Shown here: in pieces, positions 1 to 64,000 of the stretch | Position numbering within the stretch: position 1 is the first letter of the stretch | Layout: each line of letters opens with the position of its first letter | Origin: an uncultured Planctomycetia bacterium | GTDB lineage: Bacteria > Omnitrophota > Gorgyraeia > 2-02-FULL-51-18 | DNA: 64,000 nt | NCBI GenBank assembly: GCA_964606485.1 | Contig: CAZSGP010000005.1 | Location: 139,649 to 203,648 of the forward strand | Reading direction: 5' to 3' | Translations under genes and position numbers: made by a program | Notes under the pieces: generated by a model | What the model was told of the DNA's origin: nothing | What the model saw: only the letters and a program-made list of their open reading frames with translations | Database searches by the model: none

Positions 1-3000
1 TCCCTAATATGAGTTGGCCATCCTCATTAAAAGGTTGCGACGTTCGTATTCGTCTTTGTAATGACTTTTTTTGAGAATAGGTTTTCCGAAAGATGTCCTT
101 TCCAAAAAATGTTTCAAACTTCTCTTTTTCGGCGGTGGCTATGCTTTTAAGATCGCGCTCCAGGTTCCAAAAAACTTCTTTTGAAATTCCAACGGCACTC
201 GCGGACTCAGCCAAAGACATATCAAGAATGTTCCGATAAAGCCTTATTCTCTGCCCGGTTGTTGTCGTTTTTTCTAAAAGCTCCTCAAAAGGCATCCCGC
301 CATATTTAGAGGCCAGAACCGCCCATTGTGTGAACCGCAAATTCCTTTTTTTTGGGCCGCCTTTTTTTTCGTGTACCGCTACACAGTTGCCGGTTTGGAG
401 ACACACTTTAAAGCCAAGCGAGAGATCATTTTCATCGAGCGGATAAATCAATACCTCTTGATCTGTAAAATAACGGCCCAACCGATAACTTCTTCCCTCT
501 ACTAAAAAGCGCCCGGAAAGCCCTCGAGTCCTCACGTGAATCGGAAAGCTTTTCGCTTTAGGCTCTGCCGGCGGCTCAATGGGCATGTACTCCACCTTAA
601 AATATTGATTCACAGCACTTCGAATGTCGTCGGCAACCTTGACCGCGCGCCCGCTCTCAGCCTGCTCCCAGCGCTTAGGGCTAATTCCAAGCTTCTTGGA
701 AAATTCTGAAATCGACAGCGCTTCCGAAGCTCTCAATACAGCCAATCTTTTATGCGGCTCGACGGCTTCTGCCAATGCTTGGTCAAATGTTTTAGGGTGA
801 AAGGCCGCGTAATGCCTGCCTTCCGGCGTTAATTTGACTGAGTTTTTGTTTCTTCGAATAGTACCGATCCATTCTCCCCCAAGAAACACCTTTAAATTTG
901 AAGCGACTCTGACGAAAGTTCCAAAAAATTCCTTTCGTAGATAAATGTTCCGATCCCTAAATGAAAAATCTCCGTTTTTATTTACTTTTCTTTCAGCGGG
1001 CTGGCTTTGAAGTCTCGCGCCGTTCCTCCAAGCCAGTGTGGTTTTATTTTTTAGAGATGCGTCCAAGAAGGTGTCAACGCCTTCACTCTGAACACTGATT
1101 CGGTGACTGATTTCGCCGCTTGCCGCTTTGCGGCGGTGAAATTCGATTGCAAAACGCTGCCTTAGATTCCGCTCGTCATTTTCTACCGAGTTATAGGATT
1201 CATCCAAATAATCCACCTTGAATTGCAGATTCTTAGATTCAAATCCCTCTCTATTTAATTGATCGACGATGTATTCCACGTGTTCCCGAAGGCTATTTTT
1301 AGAGCCCTCGGCATCGATAAAAATATGCCCCAATCCAAAAGACACTTCCCCATTTTTTAGCGCTCTCACCGCCACGCCGGTGCAGGTGTTTAAAAAGTTC
1401 GTCTCCAATTTCACACCTGGAAACCGCCGCTCGCTAAAAAGCGCAAAATTAGGCGCTTTGACCTCAACCTCGTTGCCCAATCGAGTCACAGAAAAGGGGT
1501 ACTCCTCAAACTCGGCGGACGCCGGGAAAAGAAACACTCCCTCGGTTGTGGGAGTTACAAGACTTGGCTCATAATTTATATCATCGCGAGACTTGGCTAA
1601 ACGCGCGGCATCGGGAAGCGCCTTCGCCTCTTTCATAAAATCGGCATTCGAAATATTTTCAAGCGTACGCATGGAATGCGCAGAGCCGAGACCCGGAATC
1701 ATCGTCAACTTTTGGCCGAGCAGAATTTTTTCATAACGTTTAAGATTCGTTTCTTGCAAAACCTGCGGCGTTACGACAATGTACGAAATATTTTTCTTTC
1801 TCAGCAGTTCCTTTAGATTCTGCGTGTGGTAGCCCCCCGTAATCAAAACCGACAGCAACGGGTCCTGCCGGCGGTTGTCCGTTCGAAAACCACCTTCGGT
1901 GTTTTCGAGACGGACACCTACCGCCGTCACCCGTTGCTTTTCGATTTGACTCAGCATATTCTCTACAAATTTCTCATCGCGCAACTTCGTGAGCTTATAA
2001 AAATCTTCTGCGTTTTGAATTGCCGCCTCATAGTCGTCTTTTAAAAATAAAGCGTTCTCTGCCGGTAAGCTAAACTCCATTAACTTCTGATTTAAAAAGC
2101 CGGTTAAATACCGGATGTCATGTGACTTTGTATCAACGCAGAAACGCTTGAAGTCACGCGCTGAGAGAGAAAGATCCAAAAGATGTTTCAGCGTGCAAAG
2201 CGCGAGATCCGTCTCGATCAAGACGCGTTCATCACGCGATGCGGCAAGCTTTTCAAATAACTCTTGCTCCAAAAGACCTTGTTCTTCCAAAATTTTTCCT
2301 CCATCCATCCGTCTTAGTTTCCGATGTGCTAATCGAGGTTCACTTTTTATGAGCTTTTCAAAGTTTTGAAGATGGGGGTAAGAAAGCAGAGAGACCCCGT
2401 TATCTTGGGCACACAGGATGAGACTCTCCAAGTATGCGCTCGCTTTTAAATCACCTCTAGCGCACTGCTCTTTTTTTTCATCTAACTCCGAAAGTTTTGG
2501 ATTATAAATTCGCTTTTTTAGACTGCGCGCCGTTAAAAGTGCGCGATCGAGATATTCTTTAAACTCTTGCCGCTTGCTCGCCGCACGGCGGTAAATCTTT
2601 AAAGACTGCTCGTACAATGCTCGGTCTTCCACTCCCCACAGTGGAAAGGTCCGGTCGGAAGTGAGCTGAAGATATTCTTCGCCGTGAAGCACGCCGTTCT
2701 TAAGAAATTTTTCAGCGAACCGCTCTAAGTCTCTTTGATTTTTTTGAGTTCTCAGAAAGGAGAGGGAGCTCTCCCCAAATCCCCCTTCAACAAAAATTGG
2801 AGATTTAGAATATTTATTTAAAATGATTTCGAGCGTTTTGGATAAATTTTTCTGTGCAGAGGGGTTAGCGTGTGCGTCTTGAATCAGTATGACAGTTGGG
2901 CCATTCGGCGCGCTCCAGGATTCACCGGTTTCAGCCACTGATTTCGGAAATTTAAGCCCAGACGCCACTGATCTAAATGACAGAAACTCCTGGGACTTTA

Positions 3001-3088
3001 TTTCAGAATCCGCGAAGCAAAAGGGCTCTGAAATAAGGCCCAAAATAAGCGCTAGCGAAACTATTTTTATTGGATATTTAAACTTCAT
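1..3088 (-). CDS. Giant secreted multidomain protein, partial (C-terminus runs off window start). N-terminal module paralogous to the N-terminus of the 4818-aa protein at 42674..57130, with HTH(XRE)-like modules further C-terminal.
   Basis: Hand translation of the minus strand from the ATG at 3088-3086 gives MKFKYPIKIVSLALILGLISEPFCFADSE (signal peptide), then VILIQDAHANPSAQKNLSKTLEIIL...FVEGG. This aligns with IIHIQDAHTNVSAQKNISAILENL...FLEGG of the 4818-aa protein. The frame was checked codon by codon and is open in 3088-3050, 1981-1826, 1051-1010, 781-661 and 301-2. No other ORF of 60 aa or more is reported on the minus strand for 1-3100. It is absent from the ORF track presumably because there is no stop codon inside the window. 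It contains one NGARLQS motif and XRE-like stretches such as LSISEFSKKLGISPKRWEQAESGR. Confidence 0.7.
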   Translation of the reverse strand, partial: MKFKYPIKIVSLALILGLISEPFCFADSEIKSQEFLSFRSVASGLKFPKSVAETGESWSAPNGPTVILIQDAHANPSAQKNLSKTLEIILNKYSKSPIFVEGGFGESSLSFLRTQKNQRDLERFAEKFLKNGVLHGEEYLQLTSDRTFPLWGVEDRALYEQSLKIYRRAASKRQEFKEYLDRALLTARSLKKRIYNPKLSELDEKKEQCARGDLKASAYLESLILCAQDNGVSLLSYPHLQNFEKLIKSEPRLAHRKLRRMDGGKILEEQGLLEQELFEKLAASRDERVLIETDLALCTLKHLLDLSLSARDFKRFCVDTKSHDIRYLTGFLNQKLMEFSLPAENALFLKDDYEAAIQNAEDFYKLTKLRDEKFVENMLSQIEKQRVTAVGVRLENTEGGFRTDNRRQDPLLSVLITGGYHTQNLKELLRKKNISYIVVTPQVLQETNLKRYEKILLGQKLTMIPGLGSAHSMRTLENISNADFMKEAKALPDAARLAKSRDDINYEPSLVTPTTEGVFLFPASAEFEEYPFSVTRLGNEVEVKAPNFALFSERRFPGVKLETNFLNTCTGVAVRALKNGEVSFGLGHIFIDAEGSKNSLREHVEYIVDQLNREGFESKNLQFKVDYLDESYNSVENDERNLRQRFAIEFHRRKAASGEISHRISVQSEGVDTFLDASLKNKTTLAWRNGARLQSQPAERKVNKNGDFSFRDRNIYLRKEFFGTFVRVASNLKVFLGGEWIGTIRRNKNSVKLTPEGRHYAAFHPKTFDQALAEAVEPHKRLAVLRASEALSISEFSKKLGISPKRWEQAESGRAVKVADDIRSAVNQYFKVEYMPIEPPAEPKAKSFPIHVRTRGLSGRFLVEGRSYRLGRYFTDQEVLIYPLDENDLSLGFKVCLQTGNCVAVHEKKGGPKKRNLRFTQWAVLASKYGGMPFEELLEKTTTTGQRIRLYRNILDMSLAESASAVGISKEVFWNLERDLKSIATAEKEKFETFFGKDIFRKTYSQKKSLQRRIRTSQPFNEDGQLILG
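1854..1938. repeat. 85-bp near-palindromic hairpin element, copy 1 of 3, inserted in-frame inside the gene A coding sequence
   Basis: agcaacgggtcctgccggcggttgtccgttcgaaaaccaccttcggtgttttcgagacggacacctaccgccgtcacccgttgct. The core is near-identical to copies at 31328..31412 (inverted) and 40247..40331. It has perfect 10-bp terminal inverted complementarity and a UUCG tetraloop centre. On the minus strand it translates in-frame as [26 protein letters not shown] with no stop. Confidence 0.8.
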
Positions 3089-3129
3089 AGGTATGGGGCA
3101 GACTCCGTCCATCTAAAATGATTTCCAAA

Positions 3130-3158
3130 AGTATACCCAACGTCTGTAACTAATTCAA
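3130..3158 (-). promoter_or_regulatory. Candidate sigma70-like promoter for gene A (TTGAAT, 17-nt spacer, TATACT, read on the minus strand)
   Basis: The reverse complement of 3130-3158 gives ttgaat-tagttacagacgttggg-tatact, about 40 nt upstream of the ATG at 3088. Confidence 0.3.
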
Positions 3159-3216
3159 ATTGATGGGGATATATAAATTTAATTAAGTTTAAACGGTTTT
3201 ATACGCGGTTAAGCGA

Positions 3217-3567
3217 TCAGAGGATTTCTTTGAGGCGCTCGGCGGGGCGAGCAAGAATAGCTTTGGAGCCTTTTTCCACAATGGGCCGCTGAATAAGATC
3301 TGGGTGCTTCGCCATAAGCGTCAGCGCTTCCTCTTCCGTGATAGATTTGGAGGAAAGTTCCAGCTTTTTATAAATTTCCTCCTTGGAACGGAAAAGCTCT
3401 GAAGCCTTAATACCCATTTTACGAACAAGCTCTTTTAACTTTTCTTTCGACAGAGGCTCGGTGTAGTAATTTACAGATTTAAAATCAACACCGCTTTCCT
3501 GAAGCGCTTTGTAAACCTGGCGGCAGGTGGTGCAGGTTGGCTTTTGATAAACAGTGATTTTATCCAT
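3217..3567 (-). CDS. ArsC/Spx-family thioredoxin-fold protein
   Basis: 116 aa. N-terminal CTTC redox motif (VYQKPTCTTCRQVYKALQESGVDFKSVNY), typical of the ArsC/YffB/Spx family. Confidence 0.6.
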   Translation of the reverse strand: MDKITVYQKPTCTTCRQVYKALQESGVDFKSVNYYTEPLSKEKLKELVRKMGIKASELFRSKEEIYKKLELSSKSITEEEALTLMAKHPDLIQRPIVEKGSKAILARPAERLKEIL

Positions 3568-4750
3568 GAAAACTCTTTAGTTTTTCGATGATTTGAAGCA
3601 AAGTCACATCCGGCGTGGAAGCCCCAGACGTAATACCGATATTTTTTAAATTTTGAGGCATCCAGTTTTTTTTAATGCCAATCGATCCGTCTTTGGGATT
3701 GCGGCGATTGATTTCATTTTTAGATAAAATATCATCCGCCCCCTCGATGTGAAAGAAATGAAGCCTTGTGCCTGGCTGCCCATGAGGCAAGTCAGCAATT
3801 TCCGCCAGATGCGAAGTGTTTGAGCTATTAAATCCACCAACAATTAAGAGAAGGTCTAATTTTTTTTCGAGTAATTTTCGAAGCGCATCTTGACGGTCTT
3901 GGGTCGCGCCGCAAATCGTGTCAAAGCTTCTGAAGCGTTTTTTGGTTTCTTCTTCCCCGAACCGGTCCCTGAACGCCTGACGCAAAATTTCCTGAATGTC
4001 GAGCGACTCACCCTTCAACATCGTGGTTTGATTGGCCATGCCCATGGACACCGTCGCACTATCGAAGCTAAAATTTTCGAGTGCGGCCTTCGGATATTTT
4101 TTTAAAAAATCACGCTCGGAGACCTTGCCGCGAATGACATCGGAAAGCTCCATGGCTTCCTGTTTATTTTCGATGGTGAGGTAAGCCCCACCTTCTTTCA
4201 CCGCTTGCGACACCGTCGCGCGTGTTTCCTCGTGATTGCGCTTTCCGTGCATGATTGTGAGAAAATTATTTTTGGCATATCCTTCGACGCGTTTCCAAAC
4301 ATTTACAATGGCACCGCAAGTGGAATCGACAATGGTGACGCCTTTAGCTTTTAAATTTTCAATGTCCCTAAAATCCGTTCCAAAGGCCGCTACAACCACC
4401 ATGTCGCCTTCTTTTAAATCATCACAAACCAACAAGTTTTTAGAATCGCGTTTTAAATATTGGACACCCTTCTCCCGAAGCTTTCCGTTGATGTAGGGGT
4501 TATGGATGAGTTGATCCGTCAAAAAAATCCGTTTTCCGGCAAACCGGTCACAGGTTTCAAAAACCATGTCGATGGCTTTATCCACCCCGTAACAAAATCC
4601 GAAATGCTCCGGAAAATGAAACGAAAGATCCCCGACATTCCAAACACCTCCGGTTTCACGGATTTTCGAAATATCGCCGGCTTCATAATTTTCGTGGTGA
4701 TGCTTAAAACCTTCCCCGAATTCGTGGAGTTTTTTGATCACATTGGGCAT
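3560..4750 (-). CDS. ispH: 4-hydroxy-3-methylbut-2-enyl diphosphate reductase (IspH/LytB), with an N-terminal extension of about 50 aa
   Basis: 396 aa. Contains FGFCYGVDKAI, HNPYI and the C-terminal LLIVGGFNSSNTSHL...SGASTP motifs of IspH. Confidence 0.8.
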   Translation of the reverse strand: MPNVIKKLHEFGEGFKHHHENYEAGDISKIRETGGVWNVGDLSFHFPEHFGFCYGVDKAIDMVFETCDRFAGKRIFLTDQLIHNPYINGKLREKGVQYLKRDSKNLLVCDDLKEGDMVVVAAFGTDFRDIENLKAKGVTIVDSTCGAIVNVWKRVEGYAKNNFLTIMHGKRNHEETRATVSQAVKEGGAYLTIENKQEAMELSDVIRGKVSERDFLKKYPKAALENFSFDSATVSMGMANQTTMLKGESLDIQEILRQAFRDRFGEEETKKRFRSFDTICGATQDRQDALRKLLEKKLDLLLIVGGFNSSNTSHLAEIADLPHGQPGTRLHFFHIEGADDILSKNEINRRNPKDGSIGIKKNWMPQNLKNIGITSGASTPDVTLLQIIEKLKSFHG

Positions 4751-4761
4751 AGCTAGAACTG

Positions 4762-5442
4762 TTATTCCTCTGAAATAAACTTGTAGCCGATGTTTCGGAC
4801 GGTATCGATGAAGGTCGCGGATTTGCCTTCGATTTTAGAACGAAGTCTTCGAATGTGCACGTCGACGGTGCGCGTTCCGCCATAATATTCATAACCCCAG
4901 ACCTTGTTGAGAAGAACCTCGCGGGTAAAAACGGTTCCGGGGTTTGTGCATAAAAATTTCAGAAGCTCAAACTCGGTATACGTGAGGTCTATTTTCTTTT
5001 CACCAATGCGCACTTCGTATTTTGAAACATCGATGATCAGTTTTCCTTTTTGAATAATATTTTTCTGATCGATTTTGTGAAGCCGCTTAAATAGATGCTG
5101 AATACGCACCACGGCTTCAGTGAGACGAAGCGGGCGGTACAACACTTCTTGGATACCCGACGGAAGATCCGCTTTTTTCATTTCGGCTTCGTCGAGAAGT
5201 AGCACAATGGGGATCTCTTGCGTGCGCGGCTCTTTCTTAAAGGAATAGTACAAGTCGATGAGCTCAGTGTAACTGGCCTTCGGGTTAAAAATAATCAGAT
5301 CAGGCTCTTTTTCAACCGCATCGCGCACTGCCGACGACGGCGCCGCTAGACGAAGGGTAAAATGCGTCTCTTTCTTAAGAGCATCTTTCAGCTCAAGCCC
5401 TTGTTTATTTTGATCCCCAACAAAAAGAATGCTACCAACCAT
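4762..5442 (-). CDS. OmpR-family winged-helix response regulator with a degenerate (pseudo-)receiver domain
   Basis: 226 aa. The C-terminal LTYTEFELLKFL...TVDVHIRRLRSKIE...NIGYKF matches the OmpR/PhoB DNA-binding domain. In the receiver, the phospho-acceptor position reads DLIIFNPK (Asn, not Asp), the conserved Thr/Ser is replaced, and YRPL stands where KPF is expected. Confidence 0.65.
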   Translation of the reverse strand: MVGSILFVGDQNKQGLELKDALKKETHFTLRLAAPSSAVRDAVEKEPDLIIFNPKASYTELIDLYYSFKKEPRTQEIPIVLLLDEAEMKKADLPSGIQEVLYRPLRLTEAVVRIQHLFKRLHKIDQKNIIQKGKLIIDVSKYEVRIGEKKIDLTYTEFELLKFLCTNPGTVFTREVLLNKVWGYEYYGGTRTVDVHIRRLRSKIEGKSATFIDTVRNIGYKFISEE

Positions 5443-6270
5443 TTAGAGCCCCACAAGAGTTAAACCCGCTTTATCCGCTGATTCTATCATTTTTTGGGGG
5501 TCCAGCATGAGAGTCTTTTGAGCTTCTACCGCCAACACCGAACAGCCGCAAGACTTCATCAGATCCAATGTGTTAAGACCAATACAAGGCAGGTCAAAGC
5601 GCAGGTCTTGCGTGGGCTTTGCGGTTTTGACGATCACTGCCGCTCCATTTCCTAATTCGGCTCCACGGCGAATCGCGGCGTCGGTCCCTTCAATGGCTTC
5701 CACCGCGAGCACCACACCAAGTTTCACCACGACCGTTTGGCCAATGTCCAAACGCCCAATGGCCTTAGCGGCGCGGTAACCGATTTGAATATCTTTTTTT
5801 TCTTCCGCGCTTGGCTTTCTGTGCGTCATGACGCCCTTCGTTGCAACCGAGTTTTTTAAAATACTCCTTGCATCCACCACACTGACTCCGGCCTTGGCCT
5901 TTAAAAAAAATTGGAACGCACGCAATAAGTGATCGTCCCCTTTGTTATTTGAGCCTGCGAGCAAACCCTTCGCCGCTGGATCTAAGGACAATGAAGGGTT
6001 ATACATTTCCTTTTTAGGAATGCCTCCGGCCAAAACCACTTGGCGGATTTTATTCTGCTTTAAAAGATCGATTAATTTTGACACGTGTCCGAGCTCAATC
6101 TCATGAAAAGTATCAACCTGACCTTTAAGTCGGTGATCGGTCAGACCTTTGATTCCAAATGCAATAACGGGGCGTCCCGATGAAGCGGCTGCATTTGCAA
6201 ATAAAACAGGCAGCTCTCCGGTGCCGGCGACAAGACCTATCGCATCGGTCGATGCTTTTTTCCAAAACAT
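5443..6270 (-). CDS. lpxI: UDP-2,3-diacylglucosamine pyrophosphatase LpxI (DUF1009 family)
   Basis: 275 aa. IGLVAGTGELPVLFANAAASSGRPVIAFGIKG and KIRQVVLAGGI are typical of LpxI. It sits in the lpx cluster. Confidence 0.65.
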   Translation of the reverse strand: MFWKKASTDAIGLVAGTGELPVLFANAAASSGRPVIAFGIKGLTDHRLKGQVDTFHEIELGHVSKLIDLLKQNKIRQVVLAGGIPKKEMYNPSLSLDPAAKGLLAGSNNKGDDHLLRAFQFFLKAKAGVSVVDARSILKNSVATKGVMTHRKPSAEEKKDIQIGYRAAKAIGRLDIGQTVVVKLGVVLAVEAIEGTDAAIRRGAELGNGAAVIVKTAKPTQDLRFDLPCIGLNTLDLMKSCGCSVLAVEAQKTLMLDPQKMIESADKAGLTLVGL

Positions 6271-7082
6271 TAAGCCTCTTCCTCCTCCGAAACAGAAAGA
6301 GCTGCTAAGCCGATACCGCGTTTGGTTTTTTGGACAAATTCTAGAAGATGCGCAACGGCAGGATTAGTCTCTGAAAATTTTCTGACATTTTCCACTCGCT
6401 CTTTCATGGAAAGACCGGGATCCACTAATTCCTTGAGCGCTTTTTTAATGAGCAGTCTCTCTTGTGGTGAAAATCCAGCACGCTTGAGTCCGACCGCATT
6501 AGGTCCTTTAAAAAGGGCGGGGTGCCCGTCATAGGTTGAAAATGGGAGCACATCTTGCACGGCCTTCGACAAGCCGCCGGTCATGGAGAGTTTTCCAATA
6601 CGGACAAACTGATGAATACCACACAGACCTGAAATGACGGCCTGATCTTCCACGGTCACATGCCCCGCGAGGGCTGTTGAATTCGCAATCACAATATCAT
6701 TTCCCAACACACAGTCGTGAGCGATATGCGCATTCGCCATTATGAGATTCCGATGACCAATGATTGTTTTAGATCCTTCCATGCTTCCTAAATGCACAGT
6801 GACGTACTCGCGGAAACTATTTTCATCCCCAATTTGAATAAAAGCGCGGACTCCTTTTGCTTTTTTATCTTGAGGCTCCATACCGATGCAGGCAAAAGGA
6901 AACATTGTGCATTTTTTTCCGATCGTCGTTTGGCCCTCGATCACCGCATGGTGCATCACGCGTGTTCCGGTGCCCAGAGAAACGCCGGCGCCGATCACCG
7001 CATAAGCTCCGATCTCAACCCCCTCTTCCAAGCGGGCCGACGGATCCACCAAAGCCGTTGGGTGAATTAAAACTTTAGCCAT
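6270..7082 (-). CDS. lpxA: Acyl-ACP--UDP-N-acetylglucosamine O-acyltransferase
   Basis: 270 aa, with left-handed beta-helix hexapeptide repeats and an lpx-cluster context. Confidence 0.8.
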   Translation of the reverse strand: MAKVLIHPTALVDPSARLEEGVEIGAYAVIGAGVSLGTGTRVMHHAVIEGQTTIGKKCTMFPFACIGMEPQDKKAKGVRAFIQIGDENSFREYVTVHLGSMEGSKTIIGHRNLIMANAHIAHDCVLGNDIVIANSTALAGHVTVEDQAVISGLCGIHQFVRIGKLSMTGGLSKAVQDVLPFSTYDGHPALFKGPNAVGLKRAGFSPQERLLIKKALKELVDPGLSMKERVENVRKFSETNPAVAHLLEFVQKTKRGIGLAALSVSEEEEA

Positions 7083-7516
7083 TACGCGCCGTTGTCATCC
7101 ACTAATGCAAACATAATTTCGGCATCGCAGGCTTCTTCTTCCCCAACCAGCGCACGACCTTTCATAATCCCAACTTTTGATTTTATTTTGGTGATTTCAA
7201 TTTCTAAACGCAATTGATCACCCGGCACCACGGTTCTCCGGAAGCGTGCATTGTTGATGGACACGAGATACGCCAACTTCCCGCGGTTTCCGGTCTTCGA
7301 AAGCATTAAAACACCGCCGGCCTGAGCAAGGGCTTCCACCATTAAAACTCCCGGCATCACCGGTTTTTGTGGAAAATGTCCCTGAAAAAAAGGCTCATTC
7401 GCCGTCACATTCTTAATGGCCACCGCCTTTGTCTCCGACATTTCCAGTACCCGGTCCACCAAAAGAAATGGGTAGCGGTGCGGAAGAATTTTTTTTATAT
7501 CTTCGATGTTCAACAA
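7082..7516 (-). CDS. fabZ: 3-hydroxyacyl-ACP dehydratase
   Basis: 144 aa, with the hotdog-fold motif [12 protein letters not shown]...GHFP. Confidence 0.85.
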
Positions 7517-8331
7517 GCGGTTGCCTCCTTTTGTTTTAAAATCATCTGCGCTAATTTTTGGTTTAAGGAATGTCCGCTTCGAATCGCCACGACGCGTCCT
7601 AAAACAGGAAATCCTAAAAGCCCAAGATCTCCGATTATGTCTAAAACTTTATGCCGAACACATTCATCTGGAAAACGAAAACTATTTCCAATGGGACCAT
7701 TCGGACCAATCACCAAATTATTTTGAGACGTCGCTCCTTTTCCAAATCCTTTTTGGAGCAATTCCCCCGACTCTTCTTTCGAACAAAATGTGCGGGCTGG
7801 AGCGATTTCATTTTCAAATGTTTCTGGCGTAACGGTGATGTCTATCTTCTGCGTTCCGATGGCTGGAGAGTCATAACGCAAGAGGTACGCAATTTCAAGC
7901 TTGTCGGATGGAAACATCGCAATCGCTTTAGAATTTTCCCAGCAAAACACCGGTTCCTTTATGCAGTAGGGCTTAAGACTCGCTTTCTGCTCTAAAATGC
8001 CAAGTGATTTAATCCAGCTTACAAATTCCTTTGCGCTTCCATCACAGGCTGGTAGTTCCGGCCCTTCTACATGCACCGCAACGTTTGAGATGCCAAGTCC
8101 GACTAATGCCGATAAAAGATGTTCGACTGTCATCACACTTTCCGAGCCTTCCCCAATTGAACTTTGGCGGAGCGCTTGGCTTGAAGAAAAGGCGACCCTT
8201 TTCCCTTCTTTAAAAAATTGAATTCCAAAATTTTCGCTGGCCGGCTTAAGAGCCACCGAGCACATCGCTCCGGAATGAAGTCCAACGCCTTTGAGCAAAC
8301 CTTCGGAGGATACCGTACGCTGGGTTCGCAT
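7510..8331 (-). CDS. lpxC: UDP-3-O-acyl-N-acetylglucosamine deacetylase
   Basis: 273 aa. [18 protein letters not shown] and [13 protein letters not shown]...SGHSLNQKL are conserved LpxC motifs. Confidence 0.85.
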
Positions 8332-9380
8332 TAACCCATCTTTCTTTTTAAAGCTTGAAGCTCCTTAAAAAGTTCGGGTAAACGGGCCATGACGGCCAAA
8401 ATTCTTTTTTGTTCAGTGATGTCCCTTGCGGGCTGCCCCAATACGACGGTGTTGTCCGGGATGGATTTTGTAACGCCTGCACCTGCACCAATAATCACAC
8501 GATTTCCGATATCCAGATGACCCACAAGCCCCGCTTGACCAGCCACGACGACCTGGTTTCCTAAAACGGTCGACCCTGAAATACCAGCCTGCGAAACAAT
8601 CATGCAATTTTGTCCAATTTCAACGTTATGCGCAATTTGAACGAGATTATCAATCTTCGTGCCCTTTTTAATCAGCGTCCGGCTAAAGCGCCCGCGGTCC
8701 ACACAAACATTGGCACCAAGTTCTACATCGTCTTCGATACAAACAATTCCTGTTTGGGGAATTTTAACGTGAACGCCATCGATCGTTTCATATCCAAATC
8801 CATCACTGCCGACCACCGTTCCGCTATGCAAGATAACCCGGTTTCCAATCTGAGAAAAAGCGCGAATTGTTACATGCGGAAAAATTTGGCACTGGTTCCC
8901 GATCACAGCTCCTCGACCGATAAAAGAGTGCGCTTCGATCACCGTTCCATCTCCGATTGAAACTTCTTCTTCCAACACAACCTGGGGGCCGATATGAATA
9001 TTCTGACCCAAGTGAACGTTCTTTTCGATCACGGCTGTCGCGTGAATGCCTGGCGCTTTAGAAATCACCATCGGTGTAAAAACAGAGACCACCTGGCTAA
9101 ACGCCATGGACGGATTAAGAGTGCGGATAATTGATTTTTTGGAGCTGGAAACGTCTTTGGTGGTAATAACTGCGGATGCTTTGGTTTGCTCGAGGTACGG
9201 AAGGTATTTGGGATTAGCTAAAAAGGTAATATCCCCTTTTTCAGCCTCTTTAATGCCGGCTATTCCCGTGATGGAGAGCTCGGGATCTCCCAAAAGCTCT
9301 CCACCAACGAGTTTAGCGATTTCGGATAGTTTTAAGCTTTTATTCCCGTCATTATTTTTTCTTTGTTGCGTAGGAATCAT
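8331..9380 (-). CDS. lpxD: UDP-3-O-acylglucosamine N-acyltransferase
   Basis: 349 aa, with a long hexapeptide-repeat region. It is adjacent to skp and bamA. Confidence 0.8.
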   Translation of the reverse strand: MIPTQQRKNNDGNKSLKLSEIAKLVGGELLGDPELSITGIAGIKEAEKGDITFLANPKYLPYLEQTKASAVITTKDVSSSKKSIIRTLNPSMAFSQVVSVFTPMVISKAPGIHATAVIEKNVHLGQNIHIGPQVVLEEEVSIGDGTVIEAHSFIGRGAVIGNQCQIFPHVTIRAFSQIGNRVILHSGTVVGSDGFGYETIDGVHVKIPQTGIVCIEDDVELGANVCVDRGRFSRTLIKKGTKIDNLVQIAHNVEIGQNCMIVSQAGISGSTVLGNQVVVAGQAGLVGHLDIGNRVIIGAGAGVTKSIPDNTVVLGQPARDITEQKRILAVMARLPELFKELQALKRKMG

Positions 9381-9861
9381 TCAAAACCTTGATCACTTGA
9401 TTCGTCAGGTCGCTGCCTTCTGACTTGTAGACGAGAACACGGTCATTGAATATAAAGGAATAACCCTGGGCTTTTCCAAAATCCTGGATAATGCCTTCGA
9501 TTTCCTTCAAGATGTCCTTGACCATTGCGTCGCGTTCGCGGCGAAGGGTGTCACGGGTGTTGCGATCAAACTCCTGAAGCGCTTGAATCTTTTGATCGAT
9601 TACGACTTGCTTATCGTCTTTAGCTTTTGAGCTTAAGAGTTCGGCTTCATCGCGCAGCTTCTTCACTTCGCCAACCATCTTGTCACGCTCAACCTGCTTA
9701 GTTCCACCTTTAGCTTCAAGGGACTTATCAAATTCTTTAGTTTTTTGATACTCGTCAAACACGCGCGCTAAATCAACGTATCCAATTTTTTCACCGGCCG
9801 CAAATGCCGCGTTCGAGAATAAGGCCAGCCCAATCATTACCGCTAACAACAACTTTTTCAT
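9352..9861 (-). CDS. skp: Periplasmic chaperone Skp/OmpH
   Basis: 169 aa, with a signal peptide and a charged coiled-coil body. It lies between bamA and lpxD, as is typical. Confidence 0.75.
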   Translation of the reverse strand: MKKLLLAVMIGLALFSNAAFAAGEKIGYVDLARVFDEYQKTKEFDKSLEAKGGTKQVERDKMVGEVKKLRDEAELLSSKAKDDKQVVIDQKIQALQEFDRNTRDTLRRERDAMVKDILKEIEGIIQDFGKAQGYSFIFNDRVLVYKSEGSDLTNQVIKVLNDSYATKKK

Positions 9862-9887
9862 CTTAGATCTCCTCCTCTGAAAGAAAT

Positions 9888-12197
9888 TTAGAACCCTTGA
9901 CTGATATTAAAATAAAATCTGATTTTTTTCTTCTCGCCCTCGACATCGTCCAAAGGATAACCCATATCGAGTTTCATCGGACCGATCGGAGTCTTAATGC
10001 GAACTCCCGCACCCGCGCCGGAAAACGGACCTGTTGAAGCAAAATCCCCCACTTTCTCATCGACACTGCCCGTGTCAAAAAAGACGGCTCCTTTAATCAA
10101 ATCAGGATAAATCGGAAAAGTTTCCTCTAAATTAATAATCCAAAATGAATCGCCGCCAATTGGCTCTTTATTTCCAGGATCACGAGGACCCACGCGGCGC
10201 TCTCTGTAACCGCGAATGGTTGAAGCTCCACCCGCAAAATAGCGTTCATAAATCGGAACCTTAGGGGAATCACTGTAACTATCAGCAATTCCCGCTCTTC
10301 CCTTTACTTCCAACACAAGCTCATCCCAATGCTTTAAGTAACGGCTCGCCACGGCTGAAAGCTTCCAAAAATCTTTATCTCCACCCAACACGCCGCCAGC
10401 GAGTTCCCCAGTAGCCGAAGCCATGTAACCCGTTGTTGGGGCAAAAATATTATCGCGCTCATCGTGTGTTAACGTGAGCGCAAGACTAGAGGTAATGTTT
10501 GTGCCGAGCTCGTCTTTCAAAGCCTGGGATGCGTCTGTTGGAATATCTGAAATTTTTACTTCTTCTAAACGGTACATCAAAAGACCTTTATCGTACTCCG
10601 TAAATTCTTTTCCGAAGCGAATATCACCGCCGGTTTTGCGCTGATTAAAGAAGTAACCGGAACTGCCGGAACGGTCGTATTCTTTGCGGTAGAGATCAAA
10701 TCCAAATGAGTACGGATGCCCAAAAAACCAAGGCTCTGTAAAAGAGAGTTCCGCATTTTGACGAACACTGCCCAATTCAAAACGAATTCCAAAATCCTGG
10801 CCAGCGCCCGTAAAGGTTTTCCAATTTTGCCAATCAAAATTTTTCTGACGAATCTGAGCAAAACCTAAAACAGAATCCACCGAACTGTATCCGCCACCAA
10901 AACTAAACTCACCGGTCTTAGCTTCTTTGACCGATATGACAAGATCCCGGCTATTGGGAAGCGAGCCGTTTTCTGTGTCAAAGCGAACATCTTCAAAGAA
11001 ACCGAGGTTATAGAGACGTTCTTTGGAACGCTTCAGCTTCGCACCGCTAAATGATTCCCCGGGGTACGCACGGAGTTCGCGACGAATCACAATATCTTTT
11101 GTTTTGGTGTTGCCCTGAACGCGCACTTTATCGACGTACACAAGCTCGTTCTCGGTAATCGAATAAATTAAATCCACGTTCTGAGTGGTTTCGTTGTACA
11201 CCGACTCGGAACGGATCTGAGCCGAAAGGTATCCCTTTTCGAAGTACAAATCCTGAATGCCGGACACGTCTAATCTTAAATTGCGCCGCGAGAAGGGTTT
11301 TAATTTCGTCATCTTGAGGGCTTTTAAAATTTCGTCTGTTTTAAGAATTGAATTTCCCTTCACCTGAATATCACCGACTAAATATTTGCGGCCTTCATTA
11401 ATAATGACTTTTAAATTGATGTCTCCGTCCGCATTTCCGGCAATCACTTCGGTTTCGGTGCGTACGTCTACATCGCTAAAACCTTTTTCATCGTATAGGG
11501 CTTTGACGCGCTCAATGTCTTCTTCCATCTCTTCTTCTTTCAAAAAGCCCGAGCGGAACAATCCGAAGAATGAAGCCGTTTTGGTTTTCATTCGACCCGT
11601 AATCTCGCCGCCGCCCACCGATTTGTTTCCTTCGACCTTAATGCTGCGGATGCGAACCTTGGAGCCTTCGTTGATTAAAATTTTAAGCACGGCTTGGTTG
11701 GTGTCCGGATTTGTGTCAAGAGCACTATCGACAGACGCGCCCGAAAATCCTTTTTTCTCATAAATTTTCTTAACGGCTTCGACGTCATCCCGCACGCGCT
11801 TAGGATCGACAAAATCCCCAATTACGGACTGCATTTCTTTGCGGACTTGATCGGTTTTAATCTTATGGTTGCCTTCGATTTTAATCTGAGACAGCACCGG
11901 CTTTTCACTGACAACGAAAACGACTTTTACGCCGCCATCGGAGTCCACCTGTTCAATTTTAACGTCGGTAAAAAAGCCTAAACCATATAAACGCTTCAAA
12001 TCTTCGTTGAGTACGCTCGATGAAATCGTGCCGCCCGGCTGGGTTTTAACTTTGGCAAGAATGGTGAGACTCGAAACCGTCTTATTGCCCTTAACTTCGA
12101 CACCTTTGACGGAGGATCCTTCAGCCGCAAAAGAAAAGGACTGAATGCTTAAAGCAAACACTAAAACCAGTAAGGAAAATTTAAAAAATCGGCTCAT
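9888..12197 (-). CDS. bamA: Outer membrane protein assembly factor BamA
   Basis: 769 aa, with a signal peptide, repeated POTRA-like segments and a C-terminal beta-barrel ending FYFNISQGF. Confidence 0.8.
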   Translation of the reverse strand: MSRFFKFSLLVLVFALSIQSFSFAAEGSSVKGVEVKGNKTVSSLTILAKVKTQPGGTISSSVLNEDLKRLYGLGFFTDVKIEQVDSDGGVKVVFVVSEKPVLSQIKIEGNHKIKTDQVRKEMQSVIGDFVDPKRVRDDVEAVKKIYEKKGFSGASVDSALDTNPDTNQAVLKILINEGSKVRIRSIKVEGNKSVGGGEITGRMKTKTASFFGLFRSGFLKEEEMEEDIERVKALYDEKGFSDVDVRTETEVIAGNADGDINLKVIINEGRKYLVGDIQVKGNSILKTDEILKALKMTKLKPFSRRNLRLDVSGIQDLYFEKGYLSAQIRSESVYNETTQNVDLIYSITENELVYVDKVRVQGNTKTKDIVIRRELRAYPGESFSGAKLKRSKERLYNLGFFEDVRFDTENGSLPNSRDLVISVKEAKTGEFSFGGGYSSVDSVLGFAQIRQKNFDWQNWKTFTGAGQDFGIRFELGSVRQNAELSFTEPWFFGHPYSFGFDLYRKEYDRSGSSGYFFNQRKTGGDIRFGKEFTEYDKGLLMYRLEEVKISDIPTDASQALKDELGTNITSSLALTLTHDERDNIFAPTTGYMASATGELAGGVLGGDKDFWKLSAVASRYLKHWDELVLEVKGRAGIADSYSDSPKVPIYERYFAGGASTIRGYRERRVGPRDPGNKEPIGGDSFWIINLEETFPIYPDLIKGAVFFDTGSVDEKVGDFASTGPFSGAGAGVRIKTPIGPMKLDMGYPLDDVEGEKKKIRFYFNISQGF

Positions 12198-12215
12198 AAT
12201 TTAGCGGTTACTCTA

Positions 12216-13577
12216 TCACAGTTCTTCTTTGCGCACAAGTTCGGCATTCTCAAAACGCGTGTACTCGTGAATAAATGCGAGTTTAAAGCTTCCGACAGGG
12301 CCGTTTCTTTGTTTGGCAATGATGACTTCGGCTTTTCCGCGATTTTCCTCGGTGGGATTGTAGTATTCTTCGCGAAGCAGCAAAATGACGACGTCAGCGT
12401 CCTGCTCAATGGCTCCCGATTCTCTCAAATCTGAAAGCTGAGGCCGGTGGTCGGTGCGGGACTCGACTGCGCGCGAAAGCTGACTCACCGCAATCACCGG
12501 CACATGGAGTTCACGGGCAAGTTCCTTTAAAGAACGGGAAATTTCAGAAATCTCCTGCTGGCGGCTTTCGGCGGAACCTGAGCCTTGCATAAGCTGGAGA
12601 TAGTCGAGAATCAAAAGTTTAATGTCGAACTGTGCCTTCAGGCGACGCGCCTTCGCCTTTAATTCCAAAATGCTGATACCCGGCGTGTCGTCGATGTAAA
12701 TGGGAGCTTCTGAAAGTTTAGCGGCCGCACTCGTTAAATTGGGCCAATCCGACTGAGCTAAAAATCCGGTGCGGACTTTGTGAGCGTTCACGCGCGCCGT
12801 TGAGCAAAGCATTCTCTGCACGAGCTGTTCTTTGGACATTTCCAAACTGAAAATGGCGACCGGCGTTTTTGAAATAAGTCCCGCGTGTTCCGCAATGCAG
12901 GTCATGAGTGCTGATTTTCCCATGGAAGGACGTGCGGCAATAATCACTAGATCAGAAGCCTGAAGCCCAGCCGTCATCGTATCGAATTCGTGGTAACCCG
13001 TCGCAATACCGGTGATGTGTTCCTTGCGCTGATACAGGCGATCAATCGTTTCAACCTGATTGCGCACAATTTCTTTCATCGGGACTAACCCGCCGGAAAA
13101 CTTTTTGTTGGTGATTTCGAAGATTAATTTTTCCGAGCGATCCAGCAACTCTTCAACATTCTCAGTCTGATCGTAAGAACCGGCAACAATCTCGGTGGCA
13201 TTTGAAATTAAATGGCGGAGAATATATTTTTCTCGGACAATCTTTGCGTAGTAAAGCAGATTGGCCGCCGTAGGAACGCTGGAAGTCAGCTGTGCGAGAT
13301 AAGCGGGACCGCCTACTTCGTCCAGCGTGCCTTCTTTGGCAAAAACATCATTCAGCGTAATAATATCAATGGCTTTATTTTCATTGAACATTGTGATGAG
13401 CGTTTTGAAGATCTTTCGGTGGGAATCTTTGTAGAAAAACTCTGGGCTTAAAAGTTCAACGCCGCGAGCGAGCGCGTTTTCCTCTATCATCATCGAACCC
13501 AACACCGCCATTTCGGCGTCGAGATTTTGCGGGGGAATTTTTTCTCGCTGGTGGAGAACGGCTTCGAGATTTGACAC
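12216..13577 (-). CDS. dnaB: Replicative DNA helicase DnaB
   Basis: 453 aa. PQNLDAEMAVLGSMM, Walker A ARPSMGKSA and LKELARELHVPVIAVSQLSR are DnaB signatures. Confidence 0.9.
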   Translation of the reverse strand: MSNLEAVLHQREKIPPQNLDAEMAVLGSMMIEENALARGVELLSPEFFYKDSHRKIFKTLITMFNENKAIDIITLNDVFAKEGTLDEVGGPAYLAQLTSSVPTAANLLYYAKIVREKYILRHLISNATEIVAGSYDQTENVEELLDRSEKLIFEITNKKFSGGLVPMKEIVRNQVETIDRLYQRKEHITGIATGYHEFDTMTAGLQASDLVIIAARPSMGKSALMTCIAEHAGLISKTPVAIFSLEMSKEQLVQRMLCSTARVNAHKVRTGFLAQSDWPNLTSAAAKLSEAPIYIDDTPGISILELKAKARRLKAQFDIKLLILDYLQLMQGSGSAESRQQEISEISRSLKELARELHVPVIAVSQLSRAVESRTDHRPQLSDLRESGAIEQDADVVILLLREEYYNPTEENRGKAEVIIAKQRNGPVGSFKLAFIHEYTRFENAELVRKEEL

Positions 13578-14029
13578 TATTTCTTTTTAATCACCGAGAG
13601 TTTGAGCGTGGCATTCACTTGAGGGTGAAGCTTGATCGTCACGGAATGTTCGCCAAGTGTCTTGATCGGTTCTTCCAAAAGAATTTGTCTTTTTTCGACC
13701 GATACCGCCTTGCCGGAAAGCACCTGCTGAATATCTTTCCAGGTTACCGCACCGAACATCTTACTGCCTTCTCCGACAGCCATCTCGACTGACAAAGAAA
13801 ACTTTCCAATCTTTTCGGCAAGCGCCTGCGCTTCTCCTAGCACCTGACTCGCATTCGCCGCTTGACGGTTTTTTTCGTCCTGCGTCACTTTTAAGTTCGC
13901 GGGTGTCGCAGGTTTGGCCTTCGCGTGCGGAAACAAAAAATTCTGCGCAAACCCGGAAGAGACTTTCACAACGTCTCCCCGTTTTCCGAGCTTTGGATCG
14001 TCCTGCGTGAGAATAACTTGAATGTCCAT
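13577..14029 (-). CDS. rplI: 50S ribosomal protein L9
   Basis: 150 aa. MDIQVILTQDDPKLGKRGDVVKVSSGFAQNFLFP. Confidence 0.85.
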   Translation of the reverse strand: MDIQVILTQDDPKLGKRGDVVKVSSGFAQNFLFPHAKAKPATPANLKVTQDEKNRQAANASQVLGEAQALAEKIGKFSLSVEMAVGEGSKMFGAVTWKDIQQVLSGKAVSVEKRQILLEEPIKTLGEHSVTIKLHPQVNATLKLSVIKKK

Positions 14030-14070
14030 AGGCCCCTTTTATACGGGCGCGGTCACCGCGCCCGTACGGT

Positions 14071-14334
14071 TCAATCTGCGACGAACGGCAATAAAGCGAT
14101 TTGACGAGCGCGTTTGACCTGACGAACGATGTGTCTCTGGGACTTGGCACTCGCTCCGGAAATGCGGCTCGGAATAATTTTTCCGCGTTCGGTTACAAAA
14201 TAGCGCAAGCGGCTCAAATCTTTGTAATCAATGGTCTCGATTTCTTCTGGGCTAAATTTACAAACCTTCTTACGGATAATTTTTTTCTTATTCAGTGTTT
14301 TCTTTTTTTTCACAAACGGTCTTTTTTCGAGCAT
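14071..14334 (-). CDS. rpsR: 30S ribosomal protein S18
   Basis: 87 aa. [36 protein letters not shown]. Confidence 0.85.
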
Positions 14335-14346
14335 TTTATTTCTCCT

Positions 14347-14805
14347 TTAAAATGGAACTTCTTCAGATTTTCCGCCGAGGTCTGAAATTTCATCTAGCTG
14401 AATTTCGGGCATCTCTTCTTTTGAACCGATGGGCGCACTATCTCCAAATGACTCGCGATCTTTTCCCGAGCCAGAGGCAGAACCCATGAACTGAACATTC
14501 GTCGCCACTACTTCGACGGCGCTGCGTTTTTGTCCGTCCGGCCCATCCCAGGAACGGCTTTGCAAGCGGCCTTCTACGAACACGGGGCGGCCCTTTTTCA
14601 AATATTCTCCGCAAATTTCGGCCATACGCCCCCAAACAACCACTTTGATGAAACTTACTTCTTCTTTTTTTTCGCCAGTCGGTAATTTATAAACACGGTT
14701 GGACGCAATGGTGAAACTTGCCACCGCAGAGCCGCTGGGAATGTAACGAAGTTCCGGATCGCGCGTTAAATTGCCGATCAATAGAACTTTGTTCAGACTT
14801 GCCAT
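14347..14805 (-). CDS. ssb: Single-stranded DNA-binding protein
   Basis: 152 aa. MASLNKVLLIGNLTRDPELRY with an OB fold, and an acidic C-terminal tail IQLDEISDLGG...EVPF. Confidence 0.85.
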   Translation of the reverse strand: MASLNKVLLIGNLTRDPELRYIPSGSAVASFTIASNRVYKLPTGEKKEEVSFIKVVVWGRMAEICGEYLKKGRPVFVEGRLQSRSWDGPDGQKRSAVEVVATNVQFMGSASGSGKDRESFGDSAPIGSKEEMPEIQLDEISDLGGKSEEVPF

Positions 14806-15095
14806 TATTTTTCGTCCTTATTGATAATCATGTATCTCAACAAGTTATCGTTTAGTTTCAAGTTTTGCTCGATCTTCTTGGCGAGTCTTGAATCCATTTG
14901 GAAATTGAGAAGCACGTATTGACCTTCCTGCTTCTTTTTAATCATATAGGCCAGGCGTTTTTTACCCCAGTCCTGAATTCCTTCAACGCGACCGCCGTTC
15001 TTGGTCACAAGCTCCTGTAGTCCGGTAACGATGCCCTTGGACGCGTCCGCTTGGACATCCGGATCAATAATAAAAATGCCTTCGTAATTGCTCAT
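14805..15095 (-). CDS. rpsF: 30S ribosomal protein S6
   Basis: 96 aa. MSNYEGIFIIDPD..., in the rpsF-ssb-rpsR-rplI arrangement. Confidence 0.8.
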   Translation of the reverse strand: MSNYEGIFIIDPDVQADASKGIVTGLQELVTKNGGRVEGIQDWGKKRLAYMIKKKQEGQYVLLNFQMDSRLAKKIEQNLKLNDNLLRYMIINKDEK

Positions 15096-15104
15096 AGGTC
15101 CCTT

Positions 15105-15668
15105 CTACTCCTTTTGTTGTTTTTGGCTCAATTGGTTTTGAGCCGAATTAAAATCTTTTTCCGCCCAACTTTTACAGACTGAAACGGCGGACTCCAGTAT
15201 CTTTTTTAAATCTTTCTTTTCGCCGGGGTTAAATGTCCCCAGCACAAAACCGCTCAAATCCTTCGGCATCGCTGAATTGGCGACGCCCAACCGAAGTCTC
15301 GGAAAGCTTTGAGAATCGAGCGCTTCAATCAACGACTCGAGACCGTGATGTCCTCCCGCGCTTCCTTTTTCGCGAAGCCGCATTCTTCCAAAGGGAAGAT
15401 TCACGTCATCGCAAACCGCTAGAAAATCTTCGGGTTTTGCCTCTTTGTACTTTAGAACGTTCCGAATCGTCTGCCCTGACAAATTTACAAATGTCAGCGG
15501 TTTTATTAAAAGAACATTTTCCAAGCCTTCTGCAACCCAGGCATCGAGCTTTGCATTCTTTTTCCACGTCATCGATGCAGCGAGCCCGTCTAAAACTTCA
15601 AATCCGATATTATGGCGCGTGCCCTGGTATTTTGTGCCGGGGTTACCGATGCCAATAATAAATTTCAA
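15105..15668 (-). CDS. pth: Peptidyl-tRNA hydrolase
   Basis: 187 aa. MKFIIGIGNPGTKYQGTRHNIGF. Confidence 0.9.
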   Translation of the reverse strand: MKFIIGIGNPGTKYQGTRHNIGFEVLDGLAASMTWKKNAKLDAWVAEGLENVLLIKPLTFVNLSGQTIRNVLKYKEAKPEDFLAVCDDVNLPFGRMRLREKGSAGGHHGLESLIEALDSQSFPRLRLGVANSAMPKDLSGFVLGTFNPGEKKDLKKILESAVSVCKSWAEKDFNSAQNQLSQKQQKE

Positions 15669-15671
15669 CCG

Positions 15672-16370
15672 TTATTTCTTCTCCGCTTTGGGAGCATCCT
15701 TGGCGGCTGGTTCTTTGGCTCCGGGCGCTGCAGGATCTTCCTTCTTCTCGCGGATGACTTCCACTTCTTGCGTTTCAGCAAGCGCGTCTTCCGGCTTCTC
15801 TTCGACCGGCAACTTCACGGTAAAGAGCACGGCTTCGCCGTCGGTTAGAACTTTAAGCTTTTCTGACAGCGCCAAATCCTTGACGTGAATGGTGCCGTTA
15901 ATTTTAAGCCCTGAAATATCGACATCAATATGCTTTGGAATATCGGTCGGCAAGCATTGGACTTTGATCATACGAAGCGGGTGATCCAAAATACCACCCT
16001 CTTGTTTGACGCCGATCGATTCACCCTGAGCCACCACTTCGACTTCAACGATGATCCGCTCAGTCAGTGAAATCTCATTCAAATCCACATGAAGAATGTC
16101 ACGGCGGACGGGATCGTGCTGGACTTCTTTAACAATGACTAAACGCGGCTTGGCTTTCTTGTCTTTTTCAATCGTAAGATTAATCAGCAAATTTTCACCC
16201 GCGGCGTCATGGATGATTTTGGTGATTTCACGGCCCGGAAGCGAAACCGACACGGGTTGGTCTCCGCGGTGATACACCGTTGCTGGGACAAATCCCGAGC
16301 TGCGCAGTTTTTTCACGGCCTGCTTGCCTTTTTCTTCTCTGATCGTCGCTTTGATTTTAATCTGTTCCAT
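15672..16370 (-). CDS. rplY: 50S ribosomal protein L25 / general stress protein Ctc
   Basis: 232 aa, with an L25 N-terminal domain and a charged C-terminal extension. Confidence 0.75.
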   Translation of the reverse strand: MEQIKIKATIREEKGKQAVKKLRSSGFVPATVYHRGDQPVSVSLPGREITKIIHDAAGENLLINLTIEKDKKAKPRLVIVKEVQHDPVRRDILHVDLNEISLTERIIVEVEVVAQGESIGVKQEGGILDHPLRMIKVQCLPTDIPKHIDVDISGLKINGTIHVKDLALSEKLKVLTDGEAVLFTVKLPVEEKPEDALAETQEVEVIREKKEDPAAPGAKEPAAKDAPKAEKK

Positions 16371-16388
16371 TTTACGGTCTCTTTCCTT

Positions 16389-17327
16389 TTAATTGAATAA
16401 ACTGCTCACCGATGATTCGTCATGAATTCTGCTGATCGCTTCCGCGAGTAACGGAGCTATCGAAAGAACTTTGAAAATCGGATCTTTTTTCTCAGGGGAC
16501 AGCGGAATGCTGTCCGTCACCACAAACTCTTCAATGGGGGAGGACTTAATGCGCTCAAGCGCCGGACCCGACAAAATCGGATGCGACACCGCCGCATAAA
16601 TCTTTAAGGCTCCCGCTTTTTTAAGCGCGCTTGCGGCCTCGCACATCGAGCTTGCCGTCGCTGCCAAATCGTCCACAATAACGATGTTTTTTCCTTTTAC
16701 GTCGCCTAAAATATTCATCACTTCCGCTTGCTTGTCGTCAATGCGGCGCTTGTCCACAATCGCAAGACTTGCCTCGAGCCGCTTGGCGTAGGCGCGGGCC
16801 ATCTTGATTCCGCCCACGTCCGGGGAAGCCACTACTAAATTTTTCATTTTTTTCTTTTTGAAATAATCTACGACCACTTTAACCGCAAATAAATGATCGA
16901 GTGGAATATCAAAAAAACCTTGAATCTGACCGGCATGCAAATCCATGGTCAAAACCCGGTCGGCTCCGGCCGTCGTGATGAGATTGGCGACGAGCTTGGC
17001 TGTGATCGGTACACGGGGTTGGTCTTTGCGGTCTTGGCGCGCGTATCCAAAATAAGGAACAACGGCGGTGATGCGCCGCGCGGAGGCGCGTCTGAACGCA
17101 TCGATCATGATCAAAAGTTCCATTAAATTATTATTCGATGGCGGGCAGGTGGATTGAACGATAAATACGTCGCGGCCACGCACATCTTCGTTTATTTTGA
17201 CGCGAATTTCGCCTTCACTAAACGTTGTGACGAGCGAATCGCCAATCGGAACATCCAGGAGCTTCGCGATCTTTTTAGCAAGCTCAGGACTTGCATTGCC
17301 TGTGAATATTTTTAATTTTCCGTTCAT
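16389..17327 (-). CDS. prs: Ribose-phosphate pyrophosphokinase
   Basis: 312 aa, with a PRPP synthetase motif (DLHAGQIQGFFDIP) and IVDDLAATASSM. Confidence 0.9.
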   Translation of the reverse strand: MNGKLKIFTGNASPELAKKIAKLLDVPIGDSLVTTFSEGEIRVKINEDVRGRDVFIVQSTCPPSNNNLMELLIMIDAFRRASARRITAVVPYFGYARQDRKDQPRVPITAKLVANLITTAGADRVLTMDLHAGQIQGFFDIPLDHLFAVKVVVDYFKKKKMKNLVVASPDVGGIKMARAYAKRLEASLAIVDKRRIDDKQAEVMNILGDVKGKNIVIVDDLAATASSMCEAASALKKAGALKIYAAVSHPILSGPALERIKSSPIEEFVVTDSIPLSPEKKDPIFKVLSIAPLLAEAISRIHDESSVSSLFN

Positions 17328-18598
17328 GATTTTTTTCCTAAAGCTTTTTTTCTTTCAAGTATTCTTGCCGGCACTCCCGCGACCACCGCGCCGTCCGGCA
17401 CATTTCTATTTTTGGGAACCACTGCCCCTGCACCGGTCTTGGCGCATTTCCCCACTGTTACCGGTGCGACTAAAACCGTCCCGCTTCCGATTTGGGCGCC
17501 GTCCTTAATCACAGTTGCATGCTTGGCTTTCCCGTCATAATTCGCCGTTATCGTTCCAGCGCCGACGTTCACAGCCTCTCCAACAACCGCGTCCCCCAAA
17601 TAACTCAAGTGCTTCACCTGGCTTTTACGACCAATGCGTGAACGCACAATTTCAACAAAGTTCCCGATAACCGCTTGGTCGCCGACCGTCGACCCGCCGC
17701 GAATTCTAGCGAAGGGCCCAATCCGGCAATCCCGGCCAATCTGTGAATCTTCCTCGATAACCGTGTGGGGGAAAATCACGGTATTATTCCCGATTTCGAC
17801 TCCCGCGTCAACCGTTGTCGTTTGGGGGTCTTTGACCCACACTCCGCGCTCCGAATGCGCTAAAAGGATGCGATTTTGCAGATTTCGCGTTAAACAGAAA
17901 AGATCCTGACGGGTATTAATCCCCTTAATCTCGGCAGATTCCTCAACCAGCAGCGCTTCACAAGGACCTTTGGCGGATAAAACAGCTACCGCGTCAGTCA
18001 AATAGATCTCGTTTTTCTTTTCATTGCGCGGAAGACGCTTTAACACCTCAAAAAGCTCAGGCGCCCGGAACGCGTAACAACCCACATTGATTTCTCGAAT
18101 CGCTTTTTGCTCCGCGGTTAAATCATTTTCCTCGATAATCGCTTCAACGAGCCCTGAAACGCTCCGGATAATTCTTCCGTAGCTAAATGGATTTGCAAGC
18201 TCGGTGCTGAGCAGCGTTGCTTCTGCTTTCGACTGAATGTGTTTTAAAAGAAGTTCCTTTAGCGTCTGGGTTTGAAGGAGCGGCGTATCACAATAAAGCA
18301 CGAGCACATTCCCCTTAAAACCGCTCAACGCCGATTTCGCGCAAAGAAGCGCATGACCGCTTCCAAGCTGCTCTTTTTGATGCGCAACCACTGCGTTCTT
18401 TCCGACAAAGGCTTTTACTGCATCGATTCCGAAACCCGAGACCACTACGGTCTTCGATGGTTTAAGAGGCTTCACCGCTTCCAGCAAATGCCAGAGCATC
18501 GGCTTTCCGCAAAGAGGGACTAGTGCTTTCGGAAGTTCGGATTTCATCCGCGTGCCCTTGCCAGCGGCGAGAATCACGACAGCTAAAGGAGAGCTCAT
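17324..18598 (-). CDS. glmU: Bifunctional GlcNAc-1-phosphate uridyltransferase / GlcN-1-P acetyltransferase
   Basis: 424 aa, with an N-terminal nucleotidyltransferase ([11 protein letters not shown]) and a C-terminal hexapeptide acetyltransferase. Confidence 0.85.
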
Positions 18599-19845
18599 GC
18601 GACTTTTCGAATTTCCTTATCGTAAATCATTTCAGGTTTACGGCGGTGAAGAACGGTTTCAATTCCAATCACGCACTCGCGCACTTCCTTAGTGGACGGA
18701 ATGTCGTACATAATTTCAAGCATGATTTCTTCAAGGATTGCTCTTAGTCCCCGCGCGCCCGTTTTTTTCTTAAGCGCTTCGCGCACAATTTCTAAAAGTG
18801 CCTCGTCCGTAAATGAAAGTTTTACACCTTCCAAGTCGAAGAATTTTTGGTACTGACGCACCAGCGCATTTTTGGGTTCGGTTAAGATTCTAAGAAGATC
18901 GTTTTCGGTTAGCCCCTCCAGCGTTCCTAAAATCGGGAAGCGGCCGATGAATTCCGGAATCATTCCAAATTTCACCAAATCCTGCGTCTCCACTTGAGAA
19001 ACCGCGGACTTTTCGACCCGTAACGTTTGGGATTTGTGGCTATGAAAACCGATATCTGCTTTTCCTAAACGGTTTTGAATGATGTGCTCCAGATGACTAA
19101 AGGTTCCCCCGCAAATAAAAAGAATGTGCGAGGTATCAATTTGAATCGTTTCACCTTGAGGGTGTTTGCGCCCGCCGCCTTGAGGAATATTAGCCTTCGT
19201 GCCTTCTAAAATTTTAAGCAAACCTTGCTGAACCCCTTCACCCGAAACGTCGCGCGTGATTGAAACATTTTCCGAGGTCTTGGCAATTTTATCAATTTCA
19301 TCGATGTATACAATGCCGCGCTCGGCACGTTTGGCGTTGAAATCTGCATCCTGCAAAAGTCTCAGAAGAACATTCTCCACGTCTTCTCCAACGTAACCGG
19401 CCTGAGTCAGTGTCGTGGCATCGGCGATCGCAAACGGCACTTTTAAAATCCTCGCCAGTGTTCGCGCGAGTAGCGTTTTTCCGGAACCCGTGGGACCAAT
19501 GAGAAGCACGTTTGATTTTTCAAGTTCCACGTCACTTGCTTTTTGGCGGGACAAAAGACGCTTGTAATGATTGTAAACACTGACGGACAACTGCTTTTTG
19601 ACTTTGTCCTGTCCAATCACATAATCGTCGAGTGTTTTTTTAATATCCACCGGCTTTGGGAGCGCTTCAAAAACAAGTTCGGGCTCTTCTTTTTTGGCGG
19701 ATTTCTTGGAGTCGGCTTCGAGAACTTCGTGACAAAACTGAACGCACTTGGCGCAAATCAGCATTTCCGGCCCGGAAAAAACTTTTTCGTCTGCCGTCAG
19801 GGCTCGCTTACAAAAGGAACAAGTTTGAGGAGTTGTTTTTTCCAT
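18595..19845 (-). CDS. clpX: ATP-dependent Clp protease ATP-binding subunit ClpX
   Basis: Zinc-finger CSFCKR...CAKC, Walker A GPTGSGKT and an IGF-loop region. The start is placed at the internal MEKTTPQT. The longer ORF reaching 19896 would overlap the tRNA-Gln. Confidence 0.85.
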
Positions 19846-19867
19846 AACGATCCGTTTCTTTAAAAAA

Positions 19868-19938
19868 CTGCCCCGCATGGATTCGAACCATGACAATCGC
19901 CTCCAAAGGGCGGTGTGCTACCATTACACCACAGGGCA
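19868..19938 (-). tRNA. tRNA-Gln (anticodon UUG)
   Basis: The reverse complement folds into a cloverleaf. The acceptor stem is UGCCCUG / CGGGGCA with a U1-A72 pair and G73. The D-arm is GUGU..GCAC, the anticodon loop is CUUUGGA (UUG), and the T-arm is CAUGG-UUCGAAU-CCAUG. Confidence 0.8.
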
Positions 19939-19973
19939 AAAATTTATCAAACCACTAAGAACTTTTTTTGAAC

Positions 19974-20840
19974 CTATTCCAGCTTACAAACAAAAACTGT
20001 CAGTGATTTATTTTTCTGAAATTTCCTGGCCGCTTTTTCAGCTGTTGAACGCGACAAAAACAAACCAAAAACCGTAGACCCGCTGCCGGACATCAGTGAC
20101 GAAAATGCACCGTTTTCCAGCAGTTCTTTTTTAATTTTAAAAATTTCTATAAGCTCTTTATTTTCAACAGCTTCCAGACTATTAAAAACACAGTCTTTCA
20201 GCCCTAAAAAATTGCGCTTTTTGAGGCAGCGGACGAGCATTCTAACATCGGCCCTAGGGGGTGTCAAGAAAGGGGGTTTTAAGCTCTGATACGCTTGTTG
20301 TGTCGAAATCCCAAAATGGGGTTTTACCAGTAAAACCCAAGGTAGCGATCCTCTAAACGGGATTTTTTTGAGCTTCTCCCCACGTCCTTTGGCGAGCGCA
20401 AATCGGCTGTTTAGAATAAAAAAAGGTACATCACTTCCTAACTCCGCACCCAAATCTAGCAGTTTTTTTTGGGAGAGCCCAAGCTTCCATAGCTTATTGA
20501 GACCAATCAAGGTCGCTGCGGCATCGCTTGATCCTCCTCCAAGACCGGCCCCGACCGGAATCCGTTTTTTGAGCGTAAGGGCGACCCCCGCTTCAACCCC
20601 ATAACGCTCTTTCAAAAGAAGAGCCGCTCGGACCACTAGGTTCTTCGAATCTTTTGGAATTTCACGTGAAGACGTGCGAAGAGAGATTTTCCCTGCTGTT
20701 TTTTTAAACACAAGATCATCTTTTAGGCTGATACGTCCAAACAGCGTTTCAATTTCATGAAAACCGTCCGGCCGTTTGCGCAGAACTTTTAGGAGGAGAT
20801 TAACTTTGGCTCGAGCAGAAATGGAAAAACTATTGGACAT
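19974..20840 (-). CDS. ispE: 4-diphosphocytidyl-2-C-methyl-D-erythritol kinase
   Basis: GHMP kinase motif PVGAGLGGGSSDAAATL. The N-terminus reads SISARAKVNLLLKV, and the start is placed at the internal MSNSF. Confidence 0.8.
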   Translation of the reverse strand: MSNSFSISARAKVNLLLKVLRKRPDGFHEIETLFGRISLKDDLVFKKTAGKISLRTSSREIPKDSKNLVVRAALLLKERYGVEAGVALTLKKRIPVGAGLGGGSSDAAATLIGLNKLWKLGLSQKKLLDLGAELGSDVPFFILNSRFALAKGRGEKLKKIPFRGSLPWVLLVKPHFGISTQQAYQSLKPPFLTPPRADVRMLVRCLKKRNFLGLKDCVFNSLEAVENKELIEIFKIKKELLENGAFSSLMSGSGSTVFGLFLSRSTAEKAARKFQKNKSLTVFVCKLE

Positions 20841-21831
20841 TCCCGCCGCTCGCGGTTGCCGGAGCCTGAGGCGCATCGGCAGAATCTTGAGTCAGATCGA
20901 AACCGAATAATCTTATGCCTCCTTGAGGGTAAGACGTTTCGGCAACATACCGGTCGAGCAATTCTTCGTCGGTAATTTTCTTGGCTTTATAATCTAAAAA
21001 AATAGCCCGCGTGACAGTCAGCTTTTGGCGATTCAAGTAATCCTCAACTTGAATTTCATTAAAATCGTCGTAGCGGTAAGCGTTCAGAGTTTCGAGGGCA
21101 GATTTAAAAACCGCTAAAATCGTTTCGTGCGGCTCTTCCGCTTTTAAGGAGACGATCGAAAAATGAAAAATTCGTTTACCGGAAACTCTCCGGTAGGCAC
21201 CTTCCACTAAAATCGTTAACTGCTGAGACTCCTCATCGTCTTTTTGATTTTTGGCAAATCCGTAACGCGCGCGCTGAGCGATTTGTTGAGCTAAAAACAT
21301 TTCTTTGGTTATATCTCTCATGACAAACGCTTTGGAATTTAGCGCGGAAAATTTCCCTTGGTTGATAACCGTGCGGCGCATGGCTTCTTCGACGCCAAGC
21401 GCATCGGCGTACGCGCGGCGGATATCATCCAGCGAACGGATCAGCGATAACTCCGTTCCGTGCACGCGGTCGCGGATATACACCACACAGTAATCTAGCG
21501 GCCGGTCGGTCGAAAGCGCTACGCGCGTAACCGCCTGCATCACTTTTCCCATCGCGTCATTCACGTCCTTCGTCATGGCAAGATGCGGGTCAAGCGACCC
21601 ATCCATGTAAAGCAAGGCTCCGGCGGTTTTACCCACCACGCGGGCGGTGACGTCTAATTTATTTTCTTTCTTACAAATTGTTTCGATGGATTTTGGAACG
21701 GTGTCCGCAGGATACGAATATTTGGGACCGCAGCCGGAAAAAGAAAATAAGCAGAATGCGCTAAGCAGTAAGCAAAATTGATTTCGCCACTCGCCTATCG
21801 CTTTCTGCTTATTGTCAGCCTTTCGGAACAT
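20830..21831 (-). CDS. Hypothetical lipoprotein
   Basis: The probable start is [10 protein letters not shown]...LLLSAFCLFSFSGC, a lipobox-like signal. No recognisable catalytic motifs were found. Confidence 0.4.
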   Translation of the reverse strand: MFRKADNKQKAIGEWRNQFCLLLSAFCLFSFSGCGPKYSYPADTVPKSIETICKKENKLDVTARVVGKTAGALLYMDGSLDPHLAMTKDVNDAMGKVMQAVTRVALSTDRPLDYCVVYIRDRVHGTELSLIRSLDDIRRAYADALGVEEAMRRTVINQGKFSALNSKAFVMRDITKEMFLAQQIAQRARYGFAKNQKDDEESQQLTILVEGAYRRVSGKRIFHFSIVSLKAEEPHETILAVFKSALETLNAYRYDDFNEIQVEDYLNRQKLTVTRAIFLDYKAKKITDEELLDRYVAETSYPQGGIRLFGFDLTQDSADAPQAPATASGGNVQ

Positions 21832-23449
21832 ACTTCTCGGAAATACGGGGATTCGCTTTTCCGTATTCCTTAAAAATAGCTTCAATCTCGTCGTAATCAA
21901 GCTCTTGCTTTTCAATCAGCTCTTTTGCAAAACGCTCGAGAAGAACATTTTCTTTGCGCAGTAAATCTTCAACCGTCTTCAAGCAGTTCTGAATAATTTC
22001 CTGGGTCTCGGAATTTAATTTTTCTTTGATGTTATCCGACAATTGATCCGCTGGAATCACGGTGTAATCGCCCAAAAGCTCTGACTTGCCCATACCCACT
22101 CGCCACACCATGCTATGAGCGAGCATCATCGCCTTTTTAAAATCGTCTGCGACACCGGAAGACGTGACGCTAAATTTAATTTTCTCAGCAACATAACCGC
22201 CCAACATCACACAGATGTCCGCTTTCAAGCGGTCGCTGTTATGCGAAAAATCTTCTTCTTTGGGGAGCGAATACGTCACGCCGAGCGCTCCGCCCCGCGG
22301 AATAATCGACGCTTTAAAAACGTCGTTGATCGGATGCATCAAATACGTCACGATCAAATGACCGGTTTCGTGATAAGCCGTCGACGCTTTTTCTTTGTCG
22401 CTCATTTTCATGTGCGTTTTAAGACCCAAGTCCACGCGCTCGAGCGCCTCCGCCAAATGATCGGACGTAATCGTGTCATTTTTACCGCGAGTGGCGATGA
22501 GGGCCGCTTCTTTAATGATATTGGCGATGTCCGCAGGACTCTTACTCACCGCTTTTCTGGCGAGTCTAGCCACGTCAATATTCGGATCAAATTTCACCTT
22601 GGTTAAGTAATAACGGAACAGTTCCTCGCGCTCAGCTAGGTCCGGCTTATTCACAAAAATTTTACGGTCAAAGCGTCCCGGTCTTTGAAGCGCTTCGTCC
22701 ATGGATTCTTGAGGAGCGTTGGTAGCGCCGATGATGATGACGTTTTCATCTTTTTCGTTTAAGCCATCCATCTCCGCCAAAAGTTGGTTTTGAGTGGAGT
22801 TAGTTTCTTCGGTACCGCCGAATGCGCTAAAAACACGCTTTCTAGCAATAGCGTCGATTTCATCAATGAAAATAATACAGCCGCCTTCAGCGTAAGCCAG
22901 GCGTCTTGCTTTTTGGAAAAGCTGACGCACGCGCGAAGCGCCCACCCCGACAAATACTTCGACAAATTCAGAACCCGACATTGAAATAAATGGAATGCCT
23001 GCTTCGGTCGCAACGGCTTTCGCAAGATACGTTTTTCCGCAGCCAGGAGGCCCCATCATGAGCATGCCGCGGATAATATTTCCGCCAATTTTTTTAATGC
23101 GGGCTCGGTCTTTAATGAGTTCGACGATTTCTTTGGCTTCTAGCTTTGCCGAATCCATGCCGATCACGTCTTTCCAATGGATTGCGACCTGATCGCCCTT
23201 AATTTGGTTTTTCTTGAGCTTCTGCAAACCACCCTGCAAAACCCAAGAATACAAAACAACGAAGATAACCGCGCTGATCGTAGCCTGCAATCCCATTGTG
23301 GAAAGCCATGCCACCATGTAATCGCGCTGGTAACTATCAATTCCTTTAAGCGCCGCGACGGGTATCCAGAAAATAAAAATGACCCAGGCCGCAACGACAA
23401 TCTTGACCCAGTGATTCCACCAAAATAGTTTGAATTTTCTCCAGAACAT
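21815..23449 (-). CDS. ftsH: Membrane-anchored AAA+ zinc metalloprotease FtsH (short periplasmic region)
   Basis: 544 aa, with an N-terminal TM helix, Walker A GPPGCGKT, an SRH region and zinc-binding HETGHLIV. Confidence 0.85.
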
Positions 23450-23475
23450 TTGTCAGGGCTCCTTAAATTGAATTT

Positions 23476-23514
23476 AAAAAGAGACAAAAGGGGTAAGCGA
23501 CGTGCGCTCACCCC
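23476..23514 (-). terminator. Candidate rho-independent terminator downstream of the hisG / small basic peptide gene
   Basis: GC-rich hairpin ggggtaagcg-acgtg-cgctcacccc (23490-23514), followed on the minus strand by UUUUGUCUCUUUUU. Confidence 0.4.
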
Positions 23515-23523
23515 TTTTGATAA

Positions 23524-23616
23524 TTAGTGGTTCTTCTTATGTCTATCGCGGCGGCGGCGTTTCTTTCTTTTGTGAACCGCCATTTTATGCCGCTTTCTCT
23601 TTTTTCCGCAGGGCAT
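23524..23616 (-). CDS. 30-aa highly basic peptide, possibly a bS22-like small ribosomal protein
   Basis: Minus-strand ATG at 23616 preceded by AAGGAG, 8 nt upstream. It translates as MPCGKKRKRHKMAVHKRKKRRRRDRHKKNH, then a TAA stop. The KKRKR..KM..HKRKKRRRR pattern resembles the bS22/mS38 family. It is below the 60-aa ORF-track threshold. Confidence 0.45.
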   Translation of the reverse strand: MPCGKKRKRHKMAVHKRKKRRRRDRHKKNH

Positions 23617-23630
23617 TTGACTTGCTCCTT

Positions 23631-24515
23631 TTAGTAAATAACTTTATTCAATGGATACTCTATAATCCCCTCAGCCCCAGCTTCTTTCAGCTTTGGGATC
23701 AAGTCTCTCACAATCTTTTCGTCAATAATAGTATCGACATCCACCCAACCTTTGGTCGCGAGATTTGAAACGGTTGGTTGCTTCATGGCCGGCAAAAGCG
23801 AGATTACTTTTTTTAAGTTTTCCTCGTTCACATTCATCTTAAGGCCAACCTTAGACTTGGCGTTGATGGCTCCTTGGAGCAGCAATCCAATTTTTTCCAT
23901 CTTGCAGCGCTTGTCTTTATTCTCCCATGCTTTTTTATTGGAGATGAACTGCGTATTCGAATAACACAGCGTCTCGACGATGCGGAGATTGTTGGCTCTT
24001 AGCGAAGAGCCCGTTTCCGTGATGTCTACGATCGCATCGACCAAGCCAGACGCCACTTTCACCTCGGTGGCTCCCCAACTAAACTCTACATCAGCCTTGA
24101 CCCCTTGGGATTTTAAGTATTTTTCGGTGAATCCTTTGAGCTCGGTGGCAATCCGCTTTCCTTCTAAATCTTTCACGGACTTAATGTTAGAGGAATTTGG
24201 AACCGCCAATACCCAGCGCACAGAGTTCATGCCGGACTTCGCGTAAATGAGTTCCTGAACCCGCTGAACATCGGAACCATTCTCCTGAATCCAATCTTCG
24301 CCGGTAATCCCGCAGTCGAGCGCTCCGTCTTGGACGTAGCGGGACATTTCTTGTGCGCGAATGAGCACCGGCTCAATTTCTGCGTCATCAATATAGGGAA
24401 AGTAGGACCGAGAACCGACACTGACATTGAAGCCTGCTTTTTTAAAGACTTCAAAAGTCGACTCTTGTAAACTACCTTTTGGCAAACCTAGTTTAAGCTT
24501 AAATGCTTCTGGCAT
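23631..24515 (-). CDS. hisG: ATP phosphoribosyltransferase, long form
   Basis: 294 aa. [29 protein letters not shown], with a C-terminal regulatory domain. Confidence 0.85.
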
Positions 24516-24630
24516 AAGAAGTCGGAGTATAACACGCTGTCGTTCTGATTGTCAATTTTGGGAAAAAAACTATTGCAAAATTATAATAAAACTAGTAAAA
24601 CTATACTAATTCTAATTAAGGATAAATAGG

Positions 24631-26379
24631 ATGACTCTAAAGTTCGCTTCTAAAGCCTTCTTACTCGCTTTTATCATGAACCTGGGCATCTTATACAGCG
24701 CTCACGCTGACACCGCTGTCAGCGACGACACTCAAAACCAGATTGTTTCGCAGTCTGAAAACTTGCGCAAAGAAATTCAGAGAGAAAAGTTCAAGCCCAC
24801 CGAAAAACCGGAAATCGTGGTTGATGAAAAAACTGAAACTCCCCCCGGCGAGGAAGGCCCTGAATTTTTAGTCAAAAAAATCAATATAGAAGGCTCAACT
24901 CTTTTCAAGGAGTCTGATTTTTCAGAATATTTAAAAGAGTATGAAGGCCAAAAGGTTTCTTTTGGAAAACTCAGAAAATTAGTCCAACTCGTCACCAATC
25001 ATTACCGCTCTCGCGGGTATCTCACAAGCCGAGCTTATATCCCCCCTCAAAAAATGGACAATGAAATCGTCACCCTAAAAATTATAGAGGGCAAAGTCGA
25101 TAAAGTTCTGGTTGAGGGTAACAAATATTTTAGCAGTCAAACTTACACGAACGCGATGAAGCTCAATAAAAGCAACATTTTCCGCTACCAAGATTTAGAG
25201 TCCAGTCTTTACGAAATTAATCAGAAGCCCGATCGCAAAGCCAAAGCCTATCTGCTTGCCGGAAAAGAAATTACAACGTCCGACATTTTGCTGAAAGTCG
25301 AAGAAACCAATCCCTTTCACGCCGCGTACGAGTACAACAATCACGGAACAAGCCTCACCCATCACGGCCGCCATGTGACACATGTGACGCATAATAATTT
25401 GACAAATCATGGCGATATTTTTGATGGTACTTATACACTAGCTAGTGAAGGCGCATTCGGCGGCGGCGCTTTTAATTATTCCTTTCCGCTGGAATCCACC
25501 GGCACAACGCTGGGACTTTCGGGAAGCTATGTGAATAGCTTGATCGTGAAACATTTAAAACCATTTGAAATTAAGGGAGACTCGAAATCCTTAACGCCTG
25601 AAATTACGCAAAGCATTATTCGTAAACCGGCGACGCAGTTTGACTGGAACTTAGCCTTTGAAATGAAGGACTCTAAAACACTGGTAAACGACGTTAAGGT
25701 AAATTTTGACCGCATGCGCGTGTTAAGAACGGGGCCGAGACTTTATTTGCAAGATGGGTCGGGGCGCAGCATTATTTCTTCGGATTTTCATTGGGGCATT
25801 CCCGATATTTTGGGCGGCTCTGAGGCGCGTGATTCAAATGCGAGCCGCTTGCAAACCGGCGGAGATTTCGTTTCTTTCTCGGGGTATCTTGCTCGCATTC
25901 ACCGTTTGCCGCAGTCTACCTTTCTAATTGCACGCGTTGGCGGACAATACTCGCCAGACTCACTCACTTCTCTGGAGCAGTACCGCCTTGGCGGTTACTC
26001 CACGGTTCGCGGGTATTCAGAATCTGATTCTTCGGGCGACTATGGCTACAACTTTAGCAGTGAGTGGCATGTTCCGTTCACGACAGCAATGCCGTATATG
26101 CCAAAAGTGTTTAAAGAATCCACCATTCCCTTCACGGACAAAAACTGGTTTAGCAGTACGCGCTTTGTACTATTTCTAGATGGTGGAAAATCTTATCTTC
26201 AAGATCGCGCAACCTCCACCACAGTCAAAGACAAATTTCTTTTAGGAACGGGTTTTGGTGTGCGTATGGAACTCGATAAAACATTTTCTCTTCAGTGCGA
26301 TCTAGGATTTGCCATCGGCGATGACCCGACGGCACACTCCGATCACCAACTGCATTTATCCGTTAAGGCTGGCTTCTAA
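24631..26379 (+). CDS. Two-partner secretion outer-membrane transporter (TpsB; ShlB/FhaC/HecB family)
   Basis: 582 aa, with a signal peptide, a POTRA region (KINIEGSTLF...LTSRAYIPPQ...IIEGKVDKVLVEGN) and a C-terminal beta-barrel. The RBS is aaggataaatagg. Confidence 0.8.
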   Translation: MTLKFASKAFLLAFIMNLGILYSAHADTAVSDDTQNQIVSQSENLRKEIQREKFKPTEKPEIVVDEKTETPPGEEGPEFLVKKINIEGSTLFKESDFSEYLKEYEGQKVSFGKLRKLVQLVTNHYRSRGYLTSRAYIPPQKMDNEIVTLKIIEGKVDKVLVEGNKYFSSQTYTNAMKLNKSNIFRYQDLESSLYEINQKPDRKAKAYLLAGKEITTSDILLKVEETNPFHAAYEYNNHGTSLTHHGRHVTHVTHNNLTNHGDIFDGTYTLASEGAFGGGAFNYSFPLESTGTTLGLSGSYVNSLIVKHLKPFEIKGDSKSLTPEITQSIIRKPATQFDWNLAFEMKDSKTLVNDVKVNFDRMRVLRTGPRLYLQDGSGRSIISSDFHWGIPDILGGSEARDSNASRLQTGGDFVSFSGYLARIHRLPQSTFLIARVGGQYSPDSLTSLEQYRLGGYSTVRGYSESDSSGDYGYNFSSEWHVPFTTAMPYMPKVFKESTIPFTDKNWFSSTRFVLFLDGGKSYLQDRATSTTVKDKFLLGTGFGVRMELDKTFSLQCDLGFAIGDDPTAHSDHQLHLSVKAGF

Positions 26380-26381
26380 AC

Positions 26382-29300
26382 TTATTTCCGCATTGGTTTT
26401 TCTGGCGAGATAATCGCAACCGCAGTCGCTCCGGGACCTCCGGCAATCGTATCCGTGAGTTTAGCATTTCCGTTTTGATCCATCTTCACAAGTGACACGT
26501 CTCCAGAAAGCGCATTGGCGATATAAATTTTTGCGGTGTCGACATCTTCGATCGCGCTCATTCCCGAAGGACGTTTCCCTACTGGAATCTTAGCTTTTTC
26601 GACTTTCAACTGAGTGTCGATTACTGAAAGCGTGTCTTCTGCGCGGTTCGTGACAAACAGATACTGATGAATCGCCTGAATTTTAAATGGCCCGGAACCT
26701 GACTTCAAGCGATGCTTCTCATTGAAATTGTTGGAATCAAAAACAATAATTTCGTTGTTGGCTGCGTCCGCTACGTACAATTCTTTAAACTCTTCGGAGA
26801 GCGCCACGCCGTAAGGCGCATCTCCGGCTTTGAGTTTGCTGATTTCTTTGCCGCTTTGAGCGTCCATCACCGACACCGTCCCATCGAGGGTGTTGGAAAT
26901 AATGAGCTTTCCGTCATCCGCCACGATCACCTGGGAGGGATTAGAACCGGTGTTCATGGTTTTCGTAACTTCGCCCGTCTTCACATCAATTTCCTTAACC
27001 GTGTCTTCGACAGAATTTGTCACATAAATTTTTTCTTGGTCCTTGCTCAGCGCAAGCGATGAATTGACACCGGACAATCCTTTTCCAGTGTCGATCGGAT
27101 CTTGCATTTCATTTTGAGACGCGTCGATCGGCGTGATATTTCCAGCAGCCGGAAACGCTGCGTACACGGTGTCGCCTTTTTTATTGGCCACCACATCGGT
27201 CGGCGTTTCACCGAGAGGAATTTCTTTGAGCGTATTGTGAACCGTGCCGCGCACGACTTTCAAGCCATCGGCCGTCGTCACATAAACCGAACGGACCTGT
27301 GCTTTGACACGCCCATAGGCGTCGATGCGCCCAACATCGCCTTGATACAGTAAATTTTCTTTGGGATCCGTTTTGCCGTCGATAGATTTTTTGTACGCCA
27401 CAACTCCCTCGGCCACGTAAACCGTGGATTCGGTGTCGGCAATCGCTTTCAAATCTTTTTTCTTCTTCGAATCGTTGTCGGAACTGGAATTCTTAGGTTT
27501 TGTGGATCCGCCGCCACCTCCACCAAACCCTAAAGAAGCGGCAGAGATAACCGGCAAAGTATTCACGGCTGCGATTCCCGCCTGGACGGCGTTAGCATTA
27601 TTGGCGGCCTCGATAGCGGGGCCGATATTGGAATTGCCAGTTCCGTAAGTGATAGGACCAGGACCTGGGGTAAAGTAAGCGCCCGTGTTATTAAAATCAC
27701 TCACCACCACGTTAGACCAATTCACGTTGCCCGCTGACAAACCTGAAAAATTAAATTGCGCACCGCCACCCGTAATCGTCACGGCCCCTGCACCTAAATT
27801 CGTTCCAGTAAGCGTAAAAGTATTCGGAGACAAAACGGAATAAGTTTCCGTCGCAAATTGAAGTGTCTTGCCGGCGGTCACACATTTCAAATCCCAAAAA
27901 TCAACGCCTTGGCTACCTGTGATAAAGCTCGTTCCGGCGGCGTTGTTAAATTCTATAATTCCGTTTCGATGATTAAGCGTGCCGCTAACGGAAATTAAAT
28001 TTCCACTAATAAGAAGCGTTTCAGCCGCAGCCGTATTGGCATCGTTGTCACCCGGAGCGTTAAATACAGGAGAATCCGCTCCGCCTCCGAGCGTGAAATT
28101 TCCTCCGACGGTTATATTATTCGCGCCGGATGTAAATATGAGCCCTGTGCCTGTAACCGATAAATCGCCTGTCATGGTAATGGCGTTATTGGCCGTAAAA
28201 GTCGGGGTCGCCGCGCCAAAGCCAGATTTACGAATCGTTAGATTTCCCACACCGGTGATACTTCTAAGTGTCGCATTTCCAGCAGATTGGAGAGCCAGAT
28301 TGAAGCCGGCCCCGACGATCGAAGAACCAGCGCCCATCGTAAATGATCCTGTGCCATTCCCATCGTCATCCGAGTTAAATTCCGTGTCACCCGTCAAGGT
28401 TAGAACTTGCGCCGCGTTGACAATAACATCGACGTTATCGGCCGTGATTCCTGTATAGTTTCCGGTGTTGAGATTGACAGCTCCATCAAGATTGTCTAAA
28501 GAAGCATGACCGACCCAATAATTTCCACCCAAGTTAAAAGCCGCGCCTCGTTCATAAAACTCATCTGTCTTTATCGTTCCTAGACTCTGAATACCCGTGT
28601 TCGAAACAAATTCAATTCGCCCATCCCGATCCACCGCACGCGACGCCTCCACAATTCCCGAATTGTTCACCAAGTGCGTGAACACATCATCTAAAGTTTT
28701 GAGGGATAGAATCACTTTCCCACCGTTGGCAATTAAGGAGCCTGTATTTTCAAGCGGTATTTCAGAACCCTGCGGCAAACTGATGCCCCGGTCCACCACA
28801 AGATTGATCAGATTATTCTCATCAAAGGAAATGGTTTGCTTTTCTCCCACTCCCAAAACCACCGAACCTGCATGTGCCGTGAGCACGCCCTCGTTTTTTA
28901 CCGACTCCGCGAGGAGCGCAATGTGTCCGCCATCTGCCGCAGTGATATCGGCTTGATTTAGAATGGCTCCGAAATTGGATCCATTTATTTTTTCGAACTG
29001 GAGTTCGCCGTTCATATAAAGAGAGCTCTGAATGTCGAGCGTAGAAGCAATCAAGCTACCCACTTGAACATTTGCAGAATCGTGAAAAGTGATGCCGTTT
29101 GAATTGACGAGAATGAGTTGGCCATTCGAAAAAAGAGACCCAAAAATATCAGAGCCTGAGCCTCCGTTAACACGACCCAAAAAATTTGCCCCATTAAAAC
29201 GCACGGTTTCATTGGCAGCTATATTAAAGGAATCAAAATTGACCACGGCGTGGTCATTGGTCGCATTGATGATTAAGGTATTGGCTTCGGACGTGCTATC

Positions 29301-29417
29301 GAAGGTAATATCTGATGATTCACCGGTATATCCTTGGGGCATTGCCCAAGATAGCGGAGTACCGATCTGCGCTCCAAAAAAACTAACCAGCATAAAAACA
29401 CTAATTAACTTTTTCAT
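26382..29417 (-). CDS. TpsA-type exoprotein: TPS (haemagglutination-activity) domain, Gly-rich linker and C-terminal YVTN-type beta-propeller
   Basis: 1011 aa, with a signal peptide and TPS-domain motifs (NATNDHAVVNFDSFNIAANETVRF, LVNSNGITF). It has a GGGGGG linker and repeated ...YVTNSVEDTVKEIDVKTGEV... units at the C-terminus. Confidence 0.7.
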   Translation of the reverse strand: MKKLISVFMLVSFFGAQIGTPLSWAMPQGYTGESSDITFDSTSEANTLIINATNDHAVVNFDSFNIAANETVRFNGANFLGRVNGGSGSDIFGSLFSNGQLILVNSNGITFHDSANVQVGSLIASTLDIQSSLYMNGELQFEKINGSNFGAILNQADITAADGGHIALLAESVKNEGVLTAHAGSVVLGVGEKQTISFDENNLINLVVDRGISLPQGSEIPLENTGSLIANGGKVILSLKTLDDVFTHLVNNSGIVEASRAVDRDGRIEFVSNTGIQSLGTIKTDEFYERGAAFNLGGNYWVGHASLDNLDGAVNLNTGNYTGITADNVDVIVNAAQVLTLTGDTEFNSDDDGNGTGSFTMGAGSSIVGAGFNLALQSAGNATLRSITGVGNLTIRKSGFGAATPTFTANNAITMTGDLSVTGTGLIFTSGANNITVGGNFTLGGGADSPVFNAPGDNDANTAAAETLLISGNLISVSGTLNHRNGIIEFNNAAGTSFITGSQGVDFWDLKCVTAGKTLQFATETYSVLSPNTFTLTGTNLGAGAVTITGGGAQFNFSGLSAGNVNWSNVVVSDFNNTGAYFTPGPGPITYGTGNSNIGPAIEAANNANAVQAGIAAVNTLPVISAASLGFGGGGGGSTKPKNSSSDNDSKKKKDLKAIADTESTVYVAEGVVAYKKSIDGKTDPKENLLYQGDVGRIDAYGRVKAQVRSVYVTTADGLKVVRGTVHNTLKEIPLGETPTDVVANKKGDTVYAAFPAAGNITPIDASQNEMQDPIDTGKGLSGVNSSLALSKDQEKIYVTNSVEDTVKEIDVKTGEVTKTMNTGSNPSQVIVADDGKLIISNTLDGTVSVMDAQSGKEISKLKAGDAPYGVALSEEFKELYVADAANNEIIVFDSNNFNEKHRLKSGSGPFKIQAIHQYLFVTNRAEDTLSVIDTQLKVEKAKIPVGKRPSGMSAIEDVDTAKIYIANALSGDVSLVKMDQNGNAKLTDTIAGGPGATAVAIISPEKPMRK

Positions 29418-29598
29418 AATAACCTTTATTAAAATTTACTAATAACTACTAATACTAATCAAATAGTACATTACCACTCCACTAAAATCAAGCCATCTTC
29501 TTAAATATTTTTTTGAACCTCCGCCGGTGCCAGAGGGGTCCGGCCCCCTAATTATTGTGTTTATTAACATTATTAAGCATGTATTATCATTTTGTCGC

Positions 29599-29628
29599 TT
29601 GATATCCCCCTTTGCCTCCTAGTATAAT
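29599..29628 (+). promoter_or_regulatory. Candidate sigma70 promoter (TTGATA, 18-nt spacer, TATAAT) for the 29662 gene
   Basis: ttgata at 29599-29604 and tataat at 29623-29628, about 33 nt upstream of the ATG. SD-like gagagg is present. Confidence 0.4.
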
Positions 29629-29661
29629 GACGCCCAACTTTAAGAGAGGCAGGGACTTAGA

Positions 29662-30843
29662 ATGATCAAATATTTACAAAATAAAAAAGTACAAAAAGCC
29701 ATTTACATCGTTTTAGCGGTTGTGGTGGTTGTCGGTTTTGGACTATCCGGTATTCTCATCGGGGATAAATCGGATCCCTCTCAGGCATTGGCTCAATTTG
29801 ATAATAAAAAAATCACCGTCCAGGATTATCTTAAAAGTTACCGCGCCATTGATCGTGAAATCCGCATGCACTACGGAGATCGTGCTCAGGAAGTGCGCTC
29901 GAAACTCAATTTAAAAGGTGAGGCATGGGACCGCATTCTTCTACTCCTCCATGCTCAAAAAAATAAGATTAAGACCTCTGACTCGGAGGTCGTGCAGTGG
30001 CTAATGGATCAGCCCGCTTTTTTTAGCAAAAATCAATTCGATGACACGCTCTATAAAATGTACGTTCGCAATTATATGCGGATGGAGCCCCGTGAATTTG
30101 AAGAAGCAATTCGAGAGTCGTTAACCCTAGACAAGGTGCGCGCCAAAGTGGGTGAACAGGCTTCGCTTACCGACGAAGTTTTGCGAGACCTTTATACTAA
30201 AAAATATCCCGAATACGATATCGCCTACGGCGTGATCCCTTGGGAAAAATCAAAAGTCGGGATAGAAGTTGAGGATTCTGAAATTTCAAAAATTTATGAC
30301 GTCGTGAAGGATAATTTGACCGCGCCCGCCGGGCCCGATGAAACCCAAGAGAAAAAGCTCACTCCCGATGAAGCTAAAGAACAGCTCAAGTCCACGCTTT
30401 TGAAACAAAAGGCGATTGATGCAGGCCTCACAAAATTAAAAGAAGCGAAGATCGCCATGGCCAAAGATGGCTCTGACTTTGAAAAGATTCTCGCCGATAA
30501 AGGGGTTGATCTTGTTCAAATCCAACATCTTTCCCATGGGACAGATCTTCCACTGATGGGACCTTCCATGATTGCGGAGGAAGCCGTCTCCACGCTCAAG
30601 GAGGGTGAAGTTGCGGAGCCTGTTTCTATTGGAAATGGCGCGGCGATCATTAAAATGCTCAAAAAATTGCCGTCTGACCCCAAAAATTTTGAGAAAAACA
30701 AAGAATCATTCCGCTCTGAAATGTCACTGACAAAGAAAGACGAGGAGATGAAAAAGCTTCTTGAGAAATTAAGAAGCGACTTGAAGTTGAATCTAGAGTT
30801 AATGAAGAAAATTTTTCCGGAAGACGAAATTTCTGAAAAATAA
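29662..30843 (+). CDS. Membrane-anchored periplasmic chaperone, PpiD/SurA-N-like (no clear PPIase motifs)
   Basis: 393 aa. N-terminal TM helix IYIVLAVVVVVGFGLSGILI, followed by a soluble helical domain with PpiD-like organisation. Confidence 0.45.
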   Translation: MIKYLQNKKVQKAIYIVLAVVVVVGFGLSGILIGDKSDPSQALAQFDNKKITVQDYLKSYRAIDREIRMHYGDRAQEVRSKLNLKGEAWDRILLLLHAQKNKIKTSDSEVVQWLMDQPAFFSKNQFDDTLYKMYVRNYMRMEPREFEEAIRESLTLDKVRAKVGEQASLTDEVLRDLYTKKYPEYDIAYGVIPWEKSKVGIEVEDSEISKIYDVVKDNLTAPAGPDETQEKKLTPDEAKEQLKSTLLKQKAIDAGLTKLKEAKIAMAKDGSDFEKILADKGVDLVQIQHLSHGTDLPLMGPSMIAEEAVSTLKEGEVAEPVSIGNGAAIIKMLKKLPSDPKNFEKNKESFRSEMSLTKKDEEMKKLLEKLRSDLKLNLELMKKIFPEDEISEK

Positions 30844-30847
30844 ATCC

Positions 30848-31306
30848 CTACTCGCGTTTGCCGAGTAGCCCTTTTAACTCTTTCATAAACTGATTGATGT
30901 CTTTGAACTGCCGGTAAACACTGGCAAACCGCACGTAGGCGACTTCGTCGATTTTATGAAGATGGTCCATGACGAGCTCCCCTATCTCCTTCACTTTCAC
31001 TTCCTTATCGAAACTTTTCTGAAGCTCTTTTTCGACTTTATCCACCACGGATTCGATTTTCTCCATGCTGACCGGGCGTTTTTCACAGGCTTTCACAATC
31101 CCGGAGATAATTTTATTGCGGTCAAAAGACTCGCGGCGGCCGTCTTTTTTGACGACCATTATCGGAACTTCTTCGATGTACTCGTAGGTGGTGAAGCGGC
31201 GTTTGCACTTTTCACATTCGCGACGGCGGCGGACGCTCTTGTCCTCGTTAGAGGAGCGGGAGTCAATCACCCGGTCTTCGGTATGAGCGCAGAAAGGGCA
31301 TTTCAT
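30848..31306 (-). CDS. nrdR: Transcriptional repressor NrdR
   Basis: 152 aa. [42 protein letters not shown] (zinc ribbon) plus an ATP-cone. Confidence 0.9.
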
Positions 31307-31327
31307 GGTTACGCCGAAAAGCGATCA

Positions 31328-31412
31328 GCCGATGGGTGACGGCGGTAGGCGTCCGTCTCGAAAACACCGAAGGTGGCTTTCGAACGGACAACCGCCGGCA
31401 GGACCCGTCGGC
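31328..31412. repeat. 85-bp palindromic hairpin element, copy 2 (inverted relative to copies 1 and 3), between the glyA stop and the nrdR start
   Basis: gccgatgggtgacggcggtaggcgtccgtctcgaaaacaccgaaggtggctttcgaacggacaaccgccggcaggacccgtcggc. It is the reverse complement of the 40247..40331 core. It begins 2 nt after the glyA stop codon. Confidence 0.8.
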
Positions 31413-31414
31413 TG

Positions 31415-32686
31415 TTACGCATGTACGGCCTCAGATTTGTGAGCTAGTAGCTCAGGATAAAGCGGAAACTTTTTCGTCAGCGCCTCGACTTTGTGACGAA
31501 CTTTGGTAATCTCCTCTTCGGAGTGAATATTTTTTAAGACTTCATCAATCAGCGCGCCAATTTCCGTCATTTCTTTTTCTTTCATTCCCCGAGTCGTCGC
31601 CGCGGGCGTTCCGATACGAATCCCGCCCGCTTTCATGGGGCTTTGCGTGTCAAACGGAATGGCATTTTTGTTCACCGTGATCTTTGCGCGATCGAGTGCC
31701 TCGGAACAATCTTTCCCGGTTAATCCTTTTTTATTCACGTCTAATAGCATCAAATGATTATCCGTACCGCCTGAAACCAAACGGTGACCGCGCTTTGTCA
31801 ATTCTGCAGCTAAGGCAGCTGCGTTTTTAATCACCTGGGACTGATAGACTTTAAACGACGGCTCCAAGGCTTCTTTCAAAGCCACAGCCTTGCCTGCGAT
31901 CACGTGCATCAGAGGTCCGCCCTGAAAAAATGGGAACACTTCAGAGTCAATTTTCTTGGCAAAATCAGCCTTGCACAAAATGAGTCCCCCGCGAGGGCCG
32001 CGAAGCGTTTTGTGAGTGGTCGTCGTTACAAACTCGGCATAAGGAACGGGGTTTGGGTGAAGGCCCGCTGCGACAAGACCTGCGATGTGAGCCATATCGA
32101 CGAAAAGAATCGCTCCCACTTTGTCACAGATTTTACGAAAACGTGCAAAATCAATTATCCGCGGATAGGCAGACGCACCCGCGATAATCATTTTAGGCTT
32201 ATGCTCATTGGCGAGCGTTTCAATCTCGTCATAATCAATGCGTTCATCTTGAGGGCTCACGCCATACGGAATAATCTTAAAAAATTTACCTGAAAAATTC
32301 ATAGGATGACCATGTGTCAGATGTCCGCCATGCGAGAGATTCATGGCAAGCACCGTGTCTCCGGGTTCAAGCACCGAAAAATAGACTGCCGCGTTGGCTT
32401 GAGAACCAGAGTGCGGTTGAACGTTCACGTGCTCAGCTCCAAAAAGTTTCTTCGCACGTTCGATCGCAAGGTTTTCGGCTTGGTCTACAAATTCGCATCC
32501 GCCATACCAACGTTTGGCGGGGTAACCTTCGGCGTATTTGTTTGTCATCACCGAGCCTACCGCTTCCATCACGGCAAGACTCGTAAAATTTTCACTCGCG
32601 ATCAGTTCAATATTTTCGTTTTGACGGTGCGCTTCTTTTGAAATCGATTCAAAAATTTCAGGATCTGTTTTTGAGAGAATGCTCAT
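31415..32686 (-). CDS. glyA: Serine hydroxymethyltransferase
   Basis: PLP-dependent SHMT motifs ([32 protein letters not shown]). The start is placed at MSILSK, giving an ATGA overlap with the rpiB stop. Confidence 0.9.
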
Positions 32687-33144
32687 TTCTTTTTGAACAC
32701 CTTTCTTGAAGGGGCTTCCATTTTGTTGATTTGATTCACGCGCCGTGCATGACGACCGCCCTCGAACGTAGCCGACAACCAACTCTTAACAATCAATTCC
32801 GGGTCGTCGAGCACATGCTCTGAGCCTAAAACTAAAATGTTGGCATCATTGTGTTGGCGGGAGAGCTCAGCGACATTTTTATCGTAACAAATCGCGGCGC
32901 GCACTCCCGGAACTTTGTTGGCCGCCATCGCCATTCCGTTTCCACTTTTGCAGATTAAAATTCCAAAATCCGCTTTTTTATTTGAAACGGCAAGTGCTAC
33001 TTTTTTAGCAAATTTTGGGTAGTCACAAGATTCTGCGGAGTTCGTCCCGAAATCGACCGTTTTGTATCCTTTGGAATCAAGCCACTCTTTAATTTCATTT
33101 TTTAGCGAGAACCCGCCGTGATCTGCGCCCAATGCGATTTTCAT
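32683..33144 (-). CDS. rpiB: Ribose-5-phosphate isomerase B
   Basis: 153 aa. [15 protein letters not shown]...[14 protein letters not shown]. Confidence 0.85.
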
Positions 33145-33605
33145 AAACTGCCTCCTTTAACCACGCCTTCCAAGCATTCGCGAATCATCTGCAAAACATT
33201 CTTATAAAATTGGGGCGACATATGAATAGGGTCGGGGATGCCCGCAAGCTCCACCCGCTCGTGCTCGCGGGGTGAAAACTCCGTTAACAGTTTCACTTTT
33301 TTCGCGGCCTGCGGTGACAATCGCAGAATAAAATCTCGGTGCATGCGGTCCATCACAAAAATGGCGTCCGCCGCCTGAACCATAGCCGCTGTCAAACGAC
33401 GGCTTTGATGATCCGAAATGTCCACTCCTTCATCGGACATCACGTTGACCGTTTCGTCCGTCGGGCCGTAGCCATCAGAGGCGCTGATGCCCGCCGAGGA
33501 CACTTCAAACTCTCCCGGGCGACCCTCCACCATCTTTCGGAAAAGCCCTTCCGCCATGACCGAGCGACAGCTATTTCCGGTGCAGACAAATAAAATATTC
33601 TTCAA
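33141..33605 (-). CDS. Low-molecular-weight protein tyrosine phosphatase
   Basis: 154 aa. P-loop LFVCTGNSCRSVMAEG (CX5R) and a DP motif. Confidence 0.8.
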   Translation of the reverse strand: MKNILFVCTGNSCRSVMAEGLFRKMVEGRPGEFEVSSAGISASDGYGPTDETVNVMSDEGVDISDHQSRRLTAAMVQAADAIFVMDRMHRDFILRLSPQAAKKVKLLTEFSPREHERVELAGIPDPIHMSPQFYKNVLQMIRECLEGVVKGGSL

Positions 33606-34096
33606 ATATCGACCTTTTTAGCTAAAATCTTTTGTCGGTTTTTCTCTTTAAAATCTTTAAGCGCCGTTGACAGCTTTTCATCACTAAGCGCAAGGATACG
33701 AATTGCTAAAAGTGCCGCATTGCGTACGCCCCCTGAGCCTACGCCTACGGTCGCTACAGGCGTTCCGGCCGGCATCTGCACCGTGGAGAGCAGCGAATCC
33801 ATTCCTTTAAAGGAAGGGCTTTCGATGGGAATTCCAATAACAGGCAAGTCCGTAAAAGCCGCAGAAACGCCGGCTAAGTGTGCCGCGCCACCGGCTGCTG
33901 CAATAATAATTTTAAATCCCTCCGCCTTGGCGGACTCGACAAACGCGGTCGCATCCTTGGGCGTGCGGTGAGCGGACAAAACCCGTGCCACATAAGGCAC
34001 TCCAAATTCTTTCAAGACTTCTCCGCAGGGCTTAAGCTGCTCCGCGTCAGAATCACTTCCCATTAAAATAGCTACGATTGGTTTCATAACGACCAC
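33602..34096 (-). CDS. purE: N5-carboxyaminoimidazole ribonucleotide mutase
   Basis: 164 aa. VAILMGSDSD...AGGAAHL. Confidence 0.85.
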   Translation of the reverse strand: MVVMKPIVAILMGSDSDAEQLKPCGEVLKEFGVPYVARVLSAHRTPKDATAFVESAKAEGFKIIIAAAGGAAHLAGVSAAFTDLPVIGIPIESPSFKGMDSLLSTVQMPAGTPVATVGVGSGGVRNAALLAIRILALSDEKLSTALKDFKEKNRQKILAKKVDI

Positions 34097-34099
34097 TCC

Positions 34100-35377
34100 T
34101 TATCTTAAAACTTTTGCAGCGCGATGCGCGATATCTTTACGGTAATACATTTTATCGAAAAATATTTTGTCGACTGCACTATAAGTACGCGAGAGCGCTT
34201 CGAAAATACCTTTACCGGTGCCCACCACATTCAGCACCCGCCCTCCGGCCGTCAACACGTCCCCATTTTCACGCTTGGTTCCCGCGTGAAAAACTTGGAT
34301 ATGCTTATCTTCTTTGGCCATTGAAAGCCCGGCAATTTTTTTTCCGGTCTCGTACGCGTCAGGGTAGCCTTCGGAAGCGATCACCACGCAAACACAGTCC
34401 TCGTCTTCCCACTGAAGCTCAATGTCTGACAAACGCCCCTTCACCGCCAAATCAATCACTTCCAAAAGATCATTCTTTAAACGCGGCAAAATCACCTGCG
34501 TTTCAGGATCACCCAGACGGGCATTAAACTCTAATAATTTGTAATCGGCGCCGTGAATCATAAGCCCCGCAAAAATAAAACCTTTAAACGGATGGCCGGA
34601 TGCTTTCATTTCCTGAACAATGGGGATAAATACTTTGTCGAGTAACGTTTTTTCTAGCTCTGCCGTCACGATCGGGGCTGGCGAGTATGCTCCCATGCCG
34701 CCGGTGTTTGGACCGTGATCACCTTCAAAAATGCGCTTGTGATCCTGGCTCGAAGCCAAAAGTCTCACGGTGGTTCCGTCAGTTACCGCGATGACGGAAG
34801 CTTCCTCACCTTGCAAGCATTGTTCAATGACGATTTTCTCGCCCGCTTTTCCGAATACTTTTTTGACCATGCTCAAATGAATGGCTTCCATCGCCTTAGG
34901 CTTAGACGCGGCAACCACCACCCCTTTGCCGCCGGCTAAACCGTCTACTTTGACAACAATCGGCGTGCCTTTTTGAGCCACATAGTCCATCGCCTTTTCA
35001 GAGTTTTCAAAAACTTCGAACTCCGCCGTGGGAATAGAGAGTTTCTTCATTAAATTTTTTGAAAATGCTTTCGATCCTTCAAGTTGAGCTGCGTACTGAC
35101 TCGGCCCAAAAATGCGAATACCTTCTTTTTCAAATAAGTCGACGATTCCTTCGACGAGCGGCGCTTCAGGACCCACAATGACAAGCTCAATGGCTTCTTT
35201 TTTACAAAAACGAAGCAGGGCTTCTTGATTTTTTGCAGGAATGTCTACGATTTCAGCCACTTCAGCGATACCGGCATTTCCCGGCGCCACATAAAGCTTG
35301 GTGAGCTTCGGGCTCTTTGAAATTTTCCAGGCCATCGCGTGCTCGCGTCCGCCATTTCCAATAATTAAAACTTTCAT
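34100..35377 (-). CDS. purD: Phosphoribosylamine--glycine ligase
   Basis: The start is placed at MKVLIIGNGGREHA, giving an ATGA overlap with the purM stop. ATP-grasp motifs are present. Confidence 0.85.
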   Translation of the reverse strand: MKVLIIGNGGREHAMAWKISKSPKLTKLYVAPGNAGIAEVAEIVDIPAKNQEALLRFCKKEAIELVIVGPEAPLVEGIVDLFEKEGIRIFGPSQYAAQLEGSKAFSKNLMKKLSIPTAEFEVFENSEKAMDYVAQKGTPIVVKVDGLAGGKGVVVAASKPKAMEAIHLSMVKKVFGKAGEKIVIEQCLQGEEASVIAVTDGTTVRLLASSQDHKRIFEGDHGPNTGGMGAYSPAPIVTAELEKTLLDKVFIPIVQEMKASGHPFKGFIFAGLMIHGADYKLLEFNARLGDPETQVILPRLKNDLLEVIDLAVKGRLSDIELQWEDEDCVCVVIASEGYPDAYETGKKIAGLSMAKEDKHIQVFHAGTKRENGDVLTAGGRVLNVVGTGKGIFEALSRTYSAVDKIFFDKMYYRKDIAHRAAKVLR

Positions 35378-36369
35378 TGAACCGTAACCCCTTCGCCCTT
35401 CACAAGCTCGCCCACCACCCAAGAGTGATGACCGGCCTTGCTTAAGAAGGAGATTACTTTTTGAGCGCGCTCTTTGGGTGTGACCAAAATCATTCCGATT
35501 CCCATGTTAAAGGTACGGTACATTTCTTTGGCCTGAACACTGCCCTCTTCTTCGATCCAGCGAAACACGCGGGGTATCGGCCACGAACCCATGTGAATTT
35601 TAGCGCCGCATCCTTTGGGCAACACGCGGGGAATATTGTCAAAAAATCCGCCGCCGGTGATATGCGCCATCGAATAAATCGGTTCTTTTTCTATAAGCGC
35701 TAAAACAGGTTTTACGTAAAGACGCGTGGGCTTTAAAATTTCCGCCGCGTGTTCTTTAATGAATTCTTCTTTTAAAACTTTCCGTACAAACGAAAATCCG
35801 TTGGAGTGAACGCCGCTTGAGGCGATCCCGATGATGGCATGCCCAGCTTTCGCTTTTTTTCCGTCGATAATTTTATCCTTATCCACCACGCCCACGCAAA
35901 AACCGGCAATATCAAAATCGCCGCGCGCATAAAGCCCAGGCATTTCGGCGGTTTCGCCGCCGATGAGAGCGCATCCGGATTCTTTGCAACCCGAGGCGAT
36001 GCCTTTGATTACGCTTTTCATCATCACGTTATCCAATTTTCCAATTGCGAAATAATCGAGGAAAAATAAAGGTTCCGCACCCAACGTCAAAATATCATTC
36101 ACGTTCATCGCCACAAGATCTACGCCAATTCCCTCGTACATCCCGGTTGAGATGGCGAGTTTGAGTTTCGTTCCGACGCCGTCGGTTGAACTCACAAGCA
36201 CGGGGTTTTTGTATTTCTTTGGAATCTGACACAGCGCTCCAAAGCCGCCGATGCCGCCCACGACTTCCGCACGTCGCGTGGCGCGTGCGAGTGGCTTAAT
36301 GCTTTCCACAAAGTCGTTGGCCTTGTCGATATCGACCCCCGACTGTTTGTACGTCATGCTTTTTTTCAT
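35374..36369 (-). CDS. purM: Phosphoribosylformylglycinamidine cyclo-ligase (AIR synthetase)
   Basis: MTYKQSGVDIDKAN...; PurM N- and C-terminal domains. The start is placed at the ATG overlapping the purF TGA, with GGAG 8 nt upstream. Confidence 0.85.
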   Translation of the reverse strand: MKKSMTYKQSGVDIDKANDFVESIKPLARATRRAEVVGGIGGFGALCQIPKKYKNPVLVSSTDGVGTKLKLAISTGMYEGIGVDLVAMNVNDILTLGAEPLFFLDYFAIGKLDNVMMKSVIKGIASGCKESGCALIGGETAEMPGLYARGDFDIAGFCVGVVDKDKIIDGKKAKAGHAIIGIASSGVHSNGFSFVRKVLKEEFIKEHAAEILKPTRLYVKPVLALIEKEPIYSMAHITGGGFFDNIPRVLPKGCGAKIHMGSWPIPRVFRWIEEEGSVQAKEMYRTFNMGIGMILVTPKERAQKVISFLSKAGHHSWVVGELVKGEGVTVQ

Positions 36370-37763
36370 GCACATTTCTCCGCGTGAAATTTGTTAATGC
36401 CCGAAAACGCAACCGGGTATTTTCCGCTCCAGCACGCCGTGCAGTAATCCTCTTTGGGATTAGAGACAGCTGACAGCATACCTTCAAGAGACAGGTACCC
36501 CAGTGAATCACATTCAAAATATTTTCTCATTTCATCGTGCGAGTATTTATTCGCAATCAGTTCTTCGCGAGTCGGAAAATCAATTCCGTACGCGCACGGA
36601 AAGCGGTGCGGCGGACAGCTGATCCGTAGGTGAACCTCTTTAACGCCCGCCGCGCGAAGCGCGCGAACGCGAAGCTTGGAAGTCGTTCCGCGAACGATGG
36701 AGTCATCCACCACCACGACTTTTTTGCCCTGAAGCACTTCTTTTACGAAATTAAATTTGACGCGCACCTTAAAATCACGAATGCCTTGAGTTGGCTGAAT
36801 GAATGTGCGGCCCACATAGTGATTGCGAATAATACCGTACTCTAAGGGAATACCGGATTCTTGGGAATACCCGAGTGCCGCGGAATTTCCGGAGTCCGGA
36901 ACCGGGATCACATAGTCGGCAGGAACGGGGTGTTCTTGCGCAAGCTTGCGACCTAAACGCTCGCGAACCATGTGCACGTTTTCTCCGAACACTTTCGAAT
37001 CAGGACGCGCAAAATAAACGTGCTCAAAAATGCAATGCGCTTTTTTGTCGATTTTAAGCCCGATGTGCTGAGATTTAATTCCGTCTTTTGAGATAAATAA
37101 AACTTCACCTGGTTCAATTTCGCGGATCGTCTCAGCTTCCATCATGTCGAACGCGCAGGTTTCGGAAGCAATGAGATGGGCATTTCCTTTTTTTCCTAGC
37201 CACAACGGACGAAACCCTTGCGGGTCGCGCGCCGCTACCAAAAATTGATGGGTTAGAAATACGAGCGAGTAAGCGCCCTTCACGCGATTTAAAGCCTCAA
37301 CCACGCCCTCTTCCACGTTGCGAAGGGATGGCTTTGCCATTAAATGAATAATGATTTCGCTATCCGTTGTTGTTTGGAAAATAGATCCGTAGGCTTCGAG
37401 TTCTGAGCGCAAAATGTCAGCATTCACCAAATTTCCATTGTGGCCAATGGCAATTTCGCCGCGCGAATAATCCACAAGAATGGGTTGCGCGTTTTTTAAA
37501 TTGCTAGAACCGGTTGTGGAGTAACGCACATGACCAATCGCACGGTCTCCTGTTAAACCCGCGAGTTCCGCTCCGGCAAACACGTCCTGCACATGACCCA
37601 TGCCGCGGTGAGACGCCATGCGCTTTCCGTCAGAGACCACAATCCCCGCAGACTCTTCCCCGCGGTGTTGAAGCGCGTAAAGCCCTAGATACGAGAGATA
37701 GGCTGCCTGAGGATCACCAAAAACTCCAAACACTCCGCATTTGTCTTTTAATTCGCCGTTCAT
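36366..37763 (-). CDS. purF: Amidophosphoribosyltransferase
   Basis: 465 aa, with a propeptide, then the N-terminal nucleophile CGVFGVFG, a PRTase motif and a C-terminal Cys cluster (CPPHRFPCAYGID). Confidence 0.9.
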   Translation of the reverse strand: MNGELKDKCGVFGVFGDPQAAYLSYLGLYALQHRGEESAGIVVSDGKRMASHRGMGHVQDVFAGAELAGLTGDRAIGHVRYSTTGSSNLKNAQPILVDYSRGEIAIGHNGNLVNADILRSELEAYGSIFQTTTDSEIIIHLMAKPSLRNVEEGVVEALNRVKGAYSLVFLTHQFLVAARDPQGFRPLWLGKKGNAHLIASETCAFDMMEAETIREIEPGEVLFISKDGIKSQHIGLKIDKKAHCIFEHVYFARPDSKVFGENVHMVRERLGRKLAQEHPVPADYVIPVPDSGNSAALGYSQESGIPLEYGIIRNHYVGRTFIQPTQGIRDFKVRVKFNFVKEVLQGKKVVVVDDSIVRGTTSKLRVRALRAAGVKEVHLRISCPPHRFPCAYGIDFPTREELIANKYSHDEMRKYFECDSLGYLSLEGMLSAVSNPKEDYCTACWSGKYPVAFSGINKFHAEKCA

Positions 37764-37999
37764 TTTTGAAGCCTCTCAACCCAATGCGCCGCGTGTCGCG
37801 ACATGCCTTGCCGGCCGATAGGTTCTTTTAGAATAACGTCGAGTTTCGATTCCCAAGCTCCAAGTTCTTGCACGAGCTGATCCTGTTTAAGATTTTGAGC
37901 GGCCTTTTTAGCGCTTTGAACGAGCGGCAACAATTCTCTAGATGTTGCGCCGCCTGCTTTAGCCGCAATTTGTTGTAACGTTTTAATCAACTCTTGCAT
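37760..37999 (-). CDS. Small hypothetical helical protein embedded in the pur operon (not PurS)
   Basis: 79 aa, with 4-nt overlaps on both sides (purF upstream, purL downstream). No recognisable motif was found. Confidence 0.4.
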   Translation of the reverse strand: MQELIKTLQQIAAKAGGATSRELLPLVQSAKKAAQNLKQDQLVQELGAWESKLDVILKEPIGRQGMSRHAAHWVERLQK

Positions 38000-40234
38000 T
38001 TAAGATTTCATTCTCCGGCCAATAGCCGAACGCCACGTGTGCGACAACACTTCGATCGGCGCTTCCAGTAAATTTTTAATTTTCAATTGTTTCCCGCACA
38101 CTTTTCCAATCACGCGATACGCGTAACCGGTCTTTTTAATTTCCTCTTCGGCCATCTTTAGATCATTAGATGCTACTGAAATCACCACACGGCTTTGCGT
38201 CTCACCAAAAAGAAGCGCTTCTTTCGAGAGGGCGCCTTGAGAAAGCTCGACCTCGCAACCGATCTCAGTCCCCTTGTTTGAAATGCAAGACTCAGCCAGT
38301 GCGACTGCCAAACCGCCTTCGGCACAATCGTGTGCAGACTTCATCAAATGTTTTTTCGAAAGCGTCACGAGTAAATGATTTAAGGTATTCGCTTCTTTTA
38401 AATCTAAGTGTGGCACCGCACCCGTTTTTAAATTGTGGATGACTTTTAAAAATTCGGACCCACCGAGCTCTTCTTTAGTTTCGCCAAGTAGAATTATGAC
38501 GTCGCCTTCCTCTTTAAAAAAGGAAGTGACCGGCTCACGGCCTTCGATGAGTCCCACCATTCCAATGGTCGGAGTGGGGTCAATCGCGCCGCGCGGATTT
38601 TGGTTATACAAAGAAACGTTTCCACCGGATACCGGCGTGTCAAAGGCGAGACACGCATCGCGCATGCCTTCGATGGACTTTTTAAGCTGCCAAAAAATTT
38701 CAGGATTCATGGGATTGCCGAAATTGAGACAATTCGTAATCGATAAAAGCTCAGCGCCCGAGCACGCCACGTTGCGCGCAGACTCAGCGACGGCAATTTT
38801 TCCGCCTTCGTAAGGATCCAGGTGACAATACGTAGAGTTGCAGTCGAGTGACACCGCGATCGACTTATTCGTGTCCTTAATGCGAATTACCGAAGCATCT
38901 GAGCCCGGCAAAACAGTCGTGTTCGTGCGAACCATGTGATCGTATTGTTGATAGATCCATTCCTTGCTCGCAATCGTCGGAGAGTCTAAAAGTTTTAAGA
39001 GAACCGCGTTCAGATCTCCCGCCGGTTTTAGCGACTTTAAATCAAAATTTTTATGCTGTTTGAAATAGGCGGGTTCTTTTTCTTCCCGGATGTAAACCGG
39101 CGCGTCATCGGCGAGCGGACGCGCGGGAATTTCGGCAGCAACAACGCCTTTGTCTTTGACGCGCATGAGACCATCGTCGGTCACCATGCCGATTTCTTCG
39201 GCGTGCAGATCCCACTTTTCGAAAATGTTTTTGGCTTCTTGCTCGCGGCCTTTTTTTACGATGACAAGCATGCGCTCTTGAGATTCGGAGAGCATGATTT
39301 CGTAGGGCACCATACCCGTTTCGCGCTGAGGAACACGCGCGACATCGATTTCAATGCCGGTATTTCCACGCGATGCGGTTTCACAGGTTGAGCAGGTTAG
39401 TCCCGCGGCACCCATGTCTTGAATACCCACCACACAACCAGTTTTTAAAAGTTCAAGTACGGCTTCGAGAAGTAATTTTTCCATGAACGGATCGCCCACT
39501 TGAACTGCGGGACGCTCTTTTTCAGATTCCTCGCTCAAGTCTTTTGAGGCAAAACTGGCGCCGCCCATGCCGTCGCGGCCGGTGGCCGAACCTAAATAAA
39601 GCACCGGATTTCCAACGCCTTCGGCTTTCGCTTTCACAATCTCTTCTTTTTTGGCGAGTCCCAACGCAAAAGCGTTTACGAGCGGATTGCCGTCATAGCT
39701 CTCATCAAAATAAACTTCGCCACCAACAGTGGGAACCCCAATGCAGTTTCCGTAAAATCCAATTCCTGCCGTAACTCCCGACAAGAGATGCTTCGTCACG
39801 CCAAAATTTGGAGAGTCTTTTTCTAATTTTCCAAAGCGGAGCGAGTTCATCGACATAATGGGACGCGCGCCCATCGTAAAAATGTCGCGCAAGATTCCGC
39901 CGACACCGGTCGCGGCTCCCTGAAAAGGTTCAATCGCCGACGGATGATTGTGGGATTCGACTTTAAACGCAATCACGTAACCGTCGCCAATGTCGACGAC
40001 ACCGGCATTTTCTTCGCCAGCTTTCACCAAAATACGTTTGCCGTCTTTAGGAAGCAGCTTTAGAACATTCTTTGAATTTTTGTATGAGCAGTGCTCGCTC
40101 CACATCACGCTGAAAATTCCAAGTTCCGTGATATTGGGTTCGCGGCCAAGAATGCCCTTAATCCGGTCGTACTCAGCCGGAGTGACATTGTGCTTAGCGA
40201 TAATTTCGGGTGTTATCTCAATCGTTTGTGTCAT
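38000..40234 (-). CDS. purL: Phosphoribosylformylglycinamidine synthase II (large subunit)
   Basis: 744 aa, with the two AIRS-like repeats typical of PurL and SD AGGGA upstream. Confidence 0.9.
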
Positions 40235-40246
40235 ATTTCCCTATTT

Positions 40247-40331
40247 GCCAACGGGTCCTGCCGGCGGTTGTCCGTTCGAAAGCCACCTTCGGTGTTTTCG
40301 AGACGGACGCCTACCGCCGTCACCCGTTGGC
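40247..40331. repeat. 85-bp palindromic hairpin element, copy 3, between purQ and purL, overlapping the purQ stop codon
   Basis: gccaacgggtcctgccggcggttgtccgttcgaaagccaccttcggtgttttcgagacggacgcctaccgccgtcacccgttggc. The right arm encodes the last three codons (ANG) plus the stop of purQ. The purL SD follows the left arm directly. Confidence 0.8.
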
Positions 40332-40979
40332 TAAAATCGATTCCAATATTTTTAAGCCGTCTGTCGACCCCAGTTCCGTTTCCGAAGCGCGCTCCGGGTG
40401 CGGCATCAGTCCGAACACATTACGGTTCTTATTGCAGATTCCCGCAATGTTTTCAAGCGACCCGTTGGGGTTTTCGACGTATTTCACGACGATCTGGTCG
40501 TTAACTTTTAACTCTTCAATGGTTTTGGCGTCGGCAAAATAATTTCCCTCGCCGTGCGCAATCGGAATTCTGAGCACCTCACCTTTTTTAGACTTCTTAG
40601 TAAAGGGAGTGTTCGTGGTCTCGACTTTTAAGTCGACATACTTGCAAATGAACTGGAGTGACTCGTTGCGCAACATGGCCCCTGGCAAAAGACCGGACTC
40701 GAGGAGAATTTGAAAGCCGTTGCAAATGCCGATCACAAGCTTTCCTTTTTCGGCGTGCTTCATCACGCCGTCCATCACCGGCGAAAAACGCGCAATTGAA
40801 CCCGTGCGCAAATAATCGCCATAGCTAAACCCGCCCGGCAAAACGATGCAGTCGTATTTCGTCACATCGCGTTCTTTGTGCCAGACAAAATCTGTCTCTT
40901 GATGCATCACGTGTTTTAAAACGTGGTAGCAATCGTAGTCGCAATTAGAACCTGGGAAAACAACAACGCCGAATTTCAT
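40320..40979 (-). CDS. purQ: Phosphoribosylformylglycinamidine synthase I (glutaminase subunit)
   Basis: 219 aa. [16 protein letters not shown], with the class I glutamine amidotransferase triad. Confidence 0.9.
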
Positions 40980-41215
40980 AGAATTTCGTATTTATAATCC
41001 TCGATGACGGTGTTTGCGAGCAATTTCTCGCACATGACTTTCAAATTTTGCTCGGCCTTCCCCTTGTCTTGCGTGTTCAAATCCACTTCGATGAATTTGC
41101 CGACGCGAACGTCTTTTACTTCCTTAAATCCCATGCTCTCCAAGCCGTGCGCCACGGCTTTACCTTGCGGGTCGAGCACCGATTTCTTTAGCGTTACAAA
41201 TACTTTAGCTTTCAA
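40976..41215 (-). CDS. purS: Phosphoribosylformylglycinamidine synthase subunit PurS
   Basis: 79 aa. [24 protein letters not shown] start, with SD AAGGGGG upstream. Confidence 0.85.
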
Positions 41216-41269
41216 CTTAAGTCCCCCTTCGGTCTGAAACCACCTCCCCGGCGCTTCGCGTTCGCCTTT

Positions 41270-41307
41270 CCTCCCCTTACCAAGGGGAGGTGTCCACCTC
41301 AGTGGAC
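41270..41307 (-). promoter_or_regulatory. Two tandem GC-rich stem-loops in the 97-nt purB-purS spacer (possible terminator, attenuator or processing site)
   Basis: cctcccc-ttaccaa-ggggagg (41270-41290) and gtccac-ctca-gtggac (41292-41307). Neither is followed by a clean U-tract. Confidence 0.3.
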
Positions 41308-41314
41308 GGAGGGG

Positions 41315-42613
41315 TTATTTCTTCAATACTCTCTTAAAGATCGTTCCAACGTGCTTCAAATGATATTCCAGTCCAAACAATGCTTCGATTTCTTTCTTTG
41401 AAAATTTGCCCATCACTTCCGAGTCTTGGAACAGCAGATCTTTTAAATTTTCATTCTTATTTTTCCACACGCGCATGGCGTTGCGTTGAACAATTTTGTA
41501 CGCGGTTTCGCGCGGAAGACCTTTGTCGATAAGAGCGAGAAGTACGCGCTGGGAAAAAATCAATCCGCGCGTTTTCCAAATATTGTCCATCATGTTTTCG
41601 GGGTAAACGTTGAGTCCCTTGATGACTGCAATCATCTCACGCAACATGAAGTGTACTGCAATAAACGAATCCGGGAGAATGATGCGCTCCACCGACGAAT
41701 GGGAAATATCACGTTCATGCCAGAGCGGAATATTTTCGAGCGCCGCGTGTGCGTTTGCTCTTAAAAGCCGTGAAAGCCCCGTCACGCGCTCGCAGTTGAC
41801 TGGATTGCGCTTATGCGGCATGGCGCTCGAACCAGTCTGACCTTCGGAAAATGGTTCTTCGAGTTCGAGCGTTTCTGTTTTTTGAAGATGGCGAATTTCC
41901 GTCGCAAGTTTCTCGAGGGATGCCCCTAAAATTGCAATAGCCGATAGCACTTCCGCGTGGCGGTCGCGCTGTAAAACTTGAGTCGAAACAGGAGCTACTT
42001 CAAGATCGAGTTTCTCCATCGTAATCTCTTCGACGCGGGGGTCGATGTTGGCGTAGGTTCCGACCGCTCCCGAAATTTTCCCGAACGAAATCCCCTCACG
42101 CGCGGCTTCAAGACGTCCTAGCGAGCGCTTAAATTCTTCGTGAAACAGTAAAAATTTGAGACCGAGTGTCACAGGTTCCGCGTGCACGCCGTGCGAGCGG
42201 CCCATCATGGGAGTATTCTTATATTTTAGGCTTTGGGATTTAAGAACGCTAACAAGCTCCCCAACATTAGCCTCGACGAGCTGAATCGCCTGGCGGATTT
42301 GAAGACTCAAGGCCGTGTCAAGCACGTCACTGGAGGTCAAACCCTTGTGGATAAACCGGGCGTCGGCCCCGACAAAATTGGCGATGCTTTTTAAGAACGC
42401 GGTGACGTCATGCTTCGTAACCCTTTCATATTGCTCAATTTGTGTAATATTGAAGTTGGCTTTTTTGGAGATATTTTTAGCGGATTTTTTGGGGATAAGA
42501 CCAAGGTCGGCCATGGCCTCGCAGGCAGCCACTTCGACTTGTAGCATGGTCCTAAACCGATTTTCATCGGTCCAAATTTGGCCCATCTCTGGAAGCGTAT
42601 AACGGCTAATCAA
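41315..42613 (-). CDS. purB: Adenylosuccinate lyase
   Basis: 432 aa, with fumarate-lyase superfamily signature GSSAMPHKRNP. Confidence 0.9.
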   Translation of the reverse strand: MISRYTLPEMGQIWTDENRFRTMLQVEVAACEAMADLGLIPKKSAKNISKKANFNITQIEQYERVTKHDVTAFLKSIANFVGADARFIHKGLTSSDVLDTALSLQIRQAIQLVEANVGELVSVLKSQSLKYKNTPMMGRSHGVHAEPVTLGLKFLLFHEEFKRSLGRLEAAREGISFGKISGAVGTYANIDPRVEEITMEKLDLEVAPVSTQVLQRDRHAEVLSAIAILGASLEKLATEIRHLQKTETLELEEPFSEGQTGSSAMPHKRNPVNCERVTGLSRLLRANAHAALENIPLWHERDISHSSVERIILPDSFIAVHFMLREMIAVIKGLNVYPENMMDNIWKTRGLIFSQRVLLALIDKGLPRETAYKIVQRNAMRVWKNKNENLKDLLFQDSEVMGKFSKKEIEALFGLEYHLKHVGTIFKRVLKK

Positions 42614-42673
42614 ACTGGCTCCAAGCGTTTTAGGTGGATCCCCGGAAAAGCCAGTATTATATCAGAAGAGTGG

Positions 42674-45600
42674 TTAGGCCGCTACCTGTGTGGTGTGAAG
42701 CGCGAGAATACTTAAGATGAGCCGGGTATTAAAGACCTTTTCAGGTTCGAGTAACCTAAACCGGTTACCCGAAAAGTGAACGTCCACTAGCTTCTGGAGC
42801 AGTTCTGGAAGCGATTTTGGATCTAAATTTTTAGACAGCGCAATCACGGTCAAAAGATAAAATGCTGAGGAGGACCCATCCACCTCACCGCGCTCGACTT
42901 CGGCGTAAGGCGCCGCACTTGAAAATTGAAGCGCCTTGGCGCGATCCGGAAAATACAACGTTCCCACATTTAATTTTTCGTTTTCTAGTGAATTTAGATC
43001 GGCACTAGGCTTAAACGACAGTTTCACTCCGCTCTGGGATAATTTCTGCAAACGATTTTGAATGGATTCGGCTTGATCACTCGACGCTTCACCGTACAGC
43101 ACGAGTTCGAGCAAGCGACCTTTGACGTGATCAAACTCAAGCGACGAATTGAGAATACTGGTTAAGCTTTCCAAAGCCTTTTGTGTTTTTAAATTTCCAT
43201 TCGCATCCAAGAAAAGTTCCATCGGGACGGGGATTGTTCCCGTTTGACCCGGAGCGACTTTCGCGGAAATAGAATCAGCGACCGCTTTCACGAATGCTTT
43301 TGATTCCTCTATACTTAAATCTTCCAATTGAGCTTCAATAGAATTCTTCGCCTGCGAAGAAAGGCGCTGAGCCTCTGCTAAATCCGCCACTCCGCTTTCA
43401 AGAACCGGATAATTTTCGAGTTTAAAATTAGAATTTATTTCTGAAAGCGGCGCCGTGCGAATCTCAACCGCTTCGGCAGACTTAAGCGTCACGAGCGTTA
43501 CAAAAGCTCCTGTTAAAAGAGGAAAGAGTTTGGGGAATGCTCCGGCCTTGTGAGAGGCGGCAATGCGCGCGCCTGAAATTTTAAGCGGCATCACACTCAG
43601 CTCGGCATGATTGGATAACAAGTTTAACTGAAATTTAGTTTGGCCCCCTTCTTCCCGTAGAAATTTTTCTAGCCTTTTTTCGTAACCTTTTTTTGTGGGC
43701 TCGGTAATTTTGAGCTCTAGTTTTGTACCGGGATTCCTTTGGCTTGTGATGGTAATCGTGTGCACGATCCCGCTTTGAACCAGTCCACGAAGCTCGCTCA
43801 ACGTTTGGTCGAGGGTTAGATTGCGTTTTTCGGAAAGACGGGCGGCATTTGGGGTGTCTATAAGATTTCGATATTCATTACCAACTTTTTGCCCCTGATT
43901 GATCGTTCCATTGGTCGATGCGTTATCCCTAATCTGCCAAACTCCATTGATGAAGGATAAATGCACATGCTCTCCAGAAACACGAGGGTTATCATCCGTC
44001 ACAATATCGTTGTCAAAACCACGGCCAATCTTATAGACCGCCTGCTTAAACCCATCAAGATTATAAAATTTCTGATCTTTAGTTCTCCATAAAAATAATC
44101 TATATCCGTAAATTTGGTAGATGAAAAATTCGTTGGCCGCCGCCAGCGTGAAAGCCGGACGAGACGTCGAAGCAACAGGAACCGTTTGCGCTGGAGGGGC
44201 GGCAATCCGCATCGTTGACTCAGGTACAGGCCCAAGCCATTGTAGCGTTGTCTCCTTAGAAGCATCTTGCGCTAAAAAATTAAGGCTACAGTTGCCGTTT
44301 CCATTGTTGTGCACACTCACCTGGAATCCGTATCGAAATGGTTTTCCGAGTTCAAACGCTAAAGATGGAGCCGTCGGCCTAAAAGCGCCTTTATCATAAT
44401 CTTGAATATAAGCGTGTATGCCGGCACTGTCTTGTTTATACCAAATTTTATAAACAGCCGATCCAACCCGCACCCAAACGTCTCCCATAAATGGCGCATT
44501 CTGAATAGATAGAGGCTTGACACTGCGCGCCGGACTCTTCAACTCGCGGATCCTGCCAAAGTATTCTTTAAGCATTTGCCGAGTTTTGATGTCCTCCATG
44601 TCCACCAACTCTTCTAATTTTTCTTTAGCCTGAATAACCCTAATTTCATCTGGAGTCATCGCGACCCCAATAAACGATTTTTTTGTTTCAAAAAAATGAA
44701 CTGCGTTTAATACATCTTGCGCGGAGTATTGAAGTCCAAAAAGACTGGCGCGAATTTCAGCTGGTTTTAAAGGCGGATCGATTAATCGCAGGACACGCGC
44801 GCAAAGATGTGGGTCTGTTTCATCAAGACCCTGCGTTTTGAAAACAGTTAGAATCGTGGCCATGGCAGGCGCATTGCGCATAACATTGGTGACACCTCTT
44901 AAACCTGCCGATCTAATAAGCTCTTCCCGTATTTTTTCAAATTTATTCGCGGGATCCAAAATTTCCTGTTGGGTTTTTGGTCTATGCGTTAAAAGTGTTG
45001 AGGCAATCACTTTGAGTCGCCTATCCAGCTCTGCTGGTGCCAAATCAGCCAACCGCGATCCTTTAACCTTGTCGCGGGTAAAGCCCGTTTTACTTTGATT
45101 ATCTTTTTTGAATTCGATCATTTCTTCATATGTCTTAAGACCGGGCTTAAGGATAATTTTGTCTCGTCGTTCATTCGGAATCACAAAAATATCCCCATCG
45201 AGAATATGCTGTGAAAGTCCAGGAACTGTGAGCAACTCAATCGGATTTGCGACAACAGACTGATCAATGGCAAAACGAATGTAATAGTCCTTATTGGTTT
45301 TTCTTAAATCCTTCACCAATTCGACATATGCGAGTGGGGTTCGCGAAACACTGTAAAGCTTTCCTTCAAAAAATTGGAGCAAACCCATCTCCAAATCTCT
45401 TTGGACTTCCTCTGAGCTGATTAAAAATCCAGGAGCTCCTTCAATCTCAAAGCGCCTTAGGTCACCGGCCCATTTTTTAAATGCTTCTATTTCAATTTTT
45501 ATTTGTTTGGGTTTCGTTGCGGATTGAACGTGAAGCGCATAATCCTCTGGACTCATACCCGAAAAACGGAAATCCGCGTTGGAGCTCCCTACTACAAACC

Positions 45601-48600
45601 CTCTTAAGATGTCTTTGGCCGCTTGTACATAATTAACGCTAAGATCTGCATCGGGTATTTTAACGGGCTTGCCTTGATGGTAACGCACCCTATTGTCGAT
45701 AAAAAAATCGGAGTTAGCTTTTCTTAATTGTCTGAGATAGGTTTCATAGTCATTCGCAGATTTTCCGATGAGGAACAATGATCCATCGGAATCAATATCC
45801 AAAATTCCTCTTTCTAAGTCTCTAAAGGCCTCGGTGTAACTGGGTTTTACACTCCCTTTATAATCCACAATCTTTTCCACGAAGCCGTAGCGAACCGAAG
45901 AGCTGCTCCAATTTCCGCCCAAAGAATAATAATGTAAAAAGCAAGCGGCCGCCGACTCTCGTTGCTCGTTTTGCAAAAGCGAAGCTTTTAGCTTCAAGCT
46001 CATTCCCCTGGGACCGCTGGAATAATACTCTAACTCTGCATTCGTACCGACGACACGCAAACGCGCCTGAGGATGTAAGAGGTAACACCGGCCTTTTGCA
46101 AAGTACCTGAATACGGGCCACCTAAAAATATTTTTTTCTTTCGGGTTTGTTATGCTTGAGTCATGCAACTCATAAAATATTTTTTCGGTGTTGTAATCTG
46201 CTTCCGCTGAAAGCCGCTCTTGTGCGCCTGGTTTGAACGGCTCTCCAATAATGGCGCATTCTGCCGCATTTCTTAGTGCGATAAAAGCCCTGTGTGCCTT
46301 GCGGTTGGACGCTCTCTCGCGCACTCCCCGATTGGGCTCAGTAAAAGATTCAGGGTCCTGATAAACATCCCAATGAAAACCGTTGCTAAAAAAAACTTTT
46401 CTTTTGATCTTGCCTTTTGACACACACTCAAATTCCAATGCGATAGGATTGGAGGGCGAGCCATCCCCCACATAAGCTTTGCCGGACAGGACATTAAGCA
46501 CGAATTTGGTCGGAAAATTTCCCGCCTTTCCTCTGGGTGCGACGAGCAAATCACCCTTTTTATCTGCCGTCAGCCTGAAATTGTCTCGGATGGCTTTTTC
46601 ATTATTAAGCTCAATAACTAGGTCGCCGAGCGCTTTGCCATTTAAAATTTTGGTGTGGTCCGCCGGCTCCTCGTCGGTGTCAATGGAGTCTGACACACTA
46701 AGCAATTCTTCCCGCATTGTAAAAGCGCTTTCCATGCCAGGTAAAGGGCGCCATCCCTCAAACGCAACCTGAGAATAAGTCCACTTAGTTTGCTCAATCT
46801 CCAAAATATCGAAGCTATCTCCATTAATACTCAGCGTTCCATTTTTTTCGTTAAACAAGTAATCCGCTTGTATCTGCTGATTATCGGAAACGAGTGCTCC
46901 TAGATCGGTTTGATTCGCCTGTACAAAATTCAATAAAAGCCCATTGTCGTGAGGTTTCACACTGATAGGACAAATAAGCAACCTTTCGATTTTGCGTCCG
47001 CTTTTTTTTCCTTCCAATGTTATCCAAATAAGATTTTTCCCATCTGACGCTCTCACCCAGGATGAGTAAATCGTTGAGCTGGGAAGAGAAGTTAGGCGAG
47101 CCCCCTGTGGGGGAGTTGTTTTAACCTTACGTGCGTCGCTCGCTTTTTGAAGCACGCTGAGCTCGAACATCAGCTTAAAAAATACCGGTCGCACCAAATC
47201 GGCATTTTGACCCTTATACTTTTTTTTCTCCATACGTACTTTATCTCTGCGAATGAGAAGGGTTACGAGTTCTTTTTGATTTTTGCAATCCAGAACGCGC
47301 ATCAACTCCGACAAATCACTCGCAGAAACTCCATCTAAGCCCTTCGCTAATTCGTCTATTTTCCAGGGCGTGAAAGCTTCAATTTCACTTTTTTCTTTTT
47401 TCGTAAAGATACCGGGGTTTACCATCCAACGCGCTTTTTTATCGTGCTGGTCCTCTTCAAACCGCTTGATTTCGTCGGTCGAATAAAAAGATGAGTTTTT
47501 GTGCGCCGCGGCTAGAACAATGAGCCCTGTCTTCAAAACCGAGAGGGCATGCTCTTGGTTAATGAGTCCGCCCAAAACATATTGCTCAATAATTTTTTCA
47601 TAATATTCTGTAGCGTTGCTGTCCTTTAAGCGTCGCTGCATGGTTTCTTCGTGTGCTTTGACAGTTTCCAGCACACCGGGAATTTTTAGAAAATTTTTTA
47701 GGTCTGCCTCGGTTACACGGTAGCCCCCTAGTAAATATTGGTTCAGCAGTTCGATAGCGTTGGGCAAATAATCTGTTTTGCGCACTCCCTTTAAATCACT
47801 CATCAAATGTTCGGGGTTATAGTCCGGATGCATGAAGAGAAGAAGGGTGTGAAGAAGCAGCCACCGCCTGCCCGATGCTGTTTTTCCATCCCAGGCCATA
47901 GCATCCACGGCAATCTTGGCATACTTGGCTCTCCGATCGGGCTCTAATTCAACGTAACTCTGGTAAGCATTGGATTGCAGCGTGAGAATACTGATCTTAT
48001 CTTTGGCTTGATTTCCCACGAGCGCCATTTCAACGCTAGAAGCCGCATAAAACGCGTTAGGATTTAACGTAAAACCTTTCTTATCTTTAAGCGCTTGGAA
48101 AATCTTTCGCGTTAATTCGAGCGCAAAACCATCGTCTATCCGGTTGTCTACTCGAATGAGCTCTTCGTTGTCAAAATTGAACACTATTTGCCTGGGCCAA
48201 TTCTGGTTGTCATCAGAATCGTCCGCGGATCTACCCTTCACGTAAAGACGACGCGAGGCGGCCGTCACTAAAAGAGTGATATAGTCTTCCAAGTCGCTGC
48301 CCTTCATAAGAATTAAGCGCGCGCCTTGAGTATGCGCCAAAATATCCTTCACCGCGTTTTCGCGTTCTTTGGGATTGTCTCTTAAAGAAGAAATGTAAGA
48401 TTCGATGGATGAGCGATTTGATTCGGAAAAACTGGCTAAACGAGCGCCTTTTACAGCTTTAAGACGCTCTGTTTTCTCGGACGATGCTAATGCAAGGAGT
48501 AAAAATGATTTTTCGAGGGAGTTCTGCTGAATATCACGAAAGATCTCCGAGGATTCAAGCATTTGATGGGCATGATTAATCTCATCTAGCCCCGAAAGCA

Positions 48601-51600
48601 ATCTAAATGAAAGAAAAACTAATTGGCGTTGAAAAGTCGATTTGTAATCAATATTGTTATAGGCGGGACTAGCATTCACATCCATCCAGGCTTCGTCAAA
48701 AACATTCCAAGTAAAGCAGTCCATTTTAACAATGGCTTCTATCGCTGGGGCAGCATCTCCCGCTTTTAAATGATCAATTAAATATGCATGGTTACCGTAA
48801 CCTTGAATAAAATAATCCAGCCATTGGGCCAATTCCTTGACGCTGCCCATTTCAACGGCGGCCCATGTGTATATCGCCAAGGTTTTAGGATCTGTTTTAG
48901 AAATTTTCTCAAGCTCCTGCTTAATTTTTTTTACGCCTTCAAAATTACCACCGGATTTTGCCAAGGCCAATACATAAGTCGCTTGTACCGTCGGTTCCAA
49001 AGAACGGAATTCTTCATCCATCGTTAACTGCGCAAAGTACTTTTTTACTTTTTCTAAACTTGAGTCGCTTTGCACTGCGGCCAAAGTGAGTATCGATCGC
49101 TCAAGGACTTCGTTAGGAAAAAATTGATCATTTGAAATTACACGATAAATGTCTTCGACCCGCTTTTCAGCCTCTTCAATAGCTGTTTGTCTATTGGGAT
49201 CCAAATCTGTCCATTGAACAGAACTAGAAGAGTTATTGTCGGGCCTTAGTCTCCGTTGCTGCGGATAAGGAAAAAAATCTGGAATTTCGCCACGTTTAAT
49301 TTTTCTTTGGAGATTAATCCAATACCCGTAGCGAATGATATCGGGGTGTTCTTTGACAAAACTCGCACGGTACGCCATCGGAATATAATCAAGAAACCAC
49401 TTCGGGAAAAAATCCAACGAAACACCTTGGTCGACATCGCTAACAGCCGAAAAATATTCCCCCAAAGACATGCCCTCAGAGTCTGAGACGCGCGTAATTT
49501 TTGGGAGAAAATGCATGTCCTCCAAATTTTCAAGATCATCAAAATCGTACAAAACGACACGTCCAAAATGAGTCACTCCAAAATTTTTTGGAAGCGCGTC
49601 CATTACGAAAATTCCGGCAGCAGCTAAATCCTTCAAGCAATAACCCCATTCTAGGACAGCTGCTGTTTTCTTTTCTTCGGGAACATCGGGATTATCCAGA
49701 AAAACATCCAGCGGCACCAATTTACGCTGTGCAAAAACCTCCTTGAAGATAACCTTTCCGTCCTTAAGGATTATGTTGGATGGCTCCCGCTCACCTTGGG
49801 GTGTCGCGTGCTCAATCAACTCCTTTAAAAGAGCTGGGTCAAAGTCAGATTCTTTAAATTCTAGAACTTGAAGCGTTATCGGATTTAATGCGCGACCAAC
49901 ACGGTCCATCCCCTGCACTTTTCGGTACATGCGCTTTATAAATTCTCGGATATTAACGCCCCCCTCCTCTCGCTGAAGCAGGGATTTCTTTGATGTGCTC
50001 TCTCGCGCATTTTTGAAAACATACCCAAAAGTAGGAAGCACAAAAGTATCAAGAGCCATCCCCTTCACGCCGGTCGCCCACTGAAATTTCTCACCTGGAT
50101 TAGTCTCTAAATGATTCCGCAAATTATGGACTAACTCCAATTTAGCCGGATGAGCGAAACCAACCGCAGAATAAATGGATGAGGGGGATTTATTTGGAAT
50201 AATCGAATGGAGGAAATCCAATAATTCATGATAATAATTCATTCCGGTAACATGAAAATCAATTCGCGTGTAGCCAAAGATATTGCTAACGTCCGCCTCA
50301 TTCGTCAGAACCGCATCAACTGCAATCCCCTTTTCAGTCTTTACCAGCGCGATAACGAAAGGGACTATTTTTTTGTCTGTCCGGATGCGTCCTACTAAGT
50401 AAGCACCTTTGTTGCGAAAAAAAATCTTTTTCCATATTTCAATCGAACGAATGGTCCTAAAAACCTTTTCCTCTTGATAGCGGCGAATATCTTTCTCCAA
50501 CATTTCGGCGGATAATTTCGAGTCTCGCTCCAAGTTTTCATACGGCGCTTCCACAAATCCTGCATCTTTTAGAATTCTTGCGATCGTCTCCGGACTCAAG
50601 TCTTTGTAGACTCGATAATAACGGTGAATAACCCCTTCGCTGGCGTACTCAATAGGCGTATTGACGTCCTTAAAAATTCTCCGCTCTATGGAGTTAAAGA
50701 AAATGATAGCCAAATCGGAATCCGGTCGTTCGCCTAACCATAAACTATAAATTTTTTGTAACGCTTCCCACGATTTTTTGTCTCTTAAACGATCACCCAT
50801 TAGGGGGGCAATTTCCGCAATCACTTTTGTCAACGCATCACGGTATAAATTGAGTCGCTCTTTGGCATTTTTTTGGCCCTCTTCCCAGAGTGATAGCTCA
50901 AATACTCTCTGAGCTCTTGCTGTAATTTCGGCATATCTGGATTGGTACTCATCGAAAGCCTTTAAAATCAGACGAACGATATGATCCGGTGAGACATTCG
51001 AGCGCTGATCGGAGACATAAATTGGCTTTGAAATACTTGATGATTCATCTCCGTTACCTTGAAATTCAGGCCGTTCCGCCAACCGCGCTCCACTCTTGGC
51101 TCTCCAATACCCCATCACTACCGTGGTCATGCCGTCTTTTTTGGGATAATCATTTTGGAAGCCGTCGACGGATTCGAAACCCGCCTCGTTTAAAATTCTT
51201 AGATAATTTTCTTTTTCGATCAGATACTGGTCCGAATAAAGATGGGACATGAAATACGCGGTCTCGAGTGTAGAACCTAAGTTACGCGCCGCAATTTGAG
51301 GGTTAATAGAAAGAAGATCTATTGTCAGAAGTCCGAACCGAGATGAAAGACTAGCCCACGATTTAAAGTGCTCGTACAAGTTTTGCTCCAACACGCCATT
51401 TGGAATAATTCGACCGCGATGCGTGTAAATGGCTCTTGAATCGGTGCGACGCCTTGCCGCGGCCTTGCGGTCTTTGGGTATCACAAACGGACGGTTATGG
51501 TCTAAAAAAGAGCGGACGTGTAAAAGATCCTGGGCTTTTGCGTCGAAAGGAGCTAGAAGCTCGTTCAAATTTTTTTCATAGAGAGCAGGGTCGTTGATAT

Positions 51601-54600
51601 TGCCAAATAACACCTGATGGGAAATATCCGCTTGGACGAGCCGCTCGTGCGTAATTTGGCGCGCTTCTTCGTTGTAATCTGCTCCAAACACGCGAACTGG
51701 ATGAGCCTCTAAATGAAGCCCGCGCGCGGTTTCGTTTTTAATCACGCCGTAAATAAATTCGAGGAGCATGCCGTTTCCACAACCCATGTCGGCGATGCCT
51801 TTGGGCTGTTCGTTGAGTTCTGCTTCTGAAAGAGCTGCGTCGCGGCGTCCGAAAATTTTAATCACGTTTTCCCGAAGATCCCGGAAATAAGTTTCATGGG
51901 AATTGCCACTGCCTTCTACGTTCATGGGCCGGTTGACGAGAAGCTCTTCTTTGTCCGGACCGCGGCGGTCAAAGTATTTTTCAATAAAATTTCGCTCTGC
52001 AAAAAATAAATAATACAAATTTGATAATTCAAAAGACGGCAAGTAGGAAACAGGAACTCCATAAGACCAGGCCTTGGACAGCGCGTAGAGCCCGCGCGGA
52101 GTAAACGAAACGGTGTCGTCGTTTATTTCAACCCAATGAAGCCGCGACAAAAAGTTAAACGCAATTTCAAGGCGCCGAGTTTGCCCGCCACAATCTTTTA
52201 TTTTAAAAGGACCTCTTAAATCAATAAGACCCCGGTCGGCCTTTTTGCGGATTTCAATCATGAGAGGTCCGGTGAGCATTCCGATCACAAGCGGACCGAT
52301 TAATGGAAGAGATGTTGATTTTAAAATGGCGCTGTCACACAAAGAAGAAAATTCCGCAGTTTTAAGCAAGTCCGCGGCCGGCGGATCGCGGGGATTTGAA
52401 AATAAAAATTCATCCATTTTTTTGAGTGTGGGAATAAAATCCACAAATTTTTCAAAAGATTCCGCAACTCCAAACACTTCGCGGCCCTGTTCAGTGACTT
52501 CGATTGTCATGGCCCCTGTCGCGCGCTTTCCAATGCGCCTGACCCACCCTTGGGCTTCCAAACCTCGGATCGCCCCGTGCAGATAACCCATATTGACGCG
52601 AACTTTACCCTGGCGGAGTGTGCTTGCAATGTCGCGCACCGTTACCGTCTTGCGGGAATCGTAGGTTTCATTTAGAAGCTCTAGCACCTTTTCACGGCGA
52701 AAAAATTCTAAAGTGGAGGCAATGCCAATGCCATCCGTGTGCCTAAAAATTTGCGGCAGAACTTCTTTTTGAAGTTCTTTATTTTTTCCAATTTCATTGA
52801 GAATTTTTTTGTTGGAGGATTTGACGGGTTCTGCGAGACGGGCGCCGGAGCTGTAGTGCAAACCCAAGATTTGAATCCCTGGGTCTCGAACGATCACCGG
52901 TAATCCGTTGTTTAATAAATCAAGTTTCGTATGATTCCCATAAAGCTTCCGATTGGCTGCATCAAAAACAACCACCTTCTCTTCGTCGGCTAAGTGCTCA
53001 AAAAAATCTGCGAAGTGCTTGTCTCCCTTGCCCAACGTACCGGCGGATTCTTCCGGATTAAATCGAGAACTTCCGTCAACGCTCACAATAAATCGCCGTC
53101 CGTCAATTTTGACCATAAATACTTTGACTGAAGCGTTTGTCGAACCCAAAGAAACGGAGGACTCATAAGCTTCTAAAAATTTAATGAGCCGCTTACGAAA
53201 CCACTCGCTCACAATTGTCCGGTGAGCGTCTTGCTGAAGAATAGGGTCTTTGGAGACATAGTTGCGCAACACCGCCAAGGGATCTTCACGGACTTCACAG
53301 AGCCGGTCAAATTGGCGCAAGTATTCCGCAGCCGTAATTTTTGCTTTGAATACATGACTTAAAAGCACTGAAGCAGCCTGGTAACTGCCAAAATGTCTGG
53401 GACTTTTATGAAAAAGAACGTTCGCCCATAGAAACGTGTTTAAATAAGCTTCCGCTGAACCATTTGCCGGGATCAGCGTGTTTCCAGACCCAGGGACGTC
53501 ACGATCCACAACCAGTCCTTGTCTCTGAATGATGCCCTCTAGCCATACCGGCCCCACCTGCAAACCGCCGTTGACCGAGATATCCGATTCGGTGTATTCC
53601 GCAGCGCCCGTGCCGCGATCGGAGTCCTGACATTGTAAATCAGTGGCGGCAAACATGGTGACCTGCTCGGGAGTGCTCCAGCCCGTAGCGACTATCAGAC
53701 GACCAGGACCTTCTTTGTTCACGTCTTCGGCAATTCTGCGCAGATCATTGTGCATGTGCTGTGTGGTCGCTTGCACATTTCCAAAATGCACAACTTGAAC
53801 GCCGGCTTTAACCAATTTGCGAATATTTTCTTCGGTAAAAGCCCGGAGCCTTCCAGCTTTTTCATCCACCAATCTTCCGTAATAGCCCAGCACCAGTTGG
53901 TCCGGGTTTAAATTTTTAATCTCCGGATCAAGTGCCATGAGCTTTGGGTCCTGTGAAACGCGGCGCTTGGCTTCTTTTTTAATCGCTAAAACTTGGTCAA
54001 TCGTTGGCGCATCCGGATCCGCCGTGTCTCCAAAAAGTTCAAGGCAGATGTTTCTAAAAAACTCGTTTGAAATTTGGTGATTGTCGCCATTCGTAACGGA
54101 GATCAGCCGAATGTTTCGATCAATCGGCGCCACTTCCTCCCGATGCACAGAGCTCACGGCATTTGTTCCATCAGCTGTGCGCAAACCGCCGCTGGTGTAA
54201 TCAATATCCGACAACCGGTCCATGTACCCCAGCCACTCATATGGCACATCCCCCTTCATGACGGTTGAACGCTCTGCATTGGAATAACGTCCCCGGTTGC
54301 GGTACGTGTGAGTGGTCATCCAAACCAAGGCATTTTTAAGAACACTTCCTTCATGCTCATACAAAACTCTCTTATAGAGCGGCAACAGTCCGCACTGCCC
54401 GTCATTGGCAAATAAAATCGCGTCTTTGAAAAGATTTTTAGGGGATTCTTTCTTACGTCTATTTTCTAAATAAGCCGTTAATTGCAGGGATGCTTTCGCA
54501 AAAAATTCGGTGAAACCCTGCCAGCTTGCAGAACCATACTCAGGGCCATAGCGGTAAAGGAGCTTGGTGTAAAATTCATGCTCATCTTTAATAAAATAAG

Positions 54601-57130
54601 TTTTAATTCCAAATCGGTTGTTGCCGCTGTAAACATGCACTTTCACATCTTCGTTCTGCACTCGAATTGAAAAATCCAAAGAGGTTTCATGCTTTAAATT
54701 CTCAATTGGAATCGGTAGATTGGCGTAATCAACCAGCACGAGCTCGTTCTTTGGGTTTAATTTTTTAGGGTAATACGGTTCGATGGTGACAATATCGGTC
54801 TTGTCGCCGACCAACTCTTTCATTTTAACGGTATGGTACTGTCCGACGCGTCCTAGACCTCCCGCCAAAAGCCAGGTTTCCGGAGAAATATAGTAAATGG
54901 TCCGCCCTATTAAATGAGACGCATGAGAATCAATCCAGTTGTCCACAACTTTTGAAGTGAGCATGAGACGAATGGTATCGGCTAAAGGCCGTCGCAATAA
55001 TCCGTTATTCGCCTGTTCTAAAGCAACTAGCAGCTTTTCTCGATTTGGGGTGCTTAAAAGTGAGACTCCTCTCAAAACGGGCCAACGACTCTCAACAGGA
55101 TCCAGCGGCCAATTTTCAGTGACATCGGCATACTCTTCAACGGCTACGCGAAACTCGTTTCGGGAAGCCACCGAACCTGAATCCAAGGTCTTTAAAATTC
55201 TCTCGAAATCACGGCGAATATATTCTGCATCGTCAATTTTGACAGCCATCAGGCGCGGGCGTACGGCCAAGGCATAGGTAGATCCTTGCTTATGCAAAAG
55301 TCCGAGCGACACGAGTCGTTCTAAAATTTTTTCGGCGCTTTCATCATCCCCCTCCAATCCAAATGCTTTAAACTTTCGCGCCGCATGCATCAGCACCTTT
55401 CGCAGGGCAATAGGTTTGCCTTCCAAATGAAGTAAAAAGGACCCGACAATATGGATCTTAAGCCAATCCGATGTGGACTCTCCCACACCCTCGACTAGCG
55501 AATCACTGTAAGGAACTATAGAAAGCCGCGCGCCACTCTGACGCACCAAATTAAGATCCGGACTCAATTCCCGTTTTAATCCTTCGAAATACGGCGTCCC
55601 CTCAATCAGCGGCGGGCTAATCGTATTTTTTGAGAGGAGGATTTTTTCATACCGGTCTTGATTGGTTTCGTAGTGCACATTCGGCTGAACGACGGCGTAC
55701 GCGTAACCATTTTGCTTAAAAAGTTCTTTCAGATGCGCGGTGTGGAAGCCTCCCGTTATAAAAATGACTGGCTCATTTTTATAACGGGAGTCCGCCGACG
55801 CTTTAGTGGCGGACTCCGCTCCTAAATATTTTTTAATATTCTCAATGAACGCTTCGTCGCGCTTACTGGCCACTTCATAAAATCGCTCAGCAGTCTTTAA
55901 GCTTTCTTCGATGATCGGATCAACCTGCAAAATTTCGTCGTCGCGACCCAAGTCATAAAGTTCACGGTTTAAAAATCCGAGAATCGTCATCATTTGAAAA
56001 CGAGGATCCTTTCGAAGAGTGAGGTACGCTTCATAATCGGCGCTTGAAATTTGAAGGGTTAAAAGATTTTGAGCCTTGGAAAGAATGCGGTCACTTTCGT
56101 ACAGTGCGCGAGCGTCTTCGGTGGAAAGAGCCTCCTGGTAAATGGCGTCTTGAAGATGATCGAGCTCGCCCAAAAGCGCCGAAAAATCAACCGTCGCATA
56201 GGCGCTTAGATAATCCACATAAGATTTTAAGTTGGGATAACGAGAAAGATCGCTTCCTTTATAAACGTCGAGGTCCAGCGCTGGACTTTTTGTGAGCTTA
56301 TGAATTTCCGGAGCGTCTCCCCCCATCTCTACTCGTTCAGCCAGCCAAGCTGTCTGTTCGTTTTGTGCTTTTACAAAATCAATCGACGACTCTGCTTCCT
56401 TTAATTTTTGAAGACTTAAAAAATTAGGGTACGCCAGTAAACTTAAGGAATATTTTTGAGCTGCCGAGGATAAGCGATCAAATATCTGTGTCAAATGCTC
56501 ATCTTTTTTTCCTAGAGTTTCGTCCAATTCTAAAAGATCGGCCGGATAGAGCTTCCGCTTGAGCGACTGTGCGCGCTGGACCATTTCATTGAGTGCTGCG
56601 AGCGATTTTTGGCGCGTTGCCGCAGACTCCGAATAAACTTTCAGACCTTCCTTATATAAGCGGTCGTCTTCGACACCCTGAAGCTTGAAATCCAAATCTG
56701 AAACTAGACTCAGATACTCCGCTCCATTCATGGATCCGTTATGCAGGTATTTTTCAGCAACTTTTTGACGAGTCGAACGAGGCGCAAGACTTCGGAGCGC
56801 GTCGAGTGAATCATCTTTTGAACCGCCCTCTAAAAAAACAGTTTTAATTTTTTGGGTTTTAATTAAATTTTCGAGGATGGCGGAAATATTTTTTTGCGCG
56901 GAGACGTTGGTGTGTGCGTCTTGGATGTGAATGATGAATGGTGCTGATGCAGAGTGAACTTCTTCCACTCGCCCGAAAGCCGGATCAATTTGAACTAGCG
57001 TTGCCTTCGGAGAGGAAATAGAAAACGAGAGACCGCCGGGTGCGGCCACTGATAAATCGGTGATCCCGAAGGACGCACAGAGAATGAGTGAAGTAGCTCT
57101 TAGAAAAAATGGGTATTTTTTATATTTCAT
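42674..57130 (-). CDS. Giant 4818-aa multi-enzyme protein. In order: signal peptide, N-terminal module shared with gene A, GlgA-like GT-B glycosyltransferase, class I SAM methyltransferase, AceK-like kinase/phosphatase, about 1400 aa of unknown function, FHA domain, C-terminal region. Punctuated by GARL[AS] motifs.
   Basis: A single uninterrupted ORF in the track. Domain motifs were read directly from the translation (see the sub-features below). The start ATG follows the upstream giant-gene stop by 12 nt, with SD AAGGG. Confidence 0.8.
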   Translation of the reverse strand: MKYKKYPFFLRATSLILCASFGITDLSVAAPGGLSFSISSPKATLVQIDPAFGRVEEVHSASAPFIIHIQDAHTNVSAQKNISAILENLIKTQKIKTVFLEGGSKDDSLDALRSLAPRSTRQKVAEKYLHNGSMNGAEYLSLVSDLDFKLQGVEDDRLYKEGLKVYSESAATRQKSLAALNEMVQRAQSLKRKLYPADLLELDETLGKKDEHLTQIFDRLSSAAQKYSLSLLAYPNFLSLQKLKEAESSIDFVKAQNEQTAWLAERVEMGGDAPEIHKLTKSPALDLDVYKGSDLSRYPNLKSYVDYLSAYATVDFSALLGELDHLQDAIYQEALSTEDARALYESDRILSKAQNLLTLQISSADYEAYLTLRKDPRFQMMTILGFLNRELYDLGRDDEILQVDPIIEESLKTAERFYEVASKRDEAFIENIKKYLGAESATKASADSRYKNEPVIFITGGFHTAHLKELFKQNGYAYAVVQPNVHYETNQDRYEKILLSKNTISPPLIEGTPYFEGLKRELSPDLNLVRQSGARLSIVPYSDSLVEGVGESTSDWLKIHIVGSFLLHLEGKPIALRKVLMHAARKFKAFGLEGDDESAEKILERLVSLGLLHKQGSTYALAVRPRLMAVKIDDAEYIRRDFERILKTLDSGSVASRNEFRVAVEEYADVTENWPLDPVESRWPVLRGVSLLSTPNREKLLVALEQANNGLLRRPLADTIRLMLTSKVVDNWIDSHASHLIGRTIYYISPETWLLAGGLGRVGQYHTVKMKELVGDKTDIVTIEPYYPKKLNPKNELVLVDYANLPIPIENLKHETSLDFSIRVQNEDVKVHVYSGNNRFGIKTYFIKDEHEFYTKLLYRYGPEYGSASWQGFTEFFAKASLQLTAYLENRRKKESPKNLFKDAILFANDGQCGLLPLYKRVLYEHEGSVLKNALVWMTTHTYRNRGRYSNAERSTVMKGDVPYEWLGYMDRLSDIDYTSGGLRTADGTNAVSSVHREEVAPIDRNIRLISVTNGDNHQISNEFFRNICLELFGDTADPDAPTIDQVLAIKKEAKRRVSQDPKLMALDPEIKNLNPDQLVLGYYGRLVDEKAGRLRAFTEENIRKLVKAGVQVVHFGNVQATTQHMHNDLRRIAEDVNKEGPGRLIVATGWSTPEQVTMFAATDLQCQDSDRGTGAAEYTESDISVNGGLQVGPVWLEGIIQRQGLVVDRDVPGSGNTLIPANGSAEAYLNTFLWANVLFHKSPRHFGSYQAASVLLSHVFKAKITAAEYLRQFDRLCEVREDPLAVLRNYVSKDPILQQDAHRTIVSEWFRKRLIKFLEAYESSVSLGSTNASVKVFMVKIDGRRFIVSVDGSSRFNPEESAGTLGKGDKHFADFFEHLADEEKVVVFDAANRKLYGNHTKLDLLNNGLPVIVRDPGIQILGLHYSSGARLAEPVKSSNKKILNEIGKNKELQKEVLPQIFRHTDGIGIASTLEFFRREKVLELLNETYDSRKTVTVRDIASTLRQGKVRVNMGYLHGAIRGLEAQGWVRRIGKRATGAMTIEVTEQGREVFGVAESFEKFVDFIPTLKKMDEFLFSNPRDPPAADLLKTAEFSSLCDSAILKSTSLPLIGPLVIGMLTGPLMIEIRKKADRGLIDLRGPFKIKDCGGQTRRLEIAFNFLSRLHWVEINDDTVSFTPRGLYALSKAWSYGVPVSYLPSFELSNLYYLFFAERNFIEKYFDRRGPDKEELLVNRPMNVEGSGNSHETYFRDLRENVIKIFGRRDAALSEAELNEQPKGIADMGCGNGMLLEFIYGVIKNETARGLHLEAHPVRVFGADYNEEARQITHERLVQADISHQVLFGNINDPALYEKNLNELLAPFDAKAQDLLHVRSFLDHNRPFVIPKDRKAAARRRTDSRAIYTHRGRIIPNGVLEQNLYEHFKSWASLSSRFGLLTIDLLSINPQIAARNLGSTLETAYFMSHLYSDQYLIEKENYLRILNEAGFESVDGFQNDYPKKDGMTTVVMGYWRAKSGARLAERPEFQGNGDESSSISKPIYVSDQRSNVSPDHIVRLILKAFDEYQSRYAEITARAQRVFELSLWEEGQKNAKERLNLYRDALTKVIAEIAPLMGDRLRDKKSWEALQKIYSLWLGERPDSDLAIIFFNSIERRIFKDVNTPIEYASEGVIHRYYRVYKDLSPETIARILKDAGFVEAPYENLERDSKLSAEMLEKDIRRYQEEKVFRTIRSIEIWKKIFFRNKGAYLVGRIRTDKKIVPFVIALVKTEKGIAVDAVLTNEADVSNIFGYTRIDFHVTGMNYYHELLDFLHSIIPNKSPSSIYSAVGFAHPAKLELVHNLRNHLETNPGEKFQWATGVKGMALDTFVLPTFGYVFKNARESTSKKSLLQREEGGVNIREFIKRMYRKVQGMDRVGRALNPITLQVLEFKESDFDPALLKELIEHATPQGEREPSNIILKDGKVIFKEVFAQRKLVPLDVFLDNPDVPEEKKTAAVLEWGYCLKDLAAAGIFVMDALPKNFGVTHFGRVVLYDFDDLENLEDMHFLPKITRVSDSEGMSLGEYFSAVSDVDQGVSLDFFPKWFLDYIPMAYRASFVKEHPDIIRYGYWINLQRKIKRGEIPDFFPYPQQRRLRPDNNSSSSVQWTDLDPNRQTAIEEAEKRVEDIYRVISNDQFFPNEVLERSILTLAAVQSDSSLEKVKKYFAQLTMDEEFRSLEPTVQATYVLALAKSGGNFEGVKKIKQELEKISKTDPKTLAIYTWAAVEMGSVKELAQWLDYFIQGYGNHAYLIDHLKAGDAAPAIEAIVKMDCFTWNVFDEAWMDVNASPAYNNIDYKSTFQRQLVFLSFRLLSGLDEINHAHQMLESSEIFRDIQQNSLEKSFLLLALASSEKTERLKAVKGARLASFSESNRSSIESYISSLRDNPKERENAVKDILAHTQGARLILMKGSDLEDYITLLVTAASRRLYVKGRSADDSDDNQNWPRQIVFNFDNEELIRVDNRIDDGFALELTRKIFQALKDKKGFTLNPNAFYAASSVEMALVGNQAKDKISILTLQSNAYQSYVELEPDRRAKYAKIAVDAMAWDGKTASGRRWLLLHTLLLFMHPDYNPEHLMSDLKGVRKTDYLPNAIELLNQYLLGGYRVTEADLKNFLKIPGVLETVKAHEETMQRRLKDSNATEYYEKIIEQYVLGGLINQEHALSVLKTGLIVLAAAHKNSSFYSTDEIKRFEEDQHDKKARWMVNPGIFTKKEKSEIEAFTPWKIDELAKGLDGVSASDLSELMRVLDCKNQKELVTLLIRRDKVRMEKKKYKGQNADLVRPVFFKLMFELSVLQKASDARKVKTTPPQGARLTSLPSSTIYSSWVRASDGKNLIWITLEGKKSGRKIERLLICPISVKPHDNGLLLNFVQANQTDLGALVSDNQQIQADYLFNEKNGTLSINGDSFDILEIEQTKWTYSQVAFEGWRPLPGMESAFTMREELLSVSDSIDTDEEPADHTKILNGKALGDLVIELNNEKAIRDNFRLTADKKGDLLVAPRGKAGNFPTKFVLNVLSGKAYVGDGSPSNPIALEFECVSKGKIKRKVFFSNGFHWDVYQDPESFTEPNRGVRERASNRKAHRAFIALRNAAECAIIGEPFKPGAQERLSAEADYNTEKIFYELHDSSITNPKEKNIFRWPVFRYFAKGRCYLLHPQARLRVVGTNAELEYYSSGPRGMSLKLKASLLQNEQRESAAACFLHYYSLGGNWSSSSVRYGFVEKIVDYKGSVKPSYTEAFRDLERGILDIDSDGSLFLIGKSANDYETYLRQLRKANSDFFIDNRVRYHQGKPVKIPDADLSVNYVQAAKDILRGFVVGSSNADFRFSGMSPEDYALHVQSATKPKQIKIEIEAFKKWAGDLRRFEIEGAPGFLISSEEVQRDLEMGLLQFFEGKLYSVSRTPLAYVELVKDLRKTNKDYYIRFAIDQSVVANPIELLTVPGLSQHILDGDIFVIPNERRDKIILKPGLKTYEEMIEFKKDNQSKTGFTRDKVKGSRLADLAPAELDRRLKVIASTLLTHRPKTQQEILDPANKFEKIREELIRSAGLRGVTNVMRNAPAMATILTVFKTQGLDETDPHLCARVLRLIDPPLKPAEIRASLFGLQYSAQDVLNAVHFFETKKSFIGVAMTPDEIRVIQAKEKLEELVDMEDIKTRQMLKEYFGRIRELKSPARSVKPLSIQNAPFMGDVWVRVGSAVYKIWYKQDSAGIHAYIQDYDKGAFRPTAPSLAFELGKPFRYGFQVSVHNNGNGNCSLNFLAQDASKETTLQWLGPVPESTMRIAAPPAQTVPVASTSRPAFTLAAANEFFIYQIYGYRLFLWRTKDQKFYNLDGFKQAVYKIGRGFDNDIVTDDNPRVSGEHVHLSFINGVWQIRDNASTNGTINQGQKVGNEYRNLIDTPNAARLSEKRNLTLDQTLSELRGLVQSGIVHTITITSQRNPGTKLELKITEPTKKGYEKRLEKFLREEGGQTKFQLNLLSNHAELSVMPLKISGARIAASHKAGAFPKLFPLLTGAFVTLVTLKSAEAVEIRTAPLSEINSNFKLENYPVLESGVADLAEAQRLSSQAKNSIEAQLEDLSIEESKAFVKAVADSISAKVAPGQTGTIPVPMELFLDANGNLKTQKALESLTSILNSSLEFDHVKGRLLELVLYGEASSDQAESIQNRLQKLSQSGVKLSFKPSADLNSLENEKLNVGTLYFPDRAKALQFSSAAPYAEVERGEVDGSSSAFYLLTVIALSKNLDPKSLPELLQKLVDVHFSGNRFRLLEPEKVFNTRLILSILALHTTQVAA
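43870..44060 (-). other. FHA (forkhead-associated) phosphopeptide-binding domain within the 4818-aa protein
   Basis: YKIGRGFDNDIVTDDNPRVSGEHVHLSFINGVWQIRDNASTNGTINQGQKV matches the FHA consensus (GR..D..L.D..VSR.HA.I......W.I.D..S.NGT.VNG). Confidence 0.6.
49250..50975 (-). other. Full-length AceK-like (isocitrate dehydrogenase kinase/phosphatase) domain within the 4818-aa protein
   Basis: ILKAFDEYQSRYAEITARAQRVFE, IFFRNKGAYLVGRIRTDKKIVPFVIAL, FGYTRIDFHV, MDRVGRA and DALPKNFGVTHFGRVVLYDFDDLENLEDMHFLP align with E. coli AceK (ILQGFDAQYGRFLEVT.., [67 protein letters not shown]). Confidence 0.65.
51100..51900 (-). other. Class I SAM-dependent methyltransferase domain within the 4818-aa protein
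   Basis: Motif I GIADMGCGNGMLLEF and an acidic motif II VRVFGADYNEEA. Confidence 0.55.
53500..54900 (-). other. GT-B fold glycosyltransferase domain (glycogen/starch synthase GlgA-like) within the 4818-aa protein
   Basis: N-terminal YYISPETWLLAGGLGRVGQY (compare GlgA ..SSE..PFAKTGGLGDV). C-terminal half begins LGYYGRLVDEKAGRL (compare vGRLteQKGidl), then ATGWSTPEQVTMFAATD...GTGAAEY...VNGGLQ. Confidence 0.5.
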
Positions 57131-57142
57131 AACCCTTAATTG

Positions 57143-60100
57143 TTACGCCGCTCTCTCCGCCGCGCGAGCAACATTGGCAGAGCGAATTTGTTCGGAAATG
57201 GCTTTCACGAGTCTGGCCATCACTGTGCGGCCACCCACGTTAACGGCTGTTGTTCCGAAGCGATTTCCAGATCCCAAAGACAGACCCGCCGACACGACAT
57301 CGTCGAGTGACAACTGTGAAACCGAGCCTTCCACGCCATAAACGAGCCAGCGTAAATCTCCATCTTTCAAATTTGGAGGAAGCTCTTCGTATCCAATGTT
57401 ATCTGCGTTACGAAACGCGATCACCATTTGCTTCAGTGCTGAAGGATTCAAATAAGGATTTGATCCCGCTTTGCGGCGCAGGGCTTTTAGGAGCGAATGA
57501 GCTAACGTTTGTCCATCCGTCCTATCGAAACAGAGCGTGTGAACCTGCGTTAAACGAAGGTGTTCGATTTCCCGATCTATTTTCTCTGCTAAGGCAGTGC
57601 TTGGCGTGACGAGAAGAATGGGCTGCCGGCTTGTCCTGATCTTTCGAAGGGCATGTTGGATGCTCGCCGGGTCGCTCTTTAAATCGGCCGGTAAAATCAT
57701 GGGGAGAATTTCCGAGGGCGCTTGAAGATTCACCACGCCTTGCGCAGAAAGCCCGGAGCGCACTGACTGTAAATTGGCTTGATGAACGGTCTCACTCGAA
57801 GCAAACGTGTTGAGATCTGCGCGAAGCGCTGCGGCATTGGAAATATTAAATTCATTTGCAGAAAATTGAATCTCATTCGCCTGCGCAGAAGGAACTTGAG
57901 AAATTGAAAATAGGATTAATTTCCCGGCTAGTAAAATCGGTACGATGGCTTTTTGGAGAGACCCTAGCGAAAGCGCAAGCCGGGAGCCCATCTCTTCTTT
58001 GGTCGCGGCATCGTCTGTTCCTTGTTTTTTAGAGGCCTGCGCGGCTTGGCGGCGAGTAGCACCCTTTAGCCTTGCTTCCACTCGTAGCGCTTTGGACGAA
58101 CGCTCCATTTTTCCGGAATCCGAAAGACGGGAGCCTGACGTTGCTTGAATTTCAAGAAGCGCTTCTTTAAAATTGGCCAGATGGTCCATTCCCTTGAGCG
58201 TGCGCCCGGCTTCAAATTCTTTTCTGGCTTCGCGACGTTCCTCGTTTAATTTTTCCAAAAGTGCCTGAATTTTTTTGTCACCCTGAACAATTTCAAATTG
58301 AGGGTTGAGACCCTTATCGATCCGGCTCTGCAAGGTCTTGTCTCGAATCAGCCTGGGCTCATTTTCCTTAACAAAAACACCGCTAGTTACTTCACCAAAA
58401 AGAATAATCCCTTGTTTGTATCCTCCGAGTGTTTCACGACGCTTGGCCACGATTGCTTCAAATTCTTTTTCATCAATGGCCAAAATATCCAACACCCGGA
58501 CAATTCCCGTTAAATCTTCCGGCGCTTTTGCCAAATCAGAAAATGCTCGTTCGGCCTCGTCAGAATAAACAAGCCACAACTTTTGCTCATGCTCTAAAAG
58601 TGAGGCGATTTGCTTGAGATTCGAAATTTCAAAACGCCATTCTTCAACGGTACCTTTAGAGTTCACCATCGGCATTTGAGCTAAATGAACTTTGTCTTTG
58701 AGTGTAGCCGCAACGCGTCTAGCAATCTCTTCGGTCGGCACCGACGCGGGCGTTAACAGATGGATGGGTGCGTAGACATGATCCCGGGTTTGTCCAAAAT
58801 AAACGAGTGTTTCGAGCGGTTTCGGGTGTTCAAAACCATTTTTCTCGCGCTCGATATAAACGGTAATCTCCGCCTCCCGACCGTCCGGATGCGAGGCTAC
58901 TACTTTCTTAGTCACAATCTTCGAGTCTTGCGCGAGGCGTGCGCCGGATGGACGTGCCAGCGAAGCGTCGACATCTTCTATGAGACCCCCAGTTTTAAAA
59001 TAGGTGATAAGGCCACGCGGGGGAAATCCTACAAGAACTAAACTCATCAAAGCATCGGTGATTTTTTTAATATCTTGCCACGACTTGGTCGAAAAAGTAG
59101 CTGACTCTCGGTGGCCCGGTATTACCTGCACCGTAACCGTTGTTAAAATATTATTTTTATCTTGGGCGTTCTTTATGTCGCGTGAGACCCAAAACTCGAA
59201 ATCACCGTACGGGGATCCGGCGACACCCCTACTCTCTGTTTCCTGATCGGCGAGGCGGGCGGCACTGAATGTGCGATACATTTGAATATACTCCTCCGCT
59301 CCGCCACCCTCAATCCAGTCGGGGTTGTAACGGGCAACTTGCAACAAATATTCAAAATATTGATCCGTTTGCTTGACGTTCAAAAAGTCAGCAACACGAT
59401 CTAATATTTGCTGTGCAGAAATCTGTCTTTGTTGGTCGGCTTCTTTGCCAGTATTTGCTTCAAAACCATCCACCAACTCAAGCGGCGTTCCGTTGGCTTC
59501 TTTAAAATCTTGAAGCCCGCCTCGGCTTGTCGCAATGACAGCATCTAGCAGTAAAGCCGCTTCCTGATTGCTGATTCCACCGGGCTCATCAATGGACGGC
59601 ATGAAGAAAAGATCCGAGCCCGCACAAATTTGCTTCGCTAAAACCGGATCAAATTTATTTTTAAATACAAAGCGGCCCTGATATTTAGGGTGCGCCTCTA
59701 AAAATGTCTTTAAAAATTGTTCTTGTTCTTTTCCGAGAGTATCTCCCGCTGTCCCTAACACCGCCATCTGAACGTTCATGCCGGAATCATTGCGGGTATC
59801 CAAAATTGCTTCAAGCAATGTTCGCCCATCACTTAAAACCGTCGAAAGAATATTCAATCCTTTTTGCTTAACAATTCGCGTCACGACACCCACAACTGTG
59901 GCATTGGCGTCTTGAGCTAAGCCCAGCTCCTGCTGAAGTGCTAATTTATTTTTTTGTTTCCAATCAGCGAGCGCTCTGCCGTCCATTTGGGCAAGCGGCT
60001 TGGACGGCTTTACAAAACGGGGTCCTGCCAAAGCTTTTAAATTTTCCGGTCGATGAGACTCAGCTTTGATTCGGTTATAAACAGGAGAAATTTTATAACT

Positions 60101-63100
60101 CACGGAACTCAACACGCCGTCAAGTCCGTAACCTCTATTCTTGGTCATTCCTTCGCGCGCATGACCTTTGCTGACAAATAAAATTTTATCCGCCCAAATC
60201 ATTCCGCCTTTTATAAAATTATGACGGCCCTCTATGGAACCACCTTCAAAAGTGGAATAATGCTGTAACCCTTTATTTTCTCTGGCATCTCTTAACCAGT
60301 ATGGGAGATTTGTTAATCGGAAAACGTCGATACTTGCTCCGGATTGCCCCCCAATAACCCCTCTTTCGATTAAGGTGCTACGGAGAGAATCAGAAGCAGC
60401 CAAATAACCTGGGAACATACCCTGATATTCTAAGTTATGAATCACCTGATAACTTTTTGGAGTTTCTCGGAGTGGCCATGAATCGGACGCGTAATTTTCT
60501 TTCATGAAAATAGGTCCGAGTGCCGTCTGCCAATCGTTAAACTGGAATTTTTCGAAGGGAATGGCAAGCTGTCTTGAAATTTCAATCGCCGCAAGAGGAA
60601 GCAAAATGCCTTCGATGTAGCCGCCGACCGAATCGGGGTTTGGCTCTGCATAAAGCGTGTTGAAAAAATTTCCGGATGGATCATAAATTTGAATCACCGG
60701 TACCCCGTCCTGCTCGACCGTGAATACTTTTAGCGGAATTGACCCGGACCCAACGGGAATTTCAAGATCCATTAAATGCTGCCCACCATACGCTTCCAAA
60801 TATTTTTCAAGCGTTCCAATTTTGGGATCACCGACAATATCCGCGCTAAAAAGTGGAGTCACTACCATTGCAGCGACGCCTTTTTGCGCTATAGCCCAAG
60901 GCTGTTCATTCATAAATACACCTTGTCCTCCGCCGCCGGGACCGATGCGTTTCAAACGATTCCCGGATTTGTCTTTGACCGGCATTTCCATGGCCACCGA
61001 CAAAACTCCGAAGAGCCCATTTTCACGCGCTTGCTTGACTCGGTTTACCAATTGCTGGGCTAACTCGGTATTCACAGAGGATGCTTTCGCTAAGCGCGCA
61101 GCGGAAATAAAAGCCTTTTCGTCCTCAATTTTTAACGTAAACAAAGTCTCCCCGCTCACACTCGCAAACTCTAAGAAATTTTGGGGGAAAGATTTATCGG
61201 ATGGGACATTCAAACGTTCAATCACAACGTCGTCCACGTTTCTGGCGGCGATCAAAGCAACCACCTCTTCGGCAGATAAGTTTTCGTATAGGCCTTCGGC
61301 ATTGTTTACTCCGGCGAGGCGGGCGGCGTTATTATTTGTACGCGGAGTGCCAGCCATTTCCATCTTATCCAAGAACCTTATTTCTACATAATTAAGATGC
61401 TCGTCGCGCTTACCTTCTTGAATTTTCACTTTCCACATTTCATTCGCTCCGATTCCAAATTCACGAGCCGCTCCCAGAAGCCTCGGAGAATATTCATCTA
61501 TTTTTTTTCCTACCCTTATAGCAACATCGTGTTGTTGTCTTATGCCGCGCACCGTAATAACCACAATTAAGGTCTGACCCGGTTGCAACTCTTGGACGTA
61601 GGGATCAATTTTTGCGGGCAATTGATCAGGTGACGCTTTGATTTCCGCGAGACGCGCTCCCCGAACCGATCTTCGTTCACGCTGAGCCTTGCGATTAGCA
61701 ATTCTACGCTCATCATTGGCAAGATTCGTTAGCGCACGGATTTCTATACCCGCTTGGGCTTCGGATAACGCTATTTCCGCAAATGACGGTTTTAAGTCGT
61801 TAATTGCTATAAATAAACTGGCTACCTTTTGACCCGATGCGTCTAACACCGCTTTCACATAACGGCGTCTAAATTTATACAGATCATTCACCACATTTTT
61901 TAAAGAAAGTTTTTTGTAATGGGTTTTCGCTAACAATAAATAGTGGGTGCGGGTTTCTTTAAGCGTTTGCTCGCTAGTGGGCTTGACTGGTTTTTCTTCC
62001 GCAAGGCGTGCGCCTTGTGAGCTCAGTATTGTGGTAATCAAATCCGCAAGCTCTCCAACCGAGCGCGCTCTTAAGAATGGCTCAGATTGAACTTCGTCCG
62101 GAATATTAAATTCATCTTCTAATTTCTGAATCAAATTGATGTCGTCGAGAGAATCAGCACCCAGATCTTCATTGAGTAAACTGTTTCGGGTAATCTTGTG
62201 GGCAGGCACACCGAGCTGCTCGGAAACAATTTTTTTGACTCTATCCAGCACGGAAAGATTTTTTTGCGTGGCTTTGGTGGCGAGGCGGGCGCCTTCACCT
62301 TCCAACCAGAACCCTCGTTTAAGTTCTCCTAGATGATAAAGAGTGGCCCTTCTGAGCGTAGGGCCCACACGACTCGTCGCTTCCAAAATAAACGGCACGG
62401 CGCGGTCTAGCTCTTCTCGTAAGATTTGGATTTGTTTCGGAGAAATGGGCTGTGCTCTTCTCAGATTAATTTCAATCGGACCTAAGGCACGGGCTCTCAG
62501 AGAGAAAAAGGCGGAGCGAAAATATTGAGCGTGGTCGTCCTTGGCACCGTTAACCAAGTGATCGAGGTCTTTTAAAACCTTTTGAACGGCCAAGAGCTGG
62601 GTGCGGCCTTGAGTGAGTTCACGAGCTATTTGCTCAAGGTGCTCTTCGTTAATTCCATCTAATTTTTTTGAAAAAACATCATCCGGATCAGACTCCCAGT
62701 GGCCACCCCATATTCCTGTTCTAGGATCAGGTCGATAGGGCATCTCATCTGCTGCCAGGCGGGCGCCATTGGACGATTCTTTTTGACGCGCTTTCCGAAT
62801 CTCCTCCGAGCGTTTCTCGGCGCGAAGATTTTCAAAAACAATCGCCACAAACGCGCTGAAACCCCCGATTCCTATTAACGCCAGTGAAACGATATCCGAA
62901 ATACTGGTTGAAAGACGTGCACCCAGAGTGCCATCTTCTCCGCGACCGTGATACCAATCTCGAACAATCTGAAGCTGTGCGGCCCTCGAATTAATATACT
63001 CTTTCCCTTCTTTCGCCATTTCATCCAAATTTGGTATGTGGATATAAAGCATGAGGCGTCGATCGACAAGCTTGGCTAATTCGGAAAGCTCGCGTTTGCA

Positions 63101-64000
63101 TATCTTCTGGGTTAGTCCGTACGGGGCCTCGGATTGATTGGAAAGATCAGTAGTCTCAAACCCATTCTGGATTTGTGCCAAAGTATCGGTTTTTATTTTG
63201 TCGTCCGAACCCTTAGGGTCCACCAGCGCATACGCGGCCATCATGTAGGCTTTTCTTAAGGGAACAACATTTTTAAGAATATCACTTGGATGCCCAGAAA
63301 CTCTTAACTGAGCGGCGTATCGGTTTGCTGTTTGTGTAAAATTTTCTTTCTCGCCTCTTATCTGGTTTTCCGCCAACCGCGCGCCCTTTGTAGCCGGAGT
63401 CGAAATCATTCCTGTCTCCGCGACAAATTTTTCCCCTTGAGGCTCAAACCGGAATGCCGGAGTTCTAAGAATCGTTAAATCTCTCAAATAAAATTCAAGA
63501 ATCACGCCGCGACCCGAAATGACGTGGATATACTGCGTGCCCGCGTCAACAAACCCTACGGCGAACGCCGGGAATTGAGTGGTTTCACCCTGGGTTAACG
63601 CCACTTCCTTGCCGCTCGCTAGCGTCTCGGGAGAGTCCGTCGTATACATTACTTCACTGAAGTTTGAATTGGTTGTCACGACCACAGCAGGATCATTGTG
63701 AGAATGGATTTTTGTCTTGCCGCCTTCTTCCTTGAAATAATGGGCAAATACATCAATCACAAAACCCGGTCTCCCGTCCTTGGAGGGCAGTTCAATAGAA
63801 AAGGGGTTGTTTCGCTCGTAATCCTTATCGCCTGGTTTATAAATTAAAGTTGGGAGGATCTCCGCGAGATCTTTTTGAATCTGGGGATCTCGAAGCAATT
63901 TGCCCAATTTCTCCGAAATCCTAATACTAAAACGCGCTTTGGCCTTTGCCTCTTGAGGAACCCAGTGAGCCAAGGACTGTTCATTCGTATCTCCATAGTC
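57143..64000 (-). CDS. Giant multi-enzyme protein of at least 2285 aa, with the N-terminus beyond the window end. Contains a TM helix, an ACP module, a GlgA-like GT-B domain and a second hydrophobic segment. At least 11 GARLA motifs.
   Basis: The ORF track gives 57143..63973 from a TTG, but the frame stays open upstream (DYGDTNEQSLAHW...) to the window edge. It ends 12 nt before the start of the 4818-aa gene. Confidence 0.75.
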   Translation of the reverse strand, partial: DYGDTNEQSLAHWVPQEAKAKARFSIRISEKLGKLLRDPQIQKDLAEILPTLIYKPGDKDYERNNPFSIELPSKDGRPGFVIDVFAHYFKEEGGKTKIHSHNDPAVVVTTNSNFSEVMYTTDSPETLASGKEVALTQGETTQFPAFAVGFVDAGTQYIHVISGRGVILEFYLRDLTILRTPAFRFEPQGEKFVAETGMISTPATKGARLAENQIRGEKENFTQTANRYAAQLRVSGHPSDILKNVVPLRKAYMMAAYALVDPKGSDDKIKTDTLAQIQNGFETTDLSNQSEAPYGLTQKICKRELSELAKLVDRRLMLYIHIPNLDEMAKEGKEYINSRAAQLQIVRDWYHGRGEDGTLGARLSTSISDIVSLALIGIGGFSAFVAIVFENLRAEKRSEEIRKARQKESSNGARLAADEMPYRPDPRTGIWGGHWESDPDDVFSKKLDGINEEHLEQIARELTQGRTQLLAVQKVLKDLDHLVNGAKDDHAQYFRSAFFSLRARALGPIEINLRRAQPISPKQIQILREELDRAVPFILEATSRVGPTLRRATLYHLGELKRGFWLEGEGARLATKATQKNLSVLDRVKKIVSEQLGVPAHKITRNSLLNEDLGADSLDDINLIQKLEDEFNIPDEVQSEPFLRARSVGELADLITTILSSQGARLAEEKPVKPTSEQTLKETRTHYLLLAKTHYKKLSLKNVVNDLYKFRRRYVKAVLDASGQKVASLFIAINDLKPSFAEIALSEAQAGIEIRALTNLANDERRIANRKAQRERRSVRGARLAEIKASPDQLPAKIDPYVQELQPGQTLIVVITVRGIRQQHDVAIRVGKKIDEYSPRLLGAAREFGIGANEMWKVKIQEGKRDEHLNYVEIRFLDKMEMAGTPRTNNNAARLAGVNNAEGLYENLSAEEVVALIAARNVDDVVIERLNVPSDKSFPQNFLEFASVSGETLFTLKIEDEKAFISAARLAKASSVNTELAQQLVNRVKQARENGLFGVLSVAMEMPVKDKSGNRLKRIGPGGGGQGVFMNEQPWAIAQKGVAAMVVTPLFSADIVGDPKIGTLEKYLEAYGGQHLMDLEIPVGSGSIPLKVFTVEQDGVPVIQIYDPSGNFFNTLYAEPNPDSVGGYIEGILLPLAAIEISRQLAIPFEKFQFNDWQTALGPIFMKENYASDSWPLRETPKSYQVIHNLEYQGMFPGYLAASDSLRSTLIERGVIGGQSGASIDVFRLTNLPYWLRDARENKGLQHYSTFEGGSIEGRHNFIKGGMIWADKILFVSKGHAREGMTKNRGYGLDGVLSSVSYKISPVYNRIKAESHRPENLKALAGPRFVKPSKPLAQMDGRALADWKQKNKLALQQELGLAQDANATVVGVVTRIVKQKGLNILSTVLSDGRTLLEAILDTRNDSGMNVQMAVLGTAGDTLGKEQEQFLKTFLEAHPKYQGRFVFKNKFDPVLAKQICAGSDLFFMPSIDEPGGISNQEAALLLDAVIATSRGGLQDFKEANGTPLELVDGFEANTGKEADQQRQISAQQILDRVADFLNVKQTDQYFEYLLQVARYNPDWIEGGGAEEYIQMYRTFSAARLADQETESRGVAGSPYGDFEFWVSRDIKNAQDKNNILTTVTVQVIPGHRESATFSTKSWQDIKKITDALMSLVLVGFPPRGLITYFKTGGLIEDVDASLARPSGARLAQDSKIVTKKVVASHPDGREAEITVYIEREKNGFEHPKPLETLVYFGQTRDHVYAPIHLLTPASVPTEEIARRVAATLKDKVHLAQMPMVNSKGTVEEWRFEISNLKQIASLLEHEQKLWLVYSDEAERAFSDLAKAPEDLTGIVRVLDILAIDEKEFEAIVAKRRETLGGYKQGIILFGEVTSGVFVKENEPRLIRDKTLQSRIDKGLNPQFEIVQGDKKIQALLEKLNEERREARKEFEAGRTLKGMDHLANFKEALLEIQATSGSRLSDSGKMERSSKALRVEARLKGATRRQAAQASKKQGTDDAATKEEMGSRLALSLGSLQKAIVPILLAGKLILFSISQVPSAQANEIQFSANEFNISNAAALRADLNTFASSETVHQANLQSVRSGLSAQGVVNLQAPSEILPMILPADLKSDPASIQHALRKIRTSRQPILLVTPSTALAEKIDREIEHLRLTQVHTLCFDRTDGQTLAHSLLKALRRKAGSNPYLNPSALKQMVIAFRNADNIGYEELPPNLKDGDLRWLVYGVEGSVSQLSLDDVVSAGLSLGSGNRFGTTAVNVGGRTVMARLVKAISEQIRSANVARAAERAA
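59400..60650 (-). other. Second GlgA-like GT-B glycosyltransferase domain (in gene C)
   Basis: ...FEKFQFNDWQTALGP (compare GlgA HAHDWHAGL), VGVVTRIVKQKGLNIL (GRL..QKG..L motif) and FFMPSIDEPGGISNQEAALLLDAVIATSRGGLQD (compare PSRFEPCGLTQLYAL..G..P.V..TGGL.DTV). Confidence 0.55.
62090..62290 (-). other. Acyl/peptidyl carrier protein-like module (phosphopantetheine attachment motif) in gene C
   Basis: VKKIVSEQLGVPAHKITRNSLLNEDLGADSLDDINLIQKLEDEFNIPDEV. The LGADSLD motif is near-identical to E. coli ACP (LGADSLDTVELVMALEEEF). The Ser codon is at 62150-62152. Confidence 0.6.
62840..62905 (-). other. Predicted transmembrane helix in gene C
   Basis: IVSLALIGIGGFSAFVAIVF, about 20 hydrophobic residues, immediately after a GARLSTS motif and followed by the charged ENLRAEKRSEEIRKARQKE. 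Confidence 0.5.

Follow-up and report, generated by a model that had tools for sequence, protein, structure and literature searches.

The 64,000-nucleotide stretch of DNA analyzed here (the window) contains three giant open reading frames (ORFs), all on the minus strand: gene A (2..3112; at least 1037 aa, with the C-terminus beyond the window edge), gene B (42674..57130; complete, 4818 aa), and gene C (57143..64000; at least 2285 aa, with the N-terminus beyond the window edge). None of the three is interrupted under translation table 11, and complete, recognizable enzymes lie within them. The host belongs to Candidatus Omnitrophota: the PurB protein encoded next to gene B is 72–79% identical to the PurB of Omnitrophota MAGs and has 50–59% identity to the PurB of all other phyla. 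The locus lies on a cellular chromosome, its neighbors are purine-biosynthesis and LPS genes, and the position of a giant ORF upstream of purB is kept in relatives. Unrelated enzyme domains follow one another along the giants of the window (PF08323, PF00534, PP-binding, an AprA-like methyltransferase, AceK, and FHA). A short peptide motif with the core signature G-A-R-L-A punctuates these multi-enzyme proteins, and its sites are given below together with the modules that they adjoin; coordinates are all on the minus strand.

Gene B has nine motif instances and displays the architecture of its family, i.e., a Sec-type signal peptide, a conserved N-domain of ∼500 aa, a variable set of complete enzymes, and, at the C-terminus, a conserved anchor module. 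The signal peptide (57044..57130), recognized by reading the sequence, has a basic n-region, a hydrophobic core, and an SVA|AP site, and the family consensus is AxA|AP. The N-domain (aa 30–505; 55616..57043) has a Tiki/TraB/ChaN/EreA-like fold with a large helical insert, and the first motif, GARLS at aa 533 (B533; 55520..55534), stands right behind it in a region with a pLDDT < 50. A GT5 domain of the starch-synthase type follows (B746–1001; 54128..54895), and then GARLA at B1429 (52832..52846), 31 aa ahead of the AprA_N domain. The AprA-like module (B1460–2005; 51116..52753) consists of AprA_N, a winged helix, and Methyltransf_36, and GARLA at B2014 (51077..51091) lies 9 aa past the end of Methyltransf_36, which is matched up to profile position 266 of 268. 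The next module is a complete isocitrate dehydrogenase kinase/phosphatase (AceK; B2048–2631; 49238..50989; model positions 9–577 of 582). Among unknown modules, there are GARLA at B2895 (48434..48448); the motif-like GARLI at B2936 (48311..48325), 41 aa past B2895 and non-canonical at position 5; GARLT at B3343 (47090..47104), with the Thr at position 5 that occurs as a minor variant in the family; and GSRLA at B4024 (45047..45061). AARLS at B4429 (43832..43846) is 8 aa past the envelope of an FHA domain (B4366–4421; 43868..44035). The conserved C-terminal module (42677..43573; ending ...QVAA*) is opened by GARIA at B4520 (43559..43573) and comprises this motif, a hydrophobic anchor segment (43481..43540), a domain of ∼270 aa, and the -AA carboxy-terminus.

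The visible part of gene C shows enzymes and the C-terminal module. It has 12 motif instances, two TM helices, one module each for ACP and glycogen synthase (GlgA), and the conserved C-terminal module (...ERAA*). GARLA at C206 (63371..63385) is followed by GARLS at C360 (62909..62923) and GARLA at C412 (62753..62767), which delimit a unit of 52 aa containing a TM helix (C370–388; 62837..62893) that begins 10 aa downstream of C360. The last residue of GARLA at C570 (62279..62293) lies ∼6–10 aa ahead of the natural N-terminus of a complete ACP (C581–662; 62015..62260; positions 3–4 to 81 of 83 in full-length ACP models), and GARLA at C663 (62000..62014) lies 8 aa past the end of the PP-binding envelope, at the natural ACP C-terminus. 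After GARLA at C781 (61646..61660) and AARLA at C892 (61313..61327), AARLA at C967 (61088..61102) precedes by ∼40 aa a complete GlgA module (C1034–1576; 59273..60901; TIGR02095 positions 27–475 of 477). The start of AARLA at C1580 (59249..59263) coincides with the end of stand-alone GlgA proteins. The remaining sites are GARLA at C1686 (58931..58945), the Ser variant GSRLS at C1956 (58121..58135), and GSRLA at C2005 (57974..57988), the conserved site that precedes the C-terminal anchor helix C2015–2033.

Gene A is a third member of the family, with the same type of signal peptide and N-domain as gene B. Its N-domain has 28–30% identity to the N-termini of the giants of relatives in L009 and L075, and 33% identity to that of gene B in an alignment; the similarity search gave no direct match between A and B. 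The first site, AARLA at A502 (1595..1609), is right behind the N-domain, and an HTH_31 domain lies downstream of it. In one relative, the same kinds of modules are encoded by separate signal-peptide genes in an unfused array, and unfused relatives have motif-like tails (...AASRISLAA*) and adjoin T2SSE genes.

All of the instances listed in a preliminary description of this DNA were found, on the minus strand and in frame with the three large ORFs. The range given there (43560–63385) covers genes B and C and leaves out both gene A instances (1007–1021 and 1595–1609). NGARLQSQ at aa 698, the only gene A instance reported, is present (GARLQ; 1007..1021), but it is non-canonical and could be due to chance, and three further instances had been missed: AARLA at A502, GSRLS at C1956, and GSRLA at B4024. 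The consensus, [SA]-[GA]-A-R-[LM]-[AS]-[EAD], is a bare element of 5–7 residues. Its five core positions carry 2.6–4 bits each, with Arg the most invariant residue, and the flanks are essentially random (< 0.5 bit per position), with a Pro/Ser/Thr-rich, hydrophobic-poor dip spanning −5 to +14. At the upstream positions −10 to −2, conservation is ≤ 0.15 bit each, and the most conserved part is the downstream R-[LM]-[AS]. No motif description was found in the searched literature on Omnitrophota giant proteins, which agrees with the initial remark that no described motif of this form was known.

We then compared the motif counts with chance, as the preliminary description had suggested. GARL occurs six times in gene B (shuffle mean, 0.148) and seven times in gene C (shuffle mean, 0.095), and none of 2,000 composition-preserving shuffles reached the count of either gene. 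It is the top 4-mer of genes B and C combined (13 observed vs. 0.25 expected), and no ordinary gene of the window contains an in-frame GARL. For gene A, 78 of 2,000 shuffles contained at least one GARL, so A698 GARLQ is compatible with chance. In ORFs of > 1500 aa from the window and close relatives, [GA]ARL[AS] occurs at 2.3 per 1,000 aa, vs. 0.02 per 1,000 aa in ordinary ORFs as well as in unrelated genomes. Scanning beyond the window showed that the enrichment recurs in 151 representatives of the family (443,212 aa; longest protein, 7482 aa), in which GARL is the commonest 4-mer (574 copies, 28 times the expectation), [GA]AR[LI][AS] occurs 642 times vs. 12.8 expected, and [GA]AR[LM][AS] occurs 778 times. 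That the motif arises by chance, from composition, or as an artefact of ORF calling might be argued from the commonness of its residues G, A, R, and L and from A698 GARLQ, which fits chance. We assign this reading a negligible probability, because the shuffling and the family-wide counts refute chance and composition: the motif is ∼100-fold more frequent than in ordinary proteins of the same genomes and is repeated in 151 independent representatives. The uninterrupted ORFs with complete enzymes inside argue against an artefact.

The motif is conserved as protein and not as a DNA repeat, as had been stated from the sequence of the window: 25 GARLA instances from the window and relatives are written in 24 different 15-nt spellings, and the spellings quoted originally were correct. 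The codons are nevertheless biased. Of 58 codons for the motif Arg, 54 are CGN, where 39 were expected, and none is AGA; GGC/GCC, GCG, and NTG are over-represented; and the third codon positions carry 0.15–0.44 bit. This bias could speak for a signal in the nucleic acid or in translation, either a GC-rich 15-nt element (GGC GCG CGS YTG GCS) for mRNA processing, pausing, or recombination, or ribosomal peptide-bond skipping caused by the nascent peptide, which would give separate chains with no protease involved. We regard such a signal as very improbable. Besides the diversity of spellings, all six Leu codons, both Ser boxes, and Met and Thr variants are in use, no nucleotide conservation extends beyond the 15 nt of the motif, and an Rfam search of the window returned one tRNA and no other family. 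The bias itself arises partly from single-base toggles, GGC/GCC for Gly/Ala and YTG/ATG for Leu/Met. Skipping peptides of the 2A type require a longer conserved upstream stretch, but no conserved stretch lies upstream of the motif.

The positions of the motif were analyzed relative to domains and membranes. Boundary mapping upheld the claim that the instances fall between recognizable domains: 0 of 57 motifs lay inside Pfam envelopes (P = 1.4e-5), and 6 of 24 domain ends had a motif ≤ 12 aa past them (0.75 expected), a number reached in none of 5,000 randomizations. The motif typically starts 4–9 residues past the natural C-terminus of the upstream enzyme. The full-length models showed GlgA, ACP, and AceK to be complete enzymes, at whose natural C-terminus the motif lies, and stand-alone GlgA proteins end exactly where AARLA starts. 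The motif behaves as punctuation. The closest relatives of the GlgA module have no motif at the same boundary, so the punctuation is not placed at every boundary, and at orthologous boundaries motifs have been gained and lost between close relatives. The further claim that motifs immediately precede TM segments held at a few sites (C360, C2005, and B4520) and at the conserved pre-anchor site, but was weak family-wide, where a hydrophobic helix follows 2.7% of motifs vs. 1.5% of random positions; of 774 motifs, just 21 have a TM helix no more than 30 aa away. Downstream of the conserved anchor, there is a domain of ∼280 aa. Among complete family members, ∼17 of 97 have a motif within the C-terminal helix, 10–15 residues from the end, and the last residues are [AS]A-COOH in 97 of 151 family proteins. 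The suggested link of the motif to the methyltransferase, the AceK kinase, or the FHA domain embedded in the giants was not supported, because relatives' giants that carry quite different modules (hexokinase, PGI, FBPase, PAS, and amylase) have the motif at equal frequency.

The variants of the motif differ between proteins and are nearly pure within them. One protein had GARL at 27 of 27 sites, two had GARM at 11 of 11 and 9 of 9, and two had GTRL at 12 of 14 and 8 of 9, and the L/M heterogeneity among proteins was significant (chi-square p = 8e-40). The GARL, GARM, and GTRL variants are scattered across the N-domain tree. Two adjacent giants of one genome, whose homology is confined to the last 350 aa, both carry the rare GTRL, at 4 of 4 and 8 of 9 sites. 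Because these giants are otherwise unrelated, the sequence pattern points to one common reader for all sites of a genome, whatever the chemistry of that reader may be.

The N-domain is a candidate for this reader. Its family has > 9,000 cluster representatives. The domain occupies approximately residues 1–540 in each of the 150 best-scoring members listed, and the first motif stands at a median of residue 591. D71, H73, and E101 are invariant and H463 is nearly invariant; D71 and H73 are separated by one residue, E101 is 28 residues past H73, and H463 is distal, all of them placed at strand ends. The fold, a parallel beta-sheet core flanked by helices, resembles solved members of the TIKI superfamily. 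This superfamily includes sequence-specific endopeptidases (Tiki and RRSP), and also esterases and haem binders. The N-domain has the parallel beta-sheet core of the superfamily, with putative catalytic residues where strands end, and an acid-x-His...Glu(+28)...His pattern that resembles the 2His/2Glu set of RRSP. In RRSP this set is E3900, H3902, E3930, and H4030 (PMC6254334); the putative counterpart in the N-domain, compared by spacing and placement, has Asp instead of the first Glu. Unlike in TIKI members, a helical insert of ∼300 aa separates the Glu from the second His. The N-domain gave no significant sequence match to Pfam or the PDB and no significant Foldseek hit (EreC, E = 0.13). 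In 22 members compared with Pfam, only sub-threshold matches were obtained (Cofac_haem_bdg in three, with a best E of 0.055; DUF5682 in five; and DUF5694 in two), with none significant to PF01963, PF04187, or PF05139, and the window's own copy had no match at all. The N-domain columns showed no significant association with the L/M variant (top difference 0.59 vs. a null 95% of 0.64) or with the A/T variant (0.95 vs. 0.98), so that the N-domain stays a candidate only. Profile searches of the window's giants detected no C80, C39, S8, or chymotrypsin-like protease domain, and neither B nor A has an N-terminal C39 or S8 domain in Pfam or NCBIfam; the N-terminus of C is beyond the window.

With roughly even confidence, we propose that the motif is a site-specific endoproteolytic processing site and the giant ORF a bacterial polyprotein, with the N-domain as candidate protease. 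The signal peptide would carry the chain across the inner membrane, and the N-terminal Tiki/TraB/EreA-like hydrolase domain would exit first, with the first site directly behind it. The chain would then be cut at every motif by a single genome-encoded reader, which would free complete enzymes (ACP, GlgA, AceK, and others), and a cut at the last site would separate the final unit from the C-terminal membrane anchor. We infer that the reader is a protease, that this protease is the N-domain, and which bond is scissile: Arg, the least variable position of the motif, is the most natural P1 (GAR|LA), with GA|R and L|A as possible alternatives. Several observations count against this proposal: the modest fold match of the N-domain and the lack of a significant association of its columns with the motif variants, the boundary without a motif in the closest relatives of the GlgA module, motif pairs that are only 15–50 aa apart, and third codon positions that are not fully free. 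The motifs in the C-terminal helix (∼17 of 97) count against processing as well, because a cut there would free only a short peptide.

This last observation also favors a docking or recognition motif that is never cut, i.e., a C-terminal tag on each unit that is bound in the intact chain, because cleavage seems pointless at such positions. A chaperone or holdase might be the binder, as might part of a secretion or translocation apparatus (for example, the neighboring T2SS/T4P-like machinery) or an Arg-modifying enzyme. The concerted variation at the genome level shows a common reader and says nothing of its chemistry; the motif-like tails of unfused relatives next to T2SSE genes fit docking as well, and the frequent [AS]A-COOH ends suggest that C-terminal recognition matters. 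On balance, we consider docking rather unlikely, because natural enzyme ends followed by unstructured Pro/Ser/Thr-rich spacers are a hallmark of polyprotein junctions, and a folded chain of 5000–7000 aa of unrelated enzymes would hardly pass through a secretin uncut; moreover, no binding domain co-occurring with the motif was identified. It is more doubtful still that the motif has a passive structural role (as a helix cap or linker staple) or is the relic C-terminal tail of formerly separate exported proteins fused end to end. The related pattern ...(Q)GAR[LM]A...[AS]A* in family C-terminal tails, the unfused gene array, and the stand-alone GlgA that terminates at the motif start speak for this reading, but a relic is expected to decay, and the core instead retains its information amid random flanks. 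Concerted switching in non-homologous parts of two proteins is unexplained by a passive linker or by independent relics, and gain and loss at orthologous boundaries also argue against both.

The processing reading can be compared with several known systems. MARTX toxins are likewise giant secreted bacterial proteins of unrelated domains with short sites in unstructured inter-domain segments, and an in-chain cysteine protease domain (CPD) cuts several of these, a part that the N-domain would play here. The CPD consensus is small-Leu-small (PMC2900308), which G-A-R-L-A would suit if cut at L|A, and the MARTX effector RRSP shares the superfamily fold of the N-domain (PMC6254334). Unlike MARTX, the window's giants have no C80 CPD domain, RTX repeats, or InsP6 logic according to Pfam; the motif is far more specific, with an invariant Arg among its five fixed positions; a protein can have as many as ∼30 sites; complete central-metabolism enzymes, not toxin effectors, make up the cargo; and export appears to rely on a Sec signal peptide and not on a type I system. 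Viral polyproteins (3C/3C-like, NS3, and potyviral NIa) similarly concatenate complete proteins through junctions of 4–7 residues in flexible linkers, and the junction consensus drifts along with the protease of the lineage, to which the GARL/GARM/GTRL switches are parallel. Unlike them, the present locus is on a cellular chromosome, no chymotrypsin-like or other recognized protease domain was found, and the junctions are gained and lost between close relatives.

Two other types of site were considered and rejected. Pairs accepted as “double-glycine” sites include GA, AA, and GS, which are also the residues at motif positions 1–2. C39 leader sites are expected to have an amphipathic leader upstream and nothing conserved downstream, but the reverse is found here, and B and A have no C39 domain. 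Other Omnitrophota giants are reported to carry C39 domains at their N-termini. Additionally, a few sites (C360–411 and the conserved pre-anchor site) resemble LPXTG, PEP-CTERM, and GlyGly-CTERM in their order of motif, spacer, TM, and basic cluster. A tripartite C-terminal sorting signal was rejected because most motifs are internal, few have a TM helix nearby, and the chain continues for ∼280 aa past the anchor. Moreover, the window showed no sortase, exosortase, or rhombosortase.

Counterparts are also known in the same phylum, namely the proteins called Archaeovorins (West-Roberts et al., 2023; bioRxiv 10.1101/2023.11.21.568195) and those described as “multi-enzyme metabolic clusters” (2026 preprint, 10.64898/2026.06.07.730766). 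The content shared with these Omnitrophota giants includes PF08323/PF00534 glycosyl transferases, methyltransferases, kinases, a signal peptide, and TM anchoring. The published giants have at least 30,000 aa (West-Roberts et al., 2023) or at least 10,000 aa (10.64898/2026.06.07.730766), with C39 or S8 peptidase domains indicated, whereas the proteins described here have 1–7.5 kaa and B and A lack both domains. Post-translational cleavage of Omnitrophota giants has been suspected, with information on the cleavage points lacking (West-Roberts et al., 2023), and neither paper mentions the junction motif, a cleavage point, or this N-domain.

Whether Omnitrophota giants act as a single chain or as cut pieces is an open question stated in the papers that described them, and in one of these the missing cleavage points blocked structural analysis. 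The motif provides concrete residue-level candidate junctions for the N-domain family, with thousands of members, so that giants can be divided computationally into units the size of modules, which can then be annotated and submitted to structure prediction. It also makes the cleavage question directly testable and names a conserved leader domain as candidate protease. More tentatively, we suggest that the giant ORFs may be “protein operons,” in which dozens of complete metabolic and regulatory enzymes are exported by Sec as one chain and split at G-A-R-[LM]-A by a dedicated endopeptidase, itself co-evolving, which may be the leader Tiki/TraB-like domain; the freed enzymes might act in the periplasm or pass to a host or prey cell. 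If true, this would be a new specific pair of protease and site, and a cellular polyprotein strategy at a scale so far known mainly from viruses, i.e., a phylum-wide counterpart of viral polyprotein expression across > 9,000 family clusters.

The motif lies in three giant genes that share one reading frame on the minus strand of the window: gene C (64000..57146), which spans ≥2285 aa and begins beyond the window edge; gene B (57130..42677; 4818 aa), which is complete; and gene A (3112..2), of which ≥1037 aa precede the point where the window cuts off the C-terminus. A separate ribosome-binding site for gene B lies 13 nt past the stop of gene C. All motif instances quoted in a preliminary description of this sequence are present in the window, and the DNA spellings quoted there are correct, but three instances were missed: GSRLS at C1956, GSRLA at B4024, and AARLA at A502 (sites are labeled by gene and amino-acid position). 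The last of these is the canonical site of gene A; the GARLQ that had been named for this gene is compatible with chance. When the proteins were shuffled at matched composition, the GARL counts of C (7; shuffle mean 0.095) and B (6; shuffle mean 0.148) were reached in 0 of 2000 shuffles. GARL was the most frequent 4-mer of B and C combined (13 copies vs 0.25 expected); ARLA, at 12 copies, ranked second. No in-frame GARL was found in the ordinary genes of the window.

The claim that the motif is conserved as protein and not as a DNA repeat also held. The 25 GARLA instances are written in 24 spellings. Every Leu codon is used, as are Ser codons from both boxes, and the third codon positions carry 0.15–0.44 bit vs 1.4–2.6 bits at the first and second positions. 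At the nucleotide level, no conservation was found outside the 15 nt of the motif. The synonymous sites of the motif are not fully free, and the residual bias is real: in genes B and C together with the relatives' loci L002–L075 and L081, CGN encodes 54 of the 58 motif Arg residues, where 39 would be expected, and AGA encodes none. GGC/GCC, GCG, and NTG are also over-represented among the motif codons. Part of this bias could arise from single-base toggles from Gly GGC to Ala GCC and from Leu YTG to Met ATG.

The observation of a recurrent motif is not only confirmed but generalized. In the window and its close relatives, [GA]ARL[AS] occurred 2.3 times per 1000 aa in ORFs >1500 aa vs 0.02 times in ORFs <600 aa; in loci of other phyla, the frequency was 0.00–0.02 per 1000 aa and varied with ORF length. 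Genes A and B and the giants of their relatives share a signal peptide followed by a conserved N-module of ~500 aa, which spans 55616–57043 (−) in gene B. When 1.84 billion cluster representatives were searched exhaustively with this module in HMMER, 9215 proteins matched at E ≤1e-3 and 5570 at E ≤1e-30; in all of the best 150 of the 9215 matches the module occupied approximately residues 1–540. The longest of the family proteins examined had 7482 aa. In 151 family proteins (443,212 aa), GARL was again the commonest 4-mer (574 copies, 28 times the expectation), and [GA]AR[LI][AS] was found 642 times vs 12.8 expected; 107 of the 127 family proteins of ≥1000 aa carried it. The motif characterizes the family at large and is not peculiar to the window locus. 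It was equally frequent in relatives with other sets of modules, which argues against the suggested link to the methyltransferase, kinase, or FHA domain embedded in the window proteins. With 9215 representatives at 50% clustering, the family itself is very large; it has no Pfam or NCBIfam model, and it would merit its own family definition.

The anatomy of the motif was determined by scanning one position with the other four fixed, which gave [GA]-A-R-[LM]-[AS]. Position 1 was G in 618 and A in 160 cases; position 2 was A in 778, S in 65, T in 41, and G in 28; position 3 was R in 778 of 922; position 4 was L in 636 and M in 142; and position 5 was A in 639, S in 139, and T in 47. At the edges, S/A was preferred at −1 and E/A/D at +5, and the other flanking positions carried ≤0.15 bit each. 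Because the flanks are nearly unconserved, the motif is a short linear motif rather than a conserved core within a repeated domain. From −5 to +14, hydrophobic residues were scarce (0.22–0.24 vs 0.32) and Pro, Ser, and Thr were enriched; beyond these limits, the composition returned to background.

We also analyzed the position of the motif relative to domains. As had been proposed, the motifs fall between recognizable domains: in eight proteins with a Pfam coverage of 17.8%, 0 of 57 motifs lay inside a Pfam envelope (P = 1.4e-5). Six of 24 domain ends had a motif ≤12 aa downstream (0.75 expected; six were reached in 0 of 5000 randomizations). These were the ACP domain of C (end 655, motif start 663), the Methyltransf_36 (end 2005, start 2014) and FHA (end 4421, start 4429) domains of B, the hexokinases of the relatives' loci L005 (end 415, start 422) and L009 (end 1431, start 1439), and FBPase_C of locus L018 (end 2272, start 2276). 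The units were also compared with full-length NCBIfam models. The GlgA unit covers model positions 27–475 of 477 and ends at C1576, with AARLA from C1580; the ACP unit reaches model position 81 of 83 at C660, with a motif from C663; and the AceK unit (B2048–2631) covers model positions 9–577 of 582 and is preceded by the motif at B2014. By these models, the units of the giants represent complete enzymes. In the alignment, stand-alone GlgA proteins stop precisely at the TFS|AARLA junction of the window. The distance from a motif to the next domain start was usually 16–42 aa. Successive motifs were spaced by a median of 275 aa; close pairs 15–50 aa apart also exist, such as C360 and C412, which bracket a lone TM helix. 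A single-sequence AlphaFold model of C555–800, which contains the ACP and three motifs, had a mean pLDDT of 44, too low to inform.

The giants have a recurring overall architecture. The chain starts with a signal peptide, for which an AxA|AP site was read from the sequences; the N-module follows, and the first motif of family proteins lies at a median residue of 591. A hypervariable series of units follows; BLAST detected no similarity between the middle parts of B and its relatives. The units of the relatives include hexokinase, PGI, FBPase, GlpX, GH77, PAS, amylase, and protein kinases. The chain ends with a conserved GARLa site, ~12 aa, a hydrophobic anchor, and a weakly conserved domain of ~280 aa; this C-terminal module of motif, anchor helix, and domain occupies 42677–43573 (−) in gene B and 57146–57990 (−) in gene C. 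It was considered as a protease, but its alignment shows few conserved Gly, Pro, and hydrophobic residues and no candidate catalytic residues. The carboxy-terminus was [AS]A in 97 of 151 family proteins (AA, 64; SA, 33), and in nearly all of those not cut by a contig end; GA was found in 2 of 151. The -AA end could be a degron, a signal for a PDZ/tail-specific protease, or a secretion signal. Two proteins considered as natural stops right behind a motif (P0008 and P0061) were both cut by contig ends.

In a relative (L084:1–4750; GCA_023265555.1, JAHFSV010000056.1), modules of the types seen in the giants, namely UDPGP, GT5, NTP-transferase, and GlgA, are encoded by a row of separate co-directional genes, and both genes whose N-termini were read have their own signal peptide. 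Two of these unfused proteins end in ...AASRISLAA* and ...GGLAVAA*, and the row adjoins two T2SSE ATPase genes, DUF1573, and a patatin. The arrangement resembles an unfused version of the giant genes. A groundwater contig (ERZ909605; L085:1–23266) carries tandem giants, like C and B, with homology only in the C-terminal module, and tandem giants may be a common arrangement. Exact look-up found no sequence identical to gene B on record, sequence searching found no homolog of C aa 151–1000, and no relative of B aa 1411–2643 was found among genome contigs.

The remaining window is an ordinary diderm chromosome with purB, purQ, purL, purF, purM, purD, glyA, hisG, ftsH, clpX, glmU, prs, dnaB, bamA, lpxD, lpxC, lpxA, and ispH. 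It also contains a two-partner secretion pair, consisting of a ShlB/FhaC-type transporter (24631–26379, +) and a TPS-domain protein of 1011 aa that contains a beta-propeller (26382–29417, −); the pair is without GARL and unrelated to the motif. A single tRNA (19868–19938, −) lies between clpX (18598–19896) and a GHMP kinase gene and overlaps the annotated TTG start region of clpX, so the true clpX start is probably further downstream. Inside gene A, which is predicted to be exported, aa 789–831 (620–748, −) form an HTH_31 domain; a domain of this DNA-binding type is unexpected in a protein destined for the periplasm or for secretion. The PurB of the window is 72–79% identical to that of Candidatus Omnitrophota MAGs vs 50–59% to everything else, and a giant ORF lies directly upstream of purB in many relatives too. 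Some GTDB representative MAGs in the 72–79% range (loci L001–L016) are titled "uncultured Planctomycetia" or "Candidatus Eisenbacteria," and part of them show the same giant-gene synteny; these titles are probably taxonomic mislabels.

The variant of the motif is a property of the whole protein. Among the family proteins, P0055 had GARL at 27 of 27 sites; GARM filled all 11 sites of P0125 and all 9 of P0138; and P0122, P0144, and P0088 had GTRL at 12 of 14, 8 of 9, and 6 of 6 sites. The L/M heterogeneity across 77 proteins was highly significant (chi-square p = 8e-40), and the variant types are scattered over the N-module tree, which implies several separate switches. The most telling example is a groundwater genome in which a second giant lies ahead of the GTRL protein P0154. 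Homology between the two is confined to the last 350 aa (61% identity), yet this neighbor also has GTRL at 4 of 4 sites, three of which fall outside the homologous part. Since Thr at position 2 amounts to ~4% family-wide, the shared GTRL does not reflect site-by-site inheritance. Such concerted variants would not be expected of a passive linker or of independent relics, but they are typical of polyprotein junctions that co-evolve with their protease. We consider it highly likely that the motif marks module boundaries and is read by a common factor that co-evolves with it.

The N-module, which lies in cis, is a candidate for this reader. Sequence searches of Pfam, NCBIfam, and PDB gave nothing significant for it, and a few members had sub-threshold matches to the ChaN family, DUF5682, and DUF5694. 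In its AF2 model, built from six sequences (pLDDT 76, pTM 0.63), a helical insert of ~300 aa divides a parallel beta core, and the motif site behind the module falls in a segment of pLDDT <50. Foldseek matches were weak, with EreC at E = 0.13. D71-x-H73, E101 (28 residues past H73), and H463 are fully or almost fully conserved and lie at strand ends; the pattern resembles, with Asp in place of the first Glu, the 2His/2Glu set of RRSP (E3900, H3902, E3930, and H4030), which defines active TIKI enzymes (PMC6254334). The TIKI superfamily includes sequence-specific endopeptidases (Tiki and RRSP), and also esterases and a haem binder. No N-module column was associated with the L/M or A/T site variant above the permutation null, so this comparison neither confirms nor excludes the module as the reader, and a Tiki-like leader domain that cuts at the motif is a lead only.

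As for what the reading does, proteolytic processing is the best single explanation, and we put its chances at about even. Cleavage at small-Leu-small sites in unstructured inter-effector segments is known from the MARTX CPD (PMC2900308), and cleavage of giant proteins by C39 or S8 domains has been proposed (West-Roberts et al., 2023; bioRxiv 10.1101/2023.11.21.568195). Three observations speak against a simple cut at every site: in ~17 of 97 complete proteins a motif lies within the C-terminal helix, 10–15 residues from the end; the closest relatives of the GlgA unit (42–47% identity) are without the motif at that boundary and continue into a beta-rich domain; and close pairs occur. These exceptions are compatible with a recognition element that gains and loses sites, and they leave room for docking or tagging without cleavage. 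The idea that a cut after [GA]A recreates the native -[AS]A terminus was rejected as weak; the native ends are AA or SA and hardly GA, and the motif has mostly GA.

The cargo of these signal-peptide giants is central metabolism of a cytoplasmic type: AceK, GlgA, ACP, hexokinase, PGI, and FBPase (window 49238–50989, 59273–60901, and 62015–62260; loci L005, L009, L013, and L018). These enzymes depend on ATP, SAM, or sugar nucleotides, a topological paradox for exported chains that would be resolved if the units function in another cell. Seymour et al. (2023; PMC10066038) reported little conservation and few annotated domains in the giant ORFs and called their roles poorly understood. A 2026 preprint on complete Omnitrophota genomes (10.64898/2026.06.07.730766) catalogued "multi-enzyme metabolic clusters" in which PF08323 and PF00534 are abundant; its text never uses "motif," "cleavage," "linker," or "polyprotein." A literature search for Omnitrophota with polyprotein gave nothing relevant, and "GARLA" returned unrelated words only. 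We liken the motif to a known phenomenon, polyprotein or multi-effector punctuation, and it bears on the question, raised explicitly in the papers on these giants, of whether they act as single chains or are cut into pieces.

Follow-up and report, generated by a model that had tools for sequence, protein, structure and literature searches.

The window, that is, the whole stretch of 64,000 nucleotides that was analysed, carries on its minus strand an open reading frame of 4,818 aa (giant ORF 1), as the earlier note had reported, together with a second giant reading frame and a third member of the same family. Giant ORF 1 is composed of about ten protein-sized units, AceK among them, in the order leader, GT5, AprA-like methyltransferase, AceK with its extension, a number of orphan units and FHA. 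The features of the locus are as follows.

57143..64000, minus strand: giant ORF 2, running open to the window end over at least 2,285 aa, with 12 junction motifs
42674..57130, minus strand: giant ORF 1, 4,818 aa, with an AAGGG ribosome-binding site of its own, 4 nt upstream of the ATG
55532..57130, minus strand: signal peptide (aa 1-30) and leader module (aa 1-533), assigned from homologues and the residues invariant in 77 copies
55520..55534, minus strand: junction GARLS (aa 533-537), boundary of leader and GT5 unit
52847..55519, minus strand: unit 2, starch-synthase-like GT5 (aa 538-1428; Pfam PF08323, E 1.3e-13)
52832..52846, minus strand: junction GARLA (aa 1429-1433)
51092..52831, minus strand: unit 3, AprA-like, with AprA_N, WH_AprA and Methyltransf_36 (aa 1434-2013)
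51077..51091, minus strand: junction GARLA (aa 2014-2018), 29 aa upstream of the AceK domain start
49235..51076, minus strand: unit 4a, complete AceK (aa 2019-2632)
49409..49510, minus strand: divergent substrate-recognition loop of AceK (aa 2541-2574, 34 aa), of low pLDDT in the model
48449..49234, minus strand: unit 4b, a helical extension of 262 aa that follows AceK directly, no junction motif intervening
48434..48448, minus strand: junction GARLA (aa 2895-2899)
48311-48325, minus strand: second junction-like motif, GARLI, at aa 2936
47090..47104, minus strand: junction GARLT (aa 3343-3347)
45047-45061, minus strand: junction GSRLA at aa 4024
43868..44035, minus strand: FHA domain PF00498 (aa 4366-4421, E 1e-9), ending 8 aa before AARLS
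43832-43846, minus strand: junction AARLS at aa 4429
43559-43573, minus strand: junction GARIA at aa 4520
43475..43543, minus strand: moderately hydrophobic stretch AFPKLFPLLTGAFVTLVTL, picked by eye and below the 1.6 Kyte-Doolittle threshold, which may act as a membrane anchor
2..3088, minus strand: third family member, running off the window start, with signal peptide, leader paralogue, AARLA, further units and GARLQ

The N-terminus of giant ORF 1 resembles a signal peptide, being K/R-rich with a 12-residue hydrophobic core followed by SVA/AP, and this Sec-type signal with its AxA/A site is conserved in the leader family. The leader family, of approximately 530 aa, was found at 517 loci in GTDB genome contigs, the best 80 of which belong by title to Omnitrophota/Omnitrophica (40), 'uncultured Planctomycetia' from third-party MAGs (36) and Eisenbacteria (4); P0124, P0132 and P0145 are named Omnitrophota. 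The residues IQDAH73, E101, E154, R424, D425 and GGxH463 are invariant across 77 leader copies, and an AF2 model of the leader (pLDDT 74.8) gave a weak Foldseek match to erythromycin esterases (probability 0.57, with no match at E<=0.001). In giant ORF 2 an ACP unit (aa 577-646) lies between GARLA motifs at 561 and 654, while a GT5+GT1 unit lies between AARLA motifs at 958 and 1571.

In textbooks AceK figures as the first known case of protein phosphorylation in bacteria, and it has so far been treated as a stand-alone enzyme. Here AceK_regulatory (PF20423, aa 2053-2343, profile positions 2-300 of 302, E 4.9e-66) and AceK_kinase (PF06315, aa 2347-2624, positions 1-256 of 256, E 2.4e-52) together occupy aa 2053-2624, or window positions 49259-50974, in agreement with the AceK placed at 49250-50975 by the earlier note. 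A phmmer alignment to E. coli AceK 3EPS runs from one end of the stretch to the other (residues 9-569 of 578, E 3e-56), which upholds the claim of a full-length homologue with both domains, and the signature loop, given previously as of KNFGVT(R/H)xGRVVxYDxD type, reads KNFGVTHFGRVVLYDFDD. An alignment to the AceK HMMs with inspection of the catalytic residues had been proposed as a check, and it returned full coverage and all six catalytic or ATP-site residues intact: K2373, D2511, K2515, N2516, D2529 and D2531 correspond to E. coli K336, D457, K461, N462, D475 and D477. Of these, Asp457, Lys461, Asn462, Asp475 and Asp477 are what we take to be the catalytic/Mg residues of the E. coli enzyme. 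Lys336 is a residue of the ATP site (PMC9138534). Of the 86 columns with a conservation of 95% or more among stand-alone AceKs, the embedded domain keeps 75 and differs in 11, mostly conservatively (V>A, M>L, D>E, Y>F). The AF2 model of the unit (pLDDT 86, pTM 0.85) superimposes on 3EPS, 3LCB and 6K5L with TM values of 0.80-0.89 (E 1e-37, Foldseek). The score of the sequence against NCBIfam NF002804, 420.5 bits, lies below the equivalog cut-off of 488. Sequence and model together suggest that the stretch is probably a complete, catalytically competent AceK-type protein kinase/phosphatase. It resembles E. coli AceK (P11071; 3EPS, 3LCB) in its full-length two-domain layout, catalytic and ATP-site residues and predicted fold, but differs in residing at aa 2019-2632 of a 4,818-aa chain with a signal peptide, in its 262-aa extension, in a recognition loop of 34 rather than 27 aa that is only 12% identical, in its sub-cut-off equivalog score and in having no aceBA or icd nearby. 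The statement that AceK is largely confined to Proteobacteria did not hold, as close full-length matches carry the names Thermoanaerobaculia, Chloroflexota and Calditrichota.

No homologue of unit 4b was found, none of aa 2625-3343 among 5.8 billion proteins, and the units after AceK had no match in the 86 giant-protein loci compared. The FHA domain, correctly placed downstream of AceK by the earlier note, displays the GR...SxxH...NG signature. Pfam searches detected no peptidase domain in giant ORF 1 or giant ORF 2, and no C80 CPD or RTX/translocation domain in giant ORF 1 (E<=0.01 on the whole chain, E<=1 on separate units).

The units of giant ORF 1 are joined by a short motif, consensus [SA]-G-A-R-[LM]-[AS], which is conserved at the amino-acid level. 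GARL occurs six times in giant ORF 1 against 0.15 expected, and in frame it was counted 13 times in the two giants, once in ORF3 and in none of the 36 remaining ORFs. Codon choice varies synonymously at each of the five motif positions, on which ground a DNA-level repeat was rejected as the source of GARLA. In a logo of 438 sites, built with a search pattern that left the fifth motif position free, that position is A in 70% and S in 15%. Leader ORFs contain 1.65 motifs per 1,000 aa and other ORFs 0.22, and the spacing between motifs has a median of 263 aa (interquartile range 138-445 aa), with 13% of spacings below 50 aa. In giant 1, giant 2 and P0139 no motif falls inside a Pfam domain, and several lie 5-30 aa from domain ends. 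Two AceKs are bracketed exactly, in P0134 (GARLS at 796, AceK at 811-1374, GARLS at 1380) and in P0139 (AARLA at 81, AceK at 92-684, GARLA at 689), as are, by the motif, PGI in L004 and a methyltransferase unit in P0132. The GT5 unit of giant 1 is 46% identical over its full length to aa 1661-2553 of the L015 giant, where it is bracketed by GARLA at 1656 and 2553, and unit 3 matches entire stand-alone proteins of 520-600 aa; what is conserved, and moved about among giants, is the unit between two motifs. Lineage variants of the motif were also encountered, namely GARM-A in L043 and L026, and AAxSLG, which brackets ICL, MS, PEPCK and AceK in L088 and P0131. An obvious motif was not seen in the giants L069, L084, P0129, P0145 and P0203, and in giant ORF 1 it is missing directly after the AceK domain. 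A literature search retrieved no published description of a GARLA-type junction motif, which we put forward as a candidate cleavage site not found described before; it likewise yielded no paper on Omnitrophota polyproteins and nothing relevant on AceK in giant proteins.

Embedding of AceK is a recurrent event, as an exhaustive HMMER search recovered embedded AceK domains in about 19 protein clusters (50% identity). The AceK HMM found none in the first ~3,850 aa of the giants at the best 80 of the 517 leader loci. Nearly all AceKs of the embedded clade have a signal peptide or TM segment at the N-terminus of their chain, and some copies (P0135 domain 1, P0268) have lost catalytic residues. The giants P0140 and P0131 fall, in a rough, unbootstrapped NJ tree, in the same deep half of the AceK family as the domain of the window. 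P0140 and the P0131/L088 pair resemble the window giant in having an N-terminal signal peptide or leader and an AceK that forms a whole unit between junctions; the junction of L088 and P0131 is AAxSLG, whereas the window giant uses GARLA, and P0140, unlike the window giant, has almost no recognisable junction motif.

Concerning the substrate of the embedded enzyme, the earlier note had argued that the fold was repurposed. Its observations (a complete embedded AceK, a signal peptide, FHA and the absence of icd, aceA and aceB) were all reproduced, none of these three genes being present among the 39 ORFs of at least 150 aa in the window, while the different substrate itself has evidence on both sides. 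The substrate-recognition loop (E. coli residues 484-510) confers specificity for the IDH dimer (PMC9138534). In 73 of 94 stand-alone AceKs this loop is 27 aa long; in the window AceK it measures 34 aa and is 12% identical to theirs, compared with 32% overall; across the embedded clade it is hypervariable in both length and sequence. Given this unusual divergence in the embedded clade, a different substrate is possible, and the divergent loop and the 262-aa C-terminal extension may have shifted specificity. On the side of repurposing one may count the loop, the sub-cut-off equivalog score and the reported absence of the glyoxylate shunt from 176 of 176 complete Omnitrophota genomes. On the other side, all recognisable enzymes in the giants are complete units between junctions, so that embedding is not peculiar to AceK, IDH is reported in 165 of 176 Omnitrophota genomes, ICL and MS accompany AceK in P0140 and at the P0131 locus, and the link to FHA is not conserved. 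Giant ORF 1 itself has no ICL, MS or PEPCK unit. P0140 (4,875 aa), however, is AceK-MS-ICL-AKR in a single chain, and P0131 (leader-AceK) adjoins L088 (leader-ICL-MS-PEPCK), from which we conclude that the canonical link between AceK and the glyoxylate bypass survives in some relatives; a stand-alone relative, P0009, adjoins aceA/aceB. Since isocitrate lyase, malate synthase and PEPCK are joined to, or lie beside, AceK in relatives of this clade, the most likely substrate would still be an isocitrate dehydrogenase. A conserved coupling of FHA and AceK was rejected, FHA having been found in none of the 10 other AceK-bearing giants examined.

Multi-enzyme giant proteins of Omnitrophota have been described before, with cleavage suspected and the cleavage points stated to be unknown (West-Roberts et al. 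2023, bioRxiv 10.1101/2023.11.21.568195). The window giants resemble these 'multi-enzyme metabolic cluster' proteins (West-Roberts 2023; Nielsen & Lui 2026, bioRxiv 10.64898/2026.06.07.730766) in combining a signal peptide or TM segment with many unrelated enzyme domains, here GT5, AprA_N/WH/MT36, AceK and FHA, with ACP, GT5 and GT1 in the neighbouring giant, and they share recurrent Pfams with the catalogued proteins (PF08323, PF00534, methyltransferases and PGM). The catalogues begin at 10 kaa, whereas the chain studied here is of 4.8 kaa, and the main texts of both studies make no mention of AceK, of the ~530-aa leader or of a GARLA-type motif.

Since a conserved five-residue junction separates protein-sized units, giant ORF 1 has the appearance of a bacterial polyprotein rather than of a one-off repurposed kinase. 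We assign a probability of roughly 0.5 to the reading that the AceK stretch is one unit, complete and probably competent, of a leader-headed multi-enzyme polyprotein of the Omnitrophota kind. The motifs would serve for processing, with the cut falling between Leu/Met and the small residue that follows, or at the minimum as hinges that link autonomous units, and the AceK unit would consequently work as an independent enzyme. The leader, being rich in invariant residues and the only constant partner, would be the prime candidate for a processing or targeting activity. As serial whole units separated by a short junction in which Leu/Met is followed by a small residue, the giants are reminiscent of viral polyproteins and of MARTX/large clostridial toxins. 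In the toxins a C80 cysteine protease domain cuts after Leu and before Ala, Ser or Gly; in contrast, the window giant has no detected C80 or other peptidase domain and its cargo consists of housekeeping enzymes. More tentatively, these giants could be true bacterial polyproteins, in which the leader enzyme or a partner protease cuts [SA]-G-A-R-[LM]-[AS] before its last residue (in another lineage AAxSLG before its Gly) and thereby frees whole housekeeping enzymes including AceK; in a bolder version the freed AceK would act on the IDH of a host cell. Several observations count against the main reading, namely the lack of a protease domain in Pfam searches, the weak fold match of the leader, the 13% of spacings below 50 aa, the giants with no obvious motif, the missing motif immediately downstream of AceK in this protein, the divergent recognition loop and the reported absence of the glyoxylate shunt from complete Omnitrophota genomes. 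Export, as predicted from the signal peptide, is also difficult to square with enzymes dependent on ATP, SAM or NDP-sugars.

Among the alternatives, an intact membrane-tethered mega-enzyme, the idea of the earlier note, fares best, although we consider it unlikely; AceK would phosphorylate another unit or a recruited partner, FHA would read the site and the motifs would serve as hinges or docking pegs. The presence of AceK and FHA in one chain is consistent with such an arrangement, as are the failure to detect a protease in either giant, the divergent recognition loop, the fusion of the 262-aa extension to AceK without a junction and the prediction that long Omnitrophota proteins are mostly membrane-associated. 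However, FHA domains bind phosphothreonine while the known target of AceK is a serine (IDH Ser113), 1,740 aa and five junctions separate the two domains, the 10 other AceK-bearing giants examined have no FHA, and conservation of a five-residue motif across species, with variants specific to lineages, is more than a mere hinge would require. It is less probable still that the chain is an exported effector polyprotein, delivered to a host or prey and cut there after Leu in a MARTX-like manner, whereupon AceK would switch off the victim's IDH or another target. The conserved Sec-type signal peptide, the signal peptides or TM segments of nearly all of the embedded clade, a hypervariable recognition loop such as host-driven diversification would give, the description of Omnitrophota as host-dependent or predatory, and the similarity of the junction to the CPD sites of MARTX and large clostridial toxins would all fit delivery; yet the cargo is mostly composed of central-metabolism enzymes (PGI, PGM, ICL, MS, PEPCK, a glycogen-synthase-like GT and ACP) that are not toxin-like, Pfam detected no C80 CPD or translocation domain, and the locus has no delivery apparatus associated with it. 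That the domain is a decayed, non-catalytic scaffold, a structural filler in a giant surface protein, appears very improbable: the equivalog score, the 11 changed columns and the loss of catalytic residues in P0135 domain 1 and P0268 could be read in this way, but in the window all six key residues are kept, the changes are mostly conservative and the fold prediction is of high confidence. If assembly or sequencing errors had merged the separate genes of an operon into one ORF, every unit would be a whole protein, as observed, but this is hardly credible when the same unbroken architecture recurs across many assemblies and sequencing projects that are independent of one another, a conserved peptide in frame, not a stop/start region, forms the junction, and aa 2019-2052 after the junction contain no Met, so that the AceK unit could not start its own translation.

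Division of Omnitrophota giants into units was deemed impossible in the 2023 study because the cleavage points were not known; the motif and the shared leader now provide a concrete rule for such a division. Members of the clade that includes this AceK are systematically fused to upstream signal peptides or leaders in giant proteins, sometimes with a whole acetate-utilisation set. If the polyprotein reading is true, the junctions would supply the missing cleavage map for the Omnitrophota giants, together with a gene-expression strategy otherwise known from viruses, and the unit rule makes the processing of giant proteins a simple, testable question.

The minus-strand ORF at 42674-57130 encodes a protein of 4,818 aa (giant 1), and the earlier note's description of a complete AceK within it was borne out: both Pfam domains are full length and together correspond to window positions 49259-50974, where the note had located them, and residues 9-569 of the 578 of E. 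coli AceK (3EPS) align with the same stretch (E 3e-56). This domain and the related features of the window are as follows.

Features of the giant-protein genes in the window
Giant 1 aa 2053-2343, minus strand: AceK regulatory domain (Pfam AceK_regulatory, E 4.9e-66, profile covered end to end)
Giant 1 aa 2347-2624, minus strand: AceK kinase domain (Pfam AceK_kinase, E 2.4e-52, profile covered end to end)
55532-57130, minus strand: leader module heading giant 1
57143 to beyond 64000, minus strand: giant 2, at least 2,285 aa, N-terminus beyond the window
2-3088, minus strand: third large ORF, running off the window start, with leader, AARLA, further units and GARLQ
1604-3088, minus strand: leader paralogue heading the third large ORF

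We read the giant 1 unit as a predicted active AceK-type kinase/phosphatase. Among 119 stand-alone homologues, 86 alignment columns reach 95% conservation or more; the unit is identical at 75 of these, and its 11 differences are mostly conservative changes. The catalytic residue check that the note had proposed was run and found Lys336, Asp457, Lys461, Asn462, Asp475 and Asp477 (E. coli numbering) all retained, the last five of which we take to have functional roles in AceK. The AF2 model (pLDDT 86, pTM 0.85) superposes on 3EPS, 3LCB and 6K5L with TM scores of 0.80-0.89. Lys336 is an ATP-site residue (PMC9138534).

The giants are punctuated by a peptide motif of the form [SA]-G-A-R-[LM]-[AS] (the junction), which in giant 1 appears as G-A-R-L-[A/S/T] at aa 533, 1429, 2014, 2895, 2936 and 3343 and in relaxed forms at aa 4024, 4429 and 4520; exact GARL is observed six times against 0.15 expected. 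Giant 2 carries 12 sites, and in-frame GARL is restricted to these two proteins and the third large ORF, with none in the other 36 ORFs of the window. Motif sites were also seen in the leader-headed giants of other genome loci (L004, L015, L025 and others), leader ORFs having a density of 1.65 per 1,000 aa against 0.22 for the remaining ORFs of these loci. Codons vary at every motif position, which points to selection on the peptide rather than on the DNA. A logo was derived from 438 sites, where S or A precedes the Gly in 45% and the fifth position, which lay outside the search pattern, is A in 70% and S in 15%. Some lineages use other forms: L043 and L026 carry G-A-R-M-A six to eight times and no GARL, and in L088 AAxSLG replaces GARLA at equivalent unit borders; the variants share a Leu/Met followed by a small residue. 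Protein P0128 (2,461 aa; TauE, AceK, methyltransferase) has R-S-E-L-R five times close to unit borders, which may be another junction variant.

Judged from the sequences, each stretch between two junctions corresponds to a complete protein and evolves as a unit. No junction site lies inside a Pfam domain of the window giants, several sit 5-30 aa from a domain end (in giant 1, 9 aa past the methyltransferase domain and 8 aa past the FHA domain, aa 4366-4421, which the note had rightly recognised), and neighbouring motifs lie a protein's length apart (median 263 aa). In giant 1 the AprA-like methyltransferase unit (aa 1434-2013) corresponds over its entire length to stand-alone proteins of 520-600 aa, and the GT5 unit (aa 538-1428) shares 46% identity over its full length with aa 1661-2553 of the L015 giant, where it is bracketed by GARLA 1656 and GARLA 2553. 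Giant 2 contains a glycogen-synthase-like GT5+GT1 unit and an 88-aa acyl-carrier unit exactly between GARLA 561 and GARLA 654, and at L004 (3393-6788) a complete phosphoglucose isomerase is flanked by GARLA motifs. AceK itself is exactly bracketed in P0134 (6,037 aa, with leader; GARLS 796, AceK 811-1374, GARLS 1380) and P0139 (AARLA 81, AceK 92-684, GARLA 689). In giant 1 the upstream junction of the AceK unit is at aa 2014; no junction motif directly follows AceK, which continues into a 262-aa helical extension, with no homologue detected in homologue searches, that reaches GARLA 2895. The 34 residues from the upstream junction to the start of the AceK domain contain no Met, ruling out independent translation of the unit.

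The leader of giant 1 (aa 1-533) comprises a signal peptide and a domain with the signature IHIQDAHTN...E...GVE...ITGGFHT. The protein collection held four homologues, one named Candidatus Omnitrophica, and a scan of GTDB genomes yielded 517 leader loci, with several copies per genome; the titles of the best 80 of these comprise 40 Omnitrophota/Omnitrophica, 36 'uncultured Planctomycetia' (third-party MAGs) and 4 Eisenbacteria. In these loci the leader ORF mostly reaches the end of the 10-kb flank (>3,800 aa). Residues H73, E101, E154, R424, D425 and H463 are 97-100% conserved across 77 copies, which suggests that the leader is an enzyme; its AF2 model has a pLDDT of 74.8, and Foldseek matches to erythromycin esterases are weak. 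The third large ORF has helix-turn-helix-like repeats in its downstream units.

A word-indexed homologue search returned only stand-alone AceKs of at most 41% identity; an exhaustive HMMER search recovered approximately 19 clusters (50% identity) with a full AceK domain in proteins of 775-6,037 aa. The note's view of AceK as largely proteobacterial was too narrow, judged by the names of close homologues. A rough, unbootstrapped NJ tree places the embedded domains and that of giant 1 in a single deep half of the family, which also contains a few stand-alone AceKs. The embedded domains retain the catalytic residues in nearly every case, and an N-terminal signal peptide or TM segment is likewise present in nearly all of the proteins; P0145 (MBF0385610.1), from an Omnitrophota MAG, is already named AceK at NCBI, and P0126 (1,228 aa) has two complete AceK domains in tandem with catalytic residues in both.

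Concerning the substrate, the most probable target of the giant 1 unit, as judged from gene content, is still an IDH. P0140 (4,875 aa; L087 2870-17497) joins AceK, malate synthase, isocitrate lyase (ICL) and an aldo/keto reductase in one chain, effectively the ace operon as a single polypeptide; P0131 (1,165 aa; signal peptide, leader, AceK) has a downstream neighbour of 3,060 aa with signal peptide, leader, ICL, malate synthase and PEPCK (L088 10001-22950), the leader of which reads IQTAH while that of P0131 keeps IQDAH; and P0009, a stand-alone relative, adjoins aceA/aceB. These cases tie AceK to the classical pathway and argue that embedding alone need not imply a new substrate. The note had proposed a different substrate, having seen no icd, aceA or aceB nearby, and indeed none is present among the window's other ORFs. 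The specificity could plausibly have shifted, and some of the evidence points that way. The substrate-recognition loop (E. coli 484-510; PMC9138534) is 27 aa long in 73 of 94 stand-alone AceKs and about as conserved as the remainder of the protein (pairwise identity 0.35 versus 0.41), whereas in the embedded clade it spans 27-40 aa and is barely conserved (0.13 versus 0.34); that of giant 1 has 34 aa, 12% identity with stand-alone AceKs and a poor prediction in the AF2 model. The giant 1 AceK also misses the NCBIfam equivalog cut-off, and a survey of 176 complete Omnitrophota genomes reports IDH in 165 and neither ICL nor malate synthase in any.

The remaining window neighbours include purBQLFMDE, glyA, surA, hisG, ftsH, clpX, prs, glmU, bamA, lpx genes, dnaB and ribosomal proteins. 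A low molecular weight phosphotyrosine phosphatase gene (33141-33605, minus strand) is flanked by purE and glyA, on the downstream side of both the giant gene and the purine operon, and a divergently oriented two-partner secretion pair (24631-29417) encodes a transporter of the ShlB/FhaC type and a TPS-domain protein of 1,011 aa that has a beta-propeller.

The architecture is one of modular chains of whole proteins with a conserved peptide junction and a constant leader. We infer that the junctions may be processing sites at which the chain would be cut, which would account for complete enzymes being kept intact, for the junction co-varying by lineage and for the same unit occurring at any position. 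Two preprints (bioRxiv 10.1101/2023.11.21.568195; 10.64898/2026.06.07.730766) have described multi-enzyme giant proteins in Omnitrophota, and the processing reading of the junctions agrees with the cleavage suggested earlier for such proteins. The conserved Sec-type signal peptide heads a chain bearing ATP-, SAM- and NDP-sugar-dependent enzymes, whose predicted export poses a topology puzzle. In some members, such as P0122 (the leader protein of L004, a separate upstream gene, with the helix after its second GARLA) and giant 2 (immediately after GARLS at aa 351), a TM helix directly follows the first junctions and would bring the remaining chain back into the cytoplasm; in giant 1 no helix of this kind occurs before about aa 4530.

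AceK is a classical enzyme. As far as the searched literature shows, the new elements are the embedded, signal peptide-linked AceK clade, whose recognition loop is divergent, the shared leader and the unit-delimiting junction motif, of which no description was found there. The junction and the leader together represent the part most worth pursuing.
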